Positions 1 through 64,000 of a stretch of DNA of 64,000 nucleotides are shown piece after piece. Made by a program: the position numbers and the translations under genes. The notes under the pieces are model-generated. The model made no database searches. It had not been told where the DNA came from and was given only the letters and a program-made list of their open reading frames with translations. Source of the DNA: Eubacteriales bacterium. Lineage in GTDB: Bacteria > Bacillota > Clostridia > Oscillospirales > CAG-382. The stretch is from positions 467 to 64,466 of the forward strand of contig JAZNZY010000001.1 of NCBI GenBank assembly GCA_045595165.1, read 5' to 3'. How positions within the stretch are numbered: the first letter of the stretch is position 1; every line of letters starts with the position of its first letter.

Positions 1-2063
1 TCCGCTTTTATACATTCTTCGGGAATTTCCTCCGCAAAGCGGGAGATGCGGTTTACGTTGGTCTGTCCGTACATCATACGGGTGGCGGTGTGAAGGATGA
101 TAAGCTGTTTTCTCGCTCTGGTCATTGCAACGTAAGCAAGTCTGCGCTCCTCCTCCAGTTCCTTCCTTTCACCCATAGAGCGGGATGAGGGGAACAGACC
201 TTCCTCAAAGCCCGGCAGGAACACGGTGTTGAATTCCAATCCCTTTGCGGAATGGACTGTCATTAAGGTAACGCGGGGTGCATCGGGTTCGTAATCGTCG
301 GTATCCGAAACCAGAGAGATATCCTCCAAAAACGCACGTAAGGAGGGATCTTCCGCGGTTTCTTCGAAAAGTCTGGCAGAGGAAATGAATTCTTCGATAT
401 TCCTCAGCTTGTCCTCGCCGTCCTCGCCGGAGATAAGATACTGCTTGTACTGGGTAAGCTCCATAACCTTATCCACCAGCTCGCCGAGAGTGTGCTTTTG
501 GGAAAATTCACGCAATTCCTCGATAAGCATACAAAAAGCGTTAAGCTTTGGGTATGCTCTTGAAAGGGCGGGAAATTCGTCTGCGCGGGAAGCCGCCTCC
601 AAAAGGCTTATTCCCTCTCTGCCCGAAAGGGCTTCAAGCCCGTCAAGAGTGGTTTTTCCGATACCGCGGGCAGGCACGTTGATAATACGCTTTGCACGGA
701 TATCATCACGGGGATTAAGTATAAGGGAAAGATATGCCACCGCATCCTTTATCTCCTTACGCTCAAAAAAGCGGATACCGCCGTAAACACGGTACGGGAT
801 ATGAGCGTGGGAAAGAGCGTTTTCTATAGCGTTTGACTGAGCGTTTACACGGTAAAGCACGGCGAAATCGCCGTAACCGTTCATACGGGTGCGCACCTTA
901 TCATCAATATAATTTACAATGTACGCCGCTTCCTCAAGCTGGGTGGGAAGCTTTTTAAGGGTTATCTTTTCCCCGTCCCCCGCATCTGTCCACAGAGTTT
1001 TTCCTTTTCTGCCCGTGTTATTTGCAATAACCTCGTTGGCGGCATTAAGAATATTCTGGGTGGAACGGTAGTTTTGCTCAAGGCGGATAACCTTGGCGGC
1101 GGGGAAGGTTTTATCGAAATCAAGTATATTTTCCACAGTTGCGCCGCGGAAGGAATAAATGGACTGGTCGTCATCGCCCACCACGCACACGTTCTGTCTG
1201 TCCCCTGCAAGGGCTTCTATAAGCTGACTCTGGGAGGGGTTTGTATCCTGATATTCGTCCACAAGTATATATTTGAACTGCTTTTGATATTTTTCAAGTA
1301 TATCCGGATAAGCATCGAACAGTATGTTGGTATAGAGAATAATATCGTCAAAATCCAGAGCAGATGCCTGTTTCAAGGCTTTTGAATACTCGGTGTAGAC
1401 CAAGGAAATATGTCTTTCCCTGAAATCGGTGGCGGTCTGCTCATATTCCTCTGCCGTGTAGCCCTTTTCCTTAAGACGGGAAATTTCGTTCTGAAGCACG
1501 GCGGGGGTCATAATATCGTCGCTCAAATTCAGCTTTTTAAGGCAGGCGGTAATGGTTTTTTTGCTGTCGTCGCTATCGTATATGGTAAAGCTGTTGTCAA
1601 AATCAAGTAAGTGAATATGTCTGCGGAGTATGCGCACGCATATGGAATGGAAGGTGCCTGCCCATATCTCCCCCGCGCTGTCGCCCAGAGAGGATTTAAG
1701 ACGGGTACGGAATTCCTCCGCCGCCTTGTTGGTAAAGGTAACGCAAAGCACCTGTGAAGGAAACGCGGGATCGACTGCTGTCTGCTTTAAAAAATCCCGT
1801 ATCTGGATATCATCGCCGTAATCCACAAGATACTGCATATATCCCATATTGATCCCATCGGGAGCTTCGGTTTCGCGGTAATATGCATCGCCGTAATTAA
1901 TTATATGGGAAATTCGGTTTACCAGCACGGTAGTCTTTCCGCTTCCCGCACCCGCAAGCACCAAAACGGGACCGTTTACGGTAAACACGGCTTCTTTTTG
2001 TTTGTTATTCAGATTTCGGTATAACCTGTTAAAAAGTTTTTGTTTCGCCTGAGTGTATGTCAT
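1..2063 (-). CDS. pcrA: ATP-dependent DNA helicase PcrA/UvrD (runs off left edge)
   Basis: Manual translation from ATG at 2063: VLAGAGSGKTT (Walker A), TFTNKAA, LVDEYQDTN, VGDDDQSIY, LEQNYRST, LMTVHSAKGLEF, EERRLAYVAMTRA; open to the window edge. Confidence 0.96.
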   Translation of the reverse strand, partial: MTYTQAKQKLFNRLYRNLNNKQKEAVFTVNGPVLVLAGAGSGKTTVLVNRISHIINYGDAYYRETEAPDGINMGYMQYLVDYGDDIQIRDFLKQTAVDPAFPSQVLCVTFTNKAAEEFRTRLKSSLGDSAGEIWAGTFHSICVRILRRHIHLLDFDNSFTIYDSDDSKKTITACLKKLNLSDDIMTPAVLQNEISRLKEKGYTAEEYEQTATDFRERHISLVYTEYSKALKQASALDFDDIILYTNILFDAYPDILEKYQKQFKYILVDEYQDTNPSQSQLIEALAGDRQNVCVVGDDDQSIYSFRGATVENILDFDKTFPAAKVIRLEQNYRSTQNILNAANEVIANNTGRKGKTLWTDAGDGEKITLKKLPTQLEEAAYIVNYIDDKVRTRMNGYGDFAVLYRVNAQSNAIENALSHAHIPYRVYGGIRFFERKEIKDAVAYLSLILNPRDDIRAKRIINVPARGIGKTTLDGLEALSGREGISLLEAASRADEFPALSRAYPKLNAFCMLIEELREFSQKHTLGELVDKVMELTQYKQYLISGEDGEDKLRNIEEFISSARLFEETAEDPSLRAFLEDISLVSDTDDYEPDAPRVTLMTVHSAKGLEFNTVFLPGFEEGLFPSSRSMGERKELEEERRLAYVAMTRARKQLIILHTATRMMYGQTNVNRISRFAEEIPEECIKA

Positions 2064-2096
2064 TTTTTCTCCGAATATTACAAAGTTAATCAGTAT

Positions 2097-2125
2097 ATTA
2101 TAGCACACAATGTTTTGAAATGCAA
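2097..2125 (-). promoter_or_regulatory. sigmaA-type promoter for pcrA
   Basis: TTGCAT-17 bp-TATAAT with extended -10 TG on minus strand. Confidence 0.7.
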
Positions 2126-2136
2126 GTGATAATAAG

Positions 2137-2198
2137 AATGAGAAATGCGGAATGCGGAATGAGAAATTTCGGTAGTTTTTTGCGTGACGCAAAAAACC
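2137..2198. repeat. H element (heptamer-armed hairpin), one arm
   Basis: AATGAGA/AATGCGG heptamers, ATTTCGGTAG, then hairpin TTTTTTGCG...CGCAAAAAA. Confidence 0.8.
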
Positions 2199-2245
2199 GT
2201 GTAATTGTTTTTGAAATGTGCCGTCTGTAGAACTGAAAGTTTGAA

Positions 2246-2505
2246 GGGCGCGGAGCATTTGGATGCAGAAAACATCTTTCGCGAGTGGAGAGCTGTAGTA
2301 ACCTACTGCCTCCCGAGCGAAAGTGTTTACAAAAACGCAAACAAAATAAAATTTTGGAGACGATTTTCGTCGGAAAAATTTTTACCTATTAATGTGTTAT
2401 TAAAGCGGCGGGGGCAAGCCACCCGCCCTACAAATGGAAAATAACTAAACAGAAATATTTATATATTTTTTGCGTTTTTGGGTCTGCGCCGAATGAACGC
2501 GCTCC
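2246..2505 (+). repeat. L element copy 1
   Basis: GGGCGCGGAGCATTTGGATGCAG...CTGCGCCGAATGAACGCGCTCC; internal GCTGTAG hairpin, AAAAACGCAAA/TTTGCGTTTTT helix, REP-like hairpin ending CCCTAC. Confidence 0.9.
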
Positions 2506-2511
2506 TCATAA

Positions 2512-2537
2512 AAAAACGGCGATTTCTCGCCGTTTTT
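2512..2537 (-). terminator. Intrinsic terminator
   Basis: AAAAACGGCGA-TTTC-TCGCCGTTTTT directly after the stop at 2538. Confidence 0.75.
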
Positions 2538-3398
2538 CTACTTTATATCTTCTATAACCTTTTCAGGCTTTTCATCCAAAACTTCGGGATTGGACAAAAT
2601 GGTGCGGAGGTATTTGAGCGCGGAGGCGAAATAGTGTCCGTCGCAGACGCGCTCGTCGGTAACCACGCAGTAATCCACGTACTTTCTGTCAACGGGAGAG
2701 CCGTTTTTATCCAGCTCTACCGCGCTTCTCTTTGCGCCGAAGGATATAAACAGAGGCACGTTACCGAAATTATATATATGGTGGTAAATGGGAGGAATTC
2801 CCAAAGAGCCCATAGATGTAATTATCATAGATCCGTGGAAGGGGGAAAGCTGAGAAAGCGAGCGGGGCAGCATACGGTGGTAGTCCATCTTCTTAAGCAC
2901 CCACACGGCGAATTTAAGAACAAATCTGGGAAGAGATCCGAGTATTTTTGCAACATCATCAAAGCTGCTCACCTCGTTGCGGGCGGTGTCTATCTCCTTG
3001 TTTACGATACGGTAAACGTCCTCTGCGGTGGCATCCGGCGGGAATTCCATTTTTATGACCGTATCAGGCGCATCGAGGCGCATTTCTTTTTTTATGGTCA
3101 TTGCCACCTCGATATTATTGCGGGCGTACACGCGCTGTCCCCGTACAAAGCGGTTTATTCCGGGGCGCTGGGATACGGTGCGCACGTATGCGGCAATAAG
3201 CAGATGCATTATACCGAATCCCTTTAAGCCTTCTTTTCTCTTTTTAAAAATATAATCGTCTGCTGCGGCGGTTTCGAAGCTGTCCCGTATCTGGTTGCAG
3301 GCGTCGTTGCGCTCTGCCATAATAACACATTCTATGTTCGTCATAGGGGAAATGGTCTTTAATCTTCTGCCTTCTTGCCAGGAGTGCTTTATTTCCAT
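2538..3398 (-). CDS. Stand-alone 2-oxoacid dehydrogenase E2-like acyltransferase catalytic domain protein
   Basis: GSMIITSMGSLG and DERVCDG resemble the E2 catalytic domain (TxSNxG, DHRxxDG); no lipoyl domain; GAGG SD upstream. Confidence 0.75.
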   Translation of the reverse strand: MEIKHSWQEGRRLKTISPMTNIECVIMAERNDACNQIRDSFETAAADDYIFKKRKEGLKGFGIMHLLIAAYVRTVSQRPGINRFVRGQRVYARNNIEVAMTIKKEMRLDAPDTVIKMEFPPDATAEDVYRIVNKEIDTARNEVSSFDDVAKILGSLPRFVLKFAVWVLKKMDYHRMLPRSLSQLSPFHGSMIITSMGSLGIPPIYHHIYNFGNVPLFISFGAKRSAVELDKNGSPVDRKYVDYCVVTDERVCDGHYFASALKYLRTILSNPEVLDEKPEKVIEDIK

Positions 3399-3419
3399 AG
3401 ATATACCTCACTCGTTTTT

Positions 3420-3540
3420 AATGAGAAACGAGGAATGCGGCGCGATGCAAAGCATCGCTAAATGAGGAATTTCGGAAGATTTTTGTTCTGCGAACAAAAA
3501 TCAACCGTAATTCATCATTTCTCATTCATCATTCGTCATT
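3420..3540. repeat. H element with two core hairpins
   Basis: Heptamer arm, GCGATGC-AAA-GCATCGC, GATTTTTGTTC-TGC-GAACAAAAATC, inverted heptamer arm. Confidence 0.9.
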
Positions 3541-3542
3541 TT

Positions 3543-3571
3543 ATTATACTTGTAAAATTGTAAATTGTCAA
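3543..3571 (-). promoter_or_regulatory. Consensus sigmaA promoter for the E2-like gene
   Basis: TTGACA (3571-3566)-17 bp-TATAAT (3548-3543). Confidence 0.85.
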
Positions 3572-3580
3572 CACACCGTC

Positions 3581-3609
3581 TTGATTTTTGGCTTTAACAG
3601 TGTTATAAT
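3581..3609 (+). promoter_or_regulatory. sigmaA promoter for the SBP gene (divergent)
   Basis: TTGATT-17 bp-TATAAT with extended -10 TG. Confidence 0.75.
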
Positions 3610-3653
3610 TGCTCTGTGTCAATAAAAAATTAAAAAACGGAGGAATATTTTTA

Positions 3654-5156
3654 ATGAAAAGAGCATTGGCTGTAATATTGCTTGTTCTGCTCGTAGGTGC
3701 GGCGTTTGCTTCCTGCAACGATACGTCTGAGGAAAATCCCAGTATGAGCGACGTTTCCGATTCCGGCGAATACGTGGCAAACGTGCCCGAAAAGGATTAT
3801 AAGGGCGAGAAGATCATCTTCCTCGCTTCCGGCGTTAACGAAACCGCCAATTCCGAAATTCTCTATAACGAATACGCAGACGGTGATGAAAATCAAATTC
3901 CCGAGGTAGTTAACGATGCGCTTCGTGAAAGAGCTAATATGCTTTACGAGCAGTACGGATTGGTTCTTGAGGAAAAGTACATATACGATAAGAGCCGTCA
4001 TCACGGCGACACTATTAACTATATGCGCGATGACCTTGTAACCGGCGCAAAGTCTTATCACGTTGCGGCTCCCTGCCTTTACGACTGTGCTGCCCTGGCG
4101 GCAGAAGGCATCCTCGTTGACCTGCTCAGCGGCGAGATCCCTTATCTGGATATGTCCCAGCCCTGGTGGGATCAGTCCTTCAACAGCGAAATGACCCTTA
4201 ACGGCGCACTTTATTTCACTATCGGTGATATCGGTATCACCAACAAGGACGCTACTTCCTGTATCGCATTCAATAAGAACCTTATCGTTGAATACGGTCT
4301 TGACAGCCCCTATGATCTGGTTGATAACAACGAATGGACTATTGATAAGGTTATCGAAATGTCCAAGACCATAAAGAACGACCTTAACCAGGACGGTAAG
4401 ATCGACTATCAGGATCAGTTCGGTTACGGCGGACAGTACGACGACATGTGGTTCTTGTTCTATGCTTCCGGTGAGCGTACCGCTTCTATCGGCGCAGACG
4501 GCTGGCCCGAGATCACCATATACAACGACCGTTCCGTTGACGTTATCGAAAACATCCTTGAGCTTATGCAGAACAGAGATTACTACGTTTGCGCAAACGA
4601 TTACTTCGGCGTAGTTCAGTGGCCCTCAGAGCTTGTTACTCAGGCGTTTGTTGAAGGAAGATCCATATTCAACCTTTCCGGCCCCTCTTCCACCAGCGCA
4701 TACAGAGAGATGGAAGACGATTTCGGTCTGGTTCCCTTCCCCAAGTATGACACCGATCAGGAAAACTACCATACCATGGTTAACCCCTGGACCTCCAACG
4801 CATTCTGCGTTCCTATCGGTCTTACCGAAAAGCAGTACGAGATGGTAGGTATCGCCCTCGAAGTTATGGGTGCACACTCCAAGAACAATCTGGCTGTTGC
4901 ATACTATGATATAGCTCTTAAATATCAGAAGACCCGTGATGATGATACCGTAAGAATGCTTGATATAATCTTCGCTTCCCGCGGATGTGATATCGGTATG
5001 ATCTACAAGTGGGGCAATATGGACACTATGCTTCACGATCTTATTACCAAACCCGCAGGCTCTTTCACTTCTACCTTTGAGGCTATAAAGGACAAAGCCG
5101 AATCGGATATGGAAGATACTATCGAATTCTACGAAAACGTACAAAGCAAAAACTAA
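3654..5156 (+). CDS. Extracellular solute-binding lipoprotein (ABC family 1-like), orphan
   Basis: GGAGG SD, lipobox AFASC, PWWDQ, EF-hand-like DLNQDGKIDYQD, FGLVPFPK motif; no permease adjacent. Confidence 0.8.
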   Translation: MKRALAVILLVLLVGAAFASCNDTSEENPSMSDVSDSGEYVANVPEKDYKGEKIIFLASGVNETANSEILYNEYADGDENQIPEVVNDALRERANMLYEQYGLVLEEKYIYDKSRHHGDTINYMRDDLVTGAKSYHVAAPCLYDCAALAAEGILVDLLSGEIPYLDMSQPWWDQSFNSEMTLNGALYFTIGDIGITNKDATSCIAFNKNLIVEYGLDSPYDLVDNNEWTIDKVIEMSKTIKNDLNQDGKIDYQDQFGYGGQYDDMWFLFYASGERTASIGADGWPEITIYNDRSVDVIENILELMQNRDYYVCANDYFGVVQWPSELVTQAFVEGRSIFNLSGPSSTSAYREMEDDFGLVPFPKYDTDQENYHTMVNPWTSNAFCVPIGLTEKQYEMVGIALEVMGAHSKNNLAVAYYDIALKYQKTRDDDTVRMLDIIFASRGCDIGMIYKWGNMDTMLHDLITKPAGSFTSTFEAIKDKAESDMEDTIEFYENVQSKN

Positions 5157-5167
5157 AATATCGCTTC

Positions 5168-5208
5168 AAAAGCACCCCAAGAAAACTGCGTTTTCTCGGG
5201 GTGCTTTT
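5168..5208. terminator. Bidirectional terminator-like hairpin related to the C module
   Basis: AAAAGCACCCC-AAGAAAAC-TGC-GTTTTCTC-GGGGTGCTTTT after SBP stop. Confidence 0.7.
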
Positions 5209-5215
5209 GCATACA

Positions 5216-5244
5216 TTGACAAAATACCGTATATGTGTTAAAAT
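5216..5244 (+). promoter_or_regulatory. sigmaA promoter
   Basis: TTGACA-17 bp-TAAAAT with extended TG. Confidence 0.75.
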
Positions 5245-5287
5245 GCCTCTTGCGTAAGTCGGAAAAACACGTATAAAGGATTTTGTT

Positions 5288-6064
5288 ATGAAAGAATTTT
5301 TCGGTTTCGGCGGGTATGAGCGTATACCCGAAGGGTATTTTTCCCGGCAGCATTTAACATTTGTTTCTTCTTTAATGGTAATTATGGTGCTTTGCGCCGT
5401 TATATTTGGCTTAAAAAACAAAAACAAAGACGAAAAGACCAAAAACCGCGTGCTTTTGTGGGCGGCAATTATTATCGATTCGGCAGAGCTTTTTAAGATA
5501 ATCATTTTGTGCTTTCGCTCTGCTGACCCTTGGGCGTGGCTTTACGATCTTCCATTGTTTTTGTGCAGTATTCAGCTTATTGCCATTCCCCTTGCGGCAC
5601 TTTCTTCGGGCAGATTAAAGCAAGCGGCTTTGGATTTTGTGTTTATCTTCGGGGTGCTGGGCGCGGTTATGGGCACCTACTGCGCAGGGCAGAACTACGC
5701 CGCGTATCCCGTTTTAAGCTTTGATAACGTGGTTTCCGGATTTACCCATTCAATATCCGGCTTTGCGGCGCTGTATATCGGCTTTTCCAAAATGATAAGT
5801 ATGAAAAAGAAAAACATTTGGATAACGTTTACCATTCTTCTGAGCTTTTGCGGAGCCGCCCTCCTTGCAAACAAGATTTTGGATTACAACTATATGTTCC
5901 TCCGCGCGGGGGACGGCACGCCTTACGATATAGTGTATAATCTGGTAAACGGAAACGCCGTTTTGTATCCCCTTTGCGTGGTAGGCTTGTTTTTGGTGTA
6001 TATAGTGGCGTTTTATTATGTGTATTATCTGATAGCGCATTTGGTTGCCAAGAAGAAAAAATAA
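5288..6064 (+). CDS. YwaF/TMEM164-like integral membrane protein
   Basis: Multiple TM segments; LPLFLCSI (cf. LPLHLC), NYMFL near C terminus. Confidence 0.7.
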   Translation: MKEFFGFGGYERIPEGYFSRQHLTFVSSLMVIMVLCAVIFGLKNKNKDEKTKNRVLLWAAIIIDSAELFKIIILCFRSADPWAWLYDLPLFLCSIQLIAIPLAALSSGRLKQAALDFVFIFGVLGAVMGTYCAGQNYAAYPVLSFDNVVSGFTHSISGFAALYIGFSKMISMKKKNIWITFTILLSFCGAALLANKILDYNYMFLRAGDGTPYDIVYNLVNGNAVLYPLCVVGLFLVYIVAFYYVYYLIAHLVAKKKK

Positions 6065-6080
6065 TCACCCCGACAATCAA

Positions 6081-6106
6081 AAACCTCCGAGAAATCGGAG
6101 GTTTTC
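6081..6106 (+). terminator. Intrinsic terminator
   Basis: AAAACCTCCGA-GAAA-TCGGAGGTTTT. Confidence 0.7.
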
Positions 6107-6185
6107 CTTTTAATATTGGAGCGGAAGGGGCAAGCCCCTTACCTGCGTTGTGGGAATTTGCTAAGCAGAACAATTCACATTTTTT

Positions 6186-6250
6186 GCGTTTTTGGGGTGA
6201 TTTTTTTCGGGGTCCCTGAAAACGCGAATAGCGTTTTTGGGGTGATTTTT
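6186..6250 (-). repeat. C module with partial duplication
   Basis: Reverse complement reads ATCACCCCAAAAACGC-TATTC-GCGTTTTCAGGGACCCCG followed by a second ATCACCCCAAAAACGC. Confidence 0.8.
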
Positions 6251-8799
6251 TATTTTACCGAGCGCCCCTTATTCTTTACAATTACTGCCAGGGAGGCGAC
6301 CAGTATCACGCCTACCACACCGCAGGCGATCCACATAACGGTATTATTTTTGCCGTTTTCATCATCGGAAGGCGCGCTTTCGGAAGACGAAGAATCGTTT
6401 TTGTTTTGCTCGTTTTTAATGCTTTCTTCTCTTAAGCTTTCTTCCTTTTTGCTCTCCTCGATACGGCTTTCTTCGGCTTTGCTGCTTTCCTCATAGGAGC
6501 TTTCAAACTCGCTTACGGCGCTGTCATCAATGCCCGTATCGGGAATATCCTCATCGCTTACGACGGTGCGCTGAGTGTTGCTTAAAATTCTTACGATATA
6601 TTCAAGATCGCTCTTTATCACCTTGTCTGCGGCGGAGGTGCCGAGAGATGCGATAATATCCTTCACCGTATTTACGAGAACGTCGTTTTCGGTAGTGGAA
6701 ACCGCGCCCTTGAAGGCTTCAAGCTTTGCTTTTAAGCTTTCGCAATCGGCTTTGGATTTACCGCCGAAGGGAAGAATGATATTTACTATTCTGTCAATAG
6801 CGTAATCCGCCGAGGCGGTAAGGGCTTTTTCTATATCAAGCGTGGGAGTGATGGCTCTGTTTCTGAAAGCACCGTTTTTCACAAGGAAATCCGAGGTGTT
6901 CTTGCCAAGATAGGTGGACGCTTCAAAGAACATAACGCCGTCCGCCCCTTTTTCGTTGGCGAGGATAACGTGAGTAGCCGCATCAAAGCCGCTGTAGGAA
7001 TCTGCGTATACGCCGATACCGGAAGCCAAGAACTTGCCGTTCATTTTTTCAACGTTTTTATCGGTTGCCTCAACGGAATCCCAGGTGTATGACATAGGCT
7101 TGAGCAGATCGATCCAGCCTTTTTTGATCCAAGTTCCGTAGTCCTGATACAAGCCGTTGCGGGCGCCGGAAGCATCGGGACCTACATCTGCGCAGAGGAG
7201 AACGTCTTCCCCGTATTCGTTGAACAGCGTGCGCATTTTGCCTACGAAGCCGGTGATAATATCGCATCGGTACTGTACCCAGTTATCCCAATAGGAAGCG
7301 GAAGTATCGTACTTGGGAGTAACTCCGTATTTTGCCTTGAATCCGCCTACGGTAAGGGCATCGTAGCCGTAATCGTCGTTGATACCGTCCTGATAACGAA
7401 TATAATCCAATTCAAAGCCGTCGATATCGTAATTTTCAAGTATGTATTGATAAGTGCCCAGCAGGAACTCCTGCACCTCGGGATGGGCGGGGTTGAGGAA
7501 GCAGAAATCGTCGTCGTCTTTAACGCAGGTGTCCTTGCCGCTGTTATTTATGTTGCGCCAGGTGGGATTTTTATACCACACGCTTCTTTCAAGGTTGGAG
7601 CAAGTGGTGTGGGAGGAATAGAATATAGGCATCCATACGTGCAGTTCCATTCCTCTTGCGTGGCATTCCTCAATGTAAGCGCCAAGCACGTCAAAACCGT
7701 TAAATTTGGGATTTTGCTCGAAATCGCTTCCCTCGGGCGCGGGGAAAATGAGGGTGGAATCGTAAAGAGTTTCTATACAAAGAGTGTTTATGCCGTTATC
7801 ATAAAGCCGCTGGACGTAATCCGCAACCTCTTGCTTGGTCTTCTGGATAGGTCTTATCCACACGCCGCGGTACTCTACGGTGCGGCTTTCTGCGCAGGCG
7901 GAAAGTCCCGCATTGAGAAGTGCGTTTATATCCGCAATACAGTTTGTCATCTCGGTTTCATCCGTAAGGGTTTCGTACTTCGCACGGAGAGAAACCATTT
8001 GGTTTATGCAGGAATCTAAAAACTCGTAATCGTAATATGCAAAATTCTTTTTACCCGAATCCCGCTTGTCCCTTAACTGCTGAATGCCGGTATCAATAAG
8101 GGAAATATACGCAAAAACATCCATTTCCAGAGTAACTGTCTTTGCGGCGGCATCGTAGGAAGCTTTCATACCCACGCGGGCGTTTTTGGTAAGCCAGTCC
8201 GAATTGACTCCGTGGCCGGAGATTATAAATCCGCCCTTAGGAACTGTATTGTTGTTGCCGCCTACTGCGGTAACGCGTCCGTCCGTGCCGACGATAACCT
8301 CATAGCCCCATTCGTTGGTGCCGGTCTTGCCGCTTTGGTTATATATTACAAGGGCTCCTTCGCCGCGGGTGCCGTTTACACTCGTGATCTCACGCTGTAT
8401 GGTATAATACATTCCGCCGAATGCGGTGGGCTCGGTGGAAAGAAGTATGGTGGAAGAACGGGAATCGTAATAGCAGTACATGCCAACCTTGCAGTTTTGC
8501 TTTATCCAATCGCCCATACTGCTGTGACCGGAAAGGACGAATCCGCCTTCGGGAATGGTTTCGTTACCCATGGTGGTTACACGGATTATCTTGTTATCCG
8601 CATCGACAACCGCTTCCGCACCCCATTGGTTGGTAGCGGTGGACGCACCGAACGCAGGGGTGTATACGATAAGCTCGTCTTCTCCTCTGCCGCGGTTTTC
8701 TGCGTGTACGGTCTGAGTGATCTCCTCAGCGGAAACAGCAAAGGAAAGACAGCCCATACACATAACCAGCGCAAGTAAAATAACAATTATTTTCTTCAT
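6250..8799 (-). CDS. Secreted, C-terminally anchored GHL10/DUF187-type glycoside hydrolase-like protein
   Basis: Signal peptide; EYRGVWIRP, FLNPAHPEVQ, DIDGFELDYIRY; two N-terminal repeats (TNxWG...IPxGGFxxSGH); Ser/Glu-rich linker and C-terminal TM helix. Confidence 0.8.
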   Translation of the reverse strand: MKKIIVILLALVMCMGCLSFAVSAEEITQTVHAENRGRGEDELIVYTPAFGASTATNQWGAEAVVDADNKIIRVTTMGNETIPEGGFVLSGHSSMGDWIKQNCKVGMYCYYDSRSSTILLSTEPTAFGGMYYTIQREITSVNGTRGEGALVIYNQSGKTGTNEWGYEVIVGTDGRVTAVGGNNNTVPKGGFIISGHGVNSDWLTKNARVGMKASYDAAAKTVTLEMDVFAYISLIDTGIQQLRDKRDSGKKNFAYYDYEFLDSCINQMVSLRAKYETLTDETEMTNCIADINALLNAGLSACAESRTVEYRGVWIRPIQKTKQEVADYVQRLYDNGINTLCIETLYDSTLIFPAPEGSDFEQNPKFNGFDVLGAYIEECHARGMELHVWMPIFYSSHTTCSNLERSVWYKNPTWRNINNSGKDTCVKDDDDFCFLNPAHPEVQEFLLGTYQYILENYDIDGFELDYIRYQDGINDDYGYDALTVGGFKAKYGVTPKYDTSASYWDNWVQYRCDIITGFVGKMRTLFNEYGEDVLLCADVGPDASGARNGLYQDYGTWIKKGWIDLLKPMSYTWDSVEATDKNVEKMNGKFLASGIGVYADSYSGFDAATHVILANEKGADGVMFFEASTYLGKNTSDFLVKNGAFRNRAITPTLDIEKALTASADYAIDRIVNIILPFGGKSKADCESLKAKLEAFKGAVSTTENDVLVNTVKDIIASLGTSAADKVIKSDLEYIVRILSNTQRTVVSDEDIPDTGIDDSAVSEFESSYEESSKAEESRIEESKKEESLREESIKNEQNKNDSSSSESAPSDDENGKNNTVMWIACGVVGVILVASLAVIVKNKGRSVK

Positions 8800-8800
8800 A

Positions 8801-9886
8801 TTACACGTTAAAGCGGAACAGTACTATGTCCCCATCCTCCATTACGTATTCTTTTCCTTCGCTTCTTACAAGACCTGCGTCCTTGGCGGCGGTCATAGAA
8901 CCTTTTTCCATAAGGGCATCGTATGCCACTACCTCGGCGCGGATAAATCCGCGCTCGATATCGCTGTGTATCTTTCCTGCCGCCTTGGGCGCCTTGGTGC
9001 CTGCGGGAATTGTCCACGCGCGCACCTCGGGAGTGCCTGCGGTGAGGAAGGAAATGAGTCCCAGTAATTTATAGGAAGTCTTTATAAGACGGTTAAGGCC
9101 GGATTCGGTAAGTCCCATATCCTCAAGGAAAGCTGCCTGCTCGTCCTCGTCCAGCTCTGCGATCTCCGCTTCGGCGGATGCGCATACGATAAGAACTTCG
9201 CTGTTTTCCCCTGCCACAGCCTTTTTCAAGGCTTCGGTGTATTCGTTGCCGTCTACCACGCTGCCCTCGTCCACGTTGGCGGCGTATATAACGGGCTTGA
9301 AGGATATAAGATCCATTACGGAAATATATTCAAGCTGTTTTTCGGTAAATTCAATATTTCTTGCGCTCTTTCCGTCCATAAGACCTGCGTAAAGGACCTC
9401 CAGCGCCTCCAGCTCGTCGGCGGCGGTCTTGTCGCCCTTGAGCTGTTTTTTAACCTTGTCTATACGGCGCTCGGTCATTTCAAGGTCCGCAAGAACAAGC
9501 TCGGTGTTTATGGTTTCCACGTCACGCACAGGGTCTGCCGTTTCGTCCACGTGGACTACCTCGCTTCCGCCGAAGCAGCGTACCACGTGTACTACCGCAT
9601 CCACGTTACGGATGTGGGAAAGAAACTTGTTGCCCAGACCTTCTCCGCTTGCCGCACCGCGGACAAGACCTGCTATATCCACAAATTCAATGGTGGCATA
9701 GGTCTTTTTCTCGGGATTATACATTTCGCACAGACGGTCTATGCGCTCATCGGGCACGGTAACAACGCCCACGTTGGGCTCGATAGTGCAAAAGGGGTAA
9801 TTGGCAGACGCCGCGCCTGCTTTTGTAAGTGCATTAAAAAGAGTGCTTTTACCCACGTTGGGCAAGCCTACTATTCCTAATTTCAT
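8801..9886 (-). CDS. ychF: Obg-like ATPase YchF
   Basis: [28 protein letters not shown], ends [10 protein letters not shown]. Confidence 0.97.
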
Positions 9887-10055
9887 AGTGTATCTCCGCA
9901 GTTTTCATATTTTTACATTTTATTATATAATATAAAAGCGAAAAAAGCAACACAAAAGTTATCGGCAAAAAACCTTTAAGACAAAGCGTTTTTATGTTGA
10001 TATTTTGCCGATACCGTGGTATAATACCCTTGTAAAAAAAGACACGGAGGGCTGT

Positions 10056-10943
10056 ATGGAATATTTATCTGCCGCAAAAATAGCGGAAAAATGGGGAGTT
10101 TCGCCCCGAAGCGTGCGGAATTACTGTGCTTTGGGCAGAATTGAGGGGGCAAAGCTTATCGGCAAGATATGGTACCTGCCCGAAAACGCCCAAAAGCCCG
10201 AAAGGTCCAACAAGAAAAAGCGTTCCCTTGCCCTGCTTGATATATTGAGAGAGCAAAAATCGGCGCACTTCAAGGGCGGCATCTACCACAAAATACAAAT
10301 AGACCTTACCTACAATTCCAACCGCATGGAAGGCAGCCGCCTTACCCACGATCAGACCAGATATATTTTTGAAACAAACACCATAGGATTTGAAAACGGG
10401 GCGGTTAACGTGGATGATATTATCGAAACCGCCAACCACTTCCGCTGTATCGATACGGTGATCGACCGCGGGGGAGAAAAGCTTACCGAAGGCTTTATAA
10501 AAGAGCTTCACGCCATCCTTAAGGCGGGAACCGCTGACAGCCGCAAGGATTGGTTTGCGGTGGGCGAATACAAAAAGCTTCCCAACGAGGTGGGCGGTAA
10601 TGACACGGCGTTGCCCGAAGAGGTAAAGAAAAAAATGCGTTCCCTCCTCTCCGCTTATAACGCCGATCCCCGCAAAAGCTTTGAAGATATAGTGGCGTTT
10701 CACGTTGAATTTGAGCGCATACACCCTTTTCAGGACGGAAACGGCAGAGTGGGACGACTTATTCTGTTTAAGGAATGTCTGAAGCACGGCATTGTACCGT
10801 TTATTATCGAAGACGATCTGAAGCTGTTCTATTACCGCGGCTTAAAGGAATGGGACAGAGAAAAAGGTTTTCTTTTGGACACCTGCCTTACCGCCCAAGA
10901 CAGATTCAAAAAACATCTGGATTATTTCAGAATCGAATATTAA
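10056..10943 (+). CDS. Fic-domain protein with N-terminal HTH
   Basis: HPFQDGNGRVGR Fic motif; SNRMEG putative inhibitory motif; AEKWGVSPRSVRNYC HTH; GGAGG SD before ATG 10056. Confidence 0.9.
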   Translation: MEYLSAAKIAEKWGVSPRSVRNYCALGRIEGAKLIGKIWYLPENAQKPERSNKKKRSLALLDILREQKSAHFKGGIYHKIQIDLTYNSNRMEGSRLTHDQTRYIFETNTIGFENGAVNVDDIIETANHFRCIDTVIDRGGEKLTEGFIKELHAILKAGTADSRKDWFAVGEYKKLPNEVGGNDTALPEEVKKKMRSLLSAYNADPRKSFEDIVAFHVEFERIHPFQDGNGRVGRLILFKECLKHGIVPFIIEDDLKLFYYRGLKEWDREKGFLLDTCLTAQDRFKKHLDYFRIEY

Positions 10944-10946
10944 TCA

Positions 10947-11002
10947 CCCCGAGAAAAATCACCCCAAGAAGCCTTTCGGCTTCTCGGGGACCCCGAGAAA
11001 AA
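10947..11002 (+). repeat. C module flanked by a 12-bp direct repeat
   Basis: CCCCGAGAAAAA-TCACCCCAAGAAGCC-TTTC-GGCTTCTCGGGGA-CCCCGAGAAAAA. Confidence 0.8.
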
Positions 11003-11035
11003 ACGGCGGTGGGACCGAAAAAGTCCCACCGCCGT
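11003..11035. terminator. Hairpin between convergent genes
   Basis: ACGGCGGTGGGAC-CGAAAAA-GTCCCACCGCCGT. Confidence 0.7.
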
Positions 11036-11041
11036 GGTGTT

Positions 11042-13411
11042 TTATTGAACGGGAGTAGCCGCTGTATCAACAATAGCGTAGGTTGAGAGATAGGGGGCTT
11101 CAAAGGTGATAGTGTTGCCGTTTACGGTGGAGGGAACTTCGGTAAGATTTCCGATTCCGTCTACAAAGTATACGCCGTAGGTGCCGCCGTTATTTTCCAG
11201 GGGTACGGTCACCGTAGCGGTTCCGCCATTAAGATCGTTAACGGTACCGCCGTACACAGAGTCGGTGCAGTGTATCCAATAGAGATCCACCACGTCCAGC
11301 TTATTCAAAGCAGGCTGCTGACCGTATTCACACCACTCTATTTCCAGAGGGTACAATACAAGCCAGAGCTCTGAGCCATCGCGGGATTCAACGATACCGT
11401 TCATAGCATCTTGGTCCAGCGTCACAGAGCCGTGCACAAGGGGGATCTGCAAAGAACAGCCCATATCTATTGCCAGTTTTATAACGTCTGTTTGAATCGT
11501 TACTCCGTGTTTTGTTTCGGTATACTTGGAGGTAACCGTGCCGTCGATAATCGGCTGATCCATGAACATAAAATCCATCAACGGACCGATTGCCGTTTGC
11601 ATTTCGACCAGCGGAGTGCCGAAATAAATGTCAACAGATTCTTGCGGAGGTGTCGGTTCGAAATTATCGGAGGGATCGAAAACGCCGACACCGTCCTCGT
11701 TAAGCGGCAGATACCACATTTCGCCCCACTGCTCGGTGTTAACGAGGGTAAATTCCGCCAGCGCATTGTGATCCAGAACAATAGAGCCTTCTGCCAGAGG
11801 CAGTATAAAATCATAAGGAATTGCCAGCATACTTTCGTATGTCCCCGGCATAACGAAGTAGCCGTTGGCGTTTTGGGCCGAAGGCAGAGTAATCTCACCG
11901 TACTCCGGCGCAGACCCCATCAGCATATCGATAATATCGTCGGTTACAATAGGATAAATATCGCGATCGTTGGTGAGGGAAAGCTCCGCCTCTGCTCCAG
12001 AAGGACCGCCTTGATCAAGCGCCGCGTATTCCGCGGGACGGTAAACGTCTCCGAAGTTGACGGTTATCTCAAAGCTGCGTTCGCCGCCGTTGTAGGATGC
12101 ATCGACCCGATTAGTATAGACGATGTGGCAAATGATGTCCGCTTCGCCTTCGCTGTGGCAGGATACCACACCGTTTTCATCCACCGTGGCAACGGAGGGA
12201 TTGCTTGTGGACCAGTATAATTCGTAATCGCTCTCCGCGGGTATGGAACCGCTGTGGAGATCAAATATTTGTCCCTCATAGCTTGCGTCTACGTAAAGAT
12301 TTCCCCACTTCATCATATAGGCTTGCTGAGGAACCAAAAGCTTGTAAGCGACGCCGTGCTCAAAATACAAGGTTTCGCCGTTATGTTGGGCAACGAGGTT
12401 GGACGCCATAAATCCGTTTTCGTACAGATAGTGTACGCTGCCTGCAGAAAAGCCTGTGGCATTACCTGTGGTGAACCAACCGTTGGCGAACAGCTCGCCC
12501 TCCTCGTAATCGGATAAATATATGTAGGCTCCCGCGCCGTCAAGATAGCGGGCTTCGCCGCCCCACTGAGGATCGTAGCCGTAATAATTCAGATCCATGC
12601 AGTAGTTCAGGGGTAAGCTGACAAACTGGGTGACGGGTCCATCGGGAGATACGGCAAAAACCTTTCCGTACGCATAGACGGTTGCACCGTTTTCCCTCAC
12701 AAGGGGCGGAATTGCATTTTTATCGTAGATAGGACTGATACCGCCGACAGAACTTATGTAGAACTCTTTGGCGATCTGCTCTCGGTCGGTAAGGTGTGCG
12801 GTTCCCCAAGTGGGATCGTATAAAGCCCACTCCCCGTCCAGATATACGAAGCACCATGCGTGACCGTCGAGTTCAAGCAGATCCTTCGGAGCGATACTGC
12901 TCATATAACCGCGCCAACCCACGGCAAATTCTGCGGGAATGCCCAGAGTGCGGCATAGATCACGCATCAACATAGTTTTGCCCAGACAGTTTCCCCCGCC
13001 TCCGTAGAGAACGTCGAAGGAAAAAGGAGAAGACAGCTTCCAATACGTGATGTTATTAACGATCCAGTTCTGGATGGCGTTAACCTTTTCTTTGTCCGTG
13101 GTACAGCCCGCTGTGATCTGCTGAGCAAAGGCGGTTATTATACGCTGATCCGCGCCGGTGCCGTACTCCCAGCGCAGAGCCATTTCGGGATATTTTTCAA
13201 CGTATATCTCATCGAGATACCGAAAGGTGTCATCTGCCATCTGAGGCGTGTACAGATAGCAGGCGTTATCTGCAGTCTCACCGTCGGGAGTGCCCACCAG
13301 AGGCGGCGCGTCAATATCGGAAACGGAATTGTCTGTCAGCTCGCACGCCGCGGTGACGAGGCATACCAAAAGAATAAGCGCAAGCAAACGGAATACACGT
13401 GATCGATTCAT
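11042..13411 (-). CDS. Transglutaminase-like lipoprotein with Ig-like (Big_2) domain
   Basis: Lipobox VTAAC; GNCLGKTMLM...LGIPA, GHAW, YDPTW (Cys-His-Asp); WSTSNPSVATVDENGVV Ig-like motif. Confidence 0.8.
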   Translation of the reverse strand: MNRSRVFRLLALILLVCLVTAACELTDNSVSDIDAPPLVGTPDGETADNACYLYTPQMADDTFRYLDEIYVEKYPEMALRWEYGTGADQRIITAFAQQITAGCTTDKEKVNAIQNWIVNNITYWKLSSPFSFDVLYGGGGNCLGKTMLMRDLCRTLGIPAEFAVGWRGYMSSIAPKDLLELDGHAWCFVYLDGEWALYDPTWGTAHLTDREQIAKEFYISSVGGISPIYDKNAIPPLVRENGATVYAYGKVFAVSPDGPVTQFVSLPLNYCMDLNYYGYDPQWGGEARYLDGAGAYIYLSDYEEGELFANGWFTTGNATGFSAGSVHYLYENGFMASNLVAQHNGETLYFEHGVAYKLLVPQQAYMMKWGNLYVDASYEGQIFDLHSGSIPAESDYELYWSTSNPSVATVDENGVVSCHSEGEADIICHIVYTNRVDASYNGGERSFEITVNFGDVYRPAEYAALDQGGPSGAEAELSLTNDRDIYPIVTDDIIDMLMGSAPEYGEITLPSAQNANGYFVMPGTYESMLAIPYDFILPLAEGSIVLDHNALAEFTLVNTEQWGEMWYLPLNEDGVGVFDPSDNFEPTPPQESVDIYFGTPLVEMQTAIGPLMDFMFMDQPIIDGTVTSKYTETKHGVTIQTDVIKLAIDMGCSLQIPLVHGSVTLDQDAMNGIVESRDGSELWLVLYPLEIEWCEYGQQPALNKLDVVDLYWIHCTDSVYGGTVNDLNGGTATVTVPLENNGGTYGVYFVDGIGNLTEVPSTVNGNTITFEAPYLSTYAIVDTAATPVQ

Positions 13412-13500
13412 AATTCATTCCTCCACATTACTGCTTTGATGAATTTTATGTTATATTATACCTTATCCCCTCTGCTTTTTCAATATAAATTTGCCTTTCG

Positions 13501-13530
13501 TTGACAAAAGCAGTGGGTGTGTGGTAAAAT
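13501..13530 (+). promoter_or_regulatory. sigmaA promoter
   Basis: TTGACA-18 bp-TAAAAT with extended TG. Confidence 0.6.
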
Positions 13531-13566
13531 GTTTTCAAGCAAACGTGGAGTAAGGAGAGTAAAAAA

Positions 13567-15873
13567 ATGAAAAAAACGGTATGCTTGCTTCTTATCACTT
13601 TGATTTTTGGAGGTATGCTTATGACAAGCTGTGAAACCAATCCCCCGCTTACAGAGCCGTATGTGCTTGAAAATATACGTGTTTGGCCCGAAAGCGGCAC
13701 GGTTATGATAGAAAATGAGGGCAAGCGGACCTTGACAAGGGACGATTCCGCTCCCGAGGAGCTTACCTTTACCGATTGGTATAACAACACCCACGTGGAA
13801 AAGCTTCCCTTAAGCGGAGTTTCCGTGTTTATAGACATCGGCTTCCCTGCGCAAAGCGGCAAGGTGGAATTAAAGGGTGCGGACTGCTCCTACAAGGTGT
13901 ACGCTTCCGATGACGGATATAATTTCACAAAGTTTTTGGGCGAGTTTGATACCGAAACCTTTGAATTCAACACCGATTGCAAGGCGTTTAATATAGTTTT
14001 TGAAAAAGAAAACGTTACCCTCTCCGCCGTAACGGTTACGGCTTTGCCCTATGCAAAGAAGACCTTGCTTTCTTTGGGCGCTTCTTACGTATGGGAAGGC
14101 GTGGGAATGAAGGCGTATTCCGATAAAGACGGGTTAAAGCTTACCGACGGAGTGTATTTTACGGGGGATGACAGCGTTATCGCCGCAAAGACCGCCCACG
14201 ATACGGATACACGCACGGGCAAAAAGGGAAATATAATTACTATTGATCTGGGAGATATAAAGAATGTTTCCGAGGTGTCTTTTTCCGCCTTCCTCTCGGG
14301 GGATATAAAGGCGGTAATCCCCACACGAATCTCCGTGCGCTATTCCGCAGACGGGGAAAACTGGGAGGATTTCGGACAATCATTCCTTGTGGAAACAAAG
14401 AAAAACTTAAGCCGTTTCACCGTAACCCGCCCCGCAACCGTCAAAGCGAGATACGTTAAAGTGCTCACCTATGCAGACGGAATTTTCGCCACCGATGAAA
14501 TTGAGGTCTGGGGCGCAAACGCTCCCGTTGAAGAAAAATCGTACGCGGTTCTTGACCTGCCCGAAGGCGACGTAAACACGGTTAAGAGCGCGGGGGACAA
14601 AGCGTTAACCGATAATATATTCAACACCGGCGTAAAGGTGGAAAGCGCGCTTACCGTAAAAGCCAAAGGCGCGGTAACGGCTGTGAATATAGTTTCTACC
14701 GCAGAAATCAAGAATATTTCTCCCGCAGGCAAGATGATAAGCAACACCGCCGCAGGACTGCATACTACGCTTATTGTGTTGGAAACCCCCATAGAATCGG
14801 GTGAATTTACCCTTTCCTTCGACTGTGCGGGCGAGGTAAACGAAATACAGACCTACGGAAAGACTGTAGCCCTGCCCGTGGTGGACGGGGGCTTTTACCA
14901 GCTTCCCACCAACGGCGGTAACGACGTTTCCACCCAGAACGACGCATACAGTTGGTATCTTTCCCTTAAAGGTATGCGGGACTTGGGTATGAGCACGGTG
15001 ATAATCCAGTATTCCACCCATTTTAATGCAAAGACTACCCTTATAAACGGCAAAAACATTACCGCCGCAGGATATACCTATACACCCACCTACGGCACGG
15101 AGGATCTGTGCAAGGCGGTGCTTGACGGGGCTGAAAAGCTGGGCATGAAGGTGTTTATCGGCACTATTCACGATGCGGATTTCACCGCCCCTTCAAAAAA
15201 TCAGGCGCAGTACGATGCCATTGTGGCAGACGGCGAAAAGGTGATTAAGGATATTCACGAAATGTACGGGGATCACCCCGCTTTCGGCGGATATTATCTT
15301 TCCGATGAAACCTGCGATTATTGGCTTAACCTTAAAGGCGGCGTGGAGGCTGCCCGCAAGGTTTACGAGGGACAGTCCAAGGTGATACGTTCTCTTGACG
15401 AGGACGCACTTATAATGATCGCACCCGCTATATGGCGTTCCGGCAGCGCAGACAAGATAACGGATAAGCTGTACGAGCTTTTAAAGCCCGCATCCGACGG
15501 AGAGAAGCCGGTAGTGGATATCGTTGCGGTGCAGGACTGCCTCGGCAGAGAGCAGACCCTTACCGTAACCGATAAGGTTTACGGAGATTGGCTTAAATAC
15601 TGTCAGGCTTGGAAAAAGGGAATTGAAAAAGCAGGGGCGGATTTCTGGCACGATGCAGAGGTTTTTGAGATAAATTATTCCTCCAAGCGTTTTGAAGAAA
15701 CCGAAAAATCGCTTACTCTGGAATACCCGCTTTCCGACGGAATTATCGTTTTTGATATCCCCCATTATATGACTCCCATGGCGCTTTGGGGCAAGGACGA
15801 TTGGAAGGGTGTATACAAAATGCACCAAATGAAGCAGTATATAGAATATTACAGTAATCTTACACAGGAATAA
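13567..15873 (+). CDS. Lipoprotein with discoidin/CBM32-like domain(s) and C-terminal DUF4434-type putative glycoside hydrolase
   Basis: Lipobox LMTSC; ITIDLG...YSADGENW...ARYVKV; [32 protein letters not shown]. Confidence 0.7.
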
Positions 15874-15874
15874 T

Positions 15875-16801
15875 ATGGAAAAAATTTACCATTCGGCAGA
15901 TGCGCTGATCGGGCGCACACCGATACTTGAACTGAATAATATAAAAAAAGAATACGGGCTTGAGTGCCGTATTCTTGCAAAGCTTGAATCCTTTAACCCC
16001 GCAGGAAGCGCCAAGGACAGAGTGGCAAAATATATTCTGGACGAGGGAGAAAAGCAAGGTATAATCAATAAAAACACGGTTATTATCGAGCCTACCTCGG
16101 GCAACACGGGTATTGGTCTTGCCGCACTTTGCGCGGTGAGGGGGTATAAATGTGTTATCGTTATGCCCGAAAATATGTCGGAAGAGCGGAAAATGCTTAT
16201 ATCCGCATACGGCGCATCCCTTGTGTTGACACCCAAAAGCGAGGGGATGGACGGCGCCATAAAAAAAGCAAACGAGCTTTTGCGGGAGATCAAAAACAGT
16301 ATAATTGCCGGGCAGTTTACAAACCCCGCAAACCCCAAAGCCCATTACGAAACCACGGGCAGAGAAATATATGAAGATACCGACGGAAACGTGGATATAT
16401 TTGTCTGCGGTGTGGGCACGGGCGGTACGATAACCGGCACGGGCAAGTTTTTAAAAGAGAAAAAGGGCAATATAAAAATAGTGGCTGTTGAGCCAAGCAG
16501 ATCCCCCGTCCTCTCGGGCGGAGAAAAGGGAAGCCACGGCTTGCAGGGGATCGGCGCAGGGTTTGTCCCCGCGGTGCTGGATACCTCCGTTTACGATACG
16601 GTGCAGACCGTAACCGAGGAGGAAGCCTTTGAATGCGCACGAATGCTTGCAAAAACAGAAGGCATCTTAGCGGGAATTTCCTCGGGAGCAGCCCTCCACG
16701 CCGCGATATGCGAAGCAAAAAAGGAAGAAAATATGGGAAAAACCATAGTCGTCCTCCTTCCCGACACGGGAGAAAGATACCTCACAGCAGGACTGTTTTA
16801 A
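15875..16801 (+). CDS. cysK: Cysteine synthase A
   Basis: NPAGSAKDR (PLP Lys), [23 protein letters not shown]. Confidence 0.95.
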
Positions 16802-16886
16802 CGATGAACTATGAACTATGAACGATGAACTATGAACTATGAACTATGAACTATGGAAGTTTTTGGTCAGCAGACCAAAAACTACC
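16801..16886. repeat. H element (ACTATGA/ACGATGA arm), one arm
   Basis: About 8 tandem heptamers starting at the cysK stop, then GTTTTTGGTC-AGCA-GACCAAAAAC-TACC. Confidence 0.85.
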
Positions 16887-16923
16887 TATTAAGATCTTCA
16901 CAGCAGCAAGATAGAAGAAGGTT

Positions 16924-17172
16924 TTAAGACCGGGGATTTGGATGCAGAATGAATTTTTACGAGCGATAGCTGTAGTATTCTACAGCGAGCGAAGTAAAAA
17001 TTTATAGAAACGCGAATAAAAAGGAATTCCGTAGGCGATTTTCGTCTACGGAATTTTTACCTTATTTTGTAATTAAAGCGGCGGGGGCAAGCCACCCGCC
17101 CTACATTGGGGGATTTGCTGAACGGAACTATATATTATTCGCGTTTCGGTCTGCGCCGAATCCACGTCTTAA
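16924..17172 (+). repeat. L element copy 2
   Basis: TTAAGAC..GGATTTGGATGCAG...CTGCGCCGAATCC..GTCTTAA; same internal helices as copy 1. Confidence 0.9.
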
Positions 17173-19448
17173 AACTGGTTCTTGCGCCAGCGGAGGACAA
17201 ATACCGCAGCCCCGCCCACAACCGCCAGAGCGATTATAACCAGCGCGATTATGAGTCCCACGTTAACGGAGGAGGGAGCCTCGAACACTACGGTGAAGGT
17301 GTGATCCTTATCCATGGTTACGGTGTAAACGCCGTCCTCGGCGATATCGATCTCCTCGCCGTCAAGAGTGATCTTTCCTACAACGTATCCCTCGTTGGGA
17401 GTTACGGTGATGGTCTTTGTTTCGCCCAAAGCGACCTTGATGGTGCCGGAGGGGTCTACGGTACCGCATTCGGTGTTATAGGTTACGGTGAGAGTTGCCT
17501 TGTCCTCGGAAACCTCAACGAATACAAGGTCCTTCTGGTTGGAATAATTAACGGTTGCCCAGCCCTTTTCGTCCGCCGTAAGGGTATCGCCTATGGAATT
17601 GAGAGCGCCGGAAAGGAATTCAGCGGGAGAAAGGTCTGCGCCGGAGAATTCGTTGCCCAAGTATATCTCAAGCACGGTGCCTGCGGGGAGTGCGGGAGAA
17701 GTGCAATATACGGTTACGAAGGCGGTGGAAGGATATTCGGTGGAAACCGCATCCTGAATAGCAACGAAATTGGGGCTTCCGTTACGCATAAAATCAAAGG
17801 AAACCGTATCTCCCTCGGGGTTGAACGCACCGCCGCCGGGGATAACAAGGGAAAATTCGCTGTCGTTAATAAGAATCTTCTTTTCGGGATAATTGGAAGC
17901 GGCGCGCTGGAAAATCTCGGTAGAAACGTTGGATTTTTCGGTAACGTCGATAACGATGGTTTCTGCGGTCCAATCAATATCCTCAACGGTGATAGGCGCA
18001 TCGTTTACGGTAGCCTTCTTGAAGGTTGCGCTTATAACCATATTGGCAGATACGTTCTTAATGGTGTATTTACCGCCGGTGAGGGTTACGTCCTCGCCGT
18101 CAACGGTTACGGAATATATTTCGTATCCTTCGTTGGCGGTGATGGTGAAGGTAATATCTCCGCCCTCTTCGATCTCGTTTGCGCCTGCGGGAGTGATAGT
18201 GCCGCCGCCGGAAACGAACGCGGTTACGGTATAGAATACCTCTTCGTTTTCCTCGGTGGAACGGAAGGTTGCGGAAACGGTTGCCGCAGTATCGGTACAT
18301 TCTATGGTATATTCGTTATCCTCGTTAAGCTTTACGGTCTTGCCGCTTACCTTAACGGTGTTGAGCTCGTAATTAACGTGGGGCTCGAAAACGAGAGTGA
18401 TGCTTTCACCAACGGGAACGTATATGTACTTTTTGCTCTCGATCTCGTACAGCTCGTCCTTTACGGTGATAGAGCCGCCGTTGCCGACAGAAAGGGTGAT
18501 CTTGCAGTAATCAACCTTTTCCTTGAAGGTTACGGAAACGGTAATATCTCCCTCGGGAGTGAAGGTGTACTGGTTGTCTTCGATCTCTACGGCTTCTTCG
18601 TTTACAAGCACTTCGTCAACCTCATAGCCTTCATCGGGAACGAAGGTGAGGGTGGAATTTATGCCCTGAGGAACAACGGTTTCGCCGGAAACGGAAACGC
18701 CGTTAAGCAAAACGGAGCCGTTCTCGCCAACGGTAACGGTTGCGCCGTAGGTTTCCAATGCCTCAACAACTACGAGATAACCGGTGTTCTCAACCAGCTT
18801 ATCCTCGTGAGGATTGTCGATATCCATATATCTGGTGCCGGTGAAATATCTGGTCTGCTTGATAGCATAACCGGGCTTTGCGAAAAATTCGATAGTGAAA
18901 TCGGTATTTTCCTCAAGACGTGCATTTCCGTTATAGGATTCGCCGTTAACCTTGAAGTACGCGCCGTCAACGGGAGCGCCGTCGGTATCCACGCACTCAA
19001 CGGTGATGGTGTAGGTGGTAACCTGTCTGAACGTAATTGCAACTTCGTGGTTTGCGGTTACGGTGAAGGTATATGCGCCGTCCTTTGCTTCAACAGCGGT
19101 GCCGTCCACGGTAACGGTATCTACCAGATATCCGTCATTGGAAGTAACGGTAAGAACGGCGGTATCGCCGGTAACGTAATAATATTCGTTCTTGGAGGGA
19201 CGGCTTCCCTCGGTGCTTTCAAGAGTATAATCTCCTCCCGTGCCGCAGGAAACGGTAACGGTGAGATCCTCTTTGACCGCGGGCTCGCTTACCTCGGGGA
19301 TGCTCTCCTCGGGGATGCTCTCCTCGGTTTTGGAAGTATCCTCGATCACTTCGCTTACGTCGCTGGTTTCAGCAAACGCGGCGAAGGGCACGAGCATAAG
19401 AGCTATGATTGCCGCCAGTAAAAAGGCGGTAAGTTTACGTGAAAACAT
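17169..19448 (-). CDS. Cell-surface protein with multiple InlB B-repeat-like domains and C-terminal TM anchor
   Basis: Signal peptide; about six repeats of the type (G/T)xxGx(I/V)...F.PxEGY.(V/I)..V.V(D/N)G; hydrophobic tail plus RWRKNQF. Confidence 0.8.
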   Translation of the reverse strand: MFSRKLTAFLLAAIIALMLVPFAAFAETSDVSEVIEDTSKTEESIPEESIPEVSEPAVKEDLTVTVSCGTGGDYTLESTEGSRPSKNEYYYVTGDTAVLTVTSNDGYLVDTVTVDGTAVEAKDGAYTFTVTANHEVAITFRQVTTYTITVECVDTDGAPVDGAYFKVNGESYNGNARLEENTDFTIEFFAKPGYAIKQTRYFTGTRYMDIDNPHEDKLVENTGYLVVVEALETYGATVTVGENGSVLLNGVSVSGETVVPQGINSTLTFVPDEGYEVDEVLVNEEAVEIEDNQYTFTPEGDITVSVTFKEKVDYCKITLSVGNGGSITVKDELYEIESKKYIYVPVGESITLVFEPHVNYELNTVKVSGKTVKLNEDNEYTIECTDTAATVSATFRSTEENEEVFYTVTAFVSGGGTITPAGANEIEEGGDITFTITANEGYEIYSVTVDGEDVTLTGGKYTIKNVSANMVISATFKKATVNDAPITVEDIDWTAETIVIDVTEKSNVSTEIFQRAASNYPEKKILINDSEFSLVIPGGGAFNPEGDTVSFDFMRNGSPNFVAIQDAVSTEYPSTAFVTVYCTSPALPAGTVLEIYLGNEFSGADLSPAEFLSGALNSIGDTLTADEKGWATVNYSNQKDLVFVEVSEDKATLTVTYNTECGTVDPSGTIKVALGETKTITVTPNEGYVVGKITLDGEEIDIAEDGVYTVTMDKDHTFTVVFEAPSSVNVGLIIALVIIALAVVGGAAVFVLRWRKNQF

Positions 19449-19623
19449 AAATTTTCTCTCCTTCAGACAAGTGGTTTTGTATCAACGCTTGACTTTAACG
19501 TTTTGTTTTGTTATACTTGATTTCAAAGTAGTACCTTGTATTATATAATATAAGTATGAACATTTCAAGTACTAAATTCTAAATTGTAATAAACATCTCT
19601 GCAAAGGAGTTAAAAAATAGGCT

Positions 19624-21321
19624 ATGAAAGTTTCGGTTTTATTGGGCGAAAGATACAAAAACGCCCCTGCGGATTGTATTGTTGAGAGTCAGGCTCTTAT
19701 GGTTCGCGGCGGATATATTAAACAGGTTGGAAGCGGTATATATTCCCTTTTTACCCCCGCACAGCGTATAATGAACAAAATAGAAAACATAATCCGCGAG
19801 GAGATGGACGCGATCGACGGTCAGGAGGTACTCTTCCCCGTGGTAATGCCCGCATCCCTCTGGAAGGAATCCGGCAGATTTGAGAGCATCGGTTCCGAGC
19901 TGCTCCGCTTCAAGGACAGAGGAAACAACGATATGGTTTTGGGTATGACTCACGAGGAGGCGGCTGTTCAGCTTGCCCGCGATACCGCCCAGACCTACAC
20001 AAAATATCCCTTTATGATATACCAGATACAGACAAAGTTCCGTGATGAGCCCCGCGCAAGAGGCGGTCTTATCCGTGTGCGTGAGTTCACTATGAAGGAC
20101 GCATACTCCTTCCACAGAACTCAGGAGGATCTGGAGCAGTACTACGAAAGATGCTACAAGGCGTACGAGCGCATTTTTGCCCGCTGCGGTCTTAAAAACG
20201 TCGTTGCCGTTAAGTCCGATTCGGGTATGATGGGCGGTAAGGTAAGCCACGAGTTTATGCTGCTTACCGATATCGGCGAGGACACGCTGGTTATATGCGA
20301 CGATTGCGATTACCGTTCCAATATGGAAGCGGCGGACAGCATTATCGTTAACGATGAAAAGTACCCCGTTGAACCCCTTTCCGAAATTTACACCCCCGGT
20401 GTAAAGACGATTGACCAGCTTTGCGGCAAGGTGGGCAGAAAATCCAAGTATTTCTGCAAGGCGGTAGTCTACCGTGTTAACGAGGACGACAGCCACGTGG
20501 TAGTATTTATACGCGGCGACCTTGAGGTTAACGAAACCAAGCTCCGCAATTATCTGGGCAAGGAAATTCACCCCGCCGCAGATATTGACGAAAGTCTGCT
20601 TACCGCGGGCTTTATCGGTCCCGTAGGCATAAGCAAGGATGTTAAGGTGGTTTACGATGAATCCCTGAAGGGCGCACACAATCTGGTTTGCGGCGCAAAC
20701 AAGGTTGATTACCACCTCACCGGTCTTGACCTTGAGAGAGATGTGGAGGGGGTTACCTACGTTTCCGTGGCAAAGGCGGTTTCCGGCGGTATATGCCCCG
20801 TTTGCGGCAGAAGAAGCTTGAAGATAAAAAAAGGCGTTGAGATCGGCAATATATTCCAGCTGGGCACCAAGTATTCCCAGGTTATGGGATTACGTTATAC
20901 CGATGAAAACGGCGAACTGCAGACACCTATTATGGGCTGTTACGGTATCGGCGTAGGCAGACTGTGCGCTTGCATTTGTCAGGAAAGCAGAGATAATTAC
21001 GGTCCTATCTGGCCCAAGTCCGTTGCGCCCTGGCAGGTAGAGGTTTGCGCTTTGCGTGCAGATGAGCCCGCAGTAAAGGAATGTGCGGAAAAGCTGGTAA
21101 AAGACCTTGAGGATATGGGAGTTCAGGTATTGTACGATGACAGACCCGTTTCCGCAGGCTTTATGTTCTCGGATGCAGACTTGTTCGGCGTGCCCGTAAG
21201 AGCAATAGTAAGCCCCAAGAATATAGATAACGGCGAGATCGAGATCGCCACCCGCGATAAGAGCGTTAAGGTGAACGTGCCTATGGGCGAGGCATTGGCG
21301 AAGATTAAGGAATTATTGTAA
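19624..21321 (+). CDS. proS: Prolyl-tRNA synthetase (bacterial type with editing insertion)
   Basis: LGMTHEE, QTKFRDEPRARGGLIRVREFTMKDAYSF, EIGNIFQLGTKYS, MGCYGIG. Confidence 0.97.
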   Translation: MKVSVLLGERYKNAPADCIVESQALMVRGGYIKQVGSGIYSLFTPAQRIMNKIENIIREEMDAIDGQEVLFPVVMPASLWKESGRFESIGSELLRFKDRGNNDMVLGMTHEEAAVQLARDTAQTYTKYPFMIYQIQTKFRDEPRARGGLIRVREFTMKDAYSFHRTQEDLEQYYERCYKAYERIFARCGLKNVVAVKSDSGMMGGKVSHEFMLLTDIGEDTLVICDDCDYRSNMEAADSIIVNDEKYPVEPLSEIYTPGVKTIDQLCGKVGRKSKYFCKAVVYRVNEDDSHVVVFIRGDLEVNETKLRNYLGKEIHPAADIDESLLTAGFIGPVGISKDVKVVYDESLKGAHNLVCGANKVDYHLTGLDLERDVEGVTYVSVAKAVSGGICPVCGRRSLKIKKGVEIGNIFQLGTKYSQVMGLRYTDENGELQTPIMGCYGIGVGRLCACICQESRDNYGPIWPKSVAPWQVEVCALRADEPAVKECAEKLVKDLEDMGVQVLYDDRPVSAGFMFSDADLFGVPVRAIVSPKNIDNGEIEIATRDKSVKVNVPMGEALAKIKELL

Positions 21322-21329
21322 GACTCTTA

Positions 21330-21456
21330 AAATGAGAAATGATGAATGATGAATGAGAAATGATGGTTGCTTTTTGCACTGTTGTGCAAAAAGCTTCCGT
21401 AATTCCTCATTTAGCTCTTGCTTGCAAGAGCGTCGCATTCCTCATTCCTCATTCAT
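21330..21456. repeat. H element with two cores
   Basis: GCTTTTTGCAC-TGTT-GTGCAAAAAGC and GCTCTTGC-TT-GCAAGAGC between inverted heptamer arms. Confidence 0.9.
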
Positions 21457-21495
21457 ATATCTCGTTTCATATTTTTTCAGAAAGGATATATCATT

Positions 21496-22287
21496 ATGAG
21501 CAGACTATTGGGTTCTCACGCTGACATCGATGAGCTTGACAGACCGGATCTTAACAAATGTCCGGATTGCAAGTGCTTTTTCGCTTCCGAAAAATGTCCT
21601 CTTTGCGGCAAGGTATGCCCCGAGGAAATGCGGGCAGGCAACCGAAAAGCGGAAAAAAAGCGCCGCAAGCGCGGCGGCGGAAACGGCAGAGTAACCTTTG
21701 TGGAATGGTACCACTCATGGTGGTTTATTCTCATAATGATGTTTACCTTTACCGTTGTGGGAATAATACTCCTTGCCACCAGCCCCAGAGCGAAATGGAA
21801 AAAGATACTGTTCGGCTCTCTTGCGGCGGTGTATATGGTTATGCCTTACGCTTCCTTTGTTTACCCCGGCGGAATTCCCGCCATGGTTTACGAGATAAAA
21901 AGCGTATTTGATAAACCCGTAAACACCTCCCTTTCCAAGGAAGAGTATGAGGCGAAATGCGAATACGTCACGGCAGAGGATTTTTACCGTAATCCCCAAA
22001 AATATGAGGACAAATATCTCCGCCTTGAACTGACGGTGGTTAAAAAAGTCTGGGTTTATGAGGATTATTACGCTTCCGATGAGGATTATTACCTGTGCGG
22101 ATCCGAAGACGGCAGGTTTACTGTTCTGGTAAGAGGCTGTTTCGTTTCGGGGGAAGAATACCTGGTTGAGGGCGATGTTATTTCCGTCTACGGCGAGGGC
22201 GCGGGTAAAAAGACCGCATACGATTCCGAAGGAAATGAAGCGGAAGCGCCGTGCTTGAACGGAGCGTACTTATATTTTACAGATTAA
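21496..22287 (+). CDS. Hypothetical membrane protein with N-terminal Cys cluster and probable OB-fold-like C terminus
   Basis: CPDCKC...CPLCGKVC, basic stretch, two TM helices, GDVISVYG motif; AAAGGA SD. Confidence 0.65.
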   Translation: MSRLLGSHADIDELDRPDLNKCPDCKCFFASEKCPLCGKVCPEEMRAGNRKAEKKRRKRGGGNGRVTFVEWYHSWWFILIMMFTFTVVGIILLATSPRAKWKKILFGSLAAVYMVMPYASFVYPGGIPAMVYEIKSVFDKPVNTSLSKEEYEAKCEYVTAEDFYRNPQKYEDKYLRLELTVVKKVWVYEDYYASDEDYYLCGSEDGRFTVLVRGCFVSGEEYLVEGDVISVYGEGAGKKTAYDSEGNEAEAPCLNGAYLYFTD

Positions 22288-22295
22288 CTATAATT

Positions 22296-22325
22296 AAAAG
22301 AGCAGACGGTGTCTGCTCTTTTTTT
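22296..22325. terminator. Bidirectional terminator
   Basis: AAAAGAGCAGAC-GGT-GTCTGCTCTTTT plus T run. Confidence 0.75.
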
Positions 22326-22452
22326 AATGAGGAATGAGAAATGAGAAATGAGAAATGATGGAAACCTTTTTTCGCGTTTTGCGCGAAAAAAGCTACCGAA
22401 ATTCCTCATTTAGCGATGCTTTGCATCGCGTCGCATTCCTCATTCATCATTT
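22326..22452. repeat. H element with two cores
   Basis: CTTTTTTCGCG-TTTTG-CGCGAAAAAAG and GCGATGC-TTT-GCATCGC; supplies the stop of the 5'-nucleotidase gene. Confidence 0.9.
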
Positions 22453-23970
22453 AAATCCGTTGCTTTTTGCATATTCTGCCAGCAGATCTCTTGCAAACAC
22501 CTCTGCTTCTATTCTGTCGATCTCCGTGAGATTATTGGGGGCGTAAGAGGATGTATAGGAATCCACGATGATGTAATATGTTTCGTTTAAATCTATATTT
22601 TTCCTTACGCTTTCGCCGTATTCGCCGCAAAAGATAAAATAGTTATCGTTGCCCGTTTCAAAGAATTTATTAAGAAGATCCCTGCCCGATACGGCGCATA
22701 AGGTAAGGTAATTATCAAAGGGGAAAAGGGACTGAAGCGAAGCATAGGTTACATCTCCCTTTGCCAGATACCCCGGACTGCGCACGTTTAAAAAACCCCC
22801 GCCCAGGACTATATCGTATTCACTTCCCCATTCTTCCACACCCTTTTGGTAATATAACTGTGCCGCGAGAGCGCGAAGAAAGTTTCTGTTTCTGTCTGCG
22901 GAGTTATAGCCCAGAATATCGTCGGCAAAGCCGATATCCGATTCGTATTTTTCAAGCAGCTGTTCCACTATGGGATCATCCGGCATAGCGGAATAGGAAT
23001 CCGCGGAGATAAGGTCCGCTTTGCTTACCTTAATATTTCCGTTGGCGGTGTTTAACATTATCTCCCCGTGGGAAATACCCTGCTTGTTGTCGCCTCCGTT
23101 TTGCAAATGGTACACGCCGTAATCATCGGTAATGCGGTAATACTGGTGGGAGTGTCCCTCGAAAACTATATCCACGTATCCGTCGGAAAGAGAAACGTCG
23201 TAATAGGAAGAAAGCCGTCCCGCAGAAGCGTACTGCAGGGATTTTGAGCTTTGGTCGTACCCATCGTGAAGCAGGTATACGATAATATCCGCGCCCATTT
23301 CCCGCAAGCGGTCGGATTCCGCCTTGACCAAAGCGGTGAGCGGCGCGCCCGTAATAAAATACACGTCCTCCACCTGCTCGGGAGCGATGGAAGAATAGCA
23401 ATCCCCCATTGCGCCGATAAAGCCGATCTGATATTTGCCCTTGTCCACAAGCACCGAGGGTTGGCAGTAATCCACGGGGGTATCGGTTTCCCGATCATAT
23501 ATATTTATGGCGAGGAAAGGAAAGGACGCATTTTTATCGTTTTGGATAATGGGCTCTTCGCCCCAATCGTATTCGTGGTTGCCCAAGGTCATACACACAA
23601 AGCCCGTTTCGTTCATCCAATCGGTAATAATCGCTCCGTCGGTAAGGTTGGATTCCGCGCTTCCCTGCCACATATCCCCTGCGGAGATAACGAAGGTATT
23701 GGGGTTTTCTATGCGGGCGAATTTTAAAAAGGTGGTAAGCTCGTCCACGCCGATATGGTTGCTTCCGTCCGCCAGCTTGCCGTGGAGATCGTTTACCGAA
23801 TATATATCCACCTCCACCATTACGCTTACGGAACAGATATCGCAGATGCCGTCATCGTTTGTATCTGCGCAGCTGCCGCAGGAAGGATCGAAGGATACAT
23901 CCCCCGAAGGAACAGAGCAGGAAGACAGTATAAATATTAAAATAAGTACAAAAGCAATATATTTTTTCAT
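22447..23970 (-). CDS. Metallophosphoesterase/5'-nucleotidase lipoprotein
   Basis: Lipobox LSSC; NDLHG, AGDMWQG, LGNHEYD, GHSH metal-binding motifs. Confidence 0.88.
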   Translation of the reverse strand: MKKYIAFVLILIFILSSCSVPSGDVSFDPSCGSCADTNDDGICDICSVSVMVEVDIYSVNDLHGKLADGSNHIGVDELTTFLKFARIENPNTFVISAGDMWQGSAESNLTDGAIITDWMNETGFVCMTLGNHEYDWGEEPIIQNDKNASFPFLAINIYDRETDTPVDYCQPSVLVDKGKYQIGFIGAMGDCYSSIAPEQVEDVYFITGAPLTALVKAESDRLREMGADIIVYLLHDGYDQSSKSLQYASAGRLSSYYDVSLSDGYVDIVFEGHSHQYYRITDDYGVYHLQNGGDNKQGISHGEIMLNTANGNIKVSKADLISADSYSAMPDDPIVEQLLEKYESDIGFADDILGYNSADRNRNFLRALAAQLYYQKGVEEWGSEYDIVLGGGFLNVRSPGYLAKGDVTYASLQSLFPFDNYLTLCAVSGRDLLNKFFETGNDNYFIFCGEYGESVRKNIDLNETYYIIVDSYTSSYAPNNLTEIDRIEAEVFARDLLAEYAKSNGFK

Positions 23971-24132
23971 AAAAACCGCCCGGACAACACATACTTCCTA
24001 TTAATTTTACTACACAAACCCTTTTAAAGCAATACAAAAAAAGCAAAAGCGTATGATTTTCTCGTATCATTGACAAACCGCGGGTTTTATTGTAATATAA
24101 AATATGTAAGAAAACGCAAGGAGAAATATAAA

Positions 24133-25698
24133 ATGAAGATAAAAAAGCTTATTTCAGCTTTGCTGGTATCAGCGTTTATATGCGGAATCGTTCCCGCTGT
24201 GGAAGCGGACGCGGCAACCGTAACCTGGAACGCCAATAAGGTGAACGTGAATTCTTATCAATCCGAGGATGCCATACTCTTTACCGCGGATTTCGGCAAG
24301 GATACCATTCCCTTCGGCGCTTACAGCGATTATTCCTGGTGGCGTGTTATCGTGTGCGATTACGATTTTAACGCGGGCGTGTACAAGGTTATAAGCATAA
24401 ACAACACCACGGGAAGCGGTATGTCCAAATGCGCCGTTATTCCCAAAAACGGTTTTGTTATTGCAGACTGCTATTCTTCCTCCTTTGACGGGCTGGTGAA
24501 CGTGCATATCGGGGACGAAGCGTATCTGTATATGAACGGAAAAACCGCCAAGGTAACCTTCGGCGGAAAGGGAAGCGGTACTCCCCACACCCCCGAGGAA
24601 AAGGGATTTAAAATAAGCTCAAATCTTAATCATATGGGTATAACCGCCGCAACAAAGGACGGATTTACCTTAAAGATAGATAACTACGATAAATCCGTGG
24701 GATATTACCTGGTTATAAACGATGCTTCCGTTTGTGATGACGGAAAGGTGATCCAATCTACCAAAAAGCTTACATCCGATACCTACGAAATTCCCGCAAG
24801 CGTGTTTAAAAAGTCCGATATGCTCACCGTTTCTCTGTGGGCAAAGAAGGGGGACGAATATTCATCCGTTATCCGCACCAAGATGGTAGTGTTCAGCGAT
24901 ACGGCGCTGGCAAGCCAGCTTACCGAAAAGACGGTGGTTGCCTTCGGCGACAGCCTTACCGCCTTCACGGGCTGGGTAAAGGGTATGCTTACCGTGATCG
25001 GAACCGACGTTATCAATTCCGGTGTGGGGGGCGACACATCCCTGATGGGCAAAAACCGCTTTAAAAGGGACGTACTGGATAAAAACCCCGATATATGCAT
25101 AATAAACTTCGGTATGAACGACCAGGCGGAGGTGGTTGCCACGGGCGAGCCCAACTACCCCCTGGAATCCTACAAGGCAAACATCAAATATTTTATAGAA
25201 GAACTGCAAAAGATAGGCTGCGAGGTAATTCTGGTAACACCTCATAATCCCCACAAGGCAGAAAATTACTATTCACCCGGTCAGTACGGCTTGGATTACA
25301 CGGGTAAGCATCTGGACGCTTTCCGTCAGGCGGTAAGAGATATTGCGGCGGAATACGGCTGTAAGCTGGTGGATATCGCAAAGTTAAGCGAAAACGAGGA
25401 TATGTCCAAGTTTACTATGCTGTATGACGGACTTCATTGCAGCGAGTACGGTCACAGCAAGTATCTGGAATGGATATCTGAGGCTCTTTTAGAGGATGCG
25501 CTTACTGCAGGCGATATGAATTCCGACGGCAAGGTGGACAACACGGATATAGATTCCCTTAAAGCCGCCCTGCTCGCTCCCACGGAGGAGGATATTTCCC
25601 CTATAGACTTTAACAGAAACGGCAGAGTGGACGCAAACGATTACCTTTACCTTAAACGCCATCTTGAAGGCGACGGTGAAATGCGATGGAAAAAGTAA
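24133..25698 (+). CDS. Secreted SGNH/GDSL hydrolase with C-terminal type I dockerin
   Basis: Signal peptide; FGDSLT, NSGVGGDTS, FGMND, DGLH; dockerin duplicate GDMNSDGKVDNTD...DFNRNGRVDANDYLYLKRHL. Confidence 0.85.
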   Translation: MKIKKLISALLVSAFICGIVPAVEADAATVTWNANKVNVNSYQSEDAILFTADFGKDTIPFGAYSDYSWWRVIVCDYDFNAGVYKVISINNTTGSGMSKCAVIPKNGFVIADCYSSSFDGLVNVHIGDEAYLYMNGKTAKVTFGGKGSGTPHTPEEKGFKISSNLNHMGITAATKDGFTLKIDNYDKSVGYYLVINDASVCDDGKVIQSTKKLTSDTYEIPASVFKKSDMLTVSLWAKKGDEYSSVIRTKMVVFSDTALASQLTEKTVVAFGDSLTAFTGWVKGMLTVIGTDVINSGVGGDTSLMGKNRFKRDVLDKNPDICIINFGMNDQAEVVATGEPNYPLESYKANIKYFIEELQKIGCEVILVTPHNPHKAENYYSPGQYGLDYTGKHLDAFRQAVRDIAAEYGCKLVDIAKLSENEDMSKFTMLYDGLHCSEYGHSKYLEWISEALLEDALTAGDMNSDGKVDNTDIDSLKAALLAPTEEDISPIDFNRNGRVDANDYLYLKRHLEGDGEMRWKK

Positions 25699-26411
25699 GC
25701 ACCCCAAAAACGCAGGGCGTTTTCGGGGACCCCGCGAGTAAACCCGCCGCGGCGGCTGCAAAACCCGATCACTCGGGGCACAGAGAGCGTATCCGCGCCC
25801 GTGTTTACGGCGGCGAGCTTCCCTGCGGAACGGACGATGAGCTGTTGGAGGTTTTGCTGTTTTACGCTATTCCCCGAGGGGACACCCGCCCTATGGCGGA
25901 GGAGCTGATAAACCGTTTCGGCTCTCTGCGGGGTGTGGCAAACGCAACAAAATCCCAGCTTATGTCGGTAAAGGGAATCGGCGAAAAAACGGCGATACTT
26001 ATACAGACCGCCTGCCTGATGGCAAGAAAAACTCCCGTGCCCGAGGAAGCGGTGTATCTTAACACCTATGAAGAAAAGCGCGATTTCTTCTGCAATCTTT
26101 TGTCCTCGCTTCCCCACGAGGAGGTGTGGGCGGCATCCCTTTCGGAAAAGGGACAGCTGCTGGATATAACCCGTCTTTCCCGCGGGACGAGGGCGGGAGC
26201 CAACTTTTCCCACCGCACACTTTTAAACGCGGTGCTTTCCTGCGGGGCGGCGGCGGTAATTCTTGCCCACAACCACCCCGATAGATCCGCCCGCCCTTCT
26301 GCCGACGATATTCTGACCACCCGCGCGGTTTCGGATCTCCTTTCCAAAGTCGCCTGCAGGCTGGAGGAACACATCGTAGTCTGCGGAGATAGAATAATAA
26401 CTGTAAGATAA
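25686..26411 (+). CDS. radC: RadC family (JAB domain) protein
   Basis: HSGHRERIRAR, ELLEVLLFYAIPRGDT, LAHNHP...PSADD; start position uncertain. Confidence 0.88.
   Translation: MEKVSTPKTQGVFGDPASKPAAAAAKPDHSGHRERIRARVYGGELPCGTDDELLEVLLFYAIPRGDTRPMAEELINRFGSLRGVANATKSQLMSVKGIGEKTAILIQTACLMARKTPVPEEAVYLNTYEEKRDFFCNLLSSLPHEEVWAASLSEKGQLLDITRLSRGTRAGANFSHRTLLNAVLSCGAAAVILAHNHPDRSARPSADDILTTRAVSDLLSKVACRLEEHIVVCGDRIITVR
25699..25735 (+). repeat. C module inside the predicted radC 5' coding region
   Basis: GCACCCCAAAAACGC-AGG-GCGTTTTCGGGGACCCCGC. Confidence 0.85.
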
Positions 26412-26412
26412 G

Positions 26413-26440
26413 AAAAAGAGCAGATGTCTGCTCTTTTTTT
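26413..26440. terminator. Bidirectional terminator (same family as 22296)
   Basis: AAAAAGAGCAGA-TG-TCTGCTCTTTTT. Confidence 0.75.
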
Positions 26441-26564
26441 AATGAGGAACGAGAAACGAGGAACGAGGAATTACGGAAGCTTTTTGCACGTTCGTGCAAA
26501 AAGCAACCATCATTCATCATTTAGCACTCGCTTTGCGAGTGCGTCGCATTCATCATTCCTCATT
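26441..26564. repeat. H element with two cores
   Basis: GCTTTTTGCACG-TT-CGTGCAAAAAGC and GCACTCGC-TTT-GCGAGTGC; supplies the U32 stop codon. Confidence 0.9.
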
Positions 26565-28506
26565 TATGGTATCCTCTCGTAAATTCCTTCGGCTTACCCG
26601 AAACCTCTTTCTCGTCCGTAATAACAAACAAGCGGTTATGGGAAACGTTTTTATCCAAAAGATAAGTGGGTACGGAATTGAAGATGAGATTGCGGTGGTT
26701 ATATTCTCCCTGCACGGGGAAGCGGGCGCCCATACGGTCGGTAAGGACGGCTTTGCATCCCTTTACACAGCCGGAAATGTTTTTGATAATACAGTTTTCC
26801 GTATGCATTAAAACCTGCCTGCCGTATACGGGATATTCGCCGATCTCCGTCTTAACCGCCTGCGGCGTGACCTCGGGTGAAACGCACACGCCGGAAAAGC
26901 CCATTTCCTCAAGCATTTTTGCGGTAAACGTGTTGGTAACGTTTAGGTTTCCGTCCCCGTAAACGGCAAAGCCGCGGCAAAGGGAAATATGCCCGATATT
27001 GGTTACGGTAACCCGCTTTACACCAAGCTTTTTCGCTTTTTCAAGGGCTTCCTTTACATCCCTCTCTTCCGAAGTAGTTATAACTCTGGGAAGCAGGAGG
27101 GATATTTTTGATACATCATAACGCTTTACGGTGTTTTCGTTAAACTTCCAAAGGGGTATATCTATACGCACAGCGTTATCGGGCACGTTAAATCCGTTTT
27201 CGGGGTTGTAGATACGGTATATATCCCCTTTTACGGGAAGATATAAAAGGTCTTCTTTTTTAATATTCGGTGTTGCGTTGCTCTTGGCGGGGGAGTTTTT
27301 TAACAGTATCTCTTTTTTGAGCCCCTCCAGCGCTTTACGGCGCATATCGTTTACGGCGGAGGCGGTCATAAATATGCCTTCATCTGCGGTGACGGAAACA
27401 ATCCCCGCCTTAAAGCCGCTTCCCCCCGTTTTGGAAAGACGGCGGACAAGCTCCGCTTCCTCCGTACCCTTGCCCGTGGCGGGAAGACAAGTGCCGAAGA
27501 GGGTAAAGGAATCCTCCCCGCAAAGGGCGGTAACGCAAGCTTCACCGAGGGTAAAATAGCCGAATATATCTACACTTTTTTCTTTTAACGGCGGAATCTC
27601 CGCAACCGTTTCTCTGGTTAACGCTTTGTCCTCTTCCCTGCGGACGCCGAACATATTTTTCCCCTTTTTGGAAAGGTAGTACCCTGCGGAAAAGCCGCTG
27701 CGGGAAAAGATCTTTTGCAGATCCTCATACTCTTTTTCCGTGGCGGGACGGTGCTCGTCCATAAGCGTGCGGTAGGCTTTGGTTACGGAATACACGTATT
27801 CGGGAGATTTCATTCTGCCCTCTATTTTAAAGGAGGCAACTCCCATATCCAAAAGCTCATTTATATACTGTGCAAGGCACATATCCCTTAAAGAAAGGTG
27901 GTATCCGCCATCGTAGGGCAGACGGCAGGGCTGGGCGCATTCGCCCCGATTTCCGCTGCGCTTGCCGATGAAGGATGACATTAAGCATCCCCCGGATTGG
28001 CTTACGCAATACGCACCGTGGACAAATGCTTCTATTTCCACCCCCGTGGAAACGCACTCCTTAATTTCCTCTCTGCTTGCTTCACGGGCGATAACTACCC
28101 GTTCCATTCCCATCTCCTTTGCCTTTAAAACACCGGAAGCGGAATGAACGCACATCTGGGTTGAGCCGTGGAGAGAAAGGCTTGGAAAGTGTTTTTTTAT
28201 CTCACCCGCCAGACCGAGATCCTGAATAATTATCCCGTCGCACACCTTGTTTTCATAAAGAAAACGGGCGAATTCAAGGGCGGAATCAATTTCACGGTCC
28301 GTCACCAGGGTGTTTACGGTAACGTACAGCTTTTTGCCCCAAGAATGCACCTTTTCCGATGCAAGCAAAAGAGAATCGTTATCAAAATTGCCCGCAAAGG
28401 CACGGGCACCGAAAGAGGTGCCTGCCAGATATACCGCATCTGCCCCTGCCGACAAAGCGGCATCAAGACAGGACATATTCCCTGCGGGAGAAAGTAATTC
28501 CGACAT
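26560..28506 (-). CDS. U32 family protein with DUF3656-type region (RlhA-like RNA hydroxylation factor)
   Basis: ELLSPAG, EAFVHGAYCVSQSGGC...NRGECAQPCRLPY Fe-S Cys motif, KIEGRMKSPEYV; long 648 aa form. Confidence 0.85.
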   Translation of the reverse strand: MSELLSPAGNMSCLDAALSAGADAVYLAGTSFGARAFAGNFDNDSLLLASEKVHSWGKKLYVTVNTLVTDREIDSALEFARFLYENKVCDGIIIQDLGLAGEIKKHFPSLSLHGSTQMCVHSASGVLKAKEMGMERVVIAREASREEIKECVSTGVEIEAFVHGAYCVSQSGGCLMSSFIGKRSGNRGECAQPCRLPYDGGYHLSLRDMCLAQYINELLDMGVASFKIEGRMKSPEYVYSVTKAYRTLMDEHRPATEKEYEDLQKIFSRSGFSAGYYLSKKGKNMFGVRREEDKALTRETVAEIPPLKEKSVDIFGYFTLGEACVTALCGEDSFTLFGTCLPATGKGTEEAELVRRLSKTGGSGFKAGIVSVTADEGIFMTASAVNDMRRKALEGLKKEILLKNSPAKSNATPNIKKEDLLYLPVKGDIYRIYNPENGFNVPDNAVRIDIPLWKFNENTVKRYDVSKISLLLPRVITTSEERDVKEALEKAKKLGVKRVTVTNIGHISLCRGFAVYGDGNLNVTNTFTAKMLEEMGFSGVCVSPEVTPQAVKTEIGEYPVYGRQVLMHTENCIIKNISGCVKGCKAVLTDRMGARFPVQGEYNHRNLIFNSVPTYLLDKNVSHNRLFVITDEKEVSGKPKEFTRGYHK

Positions 28507-28526
28507 AAGGCACCTCTTAAAAATTT

Positions 28527-29081
28527 TTATTTTGCGTACATACGCTCAAGCTTTGTGAGCAGCAGTACCAAGGGCACTACCAAAAGTCCTGCGGCGAAAT
28601 TACCTGCAAGATGGTAAATATCGAAGGTAAGCCCTGCGCTTATCCACACAAGAGTCTGTTTAAGATCAAATCCGCGGACAATCGCTTCCCACGGGGCGCA
28701 AAGCACGCCGAAGGAAAGCCCGTACAAGCCGTTCACTATTGCCAAAACGGGATATCCCCACTTAGATGTGTATATCTTTTTGGGAATTAACATTCCCACA
28801 CCCCAAAGGACAGCCCAAACGTAAAGATACATTACCCACCACGTCCCGAATCCGTCGAAAATACCGCACAGTATTACAAAAATGTATATGGGTACCAATG
28901 CTCCCCATCTGTATACGGCGGTAAAGGCAAGTATAAAAAGTCCCACGGGGTGAATGTTGGGCAGGAATTCCACCGCCTCCTTGGCGACGAACATCAAAGC
29001 CCCCAACATTGCGTACAATATGAGGCGGAATAAAAACAGCCTGCTTTTACTTTTCGGCTTTGAATTCATATTCGCCGCCAT
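28527..29081 (-). CDS. ECF transporter S component, CblT-like (probable cobalamin uptake)
   Basis: About 5-6 TM helices, LPNIHPV motif; lies downstream of DUF4430 and the riboswitch. Confidence 0.65.
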   Translation of the reverse strand: MAANMNSKPKSKSRLFLFRLILYAMLGALMFVAKEAVEFLPNIHPVGLFILAFTAVYRWGALVPIYIFVILCGIFDGFGTWWVMYLYVWAVLWGVGMLIPKKIYTSKWGYPVLAIVNGLYGLSFGVLCAPWEAIVRGFDLKQTLVWISAGLTFDIYHLAGNFAAGLLVVPLVLLLTKLERMYAK

Positions 29082-29460
29082 CGGTTATATTAATACCGTC
29101 AGCACCGGTCATAGCGTAGGAGCCGTTCTCGTAAAGAGCCCAGTACATACCGTGAGTTTCATAAACCAAGGTCATACCGTTTACTTCGGTAATATACAAG
29201 CCGTAATCGCCGAGAGTTCCGTCAATAAGGTCAAGATCTGCAAGAGCGTTACCCAGAGTATCCATATCCGTGTTGATGGTAAAGGTTACGGAATAATCCT
29301 CCGCGGTGACGGTAACCTTTATAGTGGTTTCACCCGTGCCGAGAGTGGTATCCTCGGTATAGGCGGCATCATCCCACAGTCCCTCGGGGACGGTCCTGCA
29401 GGAAGCAAGAGTAAATACGGCGAGTAACGCCAAAAGTGTTAAAAGTGTTGCTTTTTTCAT
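29047..29460 (-). CDS. DUF4430 (transcobalamin-like C-terminal) lipoprotein
   Basis: Lipobox LASC; YITEVNG...YWALYENG...GAD motif. Confidence 0.7.
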   Translation of the reverse strand: MKKATLLTLLALLAVFTLASCRTVPEGLWDDAAYTEDTTLGTGETTIKVTVTAEDYSVTFTINTDMDTLGNALADLDLIDGTLGDYGLYITEVNGMTLVYETHGMYWALYENGSYAMTGADGINITDGGEYEFKAEK

Positions 29461-29483
29461 TGTTTTTTCTCCTAAAAATAAAT

Positions 29484-29566
29484 GTTTTTTTGGGGTCCCC
29501 GCAAAAGCGTTTTTCGTGATACGCCGCGTCTGTTGTTACGTAATCAAAAAACCTTTTGTGGGGGAA
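29484..29566 (-). repeat. C module with expanded loop
   Basis: Reverse complement reads CCCCACAAAAG...CTTTTGCGGGGACCCC. Confidence 0.65.
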
Positions 29567-29639
29567 TTCCGCGGAGAAAATCACATTTTCTCTTCTGTGT
29601 GTTCGGGGCACACATTGCCCAAGAGAAATGCGCATTTTA

Positions 29640-29765
29640 CGGAAAGAAAAGTATTCCGGCTTTCACGGCAATGGCTGTTGCGTATGGATTTACACCATGC
29701 TTTCCTTTACGGCGAGGGACGGGTTTTCTACCTCCGCCCGCGCCACGGTAATTACACCGTTTTCC
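29640..29765 (-). ncRNA. Probable short cobalamin riboswitch
   Basis: Minus strand AAAGGAAAGCATGGTGTAAATCCATACGCAACAGCCATTGCCGTGAAAGCCGGAATAC resembles the conserved core (AGGGAA, GGTG-AAAT-CC, B12 box, AAGYCRG.A.AC); followed by hairpin CATTTCTCTT...AAGAGAAAATG; B12-binding genes downstream. Confidence 0.75.
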
Positions 29766-29787
29766 GCTTTTTTCTTTGGATAGGGTA

Positions 29788-29816
29788 ATTATACAACCGA
29801 AAAGAATAAAATGCAA
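29788..29816 (-). promoter_or_regulatory. sigmaA promoter upstream of the riboswitch
   Basis: TTGCAT-17 bp-TATAAT. Confidence 0.75.
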
Positions 29817-29870
29817 CAAGATTTTTAACACGGCTTTATTATATATATTGTAACAAATTTTAAAATTGTC

Positions 29871-29899
29871 TTGATAAATAGGAAAAAATGGAGTATAAT
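29871..29899 (+). promoter_or_regulatory. sigmaA promoter upstream of L copy 3 and gpmI
   Basis: TTGATA-17 bp-TATAAT. Confidence 0.7.
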
Positions 29900-29955
29900 C
29901 TTAGAGATAATGAAGAAGTCTGCACACAGATAGCGGCGAAAAAATAAAAACTGAT

Positions 29956-30232
29956 GGACACGAAGCATTTGGATGCAGAAGGAACTTTTACGAGCGGGAT
30001 ATGGCACCACAAAAATGCGTGGATTTTTGGGGACCCCGTCGGGAGCTGTAGTCGACTACAGCAAGCGAAGTAAAAGTTTCTACAAAAACGCAAATTAAAC
30101 AAATTTAAAGAAATCCGACAGGATTTCTACCTAAACCATTACAGCGGACAGCCGAGGACGTCTGTCCCTACGGTTTTCGAAACATTTATGTGCATTTTGC
30201 GTTTTTGGGTCTGCGCCGAATGAGCGTGTCCC
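29956..30232 (+). repeat. L element copy 3 with nested C module (30004-30039)
   Basis: GGACACG..CATTTGG...CCGAATG..CGTGTCC; 45-bp extra segment flanked by CGGGA direct repeats. Confidence 0.9.
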
Positions 30233-30247
30233 AAAAGGAGTATTATT

Positions 30248-31864
30248 ATGTCTAAAATCAAAACACCCGTAGTTACTATAGTTATGGACGGCGTAGGCCT
30301 TTGTCCCAGAACCGAGGGCAACGCTGTTGCCGCCGCAAGCACACCTACATTGGATATGCTTATGGCGAATTACCCCACCTTTTCTCTTAAGGCTCACGGA
30401 ACGGCGGTAGGTCTTCCCTCCGATGACGATATGGGCAACAGCGAGGTTGGCCACAACGCACTGGGCGCAGGTCAGGTATTTGCTCAGGGCGCAAAGCTGG
30501 TTTCCTCCGCTATTGAGAGCGAAAAGCTGTTTAACAGCGAAAGCTGGAAAAAGGTTGTTGCCAACGTAGGCGACACCGGTTCTGTACATTTTATCGGCTT
30601 GTTTTCCGACGGTAACGTGCATTCCCACATCGACCACCTGAAGGCTATGATAGTTAGAGCCAAGGCGGACGGCGTTAAGAAGGTTCGTATACACATACTG
30701 CTTGACGGCCGCGACGTTGGCGAAACGTCCGCGCTTGAATACGTTGATCCCTTTGAAGCTTGGCTTAAAGACCTTTGCGGCGAAGGCTTCGATGCACGCA
30801 TTGCATCCGGCGGCGGAAGAATGGTTATTACCATGGACAGATACGAAGCAAACTGGTCTATGGTTGAAAAGGGCTGGCACACCCACGTGCTGGGCGAAGG
30901 AAGATATTTTGCATCCGCCCACGAGGCTGTTGTTACCTACCGCGAGGAAACCGGCAAGATCGACCAGGATCTTCCTCCCTTCGTTATTGCCGAGGAAAAT
31001 AAGCCTGTGGGAACTATCGAGGACGGGGACAGCGTAGTATTCTTTAACTTCCGCGGCGACAGAGCTATTGAAATTTCCAAGGCATTTGACGATAAGGATT
31101 TTGATAAATTCGACCGTGTGCGCGTGCCCAACGTAGTTTACGCAGGTATGCTGGAGTATGACGGCGACGCTCACGTTCCCTCGATGTATCTGGTTTCTCC
31201 TCCCGAAATTTCCAACACCATGGGTGAATACCTTGCTTCTCTGGGCGTTAACCAGTACGCGCTGAGCGAAACCCAGAAATACGGCCACGTTACCTATTTC
31301 TGGAACGGAAACAGAAGCGGAAAGTTTAACGAAGAGCTGGAAACCTACGTTGAGGTTCCCTCCGATGTGGTTCCCTTTGAGCAGCGCCCCTGGATGAAGT
31401 GCGCAGAGATCACCGATCTGCTGATCGAAGCTATCGAGAGCGGAAAATACGGTTATCTCCGTGTAAACTTCGCCGACGGCGATATGGTTGGTCACACCGG
31501 CTCCTTTGCCGCTACCAAGATATCTATGGAAGCCCTGGACCTTTGCCTTGCACGTATTCTCAAGGCAGTTGACAAGGCGGGCGCGGTGGCTGTTATTACC
31601 GCAGACCACGGCAACGCCGACGAAATGTACGAATACAACAAGAAAAAGGGCGCAGTTTCTCTTAACGAGGACGGCACTCCCAAGGCAAAGACAAGCCATA
31701 CTCTTAACCCCGTTCCCTGCATTATCTACGATAACACCGGCAGAAACGACTATGAATGTGTAGAAGGTCAGTACGGCCTTGCAAACGTAGCCGCCACGGT
31801 TGTTACGTTGCTGGGCTTTGAGCCTAAAGATATGTGGGAAAGCTCGATGATAAAGATAAAATAA
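30248..31864 (+). CDS. gpmI: 2,3-bisphosphoglycerate-independent phosphoglycerate mutase
   Basis: MDGVG, MGNSEVGH, FSDGNVHSH, NFRGDRA, ETQKYGHVT, DMVGHTG, TADHGNA. Confidence 0.97.
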   Translation: MSKIKTPVVTIVMDGVGLCPRTEGNAVAAASTPTLDMLMANYPTFSLKAHGTAVGLPSDDDMGNSEVGHNALGAGQVFAQGAKLVSSAIESEKLFNSESWKKVVANVGDTGSVHFIGLFSDGNVHSHIDHLKAMIVRAKADGVKKVRIHILLDGRDVGETSALEYVDPFEAWLKDLCGEGFDARIASGGGRMVITMDRYEANWSMVEKGWHTHVLGEGRYFASAHEAVVTYREETGKIDQDLPPFVIAEENKPVGTIEDGDSVVFFNFRGDRAIEISKAFDDKDFDKFDRVRVPNVVYAGMLEYDGDAHVPSMYLVSPPEISNTMGEYLASLGVNQYALSETQKYGHVTYFWNGNRSGKFNEELETYVEVPSDVVPFEQRPWMKCAEITDLLIEAIESGKYGYLRVNFADGDMVGHTGSFAATKISMEALDLCLARILKAVDKAGAVAVITADHGNADEMYEYNKKKGAVSLNEDGTPKAKTSHTLNPVPCIIYDNTGRNDYECVEGQYGLANVAATVVTLLGFEPKDMWESSMIKIK

Positions 31865-32010
31865 CGATGAACGATAAACGATGAACGATGAACGAACCAC
31901 CCCGCAAAACCGCAGGTTTTGTAGGGACCCCGGAATGGAAACCTTTTTTCGCGTCTTTACGCGAAAAAAGCTACCGAAGTTCATAGTTCATAGTTCCCAG
32001 TTCATCGTTT
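31863..32010. repeat. H element with nested C module (31898-31933)
   Basis: ACGATGA arm, CACCCCGCAAAACC-GCA-GGTTTTGTAGGGACCCCGG, CTTTTTTCGCGT..ACGCGAAAAAAG, TCATAGT arm. Confidence 0.9.
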
Positions 32011-32022
32011 GAGAGATAAACT

Positions 32023-32745
32023 ATGATTATATCTTTTATACAATCCTACCTCGCAGGCGTTTCCCCTGCCGAGATCGCAATTTTTGCATCCCTTACCATT
32101 ATATCTCTTTTGTTTTCCCTTACGGTGCACGAATGCGCCCACGGATGGATGGCACACAAATGCGGTGACGATACCGCATATATGAACGGGCGCATATCCC
32201 TTAATCCCCTTGCGCATCTTGACCCTATGGGTGCATTATCCATGCTGCTTGTGGGCTACGGCTGGGCAAAGCCCGTTCCCGTTAACTACCGCAATCTGAG
32301 AAGACCTAAGAGAGATATAGCGTTTGTTGCCCTTGCGGGCCCCGTTTCCAACCTTATACTTGGGTTTATATTCTCCCTGCTCTACACGGCTATAGCTATA
32401 TTTATGCCCGTGAGCACTGCGGGAACGGTACTGTTTTACGCATTCTATATTGCCGCCACCCTTAATATAGGTCTTGCGGTGTTTAACCTTATACCTCTTC
32501 CCCCGTTGGACGGAAGCAAGGTGCTTTCCTGCCTGCTCCCCGGAAGAGTTGCCGCAAAATACCTTATGTGGGAAAGATACTTCTATATAGTAATGCTGGT
32601 GCTTATAGTGGGAGATAACGTTCCCGTGATCGGCAACATTATAAATATAATATGGTGGCCCATTGATTATATACGGGAAACGCTTATAGGCATTTTCTCC
32701 ATTCCCGGCTACGCTTTGTGGTCGCTTATCAGGAGTCTTTTCTGA
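32023..32745 (+). CDS. Site-2 protease family (M50) membrane metalloprotease
   Basis: HECAH, AGPVSN, NLIPLPPLDG. Confidence 0.92.
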   Translation: MIISFIQSYLAGVSPAEIAIFASLTIISLLFSLTVHECAHGWMAHKCGDDTAYMNGRISLNPLAHLDPMGALSMLLVGYGWAKPVPVNYRNLRRPKRDIAFVALAGPVSNLILGFIFSLLYTAIAIFMPVSTAGTVLFYAFYIAATLNIGLAVFNLIPLPPLDGSKVLSCLLPGRVAAKYLMWERYFYIVMLVLIVGDNVPVIGNIINIIWWPIDYIRETLIGIFSIPGYALWSLIRSLF

Positions 32746-32746
32746 T

Positions 32747-33460
32747 ATGGAAGAAAAAATTGTAAAGATAGAGCAGTACGAAGGTCCTCTGGACCTGCTG
32801 CTTGCTCTTATACAAAAGCATAAAATAGATATACTGGATATCCCCATATCCGAAATATGCGAGCAATATATCGAATATATCGAAACTCTGATGTCCCGGC
32901 AGATGGAGGTTACGGGAGATTTTATAGTTATGGGATCCACCCTGATGCTTATAAAATCCCGTATGCTTCTCCCCCGCGAAGAAGGGGAAGAAGACCCCAG
33001 ACAGGTGCTGGTAGACGCACTGCTCGAGCACCGCAAGGCACAGCTTGCGGCGGTGATCTTAAAGGACAGAGCAGAGGAATTTTACGATAGATTTACCCGT
33101 GAGCCCGAGGAATTGCCCCCCGGAAGCTATTCAAGGCTTCACCCCGTTTCCCTTTTGGTGGAAGCGTTCATAAGAATGGGCACACGAATTCCCGAGGACA
33201 GCCAAAAAAACACCCCCGCTTTGTTTGAAAAGCTGGAAAACGAGCGGTATTTTACGGTGGACGAAAAGGTGCTGCACATATCAAAGCGGCTTTCCCGCCT
33301 AAAAAGATGCGTTTTTACCGTCCTTTTTGACGATTGCGGCGGCAGAGGCGAGATCGTCGCCACCTTCCTCGCACTGCTTGAAATGGTGCGGGACGGCGCT
33401 TTGCGTGTAGAAGGCAACGGGGACGACGTTTACCTTGAAATTGTAACGGAGGAGGAGTAA
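32747..33460 (+). CDS. scpA: Segregation and condensation protein A
   Basis: YEGPLDLLLALI, IATFLALLEM; adjacent to scpB. Confidence 0.93.
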   Translation: MEEKIVKIEQYEGPLDLLLALIQKHKIDILDIPISEICEQYIEYIETLMSRQMEVTGDFIVMGSTLMLIKSRMLLPREEGEEDPRQVLVDALLEHRKAQLAAVILKDRAEEFYDRFTREPEELPPGSYSRLHPVSLLVEAFIRMGTRIPEDSQKNTPALFEKLENERYFTVDEKVLHISKRLSRLKRCVFTVLFDDCGGRGEIVATFLALLEMVRDGALRVEGNGDDVYLEIVTEEE

Positions 33461-33464
33461 AAAA

Positions 33465-34028
33465 ATGAACGTATCCGAAATTTCCGCGGCGATGGAAGCG
33501 GTGCTTTTCGCCTGCGGTGCTCCCGTTCAGAAAGAACGCCTTACCGAGCTTTTTGATATAACCTCCGATGAGCTTACTCAGGCGGCAGAGCATTTGCGCG
33601 CCCGTCTGGATTCTCCCGAAAGCGGTATTCAGCTTATATTCCTTGACGGCGCGTACCAGATATGCACAAAAAGCTGTATGGCAGACCTTGTGAGAAAAGC
33701 GCTGGAGATGAAAAAAACTCCCCCTCTTTCCAAGGCGGCTTTGGAAGTGCTGGCGATAATCGCATACAACCAGCCCGTAACCCGTTCATTTATAGAAACG
33801 GTGCGCGGTGTGGATTCCACCTATATCGTGGGTTCTCTGCTGGATAAGGGCTTGATTTGCGAAAAGGGCGTGCTGGATGCACCCGGCAGACCTACACTTC
33901 TGGGCACGGGAGAAAACTTCCTGCGCTGTTTCGGGCTTGAAAGCCTTTCCGAACTGCCCGATACCGGCGTGCTGATGGCGGAAAGCGAAACCGTGGGAAG
34001 CCTTATACCGGAGGACGAGCAGTGTTAG
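33465..34028 (+). CDS. scpB: SMC-Scp complex subunit ScpB
   Basis: LSKAALEVLAIIAYNQPVTR, GRPTLLGT, FGLESL. Confidence 0.95.
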   Translation: MNVSEISAAMEAVLFACGAPVQKERLTELFDITSDELTQAAEHLRARLDSPESGIQLIFLDGAYQICTKSCMADLVRKALEMKKTPPLSKAALEVLAIIAYNQPVTRSFIETVRGVDSTYIVGSLLDKGLICEKGVLDAPGRPTLLGTGENFLRCFGLESLSELPDTGVLMAESETVGSLIPEDEQC

Positions 34029-34648
34029 CTCTTTATATAATACTCGGTATTATCGCGCTTTTTTGTCTTTTCCTATGCCTGCGGGCAAAGGTGTTTGTTA
34101 CTTGGTGTAATGAACTTTTCGTAAGAGTCGCTTTGGGTAAAATTTCCTATGAATTCGCCTTGAACGATTATATTAAAAAGGAAAAGTCCGAAGAAAAGCC
34201 CAAAGAAAAAGCGCCGAAAAAGGAAAAGAAAAAAGCAAAAGGGAAAAAGAAAAAGGAAAAACAAAAAGTTCCCTTTAAAGATCAGCTTGAATTTTTTAAA
34301 AACCTCACTATTGCCGCATTCAAGCATTTCGGCAAAAAGATAAGAATAGAAAAATACGTTTTCAAGGTTTCCGTAGGCACGCCCGATGCGGCGCAGACCG
34401 CCATACTTTACGGCGGTATATGCGGGCTTATGGCAAACCTGAACGAGGTTATACTTAACTACCGCCACAAAAAAGGGGCAAGGATCTATTCCGAATGCAA
34501 GCCCGATTTTCTGAGCGAAAGTATGGATATCTACGTTGATATCGGCGCATCCGTAACGCTGTGGAACGTGGTTATTACGGGAATAGCGGCAGGATTGGTT
34601 TGGCTCAGGTTTAAGTTAAAAACAAGAAAACAAGAAACTAAAAAATAA
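34022..34648 (+). CDS. DUF2953/YtfI-like membrane-anchored protein
   Basis: N-terminal TM, DAAQTAILYG motif, upstream of ytfJ; GTG start with GGAGG SD. Confidence 0.75.
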   Translation: MLALYIILGIIALFCLFLCLRAKVFVTWCNELFVRVALGKISYEFALNDYIKKEKSEEKPKEKAPKKEKKKAKGKKKKEKQKVPFKDQLEFFKNLTIAAFKHFGKKIRIEKYVFKVSVGTPDAAQTAILYGGICGLMANLNEVILNYRHKKGARIYSECKPDFLSESMDIYVDIGASVTLWNVVITGIAAGLVWLRFKLKTRKQETKK

Positions 34649-34655
34649 ATCCGAA

Positions 34656-34890
34656 GGACACGGAGCATTTGGATGCAGAAGGAATTTTCGTTAGCGGTAG
34701 CTGTAGTAAACTACAGCGAGCGACACGAAAATTTCTACAAAAACGCAAATTAAATTATTTTAAAGAAATTCTGTAAGAATTTCTACCTCTGAACCATTAG
34801 AGGCGGGCAGTCGAGGACGCCTGCCCCTACGGTTTTCGAAACATTTGAGTGAATTTTGCGTTTTTGGTTCTGCGCCGAATGAACGTGTCC
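34656..34890 (+). repeat. L element copy 4
   Basis: GGACACGGAGCATTTGG...CCGAATGAACGTGTCC; ends just before the ytfJ SD. Confidence 0.92.
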
Positions 34891-34909
34891 CCAAAAAGGA
34901 GGAAAACAT

Positions 34910-35377
34910 ATGAACGATATTCCTTTGAAGCAAGTTATAGAATCAACTTTAGCAAAAATCGGCTCGGTGGCTGACGTAAACACCGTAGTGGGCGACCCCA
35001 TTACCATTGATGGGGGTATTACTATCGTACCCTTTTCCAAGGTTTCCGTGGGATTTGCATCCGGCGGTGTGGATTACAACGGCAAAAACGAAACGGCAGA
35101 CAAGGCGCCTCATTTTGCAGGCGGAAACGGCGCGGGAGTAAGCGTTGTTCCCCTTGGATTTTTGCTTATTCAAAACGGCGAGGTGCGTATGCTTGACCTT
35201 AAGAACCCCGCCTCCTTTGAATATGCTCCTCAAGACCCCGTGAGCAAAACTATTACTGCGGTGAATTCCCTTATTGACAGAGGTCCCGAATTGGTGCTTA
35301 AGATAAAGGACATTATCGCTCAGCCCAAGGCAGAGGAAGAACCCGTAGGGGACAAAACCGAGGAAACCGCCGAATAA
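34910..35377 (+). CDS. ytfJ: GerW/YtfJ family sporulation protein
   Basis: DVNTVVGDPI, PFSKVSVGFASGG, GGNGAGVSVVPLGFL. Confidence 0.88.
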   Translation: MNDIPLKQVIESTLAKIGSVADVNTVVGDPITIDGGITIVPFSKVSVGFASGGVDYNGKNETADKAPHFAGGNGAGVSVVPLGFLLIQNGEVRMLDLKNPASFEYAPQDPVSKTITAVNSLIDRGPELVLKIKDIIAQPKAEEEPVGDKTEETAE

Positions 35378-36075
35378 TGGAGCGTATACAAAAGTACATT
35401 GCCTCCTGCGGAGTAATGTCCCGCCGTGCCGCAGAAAAAGAGGTGGAAAAAGGGTCCGTTACCGTTAACGGGCAAAAAGCCGTGATCGGTCAGCCCGTGT
35501 GCGAAAAGGACGATATCCGTATAAACGGCGTGCCCGTCAAGCCGGAGAGCGGTAAAATTACGGTTATGCTTAACAAGCCCGGCGGATACGTTACCACTAT
35601 GAGCGACGAATTGGGCAGAAAGACGGTTAACGATCTTATCGACCTGCCGTACCGTCTGTACCCTGCGGGCAGACTGGACAAGGACAGCGAGGGACTGCTG
35701 ATAATGACCAACGACGGGGACTTGGCTAACCGTCTTACCCACCCCAAAAGCGGAAAGAAAAAGATATACCACGTGTATATAAGAGGCAATGCGGACAATA
35801 ACGCATTGGATGCTTTGCGGAATATGCGCACTCTGGAGGGTGAAAAGATAAACCCCGTGGGAGTGGAGCTTATTAAAAGAAGCCCTACGGGAAGCCTGAT
35901 AAAATTCACCCTTACCGAAGGAAAAAACCGCCAGATACGCCGTATGTGCGAAAGCGTGGGAATTACCATTACCCAGCTTAAGAGGGTGCAGATCGGCACG
36001 CTGCGTCTGGGGGATCTAAAAGCGGGACAGTACCGCCGTCTTACAAAAGAAGAAATAGGAGAACTGCTCAAATGA
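35377..36075 (+). CDS. rluB: RluB/RsuA-family rRNA pseudouridine synthase
   Basis: S4 domain RIQKYIASCGVMSRR, GRLDKDSEGLL, EGKNRQIRRM. Confidence 0.85.
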   Translation: MERIQKYIASCGVMSRRAAEKEVEKGSVTVNGQKAVIGQPVCEKDDIRINGVPVKPESGKITVMLNKPGGYVTTMSDELGRKTVNDLIDLPYRLYPAGRLDKDSEGLLIMTNDGDLANRLTHPKSGKKKIYHVYIRGNADNNALDALRNMRTLEGEKINPVGVELIKRSPTGSLIKFTLTEGKNRQIRRMCESVGITITQLKRVQIGTLRLGDLKAGQYRRLTKEEIGELLK

Positions 36076-36374
36076 TAACCACAAAACAGCGGGCGTACCT
36101 TCGCTCCCTTGCCAACAACGTGCAGGCACTGTATATTGCGGGAAAGGGCGAGGTTACGAAAAACCAGCTAAAAGCCTTTGCCGACGGTCTGGAAGCCAGA
36201 GAGCTTATTAAAATAACCGTGCTTGAAACCAGCCCCTATACCCCCAGAGAATTGTGTGATATTCTGGTGGAGGAATTGGGCGCAGAGCCTGTGCAGGTGA
36301 TAGGAAGAAAGGTAGTCCTTTACAAGCAGGCAAAAAATAAAGACAACCGCAAAATAGTCCTTCCCGAAAAATGA
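36072..36374 (+). CDS. yhbY: YhbY/CRM RNA-binding protein
   Basis: TKQRAYLRSLA, ELIKITVL, VQVIGRKVVLYK. Confidence 0.9.
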   Translation: MITTKQRAYLRSLANNVQALYIAGKGEVTKNQLKAFADGLEARELIKITVLETSPYTPRELCDILVEELGAEPVQVIGRKVVLYKQAKNKDNRKIVLPEK

Positions 36375-36925
36375 GCAGGGAAAAACATATTGCGGGCGTG
36401 GTCGCCGCCGCGGAGATGATACGGAGCGAGGTTTTCCCTCATCTTGATAAAGACGAGGTGTTTACCGCCGCTTTCTACCACGATTGCACAAAAAGCGAAG
36501 ACCAGATATCCCTTTTAAAGGAATACGGTATTGAACCGACAGAGGATCTGTTGCGCTCCCCTGCGGTGATACACGCATTCACGGGGGCGGAAAGGTTAAA
36601 AAGAGAAGGCAAAAGCGATTCCGTTGTAAACGCAGTGCGCTACCACACCACCGGCAGACCGAATATGACGGAAATAGAGAAAATTATATTTATTGCCGAT
36701 TATATCGAGGAAAACCGCGAGTACGAGTCTTGCAAAAGCGCAAGAAACGAATATTTGAAAAGCGAAAAAACGGTTAAAAATATAGATAAATTAATTTATA
36801 CCGTATTAAAATATACGGTAGATCATTTAAAAGAAAAGAAAGCATACATTCATCCGCTGACATTGGAAGCAGAGGAATGGTATGGAAGGCGGGCAGTCGA
36901 GGACGCCTGCCCCTACGGTTTGTAA
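36371..36925 (+). CDS. yqeK: YqeK-type HD-domain Ap4A hydrolase
   Basis: AAFYHDCTK, HAFTGA, AVRYHTTG, IFIADYIE; located between yhbY and rsfS. Confidence 0.85.
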   Translation: MSREKHIAGVVAAAEMIRSEVFPHLDKDEVFTAAFYHDCTKSEDQISLLKEYGIEPTEDLLRSPAVIHAFTGAERLKREGKSDSVVNAVRYHTTGRPNMTEIEKIIFIADYIEENREYESCKSARNEYLKSEKTVKNIDKLIYTVLKYTVDHLKEKKAYIHPLTLEAEEWYGRRAVEDACPYGL

Positions 36926-36976
36926 ACAGCCGTGGGATTTCGATAATCGTAGGGACGGGCGTCCTCGACCGTCCGC
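36889..36976. repeat. Pair of oppositely oriented GTAG-type REP hairpins
   Basis: GCGGGCAGTCGAGGACGCCTGCCCCTAC (36889-36916) and GTAGGGACGGGCGTCCTCGACCGTCCGC (36949-36976). Confidence 0.85.
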
Positions 36977-36990
36977 AAAAGGAGATTTTT

Positions 36991-37326
36991 ATGGCAGAAT
37001 TGGCATTACAAGACAAGATCGCAGCAGTTGCTCAGGCGGCTCTTGACAGCAAAAACGGACAGAATATTTCGGCTATCCACGTAGCGAAGCAGACAGTTCT
37101 TGCGGACTGGTTCGTGCTGGCTACGGGTACATCCAACACCCACATAAATACCCTTGCAGACGAGGTGGAGTTTAAGGTTAAGGAAGAGTTGGGCATAGAC
37201 CCGCTCCGCACCGAGGGCAGAGGAAACAATATGTGGATACTGGTGGACTACGGATCTGTTATAGTTCATGTGTTCACAAAAGAAGGCAGAGAGTTTTATA
37301 AATTAGATAAGCTGTGGACGGTTTAA
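36991..37326 (+). CDS. rsfS: Ribosome silencing factor RsfS
   Basis: ADWFVLATGTSNTH, WILVDYGSVIVHVF, REFYKLDKLW; AGGAG SD. Confidence 0.93.
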   Translation: MAELALQDKIAAVAQAALDSKNGQNISAIHVAKQTVLADWFVLATGTSNTHINTLADEVEFKVKEELGIDPLRTEGRGNNMWILVDYGSVIVHVFTKEGREFYKLDKLWTV

Positions 37327-37428
37327 AACTATGAACGATAAACGATGAACGATGAACTAATGGTTGATTTTTGTTCTGCGAACAAAAATCTTCCGAAGTT
37401 CCTAGTTCATAGTTCATAGTTCCTCGTT
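37325..37428. repeat. H element
   Basis: ACGATGA arm, GATTTTTGTTC-TGC-GAACAAAAATC, TCATAGT arm. Confidence 0.9.
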
Positions 37429-37456
37429 ACAATTATATATCAAGTGAGATTTTATT

Positions 37457-39853
37457 ATGAAGTACGACTACAAACATTACGAATCCTACTGGCAAAACAA
37501 ATGGGACGAAGACAAGGTCTTTGTCTGCGATATTGACAAAAGCAAAAAGAAATTTTACGGTCTGGTAGAGTTTCCCTACCCTTCGGGTGCGGGAATGCAC
37601 GTAGGCCACATCAAGGCTTACGGCGGACTTGAGGTCATTACCCGTAAAAAGCGTATGGAGGGATACAACGTTCTGTTCCCCATAGGCTTTGATGCGTTCG
37701 GTCTTCCTACCGAAAACTACGCGATAAAGACCAACACCCACCCCAGAACCGTTACGGATAACAACATTGCAAAGTTCACCTCCCAGATGAAGCGTGTGGG
37801 CTTTGGCTTTGACTGGACGAGAGTTATCGACACCACCGAAGAGGACTACTACAAGTGGACACAGTGGATATTCCTTAAGCTGTTCGAGCACGGATACGTG
37901 TTCCGCGATAAAGCATCCGTAAACTACTGTCCCTCCTGCCGCTGTGTGCTTTCCAACGAGGACAGCCAGGGCGGTAAGTGCGACATATGCCACAGCGACG
38001 TTGTGCAGAAATCCAAGGACGTTTGGTATCTGCGCATAACCAAGTATGCGGACAAGCTGCTGCAGGGTCTTAAGGACGTGGACTATCTTCCCAACATAGT
38101 GCTCCAGCAGGAAAACTGGATCGGCAAGAGCGAGGGCGCGTTCGCATCCTTCCGGCTTAAAGAGGTTGACGAAAAGCTCCGTATCTACACCACCAGACCC
38201 GATACAATGTTCGGCGTTACCTTTATGGTTATGGCGCCCGAGCATCCTCTGATCGACAAATATGCCGAAAAGATAAACAATATGTCCGATGTTCTTGCAT
38301 ACCGCGAGGAATGTGCGAAGAAAACGGAATTCGAGCGCACACAGCTTAACAAGGATAAGACCGGTGTGCGCCTTAACGGTCTTACGGCAATAAATCCCCT
38401 TTCCGGCAAGGAAGTTCCCATATTTATTTCCGATTACGTTATGATGGGCTACGGCACCGGCGCGATTATGGCTGTTCCCGCCCACGATGACCGCGATTTT
38501 GAGTTTGCAAAGAAATTCGGCGTGGATATTATTCCCGTTATCAAGGGCGGCGACGGCGAGAGTGCCTACACCGGCGACGGAGAAATGATAAACTCCGAAT
38601 TCTTAAACGGTATTACCAATAAAAAAGAAGCAGTTTCTGCCGCCATTAAGGTTTTGGAAGAAAAAGGCCTGGGCGAGGGCGGTGTTCAGTTCAAGATGAA
38701 GGACTGGGCGTTCAACCGCCAGCGTTACTGGGGCGAGCCTATTCCCATCGTTCACTGTGAGCATTGCGGCGACGTGGCTGTGCCTTACGATGAACTTCCC
38801 CTCCGTCTGCCCGATATGGAGCAGTTCGTGCCCGGCGAAGGCGGGGAAAGCCCTCTGGCAAAGGTAGAAAGCTTTGTTAACTGCGTCTGTCCCAAGTGCG
38901 GCGCTCCCGCAAAGCGTGAAACCGACACTATGCCTCAGTGGGCAGGTTCTTCCTGGTATTTCCTCCGTTATCTTGACCCGCACAACACCGAGGAATTTTG
39001 CTCCAAAGAAGCGCTGGATTACTGGATGCCCGTAGACTGGTACAACGGCGGTATGGAGCACGTTACCAGACATATGATCTACTCCCGTTTCTGGCATCGG
39101 TTCCTTTACGATATCGGCGAAGTGAACACTGCCGAGCCTTACGCAAAGCGTACCGCTCAGGGACTTATTCTGGGTCCCGACGGAGAGAAGATGTCCAAAT
39201 CCCGCGGCAACGTGGTTGACCCCAACGAAATAGTGGACAAATTCGGCGCAGACGTTCTGCGTGTGTATATAATGTTTATGGGCGATTACGAAAAGGCATC
39301 CCCCTGGAACGATTCTTCCGTGCGCGGATGTAAGAGATTCCTTGACCGTGTGGCAGGTATGGCAGAGCTGCCCGGCTGTGCTTCCGACAGCGCATCCGAA
39401 TCCGCGCTCCATAAGCTTATCAAGAAGGTTACAAGCGATATTGACAATATGAAGTTCAACACCGCTATTGCGGCTATGATGAGCTACATTAACGGCGTGT
39501 ACGAAAAGAACGCAATAAATGGCGATGAACTCAAGATTTTTGTTAAGCTGCTCGCTCCCTTTGCACCTCACCTTGCAGAGGAAATGTGGCACGATCTTGG
39601 CGAAAATTCTTACGTTTCCCTCGCTTCTTGGCCCCTTTACGACGAGAGCAAGACCGTGGACGATACCGTTGAGATCGCGGTGCAGTTCCTGGGCAAGCTG
39701 AAGGGCACCGTAGTGGTTCCCAAGGATGCGGACGAAAACACCGCTTGGGAGATCGTGGAAAAATCCGGCGTGCTGGATCAGGCGCTGGAAGGCAAGACTA
39801 TTGTTAAAAAGATCTATGTAAAAGGACGTATATTTAACGTTGTCGCTCGGTAA
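37457..39853 (+). CDS. leuS: Leucyl-tRNA synthetase
   Basis: FPYPSGAGMHVGH (HIGH-like), editing domain with GTGAIMAVPAHD, KMSKS. Confidence 0.97.
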   Translation: MKYDYKHYESYWQNKWDEDKVFVCDIDKSKKKFYGLVEFPYPSGAGMHVGHIKAYGGLEVITRKKRMEGYNVLFPIGFDAFGLPTENYAIKTNTHPRTVTDNNIAKFTSQMKRVGFGFDWTRVIDTTEEDYYKWTQWIFLKLFEHGYVFRDKASVNYCPSCRCVLSNEDSQGGKCDICHSDVVQKSKDVWYLRITKYADKLLQGLKDVDYLPNIVLQQENWIGKSEGAFASFRLKEVDEKLRIYTTRPDTMFGVTFMVMAPEHPLIDKYAEKINNMSDVLAYREECAKKTEFERTQLNKDKTGVRLNGLTAINPLSGKEVPIFISDYVMMGYGTGAIMAVPAHDDRDFEFAKKFGVDIIPVIKGGDGESAYTGDGEMINSEFLNGITNKKEAVSAAIKVLEEKGLGEGGVQFKMKDWAFNRQRYWGEPIPIVHCEHCGDVAVPYDELPLRLPDMEQFVPGEGGESPLAKVESFVNCVCPKCGAPAKRETDTMPQWAGSSWYFLRYLDPHNTEEFCSKEALDYWMPVDWYNGGMEHVTRHMIYSRFWHRFLYDIGEVNTAEPYAKRTAQGLILGPDGEKMSKSRGNVVDPNEIVDKFGADVLRVYIMFMGDYEKASPWNDSSVRGCKRFLDRVAGMAELPGCASDSASESALHKLIKKVTSDIDNMKFNTAIAAMMSYINGVYEKNAINGDELKIFVKLLAPFAPHLAEEMWHDLGENSYVSLASWPLYDESKTVDDTVEIAVQFLGKLKGTVVVPKDADENTAWEIVEKSGVLDQALEGKTIVKKIYVKGRIFNVVAR

Positions 39854-39857
39854 AACA

Positions 39858-40040
39858 CTGTAGATCGAAACGCAAATTAAATAATCCGTAATAACAAATG
39901 CGAGGGATTTTAATTTATCTCTCGCATTTTTGTTTTCTTTATAGGTAGAAATCTGTAAACAGATTTCTTTTAATTTTGCGTTTTTGTTCTACAGCGTTTT
40001 ACCATCGCTCGTCCCTGCAGACTTTGGGTTCTACAGACGG
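39858..40040 (-). repeat. L element variant (copy 5)
   Basis: AAACGCAAATTAAA/TTTAATTTTGCGTTT helix enclosing AAATGCGAG..CTCGCATTT and AGAAATCTG-TAAA-CAGATTTCT. Confidence 0.7.
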
Positions 40041-40056
40041 TAGTTATGGCAGCGTT

Positions 40057-40180
40057 GTAGGGAATGGGCTTGCCCATTCCGTTGTGTGCGAACAGTTTGC
40101 GGGACGTCGAGGACGACGTCCCCTACGCAGTTGCCACGGCTGTTCGATAACCGTAGGGGATGACGTCCTCGTCATCCCGC
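40057..40180. repeat. Cluster of three alternating GTAG-type REPs
   Basis: GTAGGGAATGGGC-TT-GCCCATTCC; reverse GTAGGGGACGT..ACGTCCC; GTAGGGGATGA..TCATCCC. Confidence 0.85.
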
Positions 40181-40193
40181 ATTAAATAAAAAT

Positions 40194-40251
40194 GTTTTTG
40201 CTCCGCAAAAACTACCATAGTTCATAGTTCATAGTTCACAGTTCATAGTTC
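40194..40251. repeat. H element, one arm
   Basis: GTTTTTGC-TCC-GCAAAAAC-TACC followed by TCATAGT heptamers. Confidence 0.8.
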
Positions 40252-40254
40252 AAA

Positions 40255-40282
40255 AAAATCCGTGGAACGCTCCACGGATTTT
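40255..40282. terminator. Bidirectional terminator
   Basis: AAAATCCGTGGA-ACGC-TCCACGGATTTT. Confidence 0.75.
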
Positions 40283-40285
40283 GAA

Positions 40286-41035
40286 TTATTGCTTTGCAAG
40301 TTTTTTGAGATACAATCCCAAAAGTATAGACGTAACGAAGTGTAAAACTACAGTTCCGCCATAGAAAACGGGGGTAAAGAAATTTAAGAAGAAATCGTAA
40401 ACTGCGCCCGAAGCACTGCCGATACCGTAATCAAGCCACGCTTCCAGAGCCCAGCCGAGATTTTCGAAGGTAACAAAAGTGGTTCTGAGGAAAATAAACG
40501 CGCTTACGAGTGCGGCGATCACAAACAGAACGGTGGAAAGTATCCAAAGGTTCGAGGGCTTCTTGCGGGCGATTATTGCGGTAAGCCCCAGAAGGATAAA
40601 GCCCAAAGCCATGCACAGACCGGTGGCAATATAGGGAACGTAATCGAGAAGAACGCCGGTTTGGAAATCCGCATAGCCCATCAGCGTATTAAACTTCCAT
40701 TCTTCAAGCATAGAAGAAACGTCCAGCATAGCAAACGCGGCGTAAGAAACACCGAGCAGGAACAGAGAAACTATAAGGAAAACATTGCTTTTTTTAAAGA
40801 AGGTTGCCACAGCTACGCACAAAATGCACAGCATGATAAATAAATAGGAAAGAAGGGTGGGGAAATGAAAAACCTTATCAAAAATAACCTGCATGGGCCA
40901 ACCGAGGAGGATGGCTCTCAAATAAGGCACTATCATTTCCGCAAATACGAGGAATACGGAAAGAATAAGGGTAATAGAAGCAATAGCGAAAGGTTTTTTC
41001 TTATTCGCTGCGGGTACGGGAGTAACGGAATCCAT
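40286..41035 (-). CDS. Hypothetical polytopic membrane protein
   Basis: Six or seven hydrophobic segments; GAGGA SD. Confidence 0.7.
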   Translation of the reverse strand: MDSVTPVPAANKKKPFAIASITLILSVFLVFAEMIVPYLRAILLGWPMQVIFDKVFHFPTLLSYLFIMLCILCVAVATFFKKSNVFLIVSLFLLGVSYAAFAMLDVSSMLEEWKFNTLMGYADFQTGVLLDYVPYIATGLCMALGFILLGLTAIIARKKPSNLWILSTVLFVIAALVSAFIFLRTTFVTFENLGWALEAWLDYGIGSASGAVYDFFLNFFTPVFYGGTVVLHFVTSILLGLYLKKLAKQ

Positions 41036-41103
41036 AAAGAATCCTCCTTAATGTTTTGTTAATAAATTATATAATAAACAAGATGATTTGTCAATAAAAC
41101 TTG

Positions 41104-41267
41104 AACGAGGAACTGGGAACTAGAAACGAGAAACTATGGTTGATTTTTGTTCACAGAACAAAAATCTTCCAAAATTCCTCATTTAGCATCGCAAAGCGAT
41201 GCGTCGCATTCCCGGGGTTCCCCGAAAACGCTATGCGTTTTTGGGGTGGGTTCCTCATTCCTCATTT
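41104..41267. repeat. H element with two cores and nested C module (41211-41250)
   Basis: GATTTTTGTTC-ACA-GAACAAAAATC, GCATCGC-AAA-GCGATGC, C module inside the right arm. Confidence 0.9.
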
Positions 41268-41329
41268 CTATTATAAACTTTGATACATATTTTTTATTTG
41301 CAAAATTTAAACGAAATTTATAACATACC

Positions 41330-41358
41330 TTGACAAAACCGTGAATATATGCTAAAAT
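41330..41358 (+). promoter_or_regulatory. sigmaA promoter
   Basis: TTGACA-17 bp-TAAAAT with extended TG. Confidence 0.75.
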
Positions 41359-41415
41359 GCGCTTGAACGGTAAATTGCCGTTTAAAATGATTTTTAAAAC
41401 GGAGGTAAACAACAT

Positions 41416-42105
41416 ATGACAAAAGTATTGGTTATAGACGATGATAACAACATATGCGAGCTGTTAAGAATGTATCTTGAGCGGGAGGGATACGAGGTCC
41501 GCACCGCGAATGACGGTCAGGCAGGTATAAACGCGTTCCGCGCGTACGAGCCCGATATGGTGCTTCTTGACGTTATGATGCCCGTTAAGGACGGTTGGCA
41601 GGTTTGCCGCGAGATACGCGAGCAGTCCTCCCGCCCCATTATAATGATCACCGCAAAGGGAGAAACTATAGATAAAGTCCTTGGTCTTGAGCTGGGCGCA
41701 GACGATTTTATCGTTAAACCCCTTGATATGAAGGAGGTTTTCGCCCGTATAAAGGCTGTCCTTCGCAGATACGTAAACCGCGATGCATCCGACGGAGAGG
41801 TTATCCGTTTTGATAATTTGGAAATTTCCCGCCAGAAATACGAGCTTAAGATAAAAGGCAAGGTTATCGACCTGCCTCCCAAGGAATTGGAGCTGCTGTA
41901 TTTCCTCGCCGCAAACTACAACCGTGTGTTCACCCGCGATCAGCTTTTGGACAAGGTCTGGGGCTTTGATTATCTGGGCGACAGCCGCACTGTTGACGTT
42001 CACATCAAGCGCCTGCGCGAGAAATTGGAGGGCGCATCCGAAAAATGGATACTCAAAACCGTTTGGGGCGTTGGGTATAAGTTTGAGGTGATCACAGAAG
42101 AATGA
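41416..42105 (+). CDS. OmpR/PhoB-family response regulator (no adjacent kinase)
   Basis: VIDDD, LLDVMMP, ITAK, GADDFIVKP, RTVDVHIKRLREK, TVWGVGY. Confidence 0.95.
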   Translation: MTKVLVIDDDNNICELLRMYLEREGYEVRTANDGQAGINAFRAYEPDMVLLDVMMPVKDGWQVCREIREQSSRPIIMITAKGETIDKVLGLELGADDFIVKPLDMKEVFARIKAVLRRYVNRDASDGEVIRFDNLEISRQKYELKIKGKVIDLPPKELELLYFLAANYNRVFTRDQLLDKVWGFDYLGDSRTVDVHIKRLREKLEGASEKWILKTVWGVGYKFEVITEE

Positions 42106-42608
42106 GTACTGCAAGTGTAACCTACCGTATTTCCCCTTCGCTTTTTGCGGAATATTGTTATTTTTCTCTTTTCCGCATAAAGAATTACCGTCTTGCGCGG
42201 ACAATAAGCCTCGTTGCGGTTACCGTGGCAGGCTTGCTTACAGCCCTTGTGGGAATTTTGTATAAGGATATGAATATCACCTTCCTTGGGGGCGCCATCG
42301 TTCTGGTTACGGTGATGGTACCTTTCGTGCAGAAAAAGTATATTAAAAGCCGTTATAAGCTGGTTTACGGAAAATCTCTTACCGTTTATACCGCATCCTT
42401 TGCCAAAAACGGTACTTTTACCATCTCTGCAGGAGAGATTACCGAAAAATACGAAAATAACGATATTAAATGTGTATACTATATAAGAGGCGGATACGCT
42501 GTTTCCACCACGAATAAAGCCACGTTTCTCGTCCCCTTTGCAGATACCCTGCCGGAGAAGGAATGGTTTAAGAATGTGTACGGAAATAAATTTAAAGTAT
42601 GCGCGTAA
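42102..42608 (+). CDS. YcxB-like membrane protein
   Basis: Two TM helices then a soluble domain ending ATFLVP; overlaps the regulator stop (ATGA). Confidence 0.55.
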   Translation: MSTASVTYRISPSLFAEYCYFSLFRIKNYRLARTISLVAVTVAGLLTALVGILYKDMNITFLGGAIVLVTVMVPFVQKKYIKSRYKLVYGKSLTVYTASFAKNGTFTISAGEITEKYENNDIKCVYYIRGGYAVSTTNKATFLVPFADTLPEKEWFKNVYGNKFKVCA

Positions 42609-42611
42609 ATA

Positions 42612-42777
42612 AATGAGAAATGAGGAATGCGACGCGATGCAAAGCATCGCTAAATGAGGAATTTCGGTAGCTTTTTTGCGCCGAAGCGCAAAAAAGGTTT
42701 CCATCCCGGGGTTCCCCGAAAACGCTATGCGTTTTTGGGGTGGGTCATTTCTCATTCATCATTCCTCATTCCTCATT
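42612..42777. repeat. H element with two cores and nested C module (42705-42744)
   Basis: GCGATGC-AAA-GCATCGC, CTTTTTTGCGC-CGAA-GCGCAAAAAAG, C module identical to 41211. Confidence 0.9.
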
Positions 42778-42792
42778 AACAACAGGTGTATT

Positions 42793-44271
42793 ATGATCAA
42801 CAGAGAGAGTGGAGTTCTATTAAACATCTCCTCCCTGCCCGGCAAGTACGGTATCGGAAAGTTCGGCGCGGAGGCAGTGAGTTTTGCTCATTTTATAAAA
42901 AGTATGGGATTTTCCCGCTGGCAGGTGCTGCCCTTTAATCCCATAGGGCCCGGGGACTGCCCTTACGCATCCCCTTCCGCATTCGGCGGAAATATGCTGT
43001 ATATATCCCCCGATATGCTGTGTGAGGACGGATACGTTACCCCCGAAGATATAAAAGAATGTATATATTACGGCTCTCCCCACGTGGCGGACTATGAGTT
43101 CGCCGCCCGTACCACCAAAAGCCTTTTGGAAAAGGCGTACGCGGGGCTTACGGAAGAGAGCAAAAAAAGCTTTTACCCCCTTTTGAACGAGCAGGTGCAG
43201 GGATACTGCAAGTTTCTTGCTTTAAAGGAAAAGCACGGTGACAAGCCTTTCCCCAGGTGGGGCGAGGATGCGTATTTTGAAAAAGCATCACCCGATACAG
43301 ACCGTGTGAACTTTTACGCTTTTTGCCAATGTATGTTTTTTGACCAATGGGCAAGAACGAAAAAGGAGATAAACGAAGCGGGTATAAAGATAATAGGCGA
43401 TATTCCCATATACGTTTATTCCGATTCCGCCGACGTATGGCAGGGCGGAAAGGTGTTTAAGATAAACGAGGATTTTTCCCTTTCCAACGTGGCAGGGGCA
43501 CCGCCCGATTATTTTTCCGAGGACGGTCAGCTTTGGGGAAACCCCTTGTACGATTGGGATTACCTTGCATCCACGGACTTTGATTGGTGGTGCAAGCGTA
43601 TAAAAGCCAGCATGGAACTGTACGATACCGTGCGTATCGACCATTTCCGCGGGCTTGCATCCTACTGGTCTGTGGACGGCAAGGAAGAAACCGCCCGCAA
43701 CGGAAAGTGGGAAAAGGGCCCCGGTATCGCACTTTTTGAGAGTATCGAAAAGGCTGTGCCCGAAGCGGACATTATCGCAGAGGACCTTGGCGAGTTCGGC
43801 GAGGACGTTATTCAGCTCCTTGAGGATACGGGCTACGCAGGTATGCGTATAATTCAGTTCGGCTTTACACCAAACGATAATTCATCTCATATCCCCCACA
43901 ATTATCCCGAGAATTCGGTGGCGTACACCGGCACTCACGATAACGATACTCTTTTGGGCTGGCTGTATTCGGCAAGTCCCGAGGAGAGAGAATTCGCCCT
44001 TAAATACTGCCGTTTTGAAGGCGGCAACTGGGGCGAGGGCGGCGTAAACGCGCCCGCTGTTAAAAGCATTATCGAAACTCTGTGGCGGTCCAACTCCTTT
44101 TTGGCAGTCCTGCCCGTGCAGGATATGCTGGGATTTGGAGAGGATGCCAGAATGAACCGTCCCGGTGTGCCCGAGGGACAGTGGCGGTTCAGAGCAACGC
44201 AGGAATTTCTGGACGCGGTGGACAGGGATAGGTATGCTGAGATGAACAGAATATGTTTTAGATATAATTAA
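42793..44271 (+). CDS. malQ: 4-alpha-glucanotransferase (GH77)
   Basis: SGVLLNISSLP, WQVLP, GAPPDYFSEDGQLWGNP, RIDHFRG, IAEDLG, YTGTHDNDT. Confidence 0.96.
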   Translation: MINRESGVLLNISSLPGKYGIGKFGAEAVSFAHFIKSMGFSRWQVLPFNPIGPGDCPYASPSAFGGNMLYISPDMLCEDGYVTPEDIKECIYYGSPHVADYEFAARTTKSLLEKAYAGLTEESKKSFYPLLNEQVQGYCKFLALKEKHGDKPFPRWGEDAYFEKASPDTDRVNFYAFCQCMFFDQWARTKKEINEAGIKIIGDIPIYVYSDSADVWQGGKVFKINEDFSLSNVAGAPPDYFSEDGQLWGNPLYDWDYLASTDFDWWCKRIKASMELYDTVRIDHFRGLASYWSVDGKEETARNGKWEKGPGIALFESIEKAVPEADIIAEDLGEFGEDVIQLLEDTGYAGMRIIQFGFTPNDNSSHIPHNYPENSVAYTGTHDNDTLLGWLYSASPEEREFALKYCRFEGGNWGEGGVNAPAVKSIIETLWRSNSFLAVLPVQDMLGFGEDARMNRPGVPEGQWRFRATQEFLDAVDRDRYAEMNRICFRYN

Positions 44272-44372
44272 AACTATGAACGAGGAACTATGAACTATGA
44301 ACTATGGTTGATTTTTGCCCAAAAGGCAAAAATCTTCCGAAGTTTCTCGTTTCTCGTTCATCGTTCATCGTT
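44272..44372. repeat. H element
   Basis: ACTATGA arm, GATTTTTGCC-CAAAA-GGCAAAAATC, TCTCGTT/TCATCGT arm. Confidence 0.88.
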
Positions 44373-44393
44373 AATTTTACGGAGTAAAATCTT

Positions 44394-45011
44394 ATGCTTT
44401 CACCACGATTACAAGCAGCAGCCGATCTTATAACCTACGCCGATTCCATCATTGACATCGGTACGGATCACGGATATTTACCCATATATTTGCTTAAAAG
44501 CGGCAAGACGAAGACGGCGTGCGCAGCGGATATACGGATCGGCCCTCTTGACAACGCCAGAGAAAATATATTATCCTATGGCGTGGAGTGCGAATGCATA
44601 CTTTCCGACGGGTTTAAAAATATATGTAAAAAATACTCCCTCGCCTGCATTTGCGGTATGGGAGGAGAAACCATTGCAAATATTATTACCGAAGGTAAAA
44701 ATATCACCCCCGATACGCTGATATTACAGCCAATGACGGGGGCAGACAAGTTGCGCAAATTTTTGTTTGAAAACGGGTATACCGTAACCGACGAAGCCTT
44801 CGTTACCGAGGGTGAAAAGGTATACTGCATAATAAAAGCCCATAAAACGGGGGAAAACACCCCCTATACATATTCCGACTTGTTTTTGGGACATATCCGC
44901 CCGAAAACAGAGGGATATATAAAATGGAAAGAAAAAGTCCGCCTGCAAGCAGAAAAACGGCTTCTGGGCGGAAGGAACAAAGCTGATGAACAGCTTTGCA
45001 ATGAGGAATGA
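44394..45011 (+). CDS. trmK: tRNA (adenine22-N1)-methyltransferase
   Basis: LSPRLQ, DIGTDHGYLP, LSDG, ICGMGGETI, LILQP. Confidence 0.9.
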   Translation: MLSPRLQAAADLITYADSIIDIGTDHGYLPIYLLKSGKTKTACAADIRIGPLDNARENILSYGVECECILSDGFKNICKKYSLACICGMGGETIANIITEGKNITPDTLILQPMTGADKLRKFLFENGYTVTDEAFVTEGEKVYCIIKAHKTGENTPYTYSDLFLGHIRPKTEGYIKWKEKVRLQAEKRLLGGRNKADEQLCNEE

Positions 45012-45156
45012 GGAATGAGGAATGAGGAACGAGTAACCCACCCCAAAAACGCATAGCGTTTTCGGGGAACCCCGGGAACGAGGAATTTCGGAAGATTTTT
45101 GTTCGCAGAACAAAAATCAACCATCATTTCTCATTTATCATTTATCATTCCTCATT
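45000..45156. repeat. H element with nested C module (45036-45076)
   Basis: (AATGAGG)4 arm encodes the trmK end NEE*; GATTTTTGTTC-GCA-GAACAAAAATC. Confidence 0.9.
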
Positions 45157-45160
45157 AAGA

Positions 45161-45328
45161 TCACACTTCCAGCTTTTCTTCAAGCTCCTTAAATGCTCTC
45201 TTTATCTTATCTGCGGGGGTGCGCTTTTTTCTGCAGGACATAACCATACAGATAACGGCGCCGCCCACCATAAGACCCAAAATATGTGCTAAAAGAATAC
45301 GGCACTTTTCTTTTTTACTGCAACGCAT
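45161..45328 (-). CDS. Small hypothetical protein with one TM helix (55-57 aa)
   Basis: AAAGGTGGT SD before GTG 45334/ATG 45328; hydrophobic helix followed by a basic, helical tail. Confidence 0.5.
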   Translation of the reverse strand: MRCSKKEKCRILLAHILGLMVGGAVICMVMSCRKKRTPADKIKRAFKELEEKLEV

Positions 45329-45438
45329 AAACACACAAGACACCACCTTTCGCCCTTATTGTGCGCAAAAGAAAGAGTTTTAATGCAAAAAAACATATAA
45401 AAAATCCCCGTTTTACGCAAATTTCTTTAAAAAAACTG

Positions 45439-45467
45439 TTGACAAATCCAACCCTTGTATATATAAT
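45439..45467 (+). promoter_or_regulatory. Consensus sigmaA promoter for yceD-rpmF
   Basis: TTGACA-17 bp-TATAAT. Confidence 0.85.
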
Positions 45468-45483
45468 GAAAGGTACTGTGCAA

Positions 45484-45981
45484 ATGAAAATTAATATACT
45501 ACCACTCCTGCGCGGAGAAAAAGACAATATCTCTTTTTGCTTTACTGAGGACATGCGGGGATTTTCCTCCGACATTACCGAGGGAAAGTATAATGCCACG
45601 GGAAAGGTTAAAAATTTCTCGGGCTATATGCTCCTTGAGGGAGAGGTGGATATGGAGTTTTCCGCTACCTGCGGTAGATGCTCCTGCAGCACAAAACAAA
45701 ATTTAAAAGCGTGTTTTTCCCGTCCGGTTGCCCAGAGCCTTAACCAAGAGGACGACGATTATATCCTCGCTTCGGAAAACGGAGATATGGATATAAGAGA
45801 AGCTGTTGAGGAAGCGGTTTATATGGAAATGCCGGTGCGCTTTTTGTGCAAAGAGGACTGCAAAGGCCTGTGCCCCAAGTGCGGTGCCAACCTTAATGAC
45901 ACATCTTGCTCCTGTGTCGAGGACAAAACAGATCCCAGACTTGCAAAATTGCGGGAATACCTTAATAATTTGGAAGAATAA
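45484..45981 (+). CDS. yceD: YceD/DUF177 family protein
   Basis: ATCGRC, LCKEDCKGLCPKCGANLN, DPRLAKL; upstream of rpmF. Confidence 0.9.
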   Translation: MKINILPLLRGEKDNISFCFTEDMRGFSSDITEGKYNATGKVKNFSGYMLLEGEVDMEFSATCGRCSCSTKQNLKACFSRPVAQSLNQEDDDYILASENGDMDIREAVEEAVYMEMPVRFLCKEDCKGLCPKCGANLNDTSCSCVEDKTDPRLAKLREYLNNLEE

Positions 45982-46014
45982 AATTTTTACATAACTTAAA
46001 GGAGGCGTCAAGAA

Positions 46015-46197
46015 ATGGCAGTACCTAAGAGAAAAACATCTAAAGCACGCAGAGATAAAAGACGTTCATCTACCTGGAAGCTCACCCTCCCCGGTATGAC
46101 AAAGTGCCCCAAGTGCGGTGAATACGTGCTTAGCCACAGAGTCTGCAAGAAGTGCGGAGTTTATCACGGCAAGGAAGTTCTCGCTGTAGAAGAATAA
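46015..46197 (+). CDS. rpmF: 50S ribosomal protein L32 (zinc-binding form)
   Basis: [21 protein letters not shown]...HRVCKKCG. Confidence 0.98.
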
Positions 46198-46202
46198 GTA
46201 TT

Positions 46203-46231
46203 AAAAAAGGCGGGTATAATACCGCCTTTTT
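46203..46231 (+). terminator. Intrinsic terminator after rpmF
   Basis: AAAAAGGCGG-GTATAATA-CCGCCTTTTT. Confidence 0.8.
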
Positions 46232-46239
46232 AAATTATC

Positions 46240-46394
46240 GGGACGCGTTCATTCGGCGCAGATTATTTAATGAGGAATGAGGAATGAGAAATGAGGAATT
46301 ACGGTAGCTTTTTCGCGTAAAGACGCGAAAAAGGTTTCCATCATTCATCATTTAGCATCGCGTACGCGATGCGTCGCATTTATCATTCATCATT
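46240..46394. repeat. L-terminus fragment fused to an H element
   Basis: GGGACGCGTTCATTCGGCGCAGA, then heptamer arm, CTTTTTCGCGT..ACGCGAAAAAG, GCATCGCG-TA-CGCGATGC. Confidence 0.85.
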
Positions 46395-46407
46395 TTTGGA
46401 GTTACTT

Positions 46408-47706
46408 ATGGTCTTTGTTACTGGTGTTCTACCTCATTCGCCTGCAGAAAAAGCAGGTATCCGTTCCGGAGATGCAATCCTCACGGTAAACGGCAACGAG
46501 GTTAACGACGTATTGGATTATCAATTTTATACATCCGAAGTAGCCCTCTCGCTGGAAGTAAAGCGAGGGGATGGCACTTTACGCATTTTTTTGGGCAAAG
46601 GGGAATACGAGGACCCGGGAATGGAGTTCTGCACCTATCTTATGGACGATAAAAGACGGTGCCGCAACGGATGTATGTTTTGCTTTATTGACCAAAACCC
46701 CAAGGGAATGCGGGAAACCATATATTTTAAAGACGATGACGAGCGCCTCTCCTTCCTGCACGGAAACTACGTAACATTAACCAACCTTACGGAAAAGGAA
46801 ATTGACCGTATTATAAAAATGCGCCTTTCCCCCGTGAACATTTCCGTACACACCACCAACCCCGAGCTGCGTGTGAAGATGATGAAAAACCGCTTTGCGG
46901 GCGAGGTACTCTCCTTTATTCCCCGCCTTAACGATGGGGGCATACAGATAAACGCACAGCTTGTGCTGTGCCGCGGAATTAACGACGGGGCGGAGCTGGA
47001 AAGAAGCCTCAACGACCTTATCTCCTATGAGCATCTGGAATCCTGCGCCTGCGTGCCTGCGGGACTTACCGACCACAGAGAAGGTCTGTACCCTCTCACC
47101 CCTTACGATAAAGAGAGTGCTTTGGAAACTCTCGATATTATCAACAAATATGGGGATAAAACTGTGGAAAAGTTCGGGATGAGAAAGGTTTTCGCATCCG
47201 ATGAATTTTATCTTTTGGCAGGATTACCTATTCCGAGCGCCGAATATTACGAGGACTACCCCCAGATCGAAAACGGAGTTGGTATGTTAAGATCCTTTGA
47301 GGACGAATTTCTGGACGAGCTGGAATACAGTGAAGAATGCTCGGGCGAAAAAGTATATATCGCCACGGGAAAAGCGGCATACCCCACAATGAAAAGACTT
47401 ATAGAAAAAGCAAAAGAGAAATTTACAAACCTTGATTGCACGGTGTTTGAAATAGAAAACCGCTTCTTTGGCAAAAACATTACAGTAAGCGGTCTTATTA
47501 CGGGAAAAGACCTTCTGGACCAGCTTGCGGGCAAGGTGGAAGAGGGCGGATATCTGCTGCTCCCTGCCAATATGTTTAAAGCGGACGAAGAAGTGTTCCT
47601 TGATGACGTTAAATTGCGCCAAGTAAGAAAAAATCTTAAAGTAAAGACAATTATAGCAGGAAAGGACGGATACGAGCTATGTCAAAAGGTGTTGTTGCCG
47701 TCGTAG
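46408..47706 (+). CDS. DUF512 radical-SAM-like protein with N-terminal PDZ
   Basis: PDZ (SPAEKAGIRSGDAI), CRNGCMFCFIDQNP, IENGVGM; typically found upstream of der. Confidence 0.85.
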   Translation: MVFVTGVLPHSPAEKAGIRSGDAILTVNGNEVNDVLDYQFYTSEVALSLEVKRGDGTLRIFLGKGEYEDPGMEFCTYLMDDKRRCRNGCMFCFIDQNPKGMRETIYFKDDDERLSFLHGNYVTLTNLTEKEIDRIIKMRLSPVNISVHTTNPELRVKMMKNRFAGEVLSFIPRLNDGGIQINAQLVLCRGINDGAELERSLNDLISYEHLESCACVPAGLTDHREGLYPLTPYDKESALETLDIINKYGDKTVEKFGMRKVFASDEFYLLAGLPIPSAEYYEDYPQIENGVGMLRSFEDEFLDELEYSEECSGEKVYIATGKAAYPTMKRLIEKAKEKFTNLDCTVFEIENRFFGKNITVSGLITGKDLLDQLAGKVEEGGYLLLPANMFKADEEVFLDDVKLRQVRKNLKVKTIIAGKDGYELCQKVLLPS

Positions 47707-49010
47707 GCAGACCTAACGTAGGTAAATCTACCTTCTTTAATAAAATAACGGGAAAGCGTATTTCCATTGTTGACGATACCCCCGGCGTTACCCGCGACAG
47801 AATATACCACGAGATCACCTGGAACGGCGTTACTATGACACTCATAGATACCGGCGGTATCGAGCCCAAGACCGATTCCAACCTTTTGCGTATGATGCGT
47901 GAGCAGGCGCAAGTGGCTATTTCCCACGCGGACGTTATAATTTTTATGTGCGAGCTTATGACGGGCGTTACCGCCAACGACCGCGATATTGCCACCATGC
48001 TTAAAAAAAGCGGAAAGCCCGTGGTGCTTTGCGTAAACAAGGTGGATTCCGTAGGTGCGCTGCCTCCCGAATTTTATGAATTTTACGAATTGGGATTTGA
48101 TGACGACCCCATCCCCCTTTCCTCCCTCCACGGAACGGGAAGCGGCGATATACTTGATAAAGTTGTGGAATATCTGCCCGACGATGCCGACGGAGCGGAA
48201 AGCGACACGGGTATAAAGGTTGCGGTCATCGGCAAGCCCAACGCAGGCAAAAGCTCTATTGTAAACCGTATTGCGGGAGAAGAGAGAGTTATCGTTTCCG
48301 ATATGCCCGGCACTACCAGAGATGCTATTGATACCTATATAGAAAACAGCTACGGAAAATACACCTTCATAGATACCGCAGGTATACGCAGAAACGCAAA
48401 AATAGAAGATGATATCGAAAGATATTCAGTTCTCCGTGCCAAGATGGCTGTAGAAAAGGCAGACGTTTGCCTGCTGATGGTGGACGCAAACGAAGGCGTT
48501 ACCGCCCAAGACGAGCGTATTGCAGGTATCGCCCACGAAAGCGGAAAGGCGTGTATTATAGTTATAAATAAATGGGACAGTATTGAAAAGGACAACGATT
48601 CCGTAAATGCGTTCCGCCGCAAGGTGTACGAAGCCCTTTCATATATGACCTACGCGCCCCTTATGTTTGTTTCCGCAAAAACGGGACAGAGGGTGGAAAA
48701 GCTGTTCCCCTTAATAAACGAGGTTTACGCCAACAGCGGAAGACGTATTACCACAGGTGTGCTTAACGATCTTCTTAACGATGCCACCAACCGTGTTCAG
48801 CCCCCCTCCGACAGAGGCAGAAGATTAAAGATATACTATATGACCCAGACGGGTGTTAATCCTCCCAACTTTGTAGTGTTTGTAAACTCCGCAGAGCTGT
48901 TCCATTTTTCATACAGAAGATATCTGGAAAACTGCCTGCGGGATGCCTTTGATTTTACCGGAACTCCCATAAGAATGACGGTAAAGCAGAAAGGAGAAAG
49001 CAATAAATGA
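47679..49010 (+). CDS. der: Ribosome biogenesis GTPase Der (EngA)
   Basis: Two GTPase domains: GRPNVGKST and GKPNAGKSS. Confidence 0.97.
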   Translation: MSKGVVAVVGRPNVGKSTFFNKITGKRISIVDDTPGVTRDRIYHEITWNGVTMTLIDTGGIEPKTDSNLLRMMREQAQVAISHADVIIFMCELMTGVTANDRDIATMLKKSGKPVVLCVNKVDSVGALPPEFYEFYELGFDDDPIPLSSLHGTGSGDILDKVVEYLPDDADGAESDTGIKVAVIGKPNAGKSSIVNRIAGEERVIVSDMPGTTRDAIDTYIENSYGKYTFIDTAGIRRNAKIEDDIERYSVLRAKMAVEKADVCLLMVDANEGVTAQDERIAGIAHESGKACIIVINKWDSIEKDNDSVNAFRRKVYEALSYMTYAPLMFVSAKTGQRVEKLFPLINEVYANSGRRITTGVLNDLLNDATNRVQPPSDRGRRLKIYYMTQTGVNPPNFVVFVNSAELFHFSYRRYLENCLRDAFDFTGTPIRMTVKQKGESNK

Positions 49011-49672
49011 TCTATCTCGTTGATCTGATGTTTATCGGAAACTATATCTTTATCCCCTTTTACGGGCAAATGATATATTTCCTCTTGTGTATGGTCTGCG
49101 GTTATCTGCTGGGAAGCATTAACACGGCGATAATCGTGAGCAAGAAAAAGTACGGAAAAGATATACGTAACTTCGGCTCGGGCAACGCGGGTCTTACCAA
49201 TATGAAGCGTGTCTACGGCTGGGGCGCCGCAGGATATACCCTCCTTGGGGATATGGGCAAGCAGGTTGCCGCTGTGGGTATCGGTATGTTTTTGGGACAC
49301 GTGCCCGGCGCATATATTGCAGGTCTGTTTTGCATTATAGGTCATATCCTCCCCTGCTGGTACGGCTTTAAGGGCGGAAAGGGCGTGCTTACCGCCGCCA
49401 CACTTATTCTGCTGCTTGACCCTATGGTGTTTGCCATCCTGCTCATAATCTGGTTTGCTGTACTGCTTCTTACCAGATACGTTTCCCTGGCTTCTATCGT
49501 AGCCGCATTCGCATATCCCGCCGCTATGTACGCAAGATATCAGGGAAAAGACCCGTTCTCCCTCATTTTCGCCCTTGTTATCGGTCTTTTTGTAATATAT
49601 ATGCACAGAAGCAATATTAAGAGATTATTCAATAACCAGGAAAGCAAGTTTACGTTTAAAAATAAAAAGTAG
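49007..49672 (+). CDS. plsY: Glycerol-3-phosphate acyltransferase PlsY
   Basis: GYLLGSI, DIRNFGSGNAGLTN, FKGGKGV, HRSNIKRL; start position uncertain. Confidence 0.93.
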   Translation: MIYLVDLMFIGNYIFIPFYGQMIYFLLCMVCGYLLGSINTAIIVSKKKYGKDIRNFGSGNAGLTNMKRVYGWGAAGYTLLGDMGKQVAAVGIGMFLGHVPGAYIAGLFCIIGHILPCWYGFKGGKGVLTAATLILLLDPMVFAILLIIWFAVLLLTRYVSLASIVAAFAYPAAMYARYQGKDPFSLIFALVIGLFVIYMHRSNIKRLFNNQESKFTFKNKK

Positions 49673-49675
49673 CGG

Positions 49676-49945
49676 GGAGCGCGTTCATTCGGCGCAGAAC
49701 CAAAAACGCAAAAGCAAGAGTAAGATATTTCGATAACCGTAGGGTACGACGTCCTCGTCGTACCGCCTCTCACAGTTTAGAGGTAGAAATTCTTACAGAA
49801 TTTCTTTAAATTTAATTTATTTGCGTTTTTGTAGAAATTTTCGCGTCGCTCGCTGTAGTTTACTACAGCTACCGCTAGCGAAAATTCCTTCTGCATCCAA
49901 ATGCTCCGCGCCCTTCAGACTTTCTGCGCTACAGACGTTACATAT
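49676..49945 (-). repeat. L element copy 6 (inverted) with left extension
   Basis: GGAGCGCGTTCATTCGGCGCAG...CTGCATCCAAATGCTCCGCGCCC; extension matches 2217-2245. Confidence 0.92.
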
Positions 49946-50039
49946 CAAAAATTTAACTTAAAATCCGCGTACAGCGGATTTTTACCGAACCTTTTCACTC
50001 TTCACTTTTCACTCTTAACTTTTTATAGGGGTATATACT

Positions 50040-51278
50040 ATGCCACTTGCCGATTCCATCCGCCCCACGACCCTTGCCGAAATGGCAGGTCAGGAGCATT
50101 TATTACAAAACGGCGCCCCGTTGCGCCGCATATTGGAAAGCGGACATTTGCCCTCCATGATATTTTACGGTCCCCCCGGCACGGGAAAGACCACCCTTGC
50201 AAATATCGCGGCGAAATTGACCGAAAAACAGATTTTCCGCATAAACGCCACCACTGCATCTCTTTCCGACGTAAAAGAGGTTTTACAGGAAACGGACAGT
50301 CTGTTTTCCGCAGGGGGAATACTGCTGTATATCGATGAAATTCAGTATTTCAACAAAAAGCAGCAGCAGGCGCTCCTCGAATACGTGGAGGACGGCAGAG
50401 TTACCCTTATTTGCTCCACCACCGAAAACCCCTATTTCGCCCTGTACGGCGCGTTACTTTCCAGAAGCACGGTTTTTGAATTCAAGCCCGTGTCCCCAAA
50501 GGAATGTCTTAAAACCTTAAAGCGGGGTCTTGAAGCGCTTAACGAGCAAACGAACGGTAACAAAAAGTGCGATGACGCCTTGCTTTTGGATATTGCATCC
50601 GGTTGCGGCGGGGACGTGAGAAAATCTCTTACCGCGCTTGAAAACCTGTATTACGCCAGCGTGGGCGACGAGATCGAAAAGGATTTTGCAAACAGCCTCA
50701 TTCAGAGAAGCGGTATGCGGTTTGACGTTAGCGGCGACGTGCATTACGATATCCTTTCCGCATTCCAGAAATCTATTCGCGGCAGCGACGAAAACGCCGC
50801 TGTCCATTACCTTGCCCGTCTTCTTGCGGGAGGAGATCTCCTTTCCCCCTGCAGACGTCTGCTGGTTATCGCCAGCGAGGATATAGGACTTGCCTACCCT
50901 CAGGCGGTGAGTATGGTAAAAGCCTGCGTGGATTCAGCCCTTCACCTCGGTCTGCCCGAAGCGGGACTCCCTCTGGCTGAGGCTACCATTCTTCTTGCCA
51001 CCGCGCCAAAGAGTAATTCCGCATCTGCCGCATATTGGGCGGCGATGGAGGACGTGGAAAACGGACTTGCCGTTTCTGTTCCCTCTCATTTGCAGGATAC
51101 CCATTATTCCGGCGCGAAAAAATTGGGCAGAGGCGGATATAAATATCCCCACGCATATCCCAATAACTTCGTGGAACAGCAGTACCTGCCCGACGAACTG
51201 AAGGACAAGGTGTACTACGTACCGGGAACCAATAAGACCGAGCAAGCCATGAAGGAATATTGGTTAAAAGTAAAATGA
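50040..51278 (+). CDS. rarA: Replication-associated recombination protein A (RarA/MgsA)
   Basis: PLADSIRP, GPPGTGKTT, IDEIQYFNK, AFQKSIRGSD, ASEDIGLA. Confidence 0.95.
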   Translation: MPLADSIRPTTLAEMAGQEHLLQNGAPLRRILESGHLPSMIFYGPPGTGKTTLANIAAKLTEKQIFRINATTASLSDVKEVLQETDSLFSAGGILLYIDEIQYFNKKQQQALLEYVEDGRVTLICSTTENPYFALYGALLSRSTVFEFKPVSPKECLKTLKRGLEALNEQTNGNKKCDDALLLDIASGCGGDVRKSLTALENLYYASVGDEIEKDFANSLIQRSGMRFDVSGDVHYDILSAFQKSIRGSDENAAVHYLARLLAGGDLLSPCRRLLVIASEDIGLAYPQAVSMVKACVDSALHLGLPEAGLPLAEATILLATAPKSNSASAAYWAAMEDVENGLAVSVPSHLQDTHYSGAKKLGRGGYKYPHAYPNNFVEQQYLPDELKDKVYYVPGTNKTEQAMKEYWLKVK

Positions 51279-51394
51279 GGAATGCGGAATGCGACGCGAT
51301 GCAAAGCATCGCTAAATGAGGAATTTCGGAAGATTTTTGTTCACAGAACAAAAATCAACCATCATTTCTCATTCATCATTCATCATTCCTCATT
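51274..51394. repeat. H element with two cores
   Basis: Near-identical to 3420-3540; supplies the rarA stop. Confidence 0.9.
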
Positions 51395-51401
51395 AAAAAA
51401 T

Positions 51402-51428
51402 AAAATCCCGTGGTGTCCACGGGATTTT
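51402..51428. terminator. Bidirectional terminator (same family as 40255)
   Basis: AAAATCCCGTGG-TGT-CCACGGGATTTT. Confidence 0.75.
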
Positions 51429-51442
51429 GTTTTTGCAAAAAA

Positions 51443-51706
51443 TTATTCAGCGGTTTCTTCCTTGATCATCTTGGGGATACCCATATCGATGGTGCCGAGC
51501 TGAGCCTGGAATTCTTCTTCGGTCATCTGAAGAACCTTGATGCCCTGGATGATACCCATGATACCGTTAATGGTAGCCATAACGCCGAAGGTTACGCAGG
51601 AAAGAACGATTCTGATAACGCCTGCCTTGGTTTGGCCCTGAATGAAGCAGGGAACGCCGTATGCGTTGAACAGAATGGTAAGAATACCGAAAAGTGTCTT
51701 GTTCAT
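51443..51706 (-). CDS. Small TM2-like membrane protein
   Basis: AGGAG SD; LFNAYGVPCFIQGQTKAGVIRI followed by a TM helix, resembling the TM2 pattern. Confidence 0.65.
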   Translation of the reverse strand: MNKTLFGILTILFNAYGVPCFIQGQTKAGVIRIVLSCVTFGVMATINGIMGIIQGIKVLQMTEEEFQAQLGTIDMGIPKMIKEETAE

Positions 51707-51859
51707 AATATGTACTCCTTAATAAATTTACTGTGAATATATTATATATTTAAATGTATAAAATGTCAATATTATTTTAAATTTGTTTTTGTTGCTTTTT
51801 GTTATTCTGCGTGGTATAATTAAACGTTAAAATATATTCTTATCCGGAGAATAGAAGCT

Positions 51860-52246
51860 ATGACAAGACGTGAATCCCGCGAGGCGGCTCTTTGCCTCAT
51901 TTACGAGCAGACTTTTTCCCCCGAAATAAGCACCGACGAGATTATTGAAAAAGCAAGGGAGATCCGCGAAGAGAAGGTTTCGGATTTTGCCGCCACCCTC
52001 TTTAACGGTGTTTGCCAGAATACCCAAAACCTTGACCTGCGTATTTCTGCCGCGGCGGAAAAATGGTCGCTGGACAGAATTTCCCGCGTTTCCCTTTCCG
52101 TACTGCGCCTCGCCGCATACGAGATAATATATCTGGGCACCGAGAAGCAGATCGCCGTTAACGAAGCATTGGAGCTGGCGAGAAAATATGATGATGAGAA
52201 AGCGGTAAGCTTTATTAATGGAGTACTTGCAGGCATAATAAATTAG
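51860..52246 (+). CDS. nusB: Transcription antitermination factor NusB
   Basis: TRRESREAA, WSLDRIS, AVNEALELA, FINGVL. Confidence 0.95.
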   Translation: MTRRESREAALCLIYEQTFSPEISTDEIIEKAREIREEKVSDFAATLFNGVCQNTQNLDLRISAAAEKWSLDRISRVSLSVLRLAAYEIIYLGTEKQIAVNEALELARKYDDEKAVSFINGVLAGIIN

Positions 52247-52483
52247 GACATCCTCATTCGGCGCAGAACCAAAAACGCAAAAGCAAGAGTAAAATGTTTC
52301 GATAACCGTAGGGACAGACGTCCTCGGCTGTCCGCCTCTATTAGTTCAGAGGTAGAAATTCTTACAGAATTTCCTTATATTTTATTTATTTTGCGTTTTT
52401 GTAGAAATTTTCGCGTCGCTCGCTGTAGTTTACTACAGCTACCGCTAACGAAAATTTCTTCTGCATCCAAATGAGTTAGTCCT
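52245..52483 (-). repeat. L element copy 7 (inverted)
   Basis: AGGAC-ATC-CTCATTCGG...CCAAATGAG-TTA-GTCCT. Confidence 0.92.
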
Positions 52484-52510
52484 TAGTATCTATTTTTTTG
52501 GAGTCTTTTC

Positions 52511-53701
52511 TTGGAACAAAAAGCCATCACCGTCACCCAATTAAACAACTACATAAAAGGTATCCTCGAAAACATACCTCCTCTCAGGGACATATACGTT
52601 AAGGGCGAGATAAGCAATTATTCTCCAAACCGCACGGGGCACGTATTTTTTACCCTTAAGGACGAGGGAAGCTTAATTCCCGCGGTGATGTTTAAATATG
52701 ACCTTTCACAGATAACCTTCAAGCCCGAAAACGGCATGAAGGTGATTTGCCGCGGGCGGATTAGCGCATACCCCGCCCAGGGAAAATACCAGCTGTACGT
52801 TTCCGAAATGACACCCGACGGGGTGGGAAGCCTTTATATCGCCTTTGAGCAGTTGAAGGCGAAGCTGGCGGAGGAAGGCTTATTTGACGAGCGTTATAAA
52901 AAGCCCATACCGAAAATTCCCCACCGTATCGGCATTATTACCGCACCCACGGGGGCTGCGGTGAGAGATATGATCACCGTAACGGGCAGGCGCTTTCCTG
53001 CGGCGGAGATACGGCTTTACCCCTCTTTGGTGCAGGGTGAAAACGCCCCTGCGGACCTGATAAAAGCACTGGATTATTTCGATAAAGAGGGCAAGTGCGA
53101 CGTAATAATTATCGGCAGAGGGGGCGGAAGCATTGAGGACCTTTGGGCGTTTAATAACGAAGCGTTAGCCAGAAGGATATTTGCCTGCCGTATTCCCGTA
53201 ATTTCCGCGGTGGGACACGAAACGGATTTCACCATTGCGGATTTCGTGGCGGACAAGCGTGCGCCTACACCGAGCGCGGCGGCGGAGATCGCCGTGCCCG
53301 ACGCAAAGGACACAAAACGACAGCTTTTGAACGTTTCAAAACGGCTGGAGAGCATACTTAATATGTATATTAAGGACAGACGGGTGCACGTTAAGGAGCT
53401 TGCCTCCTCCCGCGCAATGACAGTCCCCAGAAGCGCAATTGACGAAAAGCGGCTTGCTTTAAGCGCCCTTGACAACCGTATGTGCAGGACTATGGACGGT
53501 TACCTGCACCGCGCGGGTGCAAAAAAAGACACGCTGTGCGCAAAGCTGGAGTCCTTAAATCCCCTTGCAATTCTGGCGCGAGGTTACGGCGCCGCGTTTG
53601 ACAAGGACGGAAAGATTATTAAAAGTATCGACCAGATAAATTCGGGTGATATTTTCACTCTGCGGTTATCCGACGGAGAAATGGAGGCTATTAAAAAATG
53701 A
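52511..53701 (+). CDS. xseA: Exodeoxyribonuclease VII large subunit
   Basis: VKGEISNY, GHVFFTLKD, GRGGGSIEDLWAFN, AVGHETD, LARGY; TTG start. Confidence 0.96.
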   Translation: MEQKAITVTQLNNYIKGILENIPPLRDIYVKGEISNYSPNRTGHVFFTLKDEGSLIPAVMFKYDLSQITFKPENGMKVICRGRISAYPAQGKYQLYVSEMTPDGVGSLYIAFEQLKAKLAEEGLFDERYKKPIPKIPHRIGIITAPTGAAVRDMITVTGRRFPAAEIRLYPSLVQGENAPADLIKALDYFDKEGKCDVIIIGRGGGSIEDLWAFNNEALARRIFACRIPVISAVGHETDFTIADFVADKRAPTPSAAAEIAVPDAKDTKRQLLNVSKRLESILNMYIKDRRVHVKELASSRAMTVPRSAIDEKRLALSALDNRMCRTMDGYLHRAGAKKDTLCAKLESLNPLAILARGYGAAFDKDGKIIKSIDQINSGDIFTLRLSDGEMEAIKK

Positions 53702-53919
53702 ACGATAAATATACATTTGAGCAAGCCCTGGCACGTCTTGAAGAGATAGTAAAGGGATTGGAAAACGGTTCTCTGCCGTTGGATAAAAGTATTGAGCTGT
53801 TTGAAGAAGGTAACGCTTTGGTAAAGCTTTGCACACAAAAATTGGATGCGGCAGAGCAAAAGGTGCGTATTCTTACAGAAACCGCCACCGGTATTACGGA
53901 GAGTGATTTTAATGCGTGA
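53698..53919 (+). CDS. xseB: Exodeoxyribonuclease VII small subunit
   Basis: TFEQALARLEEIV, LDKSIELFEEG. Confidence 0.95.
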   Translation: MNDKYTFEQALARLEEIVKGLENGSLPLDKSIELFEEGNALVKLCTQKLDAAEQKVRILTETATGITESDFNA

Positions 53920-54775
53920 AATTATTGCGCAAAAGGTAAACGAATATTTAAAAAAATCCCTTTCCTGCCCATCGGATGCGGCATACAAAAAGCTGTATGA
54001 TTCTATGAATTATTCTGTTGATGCCGGCGGAAAGCGGATCCGCCCCTATTTATGCGCGGAATTTTACTGTATGCTTTCGGGAAGTGAAGATTTCACCCCC
54101 GTCATTCCCTACTGCGCGGCGGTGGAGATGGTACATACATCATCTCTTATTCACGATGACCTGCCTGCAATGGATAACGACGTATTGCGGAGAGGAATTC
54201 CCACAAACCACGTAAAATTCGGGGAAGCCACGGCAATTTTGGCGGGAGATACTCTGCTTCTCAAAGCTTGCCAAGCGGCGGCATCCAACCCGTATCTGGA
54301 CGGAAAGACCAACGCGGCGGCTTGTGCGCTTATTGCGAGAAAAAGCTGCGGTATGATGGCGGGACAGCAAATAGACCTGATATCATCGACTTTTTCTACA
54401 AAATTAGATGAACTTATACAGCTTCAATCATTAAAAACAGGATGCCTGCTTTCTCTTTCCTGTATGCTGGGCGCATTGGCGGCAGGTAAAGATCCCGAGC
54501 CTGCGGAAGCATTCGGAACCGTATACGGTCTGCTGTTCCAGATAACCGATGATCTTCTGGATTCCGACCCCGATTCCGACACGGGCAAAACCCGAGGCAA
54601 GGACGAGCGTGACCATAAAGCCACGTTTGTAACCCTGCTTGGCAGAGAAAAAGCGGAAAAAAGAGCAGACGATCTGCTTAAAGCCGCTATAAAAACGCTG
54701 GATTCCTTTGCTGAAAGCGAAAGCAAGCGCAGACTTACAGAGCTGTGCAACAAAACAAGATACAGAAAAAATTAA
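53912..54775 (+). CDS. ispA: Polyprenyl (farnesyl/geranyl) diphosphate synthase
   Basis: GGKRIRP, LIHDDLPAMDND, RRG, FQITDDLLD. Confidence 0.92.
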   Translation: MREIIAQKVNEYLKKSLSCPSDAAYKKLYDSMNYSVDAGGKRIRPYLCAEFYCMLSGSEDFTPVIPYCAAVEMVHTSSLIHDDLPAMDNDVLRRGIPTNHVKFGEATAILAGDTLLLKACQAAASNPYLDGKTNAAACALIARKSCGMMAGQQIDLISSTFSTKLDELIQLQSLKTGCLLSLSCMLGALAAGKDPEPAEAFGTVYGLLFQITDDLLDSDPDSDTGKTRGKDERDHKATFVTLLGREKAEKRADDLLKAAIKTLDSFAESESKRRLTELCNKTRYRKN

Positions 54776-54796
54776 CCTGCGAGAGCAGGTTTTTTT
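54774..54796 (+). terminator. Intrinsic terminator after ispA
   Basis: AACCTGC-GAGA-GCAGGTT plus T run. Confidence 0.75.
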
Positions 54797-54928
54797 GCAT
54801 CCTGCGGATGCGTGATATGTTGCGTACCGCAACGTGATATGAACACTCCGTGTTCGTGATATGCCACTGCGGGGCGTGATATGTTGCTACGCAACGTTTG
54901 GGTAGTTTTTTGCGAGAACGCAAAAAAC
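54797..54928 (+). repeat. G array copy 1: five triloop hairpins joined by GTGATAT, then an H-type core
   Basis: GCATCC-TGC-GGATGC, GTTGCG-TAC-CGCAAC, GAACAC-TCC-GTGTTC, GCCAC-TGC-GGGGC, GTTGC-TAC-GCAAC. Confidence 0.9.
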
Positions 54929-54950
54929 AATTAATTAAAATTATTGATAT

Positions 54951-55200
54951 GTAACGTCTGTAATAACTAAAAGTCTGATTGAAGCCGGCGGCTGTATAAA
55001 CAAACCAGAATGAATTTTCAGGCGCGGGGTGCTGTAGAAATCTACTGCCCCCCGACTGAAAATTTATAGAAAAACGCAAATAAAAATAAAAAGAAATCCG
55101 TATAAAACGGATTTCTACATTAAGATGAACAAAAAAGAAACGGCAAAGAAAAAAATCTTCTTTGCCGTACTTTTATTTATCTGTTTGCGTTTTTCGGTCT
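54951..55200 (+). repeat. L element variant (copy 8) containing the probable jag terminator hairpin (55140-55168)
   Basis: ATGTAACGTCTGTA extension, TTTTCAG..GCTGTAG-AAAT-CTACTGC..CTGAAAA, AAAAACGCAAA...TTTGCGTTTTT. Confidence 0.75.
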
Positions 55201-55221
55201 GGGAAGTTTAGACAGTCGCCG

Positions 55222-55863
55222 TTACTTTCGATTTTTTTCTTTGCCTTCCAGACATATTACTATGCGTCTTTCCGCATCCTGACCGATAGAATATGTAGCC
55301 ACGCCGGCGATCTTCTGGATCTCGGTATGGATAACACGTCTTTCATAGGGATTCATAGGCTCAAGAGCAAAGCTTCTCTTAAACTTGAGTACCTTTTCTG
55401 CCTGCTTCTGCGCAAGGCGGCGGAGGGTTTCCTCACGCTTTTCGCGGTAGCCCTCAACATCCAGCGTTATGCGGTAAAACCCATCGTAAACGCGGTTTGC
55501 GGCGAGGGAAGCGAGATACTGCAGGGAATCCAAAACTTCGCCGTGGCGTCCGATAAGCGAGCCCAAGCCCTTTCCGGATACTACGAGGGTAGCTTCGTCT
55601 TTCTTTTCTTCCTTGACGCTTACCTGGGCGGTAAGGCCCATATCACCCAAAACCTTTTCAACAAATTCAACTGCTTTGCTTGCGGGGGTTATTTGTATAT
55701 ATACTCTTACCTTTGCGTTGGAAGCGCCGATACCAAGGAAGCCCTTGCTGGGCTGCTCCAGCACCTCAAATTCAACGGAGGTAAGATCTGTGCCAAGCTC
55801 CTGCGCGCCCAATTCAACGGCGGCTTCGATAGTCTTGGCAGATACAATAGCTTCTCTTACCAT
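55222..55863 (-). CDS. jag: Jag/EloR (KhpB) RNA-binding protein
   Basis: Jag_N (AKTIEAAV...SKGFLGIG), KH (LIGRHGEVLDSLQYL), R3H (PMNPYERRVIH). Confidence 0.95.
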   Translation of the reverse strand: MVREAIVSAKTIEAAVELGAQELGTDLTSVEFEVLEQPSKGFLGIGASNAKVRVYIQITPASKAVEFVEKVLGDMGLTAQVSVKEEKKDEATLVVSGKGLGSLIGRHGEVLDSLQYLASLAANRVYDGFYRITLDVEGYREKREETLRRLAQKQAEKVLKFKRSFALEPMNPYERRVIHTEIQKIAGVATYSIGQDAERRIVICLEGKEKNRK

Positions 55864-55866
55864 TGC

Positions 55867-57276
55867 TTACTCCTTATCTGTCTTTTCGGTCTTTTCGTCA
55901 AGACCGGTAGAACGTTTTGCGGGAAGCTCGCTTTCGTCAACGGACAGCATCTTTATTCTTCTGGTGCCGGCAGCGGGCTTTTCTTCTTCGCCCTCCGCAG
56001 CATCGGAAACCTTTAATCCGTCATAGGAATGATCATCCTCGTCTACTTCGATAACGATCTTCTTTTTCTTCTTTGTCTTGGTTACTTCTTTAATAGCCGC
56101 CTTTATCTCTTCCTCGGTATAAGTGGGGATAGGATAAACCTTGGCGAAGATAAGCTGTTTACCCATAGAGAATACGCTTCTCCATACCCAGTAAACGCCC
56201 AGTGCCGCCTGGAAGCTGAATGCAAACCAAAGGGACATAAGGGGCATACCCCATTCCATCATCTTGCCGCCGGGCATCTTGACGGGGTTTCCGTCCGCAT
56301 CCAGATTCTGAGGCTGAAGCTTTCTGGAAAGCCAGGCAGACATAAAGGATGTGAGGAATACCAAAAGGGGAATGATAACCAGCCAGTTTATATTCTTTAT
56401 ACTGGGAGTATCCAGCAGGGATCTTCCGAACATAGAGTAATTGGGAAGTTCCTGAATAGCGTTATAATATACGTCGGTTTCTTCGTAATCGAAAGCGGTC
56501 TTGAGAATATCATCGGTAGAAGCGGAAAGAAATTCGCCGCAGAGTCCTTTTTCCTCAAGAGGTTCGCGGACGTACATATCGAAATACTCCGTCATTGCGA
56601 CCACGCGGTATTCGTTCTTTACGCTCTTTTTTGCGTCTTCGTGGATATCCTCGTCATCGCTGAAATAGAATGTATATTTATCCGCTTCCTCATCGTAATA
56701 GTACTTATCGCACATAGTCTTTTGGTACTCTGTGAGACCTGCGGAGAAATTCTTGATAAATTCTATCTTTTCCTGCTGTTCTTCGGAAGGCTCTTCGATC
56801 TTTAAAAGCTCATCCAATTCGTAATTTACCTGCTCCTTTACGGTTTCGCACAGCTCGATTGAATTTTTATACATTACGTTGAGCTGATCGTCATCCATAA
56901 AAAGGGTGTACTGCAGGGGCTGGCGTACGATACTGTAAAGTATCATAATAATGGGAAGCTGAATAAGGAGGGGAAGACAGCCGCCAAACATATTGTAGCC
57001 GTTCTTCTGATACATTTCCTGTATCTCCATATTCATTTGCTGCTGAGATTCTTTATCCGTTCTGTTCTTGTACTTGCGCTTTATGGCGATCTCCTTGGGA
57101 CGGAGAGTTGCCTGCTTAACGGAAGATTTCTGCTGCTTGATGGAAAGAGGCAAAAGCACAACTTCCATAATGAGAGAAAAAAGGATTATGGCTACCCAGT
57201 AATAATTCTGGCCTACCCAAAGACAACCCTTCATTACATACCCGAACGGTATGTAAAAAATATCCATAATGTTCAA
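55867..57276 (-). CDS. yidC: Membrane protein insertase YidC with a large insertion
   Basis: LPLSIKQQKS, GCLPLLIQLPI, ALGVYW; canonical position; 469 aa. Confidence 0.92.
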   Translation of the reverse strand: MNIMDIFYIPFGYVMKGCLWVGQNYYWVAIILFSLIMEVVLLPLSIKQQKSSVKQATLRPKEIAIKRKYKNRTDKESQQQMNMEIQEMYQKNGYNMFGGCLPLLIQLPIIMILYSIVRQPLQYTLFMDDDQLNVMYKNSIELCETVKEQVNYELDELLKIEEPSEEQQEKIEFIKNFSAGLTEYQKTMCDKYYYDEEADKYTFYFSDDEDIHEDAKKSVKNEYRVVAMTEYFDMYVREPLEEKGLCGEFLSASTDDILKTAFDYEETDVYYNAIQELPNYSMFGRSLLDTPSIKNINWLVIIPLLVFLTSFMSAWLSRKLQPQNLDADGNPVKMPGGKMMEWGMPLMSLWFAFSFQAALGVYWVWRSVFSMGKQLIFAKVYPIPTYTEEEIKAAIKEVTKTKKKKKIVIEVDEDDHSYDGLKVSDAAEGEEEKPAAGTRRIKMLSVDESELPAKRSTGLDEKTEKTDKE

Positions 57277-57309
57277 TTTTGTTTTCTCTTTTCTTTTTTA
57301 ATTTTTTTG

Positions 57310-57443
57310 TTTTTTGCATTTTTGCAAAAAACATACCGAAACGTTGCGAAGCAACATATCACGTGCGTGAAACGCACATATCACGAACACGGAGTGTTCA
57401 TATCACGTTGCGGTACGCAACATATCACGCATCCGAAGGATGC
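57310..57443 (-). repeat. G array copy 2 (inverted relative to copy 1)
   Basis: ATATCAC x4 between GTTGC-GAA-GCAAC, GTGCGT-GAA-ACGCAC, GAACAC-GGA-GTGTTC, GTTGCG-GTA-CGCAAC, GCATCC-GAA-GGATGC. Confidence 0.9.
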
Positions 57444-57668
57444 TCAACGCTTCCTTTTCGGCACCGGATCGTACCCGCCCTTGCAAAGGGGCTGGCAGCG
57501 CAAAAGCCGCCAAAGGCTTAAAAAAATGCCGATAATAACGCCCCATTCCTCGATCGCCTCGATAGCGTATTGAGAGCAGGTGGGATAAAAACGGCAGTTT
57601 GCCCCAAGAGAGGGTGATACGTGTTTTTGATAAAAGCGTATTGGTGCGGTAAAAATTTTTTTAAACAT
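57444..57668 (-). CDS. yidD: Membrane protein insertion efficiency factor YidD
   Basis: [31 protein letters not shown]. Confidence 0.95.
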
Positions 57669-58035
57669 AGTCTTTTTCCGTATCCTCGCAAAGGAGTGCC
57701 GCCCCGGTCAATATATCTTTAAGCTGGGAATACACAACGGCGCTTGTGGAATTCATACAGCCTTGTCGGGCGACTGCCACTATAATATATCCTTCCTTCA
57801 CTTGCGGATAAAGTCGGCGGAACGCCTCTCTTATGATCCGCTTTGCACGGTTTCTTTCTACCGCTTTTCCCCGTTTTTTTGAAACGGTTATGCCAAGCAT
57901 CGTCTTGGCGGAAGCACGGCGGTTTTTTAAAATATATACCGCCAGCGCCTGACGGGTATGGCATTTTCCTTTTGCATACGCCAACCCGAAAAGGTGATTT
58001 TGCTTGAGGGAAATTACTCTTTTTGTTTCTTGCAA
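57661..58035 (-). CDS. rnpA: Ribonuclease P protein component
   Basis: [23 protein letters not shown]; TTG start after AAAGAGGTG. Confidence 0.93.
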
Positions 58036-58087
58036 AATAACCACCTCTTTAAAAAAATTTAAGGGCAAAAAGCAAATGAATAAGGAA

Positions 58088-58110
58088 AAAAACCGACATT
58101 GTCGGTTTTT
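58088..58110 (-). terminator. Hairpin between rpmH and rnpA
   Basis: AAAAACCGAC-ATT-GTCGGTTTTT with U run on the minus strand. Confidence 0.6.
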
Positions 58111-58180
58111 TACCGAAACTATTCATTTTTCACTTTTACTTTTTACTTTCACTTATTAATTTTAAAACTGCGTTTTTAAA

Positions 58181-58315
58181 TTAATAAGTGAGTCTTGCTC
58201 TGCCCTTAGCGCGTCTTCTCTTAAGAACCTTTCTGCCGTTAGCGGTAGCCATTCTCTTTCTGAAGCCGTGTTCTTTCTGTCTGTGGATCTTTTTAGGCTG
58301 ATATGTTCTGAGCAT
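58181..58315 (-). CDS. rpmH: 50S ribosomal protein L34
   Basis: [39 protein letters not shown]; GGAGG SD. Confidence 0.98.
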
Positions 58316-58393
58316 TCGGAATGCACCTCCTGATAAATATTCAAAGTAAATTATTTTTGCGCCGTTTTTCCTGCGTAAAAGCAGGCAAAGGAT

Positions 58394-58423
58394 ATTATAA
58401 CCACAAAAGTTAGAGTTTGTCAA
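58394..58423 (-). promoter_or_regulatory. sigmaA promoter for rpmH
   Basis: TTGACA-18 bp-TATAAT. Confidence 0.7.
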
Positions 58424-58437
58424 GAGTTTTTTAGAAA

Positions 58438-58583
58438 AATGATGAATGAGAAATGATGAATGAGGAATTTCGGTACGTTTTTTGCATTACGCAAAAAACT
58501 TTTTTTGATTATTTAATTATTTAAAATTCGCGTGATGCGAATTTTTACCATAATTTCTCATTTCTCATTCCGAATTCCTCATT
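58438..58583. repeat. H element in the rpmH-dnaA spacer
   Basis: Heptamer arm, TTTTTTGC..GCAAAAAA, AAAATTCGC-GTGAT-GCGAATTTT, inverted arm. Confidence 0.8.
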
Positions 58584-58591
58584 AAAAAAAC

Positions 58592-58620
58592 TTGCTTTTT
58601 TTACACATAGATGTTATAAT
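58592..58620 (+). promoter_or_regulatory. dnaA promoter with a DnaA box in the spacer
   Basis: TTGCTT-17 bp-TATAAT (extended TG); TTTTACACA at 58599-58607. Confidence 0.75.
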
Positions 58621-58661
58621 ATAATATATATAACTATAACTATATATTATAGAGGTGAAAA

Positions 58662-59999
58662 ATGGATTACAACAACCCGGAAAACAGAGAACGGATATAT
58701 GCCGCCGTTCTTGAGGAAATGAAAACCAAATGTTCCGACGCCTCCTTCAACTGGCTTTTTAAAAACACTATTTTAACATATATGTCCCCTACCCAGGCAG
58801 ATCTTCTTACGCCCGACGTGGTGGCGGCAAACACTATTAATAACAGATATCTTACAGCTCTGGAAGAGGCGTTTGCAAAATACACCTTTTCCAACGTGCG
58901 CGTTACGGTAAGCAGTAAGACCGCCGCTCCGAGAGAGCAAAAAAAGGAAGAAACAGAGGACGATAACAAATACACCGCGTACAAGCTTCGTTATAACCCT
59001 AATTTCACCTTTGATAATTTCGTTATCGGATCTTCAAATCAGGTGGCGGCGAAGGCATCCTTTGCCATAGCGGAGCATCCCGCCGAGCTGTATAACCCTC
59101 TCTTTATATACGGCCCTCCGGGACTGGGAAAGACACATTTGCTCTTTGCCATAGTAAACCACCTGCGGGACAGAAATCCACATGCTGACATACTGTATAA
59201 GACGGGTGAGGAATTCACACAGGAAATGGTGGATTCGCTGGTGCAGAAATCCAACGTGGCGTTCCGTGAAAAGTACCGTAATCTGGACGTTTTGCTGATC
59301 GACGATATTCAGTTTATCGAAGGTAAGGACAAAACGCAGGAGGAATTTTTCCACACTATAGACACACTTTTTCAACAGCAAAAGCAGGTGATAATCACAT
59401 CCGACCGTCCGCCCAAGGAAATTAACCTTGAGGACAGGCTTAAAAGCCGTTGCGAAATGGGCTTGATTGCGGACATAAAACCGCCGGATGCAGAGCTGAG
59501 AACCGCTATTTTCAAGAAAAAGAGCGTGGATATGGGTGTAGATATACCCGATAACGTTTTGGGCTTTTTGGCGGAAAATATTAAAACGAATATCCGTCAG
59601 ATAGAAGGCGCGATAAAAAAATTAAAGGCTCATTCCTTTATCGAGGACAGAGAGATCACTTTGGATATGGCTGTTTCGGTATTGAGCGAATATTTGAAAA
59701 CCGCCGAAACGCAGGATAACAAAGTGCAAAATATATTCGATTATATCTGCAAAAAATACTCTGTCAAAAAAGAAGTGCTTACCTCGGGTAAGCGAAACGC
59801 GGATATAGTTTACGCCAGAAACCTTTGTATTTTCGCTCTGCGCTCCTTAACGGATATGTCCCTTAAAAAGATAGGCGCAATGTTCGGCAAGGACCACACC
59901 ACAATTATAAATTCCATTTCCAACGTGGAAAACAAAATGAAAAACGAGCCTGCATACGAGCGCGAGGTAAATCTGATGTTAAAGGAATTGGGAGAATAG
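58662..59999 (+). CDS. dnaA: Chromosomal replication initiator DnaA
   Basis: FTFDNFVIGSSN, YNPLFIYGPPGLGKTHL, IDDIQF, DHTT. Confidence 0.98.
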   Translation: MDYNNPENRERIYAAVLEEMKTKCSDASFNWLFKNTILTYMSPTQADLLTPDVVAANTINNRYLTALEEAFAKYTFSNVRVTVSSKTAAPREQKKEETEDDNKYTAYKLRYNPNFTFDNFVIGSSNQVAAKASFAIAEHPAELYNPLFIYGPPGLGKTHLLFAIVNHLRDRNPHADILYKTGEEFTQEMVDSLVQKSNVAFREKYRNLDVLLIDDIQFIEGKDKTQEEFFHTIDTLFQQQKQVIITSDRPPKEINLEDRLKSRCEMGLIADIKPPDAELRTAIFKKKSVDMGVDIPDNVLGFLAENIKTNIRQIEGAIKKLKAHSFIEDREITLDMAVSVLSEYLKTAETQDNKVQNIFDYICKKYSVKKEVLTSGKRNADIVYARNLCIFALRSLTDMSLKKIGAMFGKDHTTIINSISNVENKMKNEPAYEREVNLMLKELGE

Positions 60000-60003
60000 T
60001 GTA

Positions 60004-60040
60004 TCACCCCACAAAACTTCGTTTTGCGGGGACCCCGAAA
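60004..60040 (+). repeat. C module directly after the dnaA stop
   Basis: ATCACCCCACAAAAC-TTC-GTTTTGCGGGGACCCCG. Confidence 0.85.
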
Positions 60041-60059
60041 AATATCTGTTGACTTTAAT

Positions 60060-60250
60060 TAACAAATATTTTCGGTTTTACACACCTTTTTCAAAAAAAC
60101 CGACATAATTTTACACAGGTTTTCAACATTCTTTCAACAGGAAATTTCACTTTTAAAAAATATAAAAAACGTTTTAAAAATAAATATTTTTTATACTTTT
60201 CCACAAACCTGACACGGTCAATAATCAATAATACCTACAACAAAACCTTT
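60060..60250. other. oriC (dnaA-dnaN intergenic part)
   Basis: Boxes TTTTACACA (60076, 60109), TTTTCAACA (60120), TTTTCCACA (60197); AT-rich 60140-60200; NAN-periodic tract AAT AAT CAA TAA TAC CTA CAA CAA resembling DnaA-trios. Confidence 0.8.
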
Positions 60251-60303
60251 TAACACTTGATTCTTGCTACACTCTGTACACAGACAAGGAGATTTTTGAA
60301 AAA

Positions 60304-61428
60304 ATGGCTATTAAGTTTATAACCGACAGAAAGACACTTCTTTCTTTAATACAGCCGGCTATGACGGCTACTTCAAATAAAAGCACACTCCCCGCTTTGG
60401 AAGGATTACTTTTAAGCCTTGAAAAAGACGGTGTGCTTACCGTTTGCGGATATGACCTTGAAAAAGGCGTAAAGACCTCCTCCCCCGTTTATCCCAAGGA
60501 GGTAGGAAGCGTAATACTCAACGCCCAAAAGATATACGCAATTATTAAAAATATGCCCGAATGTGAAATAGAGATAAATGCGGACGAGAAAAACGCCGTT
60601 ACCATTAAAGGCGGCGCTTCCGAATTTACTATTCACGGTCTGGCGGCAGAGGCGTTCCCGAACCTGCCAGAGCTTATCGGCGACAGATCCTTTACCATCA
60701 CTCAAGGGCTGTTAAAGGAAATGATAAATTCCACCATCTTCGCCGTGGCGCAGATAGACGCCCGCCCCATACTTACGGGAGAGCTTTTCCAGATAGAGGA
60801 AAACAAGCTTACCATAGTTGCTCTTGACGGCGCCCGTCTTGCTCTGCGTGAAGAAAAGAACGCTGTTTTTGATAATAAAGAAACCTTCCGTTTTGTTGTG
60901 CCCGGAAAATCCCTTTCCGACCTGTGCAAGCTGATAACGGATAACGATGAAATGATGAAGGTTGAATTCACACGCAAGCATATCGTGTTCCGTATAGGCG
61001 ATATTATCTTTTTCTCCCGTCTGCTTGAGGGCGAATATCTTGATTACACCCGCGCGCTGCCTCAGCAAAGCAAGATTTTCGTTGAGGTAGAAAGAAGCGA
61101 GTTTATAGAAAGCGTGGAAAGAGCGTCCCTGCTGGTTGACGAAAGACTTAAAACTCCCCTCCGCTTCCGTTTTGAGGATACCTTGCTTCACGTTTACTGT
61201 TCTACCCAGTATGGCAAGGTAAACGATCAGGTAAGAATTAAAAAAGAGGGCGACGATCTGGAGATAAGCTTTAATAACCGTTATCTTTTAGATGCGCTCC
61301 GCGCCTGCAAGGACGAAACCATACTTGCATCTCTTACGGGACCGCTGACATCTATGATGCTCACTCCCGTAGGACACAGAGATTCTTCGTATATATATCT
61401 GGTACTCCCCTGCAGAGTTAAAAGCTGA
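60304..61428 (+). CDS. dnaN: DNA polymerase III beta clamp
   Basis: STLPALEG, ELFQI...VALDGARL, RLLEGEY, FNNRYLLDAL. Confidence 0.96.
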   Translation: MAIKFITDRKTLLSLIQPAMTATSNKSTLPALEGLLLSLEKDGVLTVCGYDLEKGVKTSSPVYPKEVGSVILNAQKIYAIIKNMPECEIEINADEKNAVTIKGGASEFTIHGLAAEAFPNLPELIGDRSFTITQGLLKEMINSTIFAVAQIDARPILTGELFQIEENKLTIVALDGARLALREEKNAVFDNKETFRFVVPGKSLSDLCKLITDNDEMMKVEFTRKHIVFRIGDIIFFSRLLEGEYLDYTRALPQQSKIFVEVERSEFIESVERASLLVDERLKTPLRFRFEDTLLHVYCSTQYGKVNDQVRIKKEGDDLEISFNNRYLLDALRACKDETILASLTGPLTSMMLTPVGHRDSSYIYLVLPCRVKS

Positions 61429-62510
61429 TGCAGATAAACGACCTTTATTTAAAGGATTGGCGTAACGGAGAGGAGAATAAGATATCCTTTTCGCCGGATA
61501 CCACCCTTATCTGCGGCGAGAATGCCGCAGGAAAGACGAATTTGCTGGAGGGTATATGTTTCTTTGCCGCGGGAAAAAGCTTCCGCGGATGCAAGGATAA
61601 GGAGCTTATACGCTTCGGGTGCGATTCCGCCTCCGCAGATATTACCTATACGTCAAGAGGCGTAACCAACAAAATGGGTGTGCGTCTTAAAAAGAACGCC
61701 AAAAAGACATTCCTTAAAAATAACGTGCCCATATCCAAAATGAGCGAATTTTTGGGCGCGTTCAGATGCGTTATATTCACCCCCGATCATCTTGATCTGG
61801 TAAAGGGCGCTCCCGAGGGAAGAAGACGGTTTATAGATATGGCGATATGCCAATCCTTCCCCCGTCACGTAGCCGCATTAAACGAATATAACCGTCTGCT
61901 TATACAAAAAAACGCTCATTTAAAAGGAAACGCTGTGTTCGACGAGCTGCTTGACGTTTACGACGAGCGTATGGCGGCTCTTGCCGCGAATATTACCGTA
62001 AACAGAAAAAAATATATAAAAGCTTTGGAAGAAAGCGGAAAAAGGTTTCTTTACGATATGTCGGTGGAGAGGGAGGAAATGTCCCTTACCTATATCACCC
62101 AAAGCGAGGGTGAAACGGCAAACGAGATAAAAGAAAGCTATACTGCGCTTTTTAAGGAAAAGCGGAGTACGGAAATTGAAAAGAGAATGACTCTGTGCGG
62201 CACTCAAAAGGACGATTTTTTAATACACATAAACCGCAAAAGCGCAAAAAGCTACGGAAGCCAGGGACAGCAGCGAAGCGTGGTCCTTGCCCTTAAGCTG
62301 GCGGAGGGTGAAATTTCAAGATCCCTTACGGGTGAATACCCCGTATTTTTGCTGGACGACGTGCTGAGCGAATTGGATGACAGCCGCAGAGAGTATATTT
62401 TAAAGCGTATCGAGGGCAGACAGGTGATTATCACCGGCTGTGATGAAAGTCTGATCGACATTCTCCCCCGCGCGCAGGTAATAAAGGTGGAAATGGGCAA
62501 ATGTTTGTAA
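61428..62510 (+). CDS. recF: DNA replication and repair protein RecF
   Basis: GENAAGKTNLLE, RRRFIDM, GSQGQQRS, LLDDVLSELD. Confidence 0.96.
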   Translation: MQINDLYLKDWRNGEENKISFSPDTTLICGENAAGKTNLLEGICFFAAGKSFRGCKDKELIRFGCDSASADITYTSRGVTNKMGVRLKKNAKKTFLKNNVPISKMSEFLGAFRCVIFTPDHLDLVKGAPEGRRRFIDMAICQSFPRHVAALNEYNRLLIQKNAHLKGNAVFDELLDVYDERMAALAANITVNRKKYIKALEESGKRFLYDMSVEREEMSLTYITQSEGETANEIKESYTALFKEKRSTEIEKRMTLCGTQKDDFLIHINRKSAKSYGSQGQQRSVVLALKLAEGEISRSLTGEYPVFLLDDVLSELDDSRREYILKRIEGRQVIITGCDESLIDILPRAQVIKVEMGKCL

Positions 62511-62749
62511 ACCCCGGAAATGATATAAGTATAAAAAAGAAAGAAATTATCGGTATTTTTAATATGGATACCGCAACCGTTTCCCCCGTTACCAAGGATT
62601 TTTTGAAAAATGCCGAAAAGGAGCTTAAGGTGGTCTACGCAGGTAAGCGTATGCCCGAGAGCTTCGTGGTGTCGGACGATGGAATATCGGAAAGCGTGTA
62701 TATAAGTTCATTTACGGCGGATACGCTGGTGAACAGAACGGAGAAGTAA
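62501..62749 (+). CDS. DUF370/RemB-like protein
   Basis: IIGIFNMDT, YISSFTADTL; usual position between recF and gyrB. Confidence 0.8.
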   Translation: MFVNPGNDISIKKKEIIGIFNMDTATVSPVTKDFLKNAEKELKVVYAGKRMPESFVVSDDGISESVYISSFTADTLVNRTEK

Positions 62750-62850
62750 TGAGAAATGATAAATGATAAATGATGAATGATGGTTGATTTTTGCGTAAAA
62801 CGCAAAAATCTTCCGTAATTTCTCATTCCTCATTCCTCATTCCTCATTCC
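62749..62850. repeat. H element
   Basis: AATGATA arm, GATTTTTGCG-TAAAA-CGCAAAAATC, (TTCCTCA)n arm ending at the gyrB SD. Confidence 0.9.
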
Positions 62851-62867
62851 AAAAAGGAGTCAAAATT

Positions 62868-64000
62868 ATGAGTGACATCAAAAATTACGACGATAGTCAA
62901 ATCCAAGTCCTGGAAGGCTTGGAGGCGGTGAGAAAGCGTCCGGGTATGTATATCGGTACTACCTCGGCGAGGGGACTTCACCACCTTATATATGAAATTG
63001 TGGATAACTCGATTGACGAGATCCTTGCAGGCTACTGTAAGGACGTTATCGTCGTGCTTGAAAAAGACGGAAGCTGTACCGTAAAGGATAACGGACGCGG
63101 CGTGCCCAGCGGTATTCACCCCACACAGGGCAAGCCTACCTTGGAGGTAATATTCTCCGTGCTCCACGCCGGCGGTAAATTCGGCGGCGGCGGTTACCAG
63201 ATAGCGGGCGGTCTTCACGGCGTCGGCGCATCTGTTGTTAACGCTCTTTCCAAGCGTCTGGAGGCTTACAACCACCGTGACGGAAAGCAGTATTACGTGG
63301 CTTTTGAAAGAGGCGCAATGGTTGAGCCCATGCGTGAAACCGGCAAAACTACCGAGCACGGTCTTACCGTGCGTTTCTGGCCCGATGAAGAGATTTTCGA
63401 AACCGTAGAATTTGATACCGAAACCGTGCGCACCCGTCTGCGCGAGCAGGCGTGTCTTAACGCAGGGGCATCCATTCTCCTCCGTGACGAGAGAGTCGAG
63501 CCCGCAACGGAAGAGCATTTTTGCTTTGAAGGCGGTATAAGAGAGTTCGTATCCTATATAAACGAGCAAAAAGGCGCGGAAAATCTGCACAGCGACGTTA
63601 TTTATATAAACGGTGAAAAGGGCACTTCCGTTGCGGAGGTTGCTTTACAGTACAACGATACTTATAACGACAGCATAATTTCCTTTGCCAACAATATGCA
63701 CACCATAGAGGGCGGTACCCACGAAACGGGATTCCGCAGTGCAATTACCAAGGTTTTAAACGATTACGGCAAAAAATACAATATTTTAAAAGAGGGCGAC
63801 AAGCTGAGCGGTGACGACGTGCGTGAAGGTCTTACCGCCGTTGTAAGCGTAAAGCTGGTTGACGCCCAGTTTGAATCCCAGACAAAGGCAAAACTGGGTA
63901 ACTCCGAGATACGCACCCTTGTAGAAAGTATGGTAAACGAAAAGCTTGCCATATATCTTGAGGAAAACGCTTCCACCGCAAAGATAATTTTGGAAAAGGC
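62868..64000 (+). CDS. gyrB: DNA gyrase subunit B (runs off right edge)
   Basis: LEGLEAVRKRPGMYIG, EIVDNSID, DNGRG, GGLHGVGASVVNALS, EGGTHE; oriC context. Confidence 0.96.
   Translation, partial: MSDIKNYDDSQIQVLEGLEAVRKRPGMYIGTTSARGLHHLIYEIVDNSIDEILAGYCKDVIVVLEKDGSCTVKDNGRGVPSGIHPTQGKPTLEVIFSVLHAGGKFGGGGYQIAGGLHGVGASVVNALSKRLEAYNHRDGKQYYVAFERGAMVEPMRETGKTTEHGLTVRFWPDEEIFETVEFDTETVRTRLREQACLNAGASILLRDERVEPATEEHFCFEGGIREFVSYINEQKGAENLHSDVIYINGEKGTSVAEVALQYNDTYNDSIISFANNMHTIEGGTHETGFRSAITKVLNDYGKKYNILKEGDKLSGDDVREGLTAVVSVKLVDAQFESQTKAKLGNSEIRTLVESMVNEKLAIYLEENASTAKIILEK

Follow-up and report, generated by a model that had tools for sequence, protein, structure and literature searches.

Interlocking hairpin-forming repeat families in the intergenic spacers of an uncultured ruminant-gut Clostridia bacterium

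Relation to described repeat systems

Palindromic repeats of the MITE type include the ERIC/IRU and Correia/NEMIS elements and pneumococcal BOX, and the cyanobacterial STRR is one of several intergenic heptamer tandem repeats. The MITE-type repeats are reviewed in PMC3184786, and further heptamers are described as TAACTGA in Beggiatoaceae (PMC4679880) and as GGGAATC in Xanthomonas and Nostoc (PMC4692102). REP and BIME sequences of Enterobacteria and Pseudomonas, and REPINs, whose known spreading enzyme is the RAYT transposase (PMC2817692, PMC3116915, PMC3733652), are short GC-rich imperfect palindromes present in tens to hundreds of copies, and the Rfam motif Gut-1 (RF01706) was described as a likely non-coding RNA from human-gut metagenomes only (Weinberg et al. 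2010, PMC2864571).

Here, we analyzed a 64,000-nt stretch of DNA (the window) from an uncultured ruminant-gut Clostridia bacterium, represented by a metagenome-assembled genome (39 contigs, 2.05 Mb, 97% complete), in which repeats occupy the spacers separating housekeeping genes. Reading and alignment revealed several interlocking, hairpin-forming repeat families. All five module families reported in the initial annotation of the window were found where it had placed them (17 H, 8 L, about 10–12 C, 10 GTAG-REP, and 2 G arrays), and its view that they are non-coding and conserve structure was supported. On balance, we favor reading the system as a REP/BIME/MITE-like mosaic that is RAYT-independent and partly constrained.

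Like REP/BIME sequences, the modules are short, GC-rich palindromes with imperfect pairing, numbering from tens to hundreds. One of them carries the GTAG tag, and either orientation occurs at their sites, which are the 3' ends of genes and the spacers of co-directional gene pairs. Hairpins and linker motifs form mosaic composites in a defined order, as in BIMEs, and the families are lineage-specific, related species filling the same spacers with different versions. Unlike REPINs and their RAYTs, these modules have no associated RAYT or other Y1 gene, and the host belongs to the Clostridia, whereas Firmicutes go unmentioned in the REP survey (PMC3733652). The modules further differ from REP/BIME sequences in their arms of tandem heptads, in a 250-nt scaffold whose long-range stems covary, in the polar array-core-E-L composite, and in a conservation of retained copies far above that of four-fold sites. 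With MITE-type repeats they share a length of 100–300 nt, complementary termini, folding into long hairpins, modularity, nested insertions, and placement, either way round, in intergenic DNA that is transcribed; unlike MITEs, they have no constant target duplication, no empty site for L, and no parent insertion sequence that we could find, and L subfamilies show covariation in their internal stems, for which terminal inverted repeats alone are an insufficient explanation. As in the TAACTGA, GGGAATC, and STRR repeats, the heptads form intergenic arrays of 7-nt period and variable unit number, with stops in all frames in one reading direction and a particular heptamer per lineage. Here, in contrast, they form two inverted arms around an A/T-clamped hairpin or a single arm beside L, a hairpin is possible between every unit, and several heptad flavors occur per genome. 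The G arrays resemble Gut-1 in their small hairpins and 7-nt linker, which reads GTGATAT here and GUGAAAU in the Rfam model, but, unlike the motif as described (PMC2864571), they reach up to 40 copies per genome and are joined to an H-type core and L. The overall arrangement had been considered unrecognized; this stands insofar as no described family is arranged in this way and no Rfam family matched H, L, or C, but not for the G arrays, which are Gut-1, or for the REP module, whose GTAG tag is known.

Repeat families of the window

L is a structured multi-hairpin scaffold of ~250–290 nt, with 39 near-full copies in the genome (nhmmer) and eight in the window, one of them degenerate. In L, 97.5% of cells were paired compared with 83.3% after shuffling, compensatory changes occurred in 23 of 38 pairs, and the covariation score was 0.446, compared with 0.171 for shuffled and at most 0.118 for slid controls. 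A hand count from the pair tables gave ~37 G.U versus 6 A.C cells on the top strand. The polar composite has the order heptad array, core, linker, E, and L, with heptad arrays left of 12–13 of the 39 L copies and right of none. The first composite (2137..2510, +) comprises a heptad array (2137–2166), an A/T-clamped core (2170–2197), a linker, the E motif (2220–2250, +; CCGTCTGTAG..AAAGTTTGA), and L copy 1 (+), which starts at about 2225–2250, ends at 2510, and contains a GTAG-REP at ~2400–2427. At 16800..17175 (+), eight AACKATG heptads and a core (16853–16886) precede L copy 2 (16905–17175, +), which also has an internal GTAG-REP. L copy 3 (29935..30235, +), upstream of gpmI, holds a GTAG-REP and a C element (29998–30040) with CGGGA direct repeats at both boundaries; the reported nesting of both REP and C within L was confirmed by reading and alignment. 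L copy 4 (34635..34895, +) occupies the spacer between an upstream gene and ytfJ. The stretch at 39850..40255 (−) mirrors the polar composite, with a degenerate L (39850–40190), an inverted GTAG-REP pair (~40095–40184), and a core with a right heptad arm (40194–40252). The full polar composite at 49665..50030 (−) contains L copy 5 (49665–49912), E, a core hairpin (49960–49990), and a heptad array of GTGAAAA/GTGAAGA flavor. L copy 6 (52240..52480, −) lies upstream of xseA, and a composite at 54797..55215 (+) joins a G array, core, linker, and E to L copy 7 (54985–55215).

H elements are heptad-armed palindromes, with 23–26 cores genome-wide and 17 copies in the window. In the core, 97.5% of cells were paired compared with 87.8% after shuffling (score 0.255 versus 0.073), and the A.A/T.T bubble of the GGAAG..CAACC core is kept across copies and species. 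The heptad arms, ~70% paired, matched their own partners (0.70) no better than those of other copies (0.73–0.76), indicating a shared heptad vocabulary rather than copy-specific covariation. The claim that stems vary yet stay paired thus holds for L, C, and the H core, which exceeded the shuffled or slid controls, but not for the H arms.

At 3420..3545 (+), H has the GGAAG..CAACC orientation and carries the S hairpin GCGATGCAAAGCATCGC within its left arm; at 21331..21462, the orientation is GGTTG..CTTCC and S lies in the right arm. The copy at 22327..22452, directly 3' of a terminator hairpin, has the core subtype GGAAACC..GCTACC and S in its right arm, and S is also present at 26441..26567 and in the left arm at 51274..51395. 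Reading and alignment bore out the nesting of C within H at 31899, 41215, 42709, and 45040: the element at 31863..32010 runs left arm, C (31899–31931), core; that at 41104..41266 holds S and C (41215–41247) in its right arm; that at 42610..42782 has S in the left and C (42709–42741) in the right arm; and that at 44998..45160 has C (45040–45072) in the left arm. The fusion of an L end to H was likewise found at 46243..46395, where a 23-nt L terminus (GGGACGCGTTCATTCGGCGCAGA, 46243–46268) adjoins an H with S. Other copies lie upstream of leuS (37327..37430), in the malQ/trmK spacer (44272..44372), and at 58438..58585, where an additional hairpin is inserted at the junction of core and right arm. 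H typically starts at or overlaps a stop codon and ends just 5' of the next ribosome-binding site, as at 62748..62850, where the first heptad and the upstream frame's stop codon overlap.

The GC hairpin C gave 10 full covariance-model matches and a partial copy at 5175 in the window, and ~140 copies in the genome. Its cells were 93.4% paired compared with 79.8% after shuffling (score 0.345 versus 0.109), and a mismatch after the CCCC clamp is conserved across copies and species. The partially matching C-type hairpin at 5173..5206 (+) lies 3' of a gene end, is followed by a T run, and is terminator-like. Further copies occur at 6209..6243 (−; GGGGTGA direct repeats at its flanks), 10961..10994 (+; 56.1 bits, the top model score of the window), 25701..25733 (+; gene junction), and 60006..60036 (+; 100% conserved in the relative G002, in a spacer 77% identical as a whole).

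GTAG-REP, with 10 copies in the window and 64 in the genome, has the tag directly 5' of a GC-rich stem, the layout that defines REPs; a solitary copy at 36952..36980 (+) reads CGTAGGG-stem-CGTCCTCG-stem-CCGC. It is the only module with this known tag. The G arrays correspond to Gut-1, an orphan Rfam motif that behaves as a multi-copy repeat. Array 1 (54797–54925, +) consists of five hairpins with GTGATAT joints and scores 45.1 bits over 54832–54903; array 2 (57310..57452, −; array proper 57310–57445) scores 37–44.7 bits, both below the Gut-1 gathering score of 50. The match is full-length (model positions 1–77), and three further copies in the genome score above the 50-bit threshold. Gut-1 is present in 22 of 31 related genomes; its hits number up to 30–40 per genome and often form mirror pairs on opposite strands, the behavior of a repeat element. 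The H-type core said to be attached to the G arrays follows each of them.

Turnover and constraint at orthologous spacers

The proposed search for filled and empty orthologous sites revealed both, together with wholesale replacement at spacers, a pattern that fits non-autonomous mobile elements without an internal enzyme gene. Compared with G002, with which four-fold site identity is 0.70, roughly half of the occupied spacers have different occupants. Swaps between sister species replace L with H or one H subfamily with another, invert an element in place, or add or remove C, which was seen to be present or absent within H and L copies that are otherwise orthologous or paralogous. At 34635..34895, three sister species have H, G007 has L with C, and G001 has no element; at 37327..37430, G002 has the same H with a 40-nt C insert, and G008 and G004 have a different H subfamily with identical boundaries. 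In a sister species (locus L002), the composite at 42610..42782 lies inverted in its entirety at the same place. The site at 44272..44372 is inverted in place in L001, holds L instead in L004, and is empty in L006, and that at 46243..46395 holds a partial L in the more distant G007. At 52240..52480, G002 has H, G004 has a mirror hairpin array with GTTACAT linkers within H arms, and the 41-nt spacer of G001 is empty. Both loops and entire elements flip in place. The in-place inversion share of the turnover needs no dedicated enzyme.

In H-bearing species, the same spacers are always occupied, whichever the family, and in the more distant G001 the orthologous spacers are short and empty. Retained H copies are 91–97% identical compared with 65–73% at four-fold sites, although this estimate comes from few copies and is biased upward by the choice of retained ones; their site-specific stem/loop alleles are unchanged, and they are also more conserved than element-free spacers. 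The G008 orthologue of 26441..26567, for instance, is 97% identical, compared with 65% at the four-fold sites of the neighboring gene. Conservation so far above the neutral expectation points to constraint or host function. The initial annotation had not included constraint or host function in its interpretation.

No clean target-site duplication was found, nor a fixed length (C junctions share 2–5 nt of microhomology), and for none of 71 L copies did we find an empty site. The elements are enriched in convergent and co-directional spacers and depleted in divergent ones (L, 15 versus 3; C, 51 versus 14). We found no orientation bias with respect to replication or transcription (relative to flanking genes, C 32:26, H 8:8, L 4:11); strand-specific single-strand transposition would predict such a bias, and its absence counts against the mosaic reading that we favor.

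Lineage distribution, candidate movers, and alternative explanations

A scan of relatives placed H and L in this genus only and C additionally in one sister-genus genome. Within the genus, seven genomes carry 19–26 copies of H, two carry 1–2, and one has none; H was absent from 141 genomes of 14 other genera. L has 28–33 copies in five genomes and 10 in G007, with none in 55 other genomes, and strict-pattern matches to C number 66 here, 6 in the sister-genus genome, and 0 in 79 others sampled from the order. The RAYT/IS200-605 TnpA or reverse transcriptase proposed as the enzyme did not materialize: this 97% complete genome contains no RAYT/Y1_Tnp, reverse transcriptase, or TnpB, and 8 of the 10 genomes of the genus lack a Y1 transposase. 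The notion of a non-autonomous mobile system thus agrees with the site evidence and with the lack of an enzyme gene inside the elements, but not with the enzymes suggested for it. The Y1 genes of G006 and G007 were rejected as movers; they are near-identical IS200-like insertions with end hairpins of their own and, contrary to the suggestion that such genes would be flanked by the modules, do not adjoin C, REP, L, or H. All movers tested (RAYT/Y1, reverse transcriptase, TnpB, and a paralogous tyrosine recombinase) were absent or had the wrong distribution across genomes. About 15 of the 78 contig ends lie within repeats, indicating that the assembly breaks there. As a metagenome-assembled genome in 39 contigs, it could lack a multi-copy or plasmid-borne enzyme.

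The conservation of retained copies, the constant occupancy of the same spacers by varying families, and the span of H from stop codon to ribosome-binding site would also suit host-serving cis elements of transcripts, interchangeable between families at a site, whose operon or 3'-end hairpins would stabilize upstream mRNA, attenuate transcription, or insulate translation, and whose heptads would confront incoming ribosomes with stop codons. Stops in all three frames of the arms are indeed found in 8–13 of 21 copies on inward reading versus 4 of 21 outward, and all-frame stops are reported for the TAACTGA heptamers (PMC4679880). We nevertheless consider this explanation unlikely, as the elements show no orientation preference relative to flanking genes, the families are confined to one genus, the H arms are not maintained as a good stem, and the empty spacers of G001 imply that a cis function is dispensable. 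Moreover, C stems carry G.U-type and A.C-type mismatches on the mRNA strand at equal frequency (25 versus 30), so their asymmetry tracks the element and not the transcript. An ordinary REP/REPIN system whose RAYT was recently lost or is missing from the draft assembly has a slim chance: it would account for the GTAG-tagged module, the presence of CGTCTGTAG in E, the inverted REP pair, and the contig ends within repeats, and REPtron loss is known in some lineages (PMC3733652), but Y1_Tnp is missing here and in seven further genus genomes, the Y1 genes of G006 and G007 are IS200-like and stand apart from the modules, and H, C, and L have no REP-type GTAG foot.

Slimmer still is the chance that the repeats are mutational by-products devoid of real mobility, with slippage expanding heptads, template switching making or symmetrizing palindromes, and convergence and ectopic gene conversion producing the similarity between copies. 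Heptad numbers from 2 to >12 between orthologues and paralogues, the flips in place, the short microhomology at C junctions, and the indifferent pairing of the arms agree with such processes; complex asymmetric sequences (the 250-nt L, E, the A.A-bubble core, and the C tail) nevertheless recur at unrelated loci, keeping conserved mismatches that symmetrization would erase, identical composites pairing H with a particular C allele are found at several loci, and the families have expanded to tens of copies inside one genus. It is barely credible that L and the G arrays are multi-copy genes for trans-acting non-coding RNAs, for example a heptad-presenting protein sponge, despite the similar hairpin-linker-hairpin layout of sponge RNAs. 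The strong covariation of L, its G.U-rich top strand, and the proposal of Gut-1 as a non-coding RNA (PMC2864571) speak for such genes, but no recognizable promoter or terminator was found at the L boundaries, L is confined to this genus, copies are nested, fused to other repeats, truncated, and replaced between species, and the multiplicity and opposite-strand mirror pairing of Gut-1 are likewise at odds with them.

Under the favored reading of a partly constrained mosaic, H and L would be copied into each other as well as into permissive gene-end spacers, and C, GTAG-tagged REP, S, and the Gut-1-type hairpin and heptad arrays would be the small building units. Copies would derive from master copies, the folded single strand with its conserved mismatches serving as the signal recognized by a candidate trans-acting factor, and in-place inversion may result from recombination or template switching between inverted arms. 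Retained copies would be constrained through an acquired role at gene ends, most likely as transcript or DNA hairpins, and the system would, on balance, be the counterpart in Clostridia of MITEs and of REP/BIME mosaics such as those of E. coli.

Composition and nesting of the repeat families

Repeat finding combined with direct reading of the window confirmed all of the module families at the positions at which the initial annotation had placed them. The assembly that carries them is a 97% complete MAG of 2.05 Mb in 39 contigs, of which the window is C1:467–64466, and the related MAGs come from uncultured Clostridia/Oscillospiraceae of the hindgut of goat, cattle, buffalo, yak, and deer. Ordinary housekeeping genes, most of them on the + strand, surround the window repeats; they include gpmI, ytfJ, leuS, malQ, trmK, xseA, a pseudouridine synthase gene, a DUF512 radical-SAM gene, and the gene of an MgsA-type AAA+ ATPase.

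The heptad-armed palindrome H (17 copies in the window and 23–26 in the genome) has a left arm composed of AATGAGG, AACGATG, or AACTATG heptads, a right arm composed of complementary heptads, and a conserved core, (A)TTYC-GGWAG-T5-variable stem-loop-stem-A5-CWWCC-AT. Small hairpins named S (GCGAC-GC..GC-TAAATGA) lie between the heptads of many H arms. L is a structured multi-hairpin element of 240–300 nt with eight copies in the window and 39 near-full copies genome-wide (nhmmer). The small GC hairpin C (CACCCC-stem-loop-stem-GGGG-A-CCCC-GA) occurs in 10 full window copies according to a covariance model and about 140 times in the genome, and GTAG-REP, a GTAG-tagged hairpin of the form (C/T)GTAGGG-stem-CGTCCTCG-stem-CCGC, occurs 10 and 64 times, respectively. 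The two G arrays each consist of five small hairpins joined by GTGATAT and followed by an H-type core. Across the assembly, H and L occur mainly on contigs C1, C21, C14, C15, and C5, and the C hairpin is found on most contigs.

The proposed nesting of these modules was also borne out. The C hairpin lies within L near 30000 and within H at 31899, 41215, 42709, and 45040; GTAG-REP is found within L, and at 46243 an L terminus abuts H. A constant series of modules precedes L on its left in at least 18 of the 39 copies, consisting of an array (heptads of any flavor or a G array), the A/T-clamped core, the linker TGTAATTGTTTTYGAWA, the E motif (CCGTCTGTAG-N5-AAAGTCTGA), and L itself, indicating that the modules are joined in a fixed, BIME-like order. 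This composite is polar, as 12–13 of the 39 L copies have a heptad array within 170 nt on the left side and none has one on the right. The window contains it at 2137–2510, 16800–17175, and 54797–55215 and in mirror image at 49665–50030 and 39850–40255. L copies of a second class, which have CATTTGGATGCAGAA termini (29935, 34635, and 52240), carry neither the array nor E.

Several further arrangements were noted in the window. Additional heptad flavors, GTGAAAA/GTGAAGA (CTTTTCA/CTCTTCA on the + strand), are present at 49990–50030 and 58110–58160, where they adjoin the A/T-clamped hairpins AAAATCCGCG..CGCGGATTTT and AAAAACCGAC..GTCGGTTTTT as half elements with a single arm. At 40095–40184, two inverted GTAG-REPs face each other with their GTAG ends across a 24-nt spacer, forming a REPIN-like doublet in a genome without a RAYT, the Y1 HUH transposase known to spread REP repeats. 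The long "spacer" between the genes at 45361–45981 and 46369–47706 contains a small ORF (46015–46197), which appears to encode ribosomal protein L32; an H at 46269 lies downstream of the terminator of this ORF.

Relation to described repeats and taxonomic distribution

No Rfam family reached its gathering score in the window, and H, L, and C were without an Rfam match. A relaxed scan of the window (E up to 1) returned Gut-1 (RF01706) as the sole relevant match. The G arrays scored 45.1 and 37 bits against this model (45.1 and 44.7 in the search of the whole genome), compared with a gathering threshold of 50, and both matches were full-length (model positions 1–77, E = 1e-5 to 1e-7); they share with Gut-1 a layout of hairpins joined by a 7-nt linker. 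Ten matches were found in the genome, three of them above the threshold (65.6, 59.7, and 59.1 bits), indicating that the Gut-1 family is present and that the window copies are divergent members. Matches occurred in 22 of 31 related genomes, with up to 40 per genome and often as adjacent pairs on opposite strands. Several genera of the order carry 30–40 matches per genome, for example G008, G010, G020, G021, and G029. When first described (PMC2864571), Gut-1 was considered a probable non-coding RNA, and human-gut metagenomes were its only known source. In the genomes studied here, Gut-1 acts as a dispersed repeat module and not as a single-copy RNA gene.

With about 140 C hairpins and 64 GTAG-REPs, the genome resembles REP-bearing genomes in having many GC-rich imperfect palindromes of 20–40 nt outside genes, and the repeats share the location bias of REPs. 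The GTAG foot, which marks one of two REP superfamilies in a survey that mentions neither Firmicutes nor Clostridia (PMC3733652), is carried by the GTAG-REP module only; it is missing from C, S, and the H core. GTAG precedes a hairpin 64 times, more often than any of 15 control tetranucleotides (range 15–45). Unlike RAYT systems, the genome has no cognate single-copy Y1 gene flanked by REPs, and unlike palindrome-associated IS200/IS605 elements, the repeats show neither a Y1 TnpA nor a strand or orientation bias. The fixed-order mosaic with its linker motifs recalls BIMEs, an analogy of architecture alone, the sequences being unrelated to the palindromic units of E. coli.

L resembles MITEs in that its ends are terminal inverted repeats, complementary within a copy but differing between subfamilies (CATTTGG..GCAGAA / TTCTGC..CCGAATG, CTGTATAAAC / GTTTAGACAG, and GGTAAAAC..CTGTAGAA / TTCTACAG..GTTTTACC). 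No empty site was found for L among 71 copies, and no autonomous insertion sequence with matching ends, which could be a MITE parent, was found in the draft MAG. The C inserts are flanked by repeats of varying length, 2–5 nt (AA, GA, GAAC, and CGGGA).

The elements favor convergent and co-directional spacers over divergent spacers, which bear promoters and seldom contain them (15 versus 3 for L and 51 versus 14 for C, against a baseline of 186 versus 209). Element orientation followed neither the flanking genes (C 32:26, H 8:8, and L 4:11) nor GC skew or gene strand (L 6:7, C 31:34, and H 9:5), with genes for these counts called by a simple longest-ORF rule. Individual C copies, such as the one at 5173, are terminator-like in appearance. 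We rejected an identity of C as an intrinsic terminator because its T run (GGGGTGATTTT) is present in one orientation only and the copies divide into 32 sense and 26 antisense.

The H core has 19–26 copies in seven genomes of the genus (G000, G002, G003, G004, G006, G008, and G009), one or two in two genomes, and none in one, and it was absent from every one of 141 genomes representing 14 other genera of the family. L is present in 28–33 copies in five genomes and in 10 copies in the more distant G007, with no copy in 55 genomes of other genera. A strict pattern for C gave 66 matches in this genome, six in one genome of a sister genus, and none in the other 79 genomes sampled from the order. 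Viral contigs (IMG/VR) contained neither the H core nor L, and a phage origin was rejected.

Stem pairing, turnover, and conservation

The initial annotation had proposed that stems in every family change sequence but stay paired. The fold predicted for L by RNAalifold from 27 copies of this genome comprises a terminal stem, a 12-bp hairpin around a GCTGTAG..CTACAGC hairpin, another hairpin, and a long-range stem in which CAAAAACGC pairs with GCGTTTTTG. Pairing was found in 97.5% of L cells compared with 83.3% in shuffles, with compensatory double changes at 23 of 38 pairs and a covariation score of 0.446 (0.171 for shuffled alignments and at most 0.118 for slid partners). The corresponding values were 93.4% versus 79.8% and 0.345 versus 0.109 for C (64 different sequences, drawn from the window and from sister species) and 97.5% versus 87.8% and 0.255 versus 0.073 for the H core, the pairing counts of these two being model-based. 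A few loops were padded to equal length in the seed of model R1, which served solely to locate real copies. The long arms of H behaved differently: about 70% of their positions paired, the fraction was no higher with the partner arm of the same copy (0.70) than with the arms of other copies (0.73–0.76), and the observed pairing was reached by all 2000 within-flavor shuffles. Both arms are of one heptad flavor in 19 of 21 clean copies. These data indicate that the long arms match through a common vocabulary alone, so that the proposal holds for L, C, the H core, and GTAG-REP but not for the heptad arms.

 On the mRNA strand, G.U-type and A.C-type mismatches in C stems were unbiased (25 versus 30), whereas on the element's own strand they were strongly asymmetric (41 versus 14). 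A hand count from the pair tables likewise gave about 37 G.U and about 6 A.C cells on the top strand of L. The asymmetries are thus a property of the element itself rather than of the host transcript.

We compared syntenic regions from five genomes of the genus and found empty orthologous sites as well as swapped contents. All H-bearing species have the same spacers occupied, with differing contents. The spacer upstream of ytfJ, occupied by L in this genome, contains H in three species, L and C in G007, and nothing in G001; the spacer upstream of xseA contains L here and in G007, H in G002, and 41 empty bases in G001. The spacer upstream of leuS carries one or the other of two distinct H subfamilies, depending on the species, with identical boundaries. 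Between malQ and trmK, the same H is reversed in one species, replaced by L in another, and missing in a third, and upstream of malQ an entire composite (S, core, and C) is inverted in place. Between sister species, approximately half of the occupied spacers have been replaced.

The xseA-upstream spacer of G004 contains a mirror hairpin array with GTTACAT linkers inside H arms. This locus (G004:C7:48670–48991), the orthologue of window positions 52247–52510, consists of four GTTACAT-joined hairpins, a central A/T-clamped hairpin, and four ATGTNAC-joined hairpins, with the array and a C element both nested within H-type heptad arms, indicating that H and the G arrays share one design. The presence of C varies inside otherwise matching H and L copies, with only 2–5 nt shared at the junctions, and within H it invariably sits where the last heptad meets the core flank. 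Flipping of the H core loop alone was also seen (GTTC-TGC-GAAC versus GTTC-GCA-GAAC), an outcome that recombination or template switching between inverted arms would yield.

Identity at 4-fold degenerate sites was 0.70 to G002 (5044 sites), 0.73 to G008, and 0.59 to G004, and spacers free of elements were 71–89% identical. Element-bearing spacers were bimodal, being either 38–65% identical with large gaps, when replaced or inverted, or highly conserved. The H at 26412–26559 is 97% identical to its counterpart in G008, the H at 44272–44393 is 93% identical to that in G002, and the H at 37327–37430 shows 91% identity with the C insert left out; the site-specific stem and loop are unaltered in all three. 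G002 carries an identical copy of the C at 60006, in a spacer of 77% overall identity. No recombination tract was found in the coding DNA flanking the conserved copies. Retained copies evolve several times slower than synonymous sites, even allowing for the upward bias that comes with choosing retained copies, the estimates of conservation and turnover resting on few copies from one 64-kb region and 3–5 sister genomes. The replacement of half of the occupied spacers, together with 91–97% identity in retained copies versus about 70% at synonymous sites, suggests that selection or sequence recognition acts on the repeats.

Candidate enzymes and origin of the repeats

None of the enzymes searched for accounted for the repeats. 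The Y1 transposase domain of RAYT and IS200/IS605 TnpA (PF01797) is absent from eight of 10 genomes of the genus, this one included, and this genome has no reverse transcriptase (PF00078). The Y1 genes of G006 and G007 were rejected because they lie in IS200-like elements unflanked by any module. These elements (on G006:C46 and G007:C21) are nearly identical, about 0.7 kb long, and inserted at unrelated sites; they encode a Y1 transposase of about 175 amino acids, have end hairpins of their own, and are absent from this genome. No TnpB (PF07282) was found above threshold in this genome, and the lone subthreshold match corresponds to the zinc ribbon of a small membrane ORF located between tgt and valS. 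A paralogous tyrosine recombinase (C19:91777 and C26:42732) was rejected because it is missing from the H- and L-rich genomes G002, G003, G006, and G009; it is also present in other genera. The assembly contained no multi-copy transposase ORFs, and the genes bracketed by inverted modules proved to be ordinary or spurious ORFs; apart from ordinary genes, none was bracketed in a transposon-like manner. Approximately 15 of 78 contig ends lie in a C or L repeat, and a moving enzyme could therefore be missing from the draft.

Three other loci were recorded. A 351-amino acid gene lies between two inverted L copies at C5:66501–68246; it is not an obvious enzyme, and its N terminus resembles a small helix-turn-helix regulator. 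The 3' end of contig C33 carries a terminal fragment that translates as MAENFFSILKTECIYRVKLKTYE and has four BLAST matches in the genome. We take it to resemble the C-terminal part of an IS3-family transposase, and a multi-copy insertion sequence may thus be collapsed out of the assembly. Finally, AAGTCGGAGGCCAAGCGGTCTTAGGAAGACAA...CAACTCCTTGGCTCACAGAACGACATGGCTACGATCCGACTT is found at C1:73720–73800 and at the ends of contigs C2 (3'), C15 (5'), and C21 (3'). We considered an insertion sequence targeting C hairpins at contig ends and rejected it, as the sequence is BGI/MGI sequencing adapter. The adapter joins two pieces inside C1, so that the last approximately 150 bases of this contig are probably a chimeric artifact.

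Together, these data confirm the modular repeat system as originally observed and support in part its interpretation as non-autonomous, structure-recognized mobile DNA or RNA. We lean, with modest confidence, toward a lineage-specific, RAYT-independent mosaic repeat system of the REP/BIME/MITE kind. Its copies would stem from master copies, a descent that would explain the recurrence of long asymmetric sequences and conserved mismatches at unrelated loci; they would insert into permissive spacers and into one another, be flipped by recombination between arms, and be frequently replaced. The conservation of retained copies and the element-intrinsic strand asymmetry suggest recognition of a folded single strand, an acquired role at gene ends, or both.

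In the main alternative, the elements would chiefly serve the host, as transcript hairpins or insulators. Such a role fits the conservation of retained copies and their placement between stop codon and ribosome-binding site, but three observations argue against it: neither orientation nor the mRNA strand gives a signal, orthologous sites in G001 are empty, and the elements are restricted to one genus. We consider it unlikely. Less probable still are readings as a system that has lost its RAYT, as a purely mutational by-product, or as true non-coding RNA genes. More speculatively, and in our view rather improbably, a RAYT-independent machinery of a few gut Clostridia lineages might recognize folded single strands and build or maintain the polar composites, with L as an approximately 250-nt structured single-stranded DNA or RNA substrate or guide and retained copies of H, L, and Gut-1 domesticated in gene-end architecture. 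If true, this would account for the slow evolution of retained copies alongside wholesale replacement elsewhere.

Four outcomes of the analysis are the most useful: Gut-1 is re-identified as a repeat module, the L scaffold covaries and has a polar composite, RAYT is absent, and copies are conserved or else replaced. For practical work, these repeats fragment assemblies, and MAG annotation can misread them as regulatory leaders or RNA genes. The orphan Rfam motif Gut-1 gains an identity as a multi-copy repeat module of these bacteria. To our knowledge, work on REP, BIME, and MITE repeats has been confined almost entirely to Proteobacteria, in which RAYT accounts for their spread, and we know of no other enzyme that moves such repeats. 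An equally rich mosaic system in uncultured gut Clostridia without RAYT suggests that such systems can arise and turn over without this enzyme and reopens the question of how they move.

Follow-up and report, generated by a model that had tools for sequence, protein, structure and literature searches.

The whole stretch of DNA analyzed here (64 kb, hereafter referred to as the window) harbors 17 modular non-coding palindromic repeats, the H elements, in which tandem-heptamer arms enclose conserved hairpin cores. In our judgment (a probability of about 55%), they are gene-less, i.e., MITE-like and internally deleted, derivatives of heptamer-armed cassettes carrying a four-helix-bundle (4HB) protein gene, the S23p-bearing intervening sequences (IVSs) of 23S rRNA representing a special case of the latter. 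This reading links unexplained heptamer repeats of bacteria with the long-standing riddle of the IVSs in ribosomal RNA. New in this respect are the polarity of the arms, the clustering in the oriC block and the fixed sites with hypervariable content, as well as the 4HB gene found within the same arms and cores in sister species and the period-7 arrays at distant 4HB loci.

Anatomy of the H Elements

An earlier note on this DNA had counted 17 copies, and every one of them was found in its place. They are listed below (T and C, arm types; A, B1–B3 and Cc, cores; no strand is assigned to any copy).

2137..2197, one-armed: T-type arm (4 heptamers) and B3 hairpin GTTTTTTGCG/CGCAAAAAAC; L-type repeat adjoining, to ~2320
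3420..3540, two-armed: arm, core A, flipped core B1 (stem GATTTTTGTTC), arm
16800..16883, one-armed: 8 C-type heptamers, beginning inside the stop codon of the upstream gene, and B3-like hairpin (AGTTTTTGGTC), then L-type repeat
21331..21453, two-armed: T5 arm, B1 (GCTTTTTGCAC), core A (GCTCTTGC), T3 arm; located from stop codon to following gene
22326..22451, two-armed: T5 arm, B2 (CTTTTTTCGCG), core A (GCGATGC), T3 arm; immediately after a terminator, its arm giving the TGA stop to the minus-strand gene 22447-23970
26441..26564, two-armed: mixed arm, flipped B1 (GCTTTTTGCAC), T2, core A (GCACTCGC), T3; identical architecture in G008
31863..32009, two-armed: C4 arm, Cc hairpin, B2 (CTTTTTTCGCGT), C-type arm
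37327..37428, two-armed B-only, 102 nt: C4 arm, B1 (GATTTTTGTTC), C4 arm; intercistronic; a T-type/B2 element instead at this site in G008
40194..40250, one-armed: B3 hairpin (GTTTTTGC) and C-type arm; terminates an L-type repeat (~39990-40190)
41104..41266, two-armed, mixed alphabets: C arm, B1 (GATTTTTGTTC), core A (GCATCGC), Cc, T2 arm; occupies a divergent promoter spacer
42612..42777, two-armed: T3 arm, core A, flipped B2 (CTTTTTTGCGC), Cc, T4 arm; site empty in G007
44272..44372, two-armed B-only, 101 nt: from stop codon to RBS of the next gene
45000..45156, two-armed: T/M5 arm, Cc, flipped B1 (GATTTTTGTTC), T5 arm; a C-type/GCAC element instead in the conspecific L042
46269..46394, two-armed, downstream of the rpmF terminator: T4 arm, flipped B2 (CTTTTTCGCGT), T2, core A (GCATCGCG), T3; a 23-nt L-element end (GGGACGCGTTCATTCGGCGCAGA) just before
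51274..51394, two-armed: T3 arm, core A, flipped B1 (GATTTTTGTTC), T5 arm; arm begins in the stop codon region
58438..58583, two-armed, rpmH-dnaA spacer (origin region): T4 arm, B3 hairpin, AT-rich insert with small hairpin, T5 arm
62748..62848, two-armed B-only, 101 nt: T5 arm, B1 (GATTTTTGCGT), T4 arm; 5 nt upstream of the gyrB RBS

The copies at 3420 and 51274, described earlier as near-identical, are indeed near-twins with identical architecture and mostly common sequence. The arms are built of tandem heptamers of the types AATGAKR (T) and AACKAKR (C), in agreement with the two degenerate 7-mer alphabets reported before; a third alphabet, AAGAGTG/AAAAGTG, is present in addition at 49991-50020 of the window. 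Outside the earlier count there also lies a full L-type repeat (49672..50025) ending in a B-like hairpin and a third-alphabet arm (TTTTCAC TCTTCAC ...). The arm pattern was matched 102 times in the genome harboring the window, the reversed-pattern control giving 0 matches (41 genomes), and the family was confined to a single genus of uncultured ruminant-hindgut Clostridia, ~14 MAGs among 185,579 species. Overall, the H elements possess terminal inverted repeats, a size of <300 bp and multiple copies, as is typical of MITEs.

The arms possess polarity: they are AATGATG-rich on the ATGG side and AATGAGG-rich on the CCGAA side, T occupying position 6 in 67% of the T-type units of the left arm vs. 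5% of those of the right arm, and arm composition goes along with core orientation. Left and right arms are not simple complements, so the arm stem of ~35 bp is mismatched about every 7 nt. Folding of both strands is predicted to yield such an interrupted stem capped by hairpins (z = −6.7 to −9.6). The 35-nt arms can be identical at loci with different cores (C1:63252 and C21:122468).

The cores A and B conform to the inventory of the earlier note, to which a third one, Cc (CCCC-N-AAAA...TTTT-N-GGGG), has to be added. As described there, core B combines asymmetric flanks (GG-TTG/AAAC ... C-TT/TA-CC) with perfect stems varying between copies, and core A is flanked by TTAGC...GCGTCGCATT; its stems are perfect palindromes in 7/7 cases in the window and in 11/13 genome-wide. 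Three subtypes of core B were distinguished: B1 (GGTTG..CTTCC), B2 (GGAAAC..CTACC) and the one-armed B3, which constitutes one end of the longer "L" repeat. Hairpin B has a conserved base (stem base T5-7/A5-7, flanks GGTTG/CTTCC) and a variable top, the stem "alleles" being few and each of them found again at several loci. The stems covary, with 98.7% of cells paired and both sides changed in 5/13 pairs, a level reached by 0/500 shuffles; in a core set defined by the flanks only, ~91/98 had perfect stems no shorter than 9 bp.

Turnover of the Elements between Assemblies

Judging by the assembled sequences, the sites of the elements are stable and their content is hypervariable within species; all of the between-genome comparisons are those of metagenome assemblies. 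Conspecific assemblies (95.5–99% identity) display whole-element swaps, core-only swaps, in-place inversion and inserted mini-hairpins. Thus, G000 differed from its conspecifics L042/L185 at 5/5 sites, and a core B cassette was the sole difference between L038 and L040; where the flanking genes were 100% identical (L036 and L044, as well as G002 at these sites), the elements were identical too. The site 44272..44372 featured at least seven architectures in 15 genomes, the element being inverted in place in G008, L038 and L040 vs. G002; such an inversion carries the arm variants over to the opposite side. At 62748..62848, G002, G008 and the conspecific L185 differ in alphabet, core and orientation, and the rpmH-dnaA site is filled in every arm-bearing species with differing content.

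Orthologous sites were also found empty in G002, G007 and G008, which amounts to presence/absence polymorphism. At these filled and empty sites, a target-site duplication is not definable, the spacers being too strongly diverged and the boundaries AA/TT-ambiguous. The suggestion that the unit is mobile or recombinogenic draws support from the filled and empty sites, the in-place inversion and the swaps of cores or arms between conspecifics, no recombinase or transposase having been identified. The opposite possibility entertained in the earlier note, i.e., copies confined to the window with neither a coding partner nor polymorphism, does not hold: copies elsewhere, a partner gene and strain polymorphism were all found.

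The Four-Helix-Bundle Gene

A connection of heptamer repeats with 4HB genes had been suggested earlier, and the sister species bear it out: in G006, G008, G002 and G004, a TIGR02436 gene resides within H-type elements, enclosed by the arms, core B and core A known from the window. The cargo protein matches TIGR02436 at 1.6e-29 and PDB 2RLD at 1.7e-24. The TIGR02436/PF05635 family is that of the "S23p / 23S-rRNA intervening-sequence protein", related to DGR Avd. Within the genus, the arm-poor genomes (G001, G005, G007) possess 0–1 4HB genes, and the arm-rich ones possess 1–6, mostly 4–6. The genome harboring the window has no 4HB gene between H-type arms, and its two 4HB loci are flanked by GTGATAT/mini-hairpin arrays. 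All of the window copies are devoid of an ORF.

The association extends to distant 4HB homologs: period-7 arrays were located beside the gene (at most 350 nt away) in 62/80 unrelated metagenome loci, with a density of 3.07 per kb near the gene vs. 0.21 per kb far away, and the control periods 6, 8 and 9 gave 0, 2 and 12 near-gene runs, respectively. An A-A-T-(G/T) core was common to 39 distinct heptamer units (5.5 bits vs. 4.1 ± 0.17 in shuffled ones). None of the 80 distant loci was situated in rRNA. To our knowledge, the 4HB protein has no catalytic activity; hence, it cannot alone account for the mobility.

Proposed Origin

A full-length cassette would comprise a 4HB gene (TIGR02436/PF05635) between two inverted tandem-heptamer arrays, the H elements being its gene-less derivatives. 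By analogy with the S23p-bearing IVSs, the transcribed arm stem may serve as an RNase III substrate, in which case cutting of this stem would render insertion in operons harmless; the genome carries an RNase III gene (rnc). The arms, as shared repeats of 35 nt, may be the homologous tracts through which copies undergo gene conversion or inversion, and the replacement of a core with both arms left unchanged would thereby be explained. A protein may recognize the conserved base of hairpin B, and the combination of this base with a variable top fits the recognition by structure proposed earlier. Arm-guided gene conversion can hardly account by itself for alphabet switches that extend as far as the element boundary, and derivation from a 4HB cassette does not predict the origin-proximal confinement of the two-armed copies.

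A broader generalization is tentative, and we consider it rather doubtful as a whole: heptamer arrays together with the 4HB protein might form one unrecognized kind of selfish cassette across bacteria, where the arrays (A-A-T-(G/T) every 7 nt, 39 independent lineages) would be putative cis-sites of a pentameric 4HB protein, the 23S IVSs would be a case that landed in rRNA and the H elements would be MITEs still bound or reshuffled in trans, their activity being coupled to the origin region.

Comparison with Known Systems

The 23S rRNA IVSs with an S23p ORF (Coxiella burnetii, Leptospira) are excised by RNase III; in the Coxiella IVS, strain-variable tandem heptamers precede the S23p ORF, the first repeat being the RNase III cut site (PMC4990558). 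The H elements resemble these IVSs in the long terminal inverted-repeat stem, in the heptamers residing in the stem (and beside the ORF in full-length relatives), in the PF05635/TIGR02436 cargo of the full-length relatives and in the sporadic, apparently selfish distribution. Unlike the IVSs, the window copies are ORF-less and all lie in spacers between protein-coding genes, none of them in 23S rRNA helix 25 or 45; since a 23S rRNA gene is present in none of the 10 genus assemblies, rRNA-located copies fall outside this comparison. The H elements are further distinguished by arms of ~5 units on both sides and by the extra conserved hairpin modules enclosed.

Heptamer repeats are also represented by the cyanobacterial STRR. 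Rehm et al. (2015) described heptamer arrays of GGGAATC units arranged as convergent pairs in Xanthomonas, as well as arrays of the unit GGGGAYT in Nostoc, with conserved hairpin cores or a 4HB gene link not reported there (PMC4692102). Such arrays and the H elements have in common that tandem heptamers stand in intergenic DNA, often in convergent inverted pairs with one array on each strand, and that the gene context is kept in related species while length and sequence vary. In contrast to the H elements, whose units AATGAGG and AACTATG lack GGG runs and hence G-quadruplex-type G-tracts, the Xanthomonas and Nostoc arrays are rich in G, and the interest in them was in their formation of G-quadruplexes (PMC4692102).

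The H elements also resemble the REP/BIME/REPIN as abundant extragenic palindromes at gene ends with modular clustering and concerted within-genome evolution (PMC3333891, PMC3116915), but they differ in the lack of a genomic RAYT, A/T-based stems, heptamer arms and a regional rather than genome-wide distribution. Their size of 100–170 nt, terminal inverted repeats, modular boxes in variable number, proximity to genes and co-transcription are reminiscent of BOX and Correia elements, from which they differ by the absence of a related transposase-encoding parent, the candidate parent encoding only a small non-enzymatic 4HB protein; a target duplication is not clearly discernible in them. The pneumococcal BOX and the Neisseria Correia elements are MITEs with modular structure.

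Genomic Placement and Alternative Explanations

The H elements occupy transcribed spacers, at stop codons or from the stop codon to the next RBS: a stop codon is at most 5 nt away at ~19/57 arm-bearing sites, and ~13/22 convergent spacers of the origin block are occupied. This location at the 3′ ends of genes and in intercistronic DNA, along with very stable predicted folds and compensatory stem changes, favors host-selected RNA elements, i.e., intercistronic mRNA stabilizers, processing sites or terminators kept for regulation and not selfish DNA. We consider this explanation unlikely, since core orientation is random with respect to transcription (7 same-sense vs. 8 opposite in co-directional spacers), the stems lack a following T-tail and the cores are not called terminators, conspecifics differ in content at one and the same site, and G001 has no elements and G007 nearly none, both of them possessing the same operons. 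Intrinsic terminators as such were rejected: the T-run sits within the 5′ half of the stem, and the B1/B2 cores remained uncalled in 36–52 kb. The terminator calls totaled 26 vs. 20.4 ± 5.6 in shuffles.

Of the 31 two-armed copies, 30 are concentrated around oriC (P ~1e-27), where their block spans at least 234 kb, or 11% of the genome, and contains dnaA-dnaN-recF-gyrB, with the contig order inferred from relatives; most of the arms of G002 and G008 are in the same origin-proximal block. Together with the conserved base of hairpin B and the only two parS sites of the genome, which flank one element, this suggests dispersed binding sites for a chromosome-organizing protein, like parS/ParB or ram/RacA. 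Such an architectural role seems improbable given the content and orientation, hypervariable even within species, the occurrence of one-armed copies also on other contigs, the same arm design at the 4HB genes of unrelated bacteria and the lack of a known candidate binding protein.

A RAYT (Y1 transposase) spreading the H elements in the manner of REP/REPINs, or an ordinary insertion sequence of which they are MITEs, would account for short extragenic multicopy palindromes with conserved hairpins and presence/absence polymorphism, but such an origin is very improbable: a GTAG-type 5′ motif is missing, the base of the stem is rich in A/T, and an autonomous transposase-encoding parent with the same ends was not found, the 4HB gene being the only cargo seen between the arms. 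The involvement of a RAYT is largely refuted by the PF01797 profile, which had 0 matches in the 97%-complete genome and was positive in 6 control genomes. Core B had no match in viral contigs.

Finally, passive growth of heptamer microsatellites around pre-existing hairpins by polymerase slippage, without inter-locus copying, is disfavored and the least probable explanation of all: heptamers are the over-represented size among bacterial SSRs (PMC4692102) and some one-armed arrays are long (8–14 units), but the B-only two-armed copies are nearly constant in size (101–107 nt, ~5+5 units), identical 35-nt arm patterns reappear at separate loci, the composition of the arms goes with the orientation of the core, and the arm alphabets and cores are of few discrete kinds common to many loci and species.

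Architecture of the H Elements

All 17 heptamer-armed hairpins which the earlier note had described in the window were borne out as tandem heptamers followed by one to three small hairpins and, usually, by a complementary heptamer run. Two arm alphabets dominate, AATGAKR (T-type) and AACKAKR (C-type), and a third, AAGAGTG/AAAAGTG, occurs at window 49991-50020 and in the relatives. The four-unit arm pattern has 102 matches in the genome harboring the window (G000), and the same pattern reversed has none in 41 genomes. At the gathering threshold, no Rfam family was matched in the entire window. Two-armed copies with core B only are 101-107 nt long and comprise about 5+5 units.

Core B can be oriented by its asymmetric flanks. 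Subtype B1 reads ATGG-TTG-[A/C]TTTTTG-NNN-loop-NNN-CAAAAA[T/G]-C-TTCCGAA(A/G)TT, subtype B2 is flanked by GGAAAC...CTACC, and the one-armed B3 is a terminal part of the longer “L” repeat. The invariant parts of core B are a GG/CC clamp, a 2x2 T.T (or A.A) internal loop and a T5-7/A5-7 lower stem; the variable top 3-4 bp and the loop are fully compensated. In an alignment of sequences picked as hairpins, 98.7% of the cells were paired and 5 of 13 pairs were altered on both sides, with none of 500 shuffles equally high. When the set was defined via the flanks alone, about 91 of 98 members possessed perfect stems of at least 9 bp, vs. 0-3 bp paired in chance flank matches. Core A is always found on the CCGAA side, between heptamers, and the Cc hairpin on either side, with its CCCGGG end toward core B.

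On the ATGG side, AATGATG and AATGATA prevail among the T-type units (T at position 6 in 114 of 171), and those on the CCGAA side are AATGAGG (T at position 6 in 6 of 124). Since the arms are not mirror images, the H element has polarity, and its folded stem is mismatched about every 7 nt; despite these mismatches, each strand greatly surpasses its shuffled versions in folding (z = -6.7 to -9.6). Selection for position-matched arm pairing was ruled out: mirror units are alike at 5.15 of 7 positions vs. 5.32 for non-mirror units (permutation P = 0.999).

Two companion repeats were recorded. The Cc hairpin (CCCC-N-AAAA-stem-TTTT-N-GGGG with a GGGGT/CCCGGG collar) is present at 45 sites genome-wide, over many contigs, unlike the H elements. 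The L repeat is about 330 nt long, with GGGGA(C/G)CGCGTTCATTCGGCGCAGAACCAAAAACGCAAA at one end and the B3 hairpin plus a heptamer arm at the opposite one.

Companion repeats in the window
41210-41252, Cc hairpin
42700-42745, Cc hairpin
45038-45075, Cc hairpin
31898-31935, Cc hairpin
49672-50025, L repeat
about 2198-2320, L repeat
about 16884-17000, L repeat
about 39990-40190, L repeat

Association with Four-Helix-Bundle Genes

The earlier note had proposed looking for four-helix-bundle (4HB) genes with the same arms, and these do exist: four relatives from the same genus (G006, G008, G002 and G004) have a PF05635 gene enclosed by the T or C arms, core B and core A that also make up the H elements, with the Shine-Dalgarno sequence of the gene provided by an arm heptamer. 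This gene encodes a 121-aa protein of TIGR02436 (“four helix bundle protein”, 1.6e-29), whose relatives include PDB 2RLD and 2GSC (Xanthomonas S23p pentamer). The H element looks like such a cassette after loss of its gene and second hairpin. Among the genomes of the genus, those poor in arms (G001, G005, G007) have 0-1 4HB genes, and those rich in arms have 1-6, mostly 4-6.

The association was examined further in 80 metagenome loci encoding relatives 35-54% identical. Period-7 tandem repeats lie at most 350 nt from the gene in 62 of these loci, on both sides in 44, of which 29 are clearly inverted. Such runs amount to 3.07 per kb close to the gene vs. 0.21 per kb far away; control periods of 6, 8 and 9 gave 0, 2 and 12 near-gene runs, respectively. 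After rotation alignment, 39 distinct units follow the consensus A (39/39)-A (27/39)-T (32/39)-G/T (38/39), with an information content of 5.5 bits vs. 4.1 +/- 0.17 in letter-shuffled controls. All 80 loci, which come from rRNA-poor metagenome assemblies, lay outside rRNA, and the assembled MAGs of the genus, checked for 23S intervening sequences, contain no rRNA gene. In the 23S intervening sequence of Coxiella, 2-3 strain-variable GACAGAT heptamers precede the S23p ORF, and the first repeat is the RNase III cut site (PMC4990558), a special case of the association already in the literature. A literature search found no paper on the general heptamer-4HB association or on gene-less derivatives.

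Overall, the best-supported reading, to which we assign a probability of about 0.55, derives the H elements from heptamer-armed 4HB cassettes by loss of the gene. It would bring into one frame several loose ends, i.e., the over-represented bacterial heptamer repeats (STRR, Xanthomonas arrays), the rRNA intervening sequences, whose origin and mobility are a puzzle, and the “four helix bundle/S23p” proteins, very widespread and puzzling in their role. The 121-aa protein, the heptamer unit with its conserved AAT core and the hairpin with a conserved base are concrete test substrates.

The two PF05635 loci of G000 itself are flanked not by H arms but by inverted GTGATAT arrays and mini-hairpins. 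Similar arrays in the relatives have other linkers (CATCATT, AACGATG, AATTCATG).

Mini-hairpin arrays with the constant heptamer linker GTGATAT
Window 54812-54881
Window 57357-57428
G000 contig C19:89787-90477
G000 contig C17:400-600

Placement Relative to Genes

The following figures rest on our own ORF-based gene calls and are approximate. A stop codon, at times provided by the arm itself (e.g., 22447), lies within 5 nt of about 19 of 57 arm-bearing sites. In the origin-proximal block delimited below, elements occupy about 13 of 22 convergent, 24 of 66 co-directional and 5 of 20 divergent spacers. Typically, the H element lies between a stop codon and the next RBS (44272, 62748) or adjoins a true terminator (22326, 26441); a terminator function of its own was ruled out, as the cores have no T-tail and are not called as terminators.

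The foremost alternative reading, a host regulatory RNA element, has in its favor the compensated stems and this position between stop codon and RBS. Against it stands the orientation of core B, which is random relative to the direction of transcription (7 same-sense, 8 opposite), with no replication or transcription polarity seen, including no switch at the origin.

Several neighboring features deserve mention. In the empty G007 allele orthologous to the G000 C14:35425 site, the native RBS region is GAAATGAGGTTTTTGTATG; hence, the Shine-Dalgarno context of the downstream gene there consists of one AATGAGG unit, and other species have a full arm at this place. An exact-protein look-up of the 82-aa ORF before gyrB returned no record. 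A 57-61-aa ORF between trmK and yceD (window 45161-45346, minus strand), called there in 10 of 10 related metagenome contigs, has no Pfam match. The sole gene-sized interval between inverted arms in G000 (C39:5579-6502) harbors a 236-aa ORF with a promoter-like site of its own and no Pfam match, flanked by a C-type arm plus hairpin and a T-type arm plus hairpin.

Taxonomic Range and Origin-Proximal Clustering

Of the 10 genomes of the genus, 8 have arms (tens to >100 matches), which are practically missing from 30 further genera within the family and order. In one genome per each of 185,579 species, the exact B1 pattern was found only in about 14 MAGs of uncultured Clostridia, Oscillospiraceae or Eubacteriales, mostly of ruminant hindgut origin, apart from one chance match. 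Phage carriage was ruled out: core B has no match among 2.9 million viral contigs, and 68 viral matches to the arm pattern resemble unrelated repeats.

In G000, 30 of 31 two-armed copies fall in the block C14-C1-C21 (176.9 to 83.8 kb)-C15, which spans at least 234 kb (11.4% of the genome) and includes rnpA-rpmH/dnaA-dnaN-recF-gyrB (binomial P = 1.4e-27, with the contig order inferred via synteny with single contigs of G008, G006 and G007). The remainder of C21 (83 kb) outside the block has one two-armed copy. In G002, 57 arms are found on the homologous 210-kb contig. All genomes compared are MAGs; mis-binning as the source of the clustering was ruled out, given that G000 (2.05 Mb, 39 contigs, window at C1:467-64466) is 97% complete with 0.27% contamination and C1, C14 and C21 are collinear with the single contigs of the three relatives. 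This clustering is what a binding site of the origin domain would predict, a less likely alternative, to be set against the arm design shared with the 4HB cassettes.

A palindromic element (window 58438-58583) is situated in the rpmH-dnaA spacer, the expected place of oriC and the dnaA promoter; this spacer is occupied in every arm-bearing species and in G007, not in G001, with a content of 100 to about 400 nt. The sole two parS-like sites of the whole genome, TGTTTCACGTGAAACA and CGTTTCACGTGAAACA, bracket a single H element at about 30 kb from dnaA, at a site occupied by an element in G002 and G008 as well.

ParS-like pair, outside the window
G000 C21:161064-161079
G000 C21:161227-161242

Turnover and Possible Mechanism

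In orthologous spacers of G002, G006, G007, G008 and G004, the arm-bearing species mostly share the sites but differ in what fills them, namely in alphabets, core alleles, accessory cores and orientation. At site 44272, G008 and G002 carry elements that are exact reverse complements of one another within the same 139-nt spacer, and the rare arm unit AACTGGA has moved to the opposite side. Empty sites were seen in G007, G002 and G008, and the family is missing from G001.

Variation within species was followed in 20 further metagenome contigs around rpmF and rpmH. Between G000 and its conspecific contigs L042/L185 (95.5-97.7% identity), 5 of 5 examined sites differ: a Cc hairpin is inserted between arm units (in L042, within the element at 44272), a T-type/GTTC element is swapped for a C-type/GCAC one, and L elements stand in place of H elements, the two alternating at the same sites between strains. 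The contigs L038 and L040 (97.8% identity) differ solely in the core B cassette (B1 vs. B2), with arms and core A unchanged. Within G000, the copies at C1:63252 and C21:122468 share identical 35-nt and 28-nt arms around different cores. The conspecific differences and identical arms with different cores imply that turnover is modular and fast relative to point substitution. Elements are identical in two contigs with 100% identical flanking genes (L036, L044) and in G002, which matches them in architecture at these sites; this speaks against assembly noise. Natural alleles one module apart in near-identical strains are further test substrates.

Fast within-species cassette turnover along with restriction to the origin-proximal 11% is unusual among bacterial repeats and suggests an active, undescribed mechanism. 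A REPIN or an ordinary MITE, an improbable alternative, would fit the hairpin architecture; a RAYT/Y1 transposase as the mover was not found in G000, and no transposase cargo was found between arms. Pure slippage of the heptamers is the weakest alternative, with the nearly fixed size of the two-armed B-only copies and the recurrence of identical arms at different loci speaking against it. If the H elements are indeed derived from 4HB cassettes, the arm stem may be a putative RNase III processing site, making insertion in operons tolerable (an rnc gene is present in G000), arm-guided gene conversion or inversion among copies could generate the core swaps and flips, and the conserved base of hairpin B might be a putative protein recognition site. 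Alphabet switches that reach the element boundary, and the clustering near the origin, do not follow from this scheme.

Larger rearrangements were observed as well, due either to real recombination or to misassembly at repeats. A 5.5-kb segment of G000 (C1:17365-22855, window 16899-22389) with an arm-bearing element at each end is inverted vs. both G008 and G002. Compared with G000, G006, G007 and G008, the 210-kb contig C11 of G002 is shuffled, most of the breakpoints coinciding with H elements; given the risk of misassembly, it was left out as evidence.

Follow-up and report, generated by a model that had tools for sequence, protein, structure and literature searches.

The question raised by this stretch of DNA is what the L element is, a repeat of ~240 bases with many hairpins, whose copies carry their own, mutually complementary termini. 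The sequence-only reading proposed a folded mobile element or a structured RNA. A folded repeat is confirmed, but a discrete structured RNA is not shown. The L element behaves like an intergenic repeat of the REP/BIME type, and is best regarded as an undescribed variant of such elements rather than as a novel kind of RNA gene. Its identification as a mosaic REP/BIME-like palindromic DNA cassette, located at gene ends in uncultured gut Clostridia (Oscillospirales-type MAGs), is given a probability of roughly 60%.

A covariance model places eight L copies in the window, which is the whole stretch of 64,000 nucleotides analysed. The results are shown in Table 1. The six copies recognised by the sequence-only reading are all recovered where it had placed them, but the total is eight instead of six. 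Copy 8 was absent from its list. Copy 7 is also added by the covariance model, and its TTTTCAG/CTGAAAA helix had already been quoted. Rfam contains no family that matches L at the gathering threshold (best E-value of 0.86 in a permissive scan), so that the strong match to a known family named beforehand as contrary evidence is not seen.

Table 1. Positions of the L copies in the window and of the structural parts of copy 4
Feature	Position	Strand	Remarks
L copy 1	2243-2509	+	class A, long form; P1 GCGCG/CGCGC
Leader motif of copy 1	2222-2241		CGTCTGTAG-N5-AAAGTTTGA
L copy 2	16922-17176	+	placed by covariance model
L copy 3	29953-30236	+	gpmI leader; ends 3 nt 5' of AGGAG Shine-Dalgarno sequence
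C module in copy 3	~30000-30044		nested 45-bp mini-hairpin; CGGGA direct repeat at its borders
L copy 4	34653-34895	+	sense, between ytfI-like and ytfJ-like genes; exemplar of the fold
Copy 4, closing stem, 5' strand	34656-34679	+	P1 34656-34662 GGACACG, loop GAG, P2 34666-34672 CATTTGG, bulged A, P3 34674-34679 TGCAGA
Copy 4, P4 long hairpin	34680-34738	+	apical GCTGTAG-TAAA-CTACAGC 34700-34717, then CTAC 34735-34738
Copy 4, P5 region	34738-34866	+	CAAAAACGCAAA 34738-34749 pairs with TTTGCGTTTTTG 34855-34866
Copy 4, hairpins inside P5		+	P6 34764-34784, P7 34786-34803, P8 ~34804-34827
Copy 4, closing stem, 3' strand	34869-34890	+	P3' 34869-34874, P2' 34875-34881, loop AA, P1' 34884-34890 CGTGTCC
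Shine-Dalgarno sequence 3' of copy 4	34897-34902		ATG at 34910
L copy 5	49672-49916	-	antisense, between two + strand genes; P1' 5 nt from stop TAG of gene 49007..49672
Leader motif of copy 5	49918-49937		
L copy 6	52241-52486	-	antisense, between nusB-like and xseA-like genes; P1 arm AGGAC contains nusB stop TAG (52244-52246)
L copy 7	54985-55224	+	class B, long form; stop TTA (reverse complement) of convergent gene 55222..55863(-) directly after P1'
Leader motif of copy 7	54955-54975		
Copy 7, P6 and P8	55092-55116 and 55140-55168	-	both score as terminators
L copy 8	39838-40014	-	short, class C; between stop of leuS-like gene and that gene's old terminator; end GTCGCTCGGTAA = last codons and stop of this gene

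The L copies all share one fold. The long hairpin P4 and a second long-range helix, P5, lie within a closing stem (P1-P3), and P5 itself surrounds two to three exchangeable hairpins (P6-P8). A conserved leader precedes the closing stem on the 5' side. Nearly every copy folds by itself into this architecture, at about -76 to -132 kcal/mol. A purine-rich 3x2 internal loop (GAG/AA) is conserved between P1 and P2, and the unpaired junction sequences are conserved as well. In copy 4, CTAC is present 3' of both P6 and P8. The terminal pairs described previously (GCGCG/CGCGC, TTAAGAC..GGATT/AATCC..GTCTTAA, GGACACG/CGTGTCC and AGGAC..CTCATT/AATGAG..GTCCT) are all found in the sequence, as are the inner helices quoted with them. 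The termini were claimed to pair in every copy. They do so in the copies quoted, but the class C copies, including copy 8, have no P1 helix and carry a GAGCGA direct repeat on both sides instead.

The RNAalifold analysis of seven copies gives 62 pairs, of which 16 are changed on both sides. In an alignment of 46 copies from several genera, which is biased towards the structure because it was fitted to the model, 96.9% of the cells pair, as compared to 78.4% in shuffles. Double changes occur at 26 of the 32 pairs of this alignment (in P4 at 12 of 12), and sliding the partner columns leaves only 38-48% of the cells paired. In 49 distinct copies, the pairing energy of the outermost arms is -12.0 kcal/mol with their own partners, but -6.7 kcal/mol with the arms of other copies (permutation p < 1e-4). 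The pairing of L is far above chance expectation, and these results support the proposal that pairing, rather than sequence, is conserved in a folded repeat. Distant copies retain P1-P3 with unrelated sequences. The orthologues of copy 4 in genomes G000 and G003 are 93% identical (97% at paired and 83% at unpaired positions), as compared to 61% at the four-fold degenerate sites of the flanking gene, and the G007 orthologue has two fully compensated changes in P1. The contrast drawn with the terminal inverted repeats of ordinary MITEs holds only in part, because P2/P3 act as conserved inverted ends within subclasses. An identical P1 (GGGCGCG/CGCGCTC) is also found at three unrelated loci, indicating that P1 can travel with the L element.

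Hairpin-templated repair is a live explanation for why the arms stay complementary. It is rather unlikely, however, that the copy-specific arms are purely mutational, with template switching or hairpin-templated repair repeatedly using one arm as the template for the other and lengthening the palindrome at the expense of the flank, and with no selection for folded RNA or DNA. Template switching is documented to yield perfect stems and apparent compensatory changes (PMC8794818, PMC5453318). P1 of copy 2 (GTTTTAAGAC/GTCTTAAAAC) spans the final Phe codon and TAA stop (17169-17171) of the convergent gene 17169..19448(-). The gene-side arm is constrained coding sequence, conserved in the L-free genome G001 as well, and the far arm matches it. 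The stop codon lies within P1 in copy 6, and at both copies one arm appears to be copied from the other. The G-U counts are alike on both strands (4.5 each), and thus give little evidence that selection acts on one strand in particular. In contrast, the asymmetric internal loop between P1 and P2 (GAG/AA, AAG/AG, AGG/AAC) persists despite differing P1 sequences, which argues against templated copying, because copying would erase the loop. P1 is limited to 5-10 bp and does not grow boundlessly, and the class B P1 differs among copies at only 2-3 positions, each time with compensation, as expected of ordinary compensated substitution. The conservation of L at an orthologous locus far above neutral sites also speaks against a purely mutational origin, which accounts for the matching arms but not for the position or the cargo of L.

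Placement at convergent stops, an antisense terminator-like hairpin and GTAG tags are newly recognised features that the sequence-only reading missed. About three quarters of the copies have their 3' end on, or a few bases from, the stop codon of a convergent gene. This stop lies 10-33 nt past the start of P3' in 22 of the 33 copies of the own genome and in 39 of 47 copies of other species. At the copy 2 site, the C-terminus RWRKNQF-stop is kept in nine genus genomes, including G001, and the stop is abutted or overlapped by L in the seven L-bearing species with a match. Of 81 copies, 71 have a hairpin with a U-tract after it on the antisense strand, whereas 8 have one on the sense strand, and the antisense signal points in the direction in which the convergent gene is transcribed. 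The P6 hairpin has a median of -10.7 kcal/mol, and at least six of the nine bases directly after it in the antisense strand are U in 66 of 87 copies. P6 has AU-rich stems, and terminator strength is only weakly linked to context (p = 0.07). L looks like the carrier of a putative intrinsic terminator for the convergent gene. CTAC is located 3' of P6, P8 and P4 in 67, 31 and 27 of 81 copies, respectively; in the antisense reading, a GTAG tag usually begins P6, and begins P4 and P8 in about one third of the copies. The GTAG-tagged REP superfamily has been defined by Di Nocera, De Gregorio and Rocco 2013 (PMC3733652), according to whom REPs occur 3' of ORFs and between convergent genes and may supply stop codons. 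As was claimed, L occurs in both orientations relative to transcription. Inside co-directional gene pairs, copies 3 and 4 are in sense and copies 5 and 6 in antisense orientation. A riboswitch is rejected, because both orientations occur within operons.

It is improbable that L represents a family of independently expressed small RNA genes, in which a ~240-nt sense RNA closed by P1-P3 is the functional product, for instance by acting in trans or by providing a scaffold for protein binding, and the motif CGTCTGTAG-N5-AAAGTCTGA serves as a promoter or processing signal. Covariation is strong in every helix, across genera too, G-U pairs outnumber A-C mismatches ~2:1 in comparable contexts, and the conserved unpaired junctions and internal loop, as well as the conservation of the copy 4 orthologue well above neutral sites, are consistent with such genes. 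The sense strand is the stabler one in 51 of 63 copies. This holds even for 43 of 60 copies with a convergent neighbour gene, where the antisense strand would be the one present in the neighbouring mRNA. Of the 17 genomic occurrences of the leader motif, 14-15 are immediately 5' of L. However, this motif is unlike a sigma-70 promoter, without a TATAAT-like -10 element with T at position 6, and a promoter scan is negative. By inspection, and to our knowledge, it matches no sporulation or ECF sigma consensus spacing. It is missing from the class A copies inside operons, and no terminator is present 3' of P1', where L directly abuts a convergent coding region or ribosome-binding site. The ~40 diverged copies per genome, the swapped interiors and the replacement by an unrelated repeat (H) at the same site in sister species are unlike a trans-acting RNA gene. 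The close relative G001 has zero L copies in its sequence examined, which in part speaks against such RNA genes.

For the REP/BIME-like cassette, the distribution is as follows. The 2.05-Mb genome contains ~37 strong and ~10 partial copies (~40 overall). L is present in eight of nine genus genomes, and the L-free species is also without the accompanying H and C repeats. Within the family of this genus, L is found in 42 of 151 genomes and 6 of 15 genera, the copies of relatives being weaker but full-length; order-wide it is found in 6 of 138 genera, with a patchy presence in three other families. The strongest copies outside the genus are those of G317, from another family (seven copies of 51-99 bits, six of at least 70). 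Across close species, whose flanking genes are 90-97% identical, one and the same intergenic site may be empty or may contain L, a short hairpin or an "H" element with heptamer arms. Upstream of gpmI, G000 and G008 have L copies that share P1 but differ in their interiors, G002 has a short hairpin of P1+P2, G004 has H, and G007 and G001 have nothing. The ytfI-ytfJ spacer contains L in G000, G003 and G007, H in G008, G004, G002 and G006, and nothing in G001. When G000 is compared with G006, homology is lost precisely at the stop codon and returns at the ribosome-binding site. The L interiors are mosaic and swapped between copies. The syntenic 80 kb of G001 contains no L copies, heptamer arrays or C modules, as compared to 8, 18 and 2 in the window. 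In G009, a BLAST hit stops just upstream of its ytfJ.

That L, H and C are cassettes of an attC-like single-strand recombination system, whose recombinase would read the folded strand and swap intergenic cassettes, is very unlikely: it fits the conservation of structure over sequence, the exchange of whole spacers from stop codon to ribosome-binding site between close species, the joint presence or absence of L, H and C, the C module nested in L between 5-bp direct repeats and the patchy spread across families, but no L copy is linked to a recombinase gene, L has its variable part at the outside and its conserved part at the centre (opposite to attC), the flanks are housekeeping genes rather than promoterless cassettes, and homologous recombination in the 90-97% identical flanking genes could swap spacer alleles without a dedicated enzyme.

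Among known systems, L shares with REP/BIME the nature of a high-copy extragenic palindrome, hairpins starting with GTAG (P6, P8 and P4 in the antisense reading), sub-families with alternative complementary stem residues, mosaic mixing with other repeat motifs, a site 3' of ORFs between convergent or co-directional genes, and ends that overlap or supply stop codons. In E. coli BIMEs, the REP orientation alternates. In contrast, L has two long-range helices over three hairpins of the same orientation, and, with a unit of ~240 nt, it greatly exceeds a REP in size and order. The GTAG of the P4 apical hairpin sits inside the stem, no RAYT is detected, and L has a built-in strand-specific hairpin and U-tract. 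Its host is a Firmicute, while the REP survey (PMC3733652) mentions no Firmicutes. L also resembles MITE-like repeats, which are 100-300 bp, non-coding and modular (as BOX), have inverted ends and stable RNA or DNA folds, and insert near or into gene ends. Such repeats include Correia/NEMIS, ERIC, pneumococcal BOX/RUP/SPRITE and Bacillus cereus bcr repeats, and can alter transcription and mRNA stability. L differs from them by a multi-branch fold instead of a single long hairpin, by an outermost helix that varies with compensation, and in that no target-site duplication or parent insertion sequence is found. Such structured repeats are reviewed in PMC3184786. The likeness to integron attC sites lies in structure over sequence, each L copy likewise having its own complementary arms. 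In integrons, the attC sites are recognised as folded single strands. They measure 57-141 nt, have conserved R boxes at the outside around a variable centre, and adjoin an integrase and promoterless cassettes. Their size, R boxes, variable centre, integrase and cassettes are all missing in L. Antisense P6 resembles an intrinsic terminator, with a hairpin and then a U-rich tract oriented as the gene ending at L, but differs from Rho-independent terminators in its AU-rich stems and in being embedded in a much larger conserved fold; its function is putative.

PF01797 (Y1/RAYT) is not found in the own genome (97% complete) or in six of the eight L-bearing genus species; the matches in the other two are IS200-type genes with L not nearby. 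DUF559 is absent from every L-bearing genome tested, and no transposase or recombinase for L is found. A comparison of flanks with empty sites had been suggested for target duplications, but L sites yield neither these nor a clean filled-versus-empty pair with exact borders. Because near-identical copies are also not found in the genome, recent transposition is not demonstrated. The cassette may have been spread or exchanged as DNA, either via some enzyme or through the homologous replacement of entire intergenic spacers. Selection on a folded single strand (read-through RNA or single-stranded DNA), replication template-switching inside the quasi-palindrome, or both would account for the matching termini of each copy. 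A transcript stopping at the antisense terminator-like signals inside L would end before the closing stem forms, and the sense-fold bias and the GAG/AA loop hint at a function as sense RNA or single-stranded DNA outside the terminator model. Once settled, the cassette would probably serve as the 3' untranslated region and intrinsic terminator of the neighbouring gene, and may act as an insulator that separates convergent or adjacent genes.

A covariance model trained on 26 genomic copies of L, the folded intergenic repeat of about 240 nt, detects eight copies in the window, including the six that the sequence-only reading had located, each at its named position. The results are shown in the table. 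In a profile search of the entire 2.05-Mb assembly (G000), 59 matches to L are found, about 37 of them strong, and these are clustered on contigs C1, C21, C14, C15 and C5, with several large contigs carrying none. The load is uneven: C1 (74 kb) has 11 matches and C21 (177 kb) about 17, and C17 (113 kb) and C20 (147 kb) have zero. This unevenness could reflect either regional clustering or a mixed bin; the GC content of the contigs of this genome (C1-C39) ranges from 0.415 to 0.479. No recent burst of L is visible, because the genome contains no near-identical pair of copies.

Copies of L in the window, and the closing stems of the three classes of L
Feature	Position in the window	Strand	Basis	Closing stem (5' strand / 3' strand)
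L copy 1	2243-2509	+	covariance model	
L copy 2	16922-17176	+	covariance model	
L copy 3	29953-30236	+	covariance model	
L copy 4	34653-34895	+	covariance model	
L copy 8	39838-40014	-	covariance model	
L copy 5	49672-49916	-	covariance model	
L copy 6	52241-52486	-	covariance model	
L copy 7	54985-55224	+	covariance model	
Class A closing stem				CATTTGGATGCAGAA / TTCTGCGCCGAATG
Class B closing stem				CTGTATAAACAAAGCAGAA / TCTGCGAAGTTTAGACAG
Class C closing stem				GGTAAAACGCTGTAGAA / TTCTACAGTGTTTTACC

RNAalifold on the window copies and single-sequence folding of about 30 copies (about -76 to -132 kcal/mol) give one architecture. The closing stem consists of the variable helix P1, followed by P2 and P3. 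It is followed by the long hairpin P4, the tip of which is GCTGTAG-N4-CTACAGC, and by the long-range helix P5, in which CAAAAACGCAAA pairs with TTTGCGTTTTTG and which encloses two or three hairpins (P6, P7 and P8). The closing stems of classes A, B and C differ in sequence, but pair alike. The proposal that each copy has its own mutually complementary termini holds for the copies with P1, but not for those of class C, in which P1 is absent. In an alignment of 46 copies from several genera, which was fitted to the model and is therefore biased towards structure, 96.9% of the pairing cells are paired as compared with 78.4% in shuffles and 38-48% in controls with slid partner columns, and 26 of the 32 pairs show changes on both sides. 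For the 15 nt at the very ends of 49 distinct copies, the pairing energy is -12.0 kcal/mol with their own partner, as compared with -6.7 kcal/mol with non-cognate partners (p < 1e-4). This result agrees with the earlier proposal that pairing is what is conserved. At the ytfI-ytfJ site, where copy 4 is located, P1 of G000 is GGACACG/CGTGTCC and that of its congener G007 is GAACGCG/CGCGTTC, which represents two fully compensated changes. The part of P1 that is non-coding at the copy 2 site varies by species, and the opposite arm always matches it. Copy 4 and its orthologue in the congener G003 are 93% identical (97% at paired and 83% at unpaired positions), whereas the four-fold sites of the flanking gene are 61% identical. 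As judged from this sequence comparison, the excess conservation of copy 4 indicates either selection or a recent common origin.

A leader, CGTCTGTAG-N5-AAAGTCTGA, lies 5' of most copies of classes B and C and of some copies of class A. This motif occurs 17 times in the genome, 14-15 times immediately 5' of L, and thus the variable 5' arm of P1 is flanked by conserved element sequence and is not simply flanking DNA. The leader does not resemble a sigma-70 promoter, because promoter search and inspection give an unacceptable -10 region and spacing, nor an ECF-type GAAAC..CGTC promoter, because the spacing is wrong on inspection.

The Rfam search that had been proposed as a check yields no match in the whole window at the gathering threshold. 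None of the known families considered, including riboswitches, 6S, HEARO, GOLLD, ROOL, raiA and others, reaches this threshold, and with permissive filters copy 4 yields a best E-value of 0.86. A riboswitch or another 5'-leader regulator is rejected, because L has unrelated genes as neighbours and is found in both orientations within operons. The earlier argument from orientation is thus sound: copies 3 and 4 are sense, immediately 5' of gpmI and a ytfJ-like gene respectively, and copies 5 and 6 are antisense, each flanked by co-directional genes. Most of the remaining copies face a convergent gene.

The convergent open reading frame ends 10-33 nt past the start of P3', the 3' strand of P3, in 22 of the 33 copies of this genome and in 39 of the 47 copies from other species. 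The mode of the stop-codon offset from the start of P3' is +24, which lies within or just past P1'. At copy 2, P1 (GTTTTAAGAC/GTCTTAAAAC) spans the Phe codon and stop codon of a C-terminus, RWRKNQF*, that is kept in every genus genome with a match, including the L-free genome G001. At copy 6, the nusB stop codon is inside P1, and the corresponding spacer of G001 is 5 nt. At copy 8, the final codons and stop codon of the leuS-like gene come from the end of the element, which lies between this stop codon and the old terminator of the gene. A fixed junction tetranucleotide is not accepted, because the enrichment of GTAA/GTAG is modest (16 of 60, against a background of 13.7%) and many other contexts occur. 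Derivation of P1 from older terminator hairpins is also rejected, because the element-free orthologous sites of G001 and G007 have no such palindrome and the same P1 sequences are found at unrelated loci. The offset from the stop codon to the last closing-stem pair is an unreliable measure, because duplex prediction is over-extended. The sense class A copies share a terminal CCAAAAAGGAG right before the start codon (34890-34910 and 30232-30250 in the window, and the gpmI leaders of the congeners G008 and G002), and L may carry its own putative Shine-Dalgarno sequence.

When read in the antisense direction, P6 forms a hairpin with a median energy of -10.7 kcal/mol, directly followed by a U-rich run. 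The U-tract contains at least 6 U in 9 in 66 of 87 copies. A hairpin with a U-tract is present in 71 of 81 copies in the antisense direction, but in only 8 of 81 in the sense direction, and the direction of this terminator-like signal is that of the convergent gene. The antisense strand is therefore predicted to carry the elements of an intrinsic terminator, a stable hairpin and then a U-tract, co-directional with the gene that ends upstream. Terminator strength is not significantly linked to gene context. Sense-strand CTAC, read as a GTAG tag in the antisense direction, follows P6 in 67, P8 in 31 and P4 in 27 of 81 copies. The sense strand is the more stable one in 51 of 63 copies, and even in convergent contexts in 43 of 60. 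The two strands have equal G-U counts, and an asymmetry of G-U versus A-C (about 2:1) is discarded as a marker of the functional strand, because it is weak and confounded by shared ancestry. A transcript that ends at P6 lacks the second strands of P5 and P1-P3, so that the closing helices can form only in read-through RNA or single-stranded DNA.

Orthologous sites differ in their cassettes. Upstream of gpmI, L is present in G000 and G008, with identical P1 and differing interiors; the site of G002 is limited to a short hairpin that repeats P1 and a stem resembling P2, that of G004 is occupied by an H element, which is another folded repeat, and G007 and G001 are empty. The G002 hairpin (contig C11, 39 nt) is GGCACGGAG-CCTTCGG-AACACCA-CCGAAAG-AACGTGTCC, with P1, a GAG/AA loop and a P2-like stem and no interior, and could be either an excision footprint or a minimal ancestral L. 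The ytfI-ytfJ spacer contains L in G000, G003 and G007, H in G008, G004, G002 and G006, and nothing in G001; in G009 a BLAST match to L ends just 5' of ytfJ. G006, the flanks of which are 90-97% identical to those of G000, has H cassettes at the copy 4, 5 and 6 sites, where the homology of the two genomes ends at the stop codon and restarts at the ribosome-binding site. Even G000 and G006 have different interior modules at the copy 2 site (70% identity). Near-identical cores of L are found in unrelated contexts with different P1, and one P1 sequence is common to three unrelated loci. The comparison of flanks with empty sites that the sequence-only reading had suggested reveals no direct repeat or target-site duplication at the borders. 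At G000:C21:82850-83750, a tandem pair of L is present where G006 (C3) has a single L, and a direct repeat of 34 nt, GTCCTACCTTCTCCTGTTTTATATATCAAAAACC, comprising the leader and the P1 arm, is present on both sides of the extra copy.

Each H element consists of a small hairpin, for example GGTAGTTTTTTGCG..CGCAAAAAACC, with inverted 7-nt runs (AATGAGG / CCTCATT and variants) on either side. About 18 heptamer arrays are seen in the window between 2137 and 62850, for example at 2137-2206, 16800-16881, 51301-51394 and 62748-62855. The H elements of sister species at the intergenic sites of L begin directly past the stop codon. The C module is a mini-hairpin of 45 nt of the GGGGACCCC..AAAACGC..GCGTTTTTGGGGTG type, located at about 30000-30044 (inside copy 3), 41210-41251 and 42704-42745. 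It is nested in some L copies, within P4 or P8, and also in H elements, and that of copy 3 has at its bounds a 5-bp direct repeat, CGGGA, which resembles a target-site duplication. Stand-alone GTAG-tagged hairpins are located outside L at about 40057-40180 of the window: GTAGGGAATGGGCTTGCCCATTCC, and an inverted pair, GGGACGTCGAGGACGACGTCCCCTAC ... GTAGGGGATGACGTCCTCGTCATCCC, which looks like a REP doublet (REPIN-like).

REPs of the superfamily defined by the GTAG tag are 20-40 bp long, with an unpaired GTAG-like end tag, a stem of 5-13 bp and a short loop. They are extragenic and numerous, located mostly 3' of open reading frames and in the spaces of convergent or co-directional gene pairs, with some reported to supply stop codons (PMC3733652). 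L is similar to these REPs in that it is extragenic, multicopy and placed at convergent stop codons, but only its sub-modules fit this unit, because the whole L is about 240 nt long and the GTAG at the tip of P4 is paired. BIMEs consist of REP units in alternating orientation with conserved linker motifs between them. L shares the conserved linkers, but differs from BIMEs in that its P4, P6 and P8 are all co-oriented. Genomes with REPs or REPINs contain a gene for RAYT, a Y1 HUH transposase, which is typically REP-flanked. In contrast, PF01797 (Y1/RAYT) is detected neither in G000 nor in six of the eight L-bearing species of the genus, and the matches in G006 and G007 are of the IS200 type and have neither L nor a GTAG hairpin within 1.5 kb. 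A RAYT-driven REPIN is therefore rejected. MITEs have sequence-conserved terminal inverted repeats and are accompanied by a target-site duplication and by an autonomous insertion sequence to which they are related. P2 and P3 of L act as inverted ends that are kept within the classes, but they differ with compensation between the classes, and P1, which lies outside them, varies. No target-site duplication, parent insertion sequence or coding relative is found for L, and the sole direct repeat seen is the leader duplication of the tandem pair. Integron attC sites have conserved outer R''/R' core sites, an adjacent integrase and a cassette array, whereas, by inspection, the outer ends of L are variable and its neighbours are housekeeping genes (gpmI, mutS-like, nusB and leuS-like). 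A DUF559/Vsr-like nuclease is dismissed as well, because none of the tested L-bearing genomes contains it and its occurrence is limited to genera without L.

More than 20 BLAST matches to L per genome are found in eight of the nine genus genomes, and none in G001. L is absent from the syntenic 80 kb of this genome (G001:C18:50001-130000), as are the H elements with their heptamer arms and the C mini-hairpins of 45 nt, and G001 represents a natural control free of these repeats. The spacers of G001, such as nusB-xseA, are very short, and its GC content seems higher. Full-length relatives of L are detected by model search in 6 of the 15 genera of the family and in 6 of the 138 genera of the order. 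The top copies from outside the genus belong to another family (genome G317; seven copies of 51-99 bits, six of them at least 70). The genomes G132 and G146 also carry L. The gpmI loci of 80 more distant relatives contain no L. The flanking genes place G000 among uncultured Clostridia/Oscillospiraceae-type metagenome-assembled genomes from the guts of ruminants and other animals. This distribution fits horizontal spread, because L is patchy among both genera and families.

These results indicate that L is a mosaic cassette of gene ends, REP/BIME-like, and an undescribed variant of this type. Of the earlier proposal of a folded mobile element or structured RNA, the folded repeat is retained, but it is read here as a REP/BIME-like cassette at gene ends. 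REP/BIME-type repeats are textbook features of Proteobacteria, with debated function and spread, and to our knowledge are barely described in Firmicutes. The stop-codon placement of L, and its terminator signal together with the GTAG tags, are new here. The long-range complementarity of L may be maintained by selection acting on the single strand in its folded form, by repair through template switching (PMC8794818), or by both. L probably provides a terminator and insulator. It is also conceivable, but rather unlikely, that the variable 5' arm, located in long-form copies between two conserved parts, the leader and P2, is an adaptor whose sequence is written so as to pair with the end of the adjacent gene, its final codons and stop codon. 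In this case, L would be a programmable device of gene ends that is defined by structure. It would be based either on a RAYT-independent system of single-strand DNA insertion or exchange that homes to gene ends, or on an RNA switch, in which the terminating ribosome opens the closing helix and translation termination is coupled to transcription termination or mRNA 3'-end stability. If this adaptor reading is true, it points to a structure-guided mechanism not yet known.

Covariation screens of gut metagenomes will misread such elements as novel structured RNAs. Many spacers between stop codon and ribosome-binding site in this lineage of uncultured Clostridia of ruminants and the hindgut are filled by an ordered set of folded cassettes, L, H and C, and no RAYT is recognisable. 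Among these cassettes, L is the most elaborate, a covarying multi-helix element of 240 nt with a strand-specific terminator signal, the closing helix of which can include the stop codon of its neighbour. If the terminator and insulator reading is true, L is a portable punctuation of gene ends.
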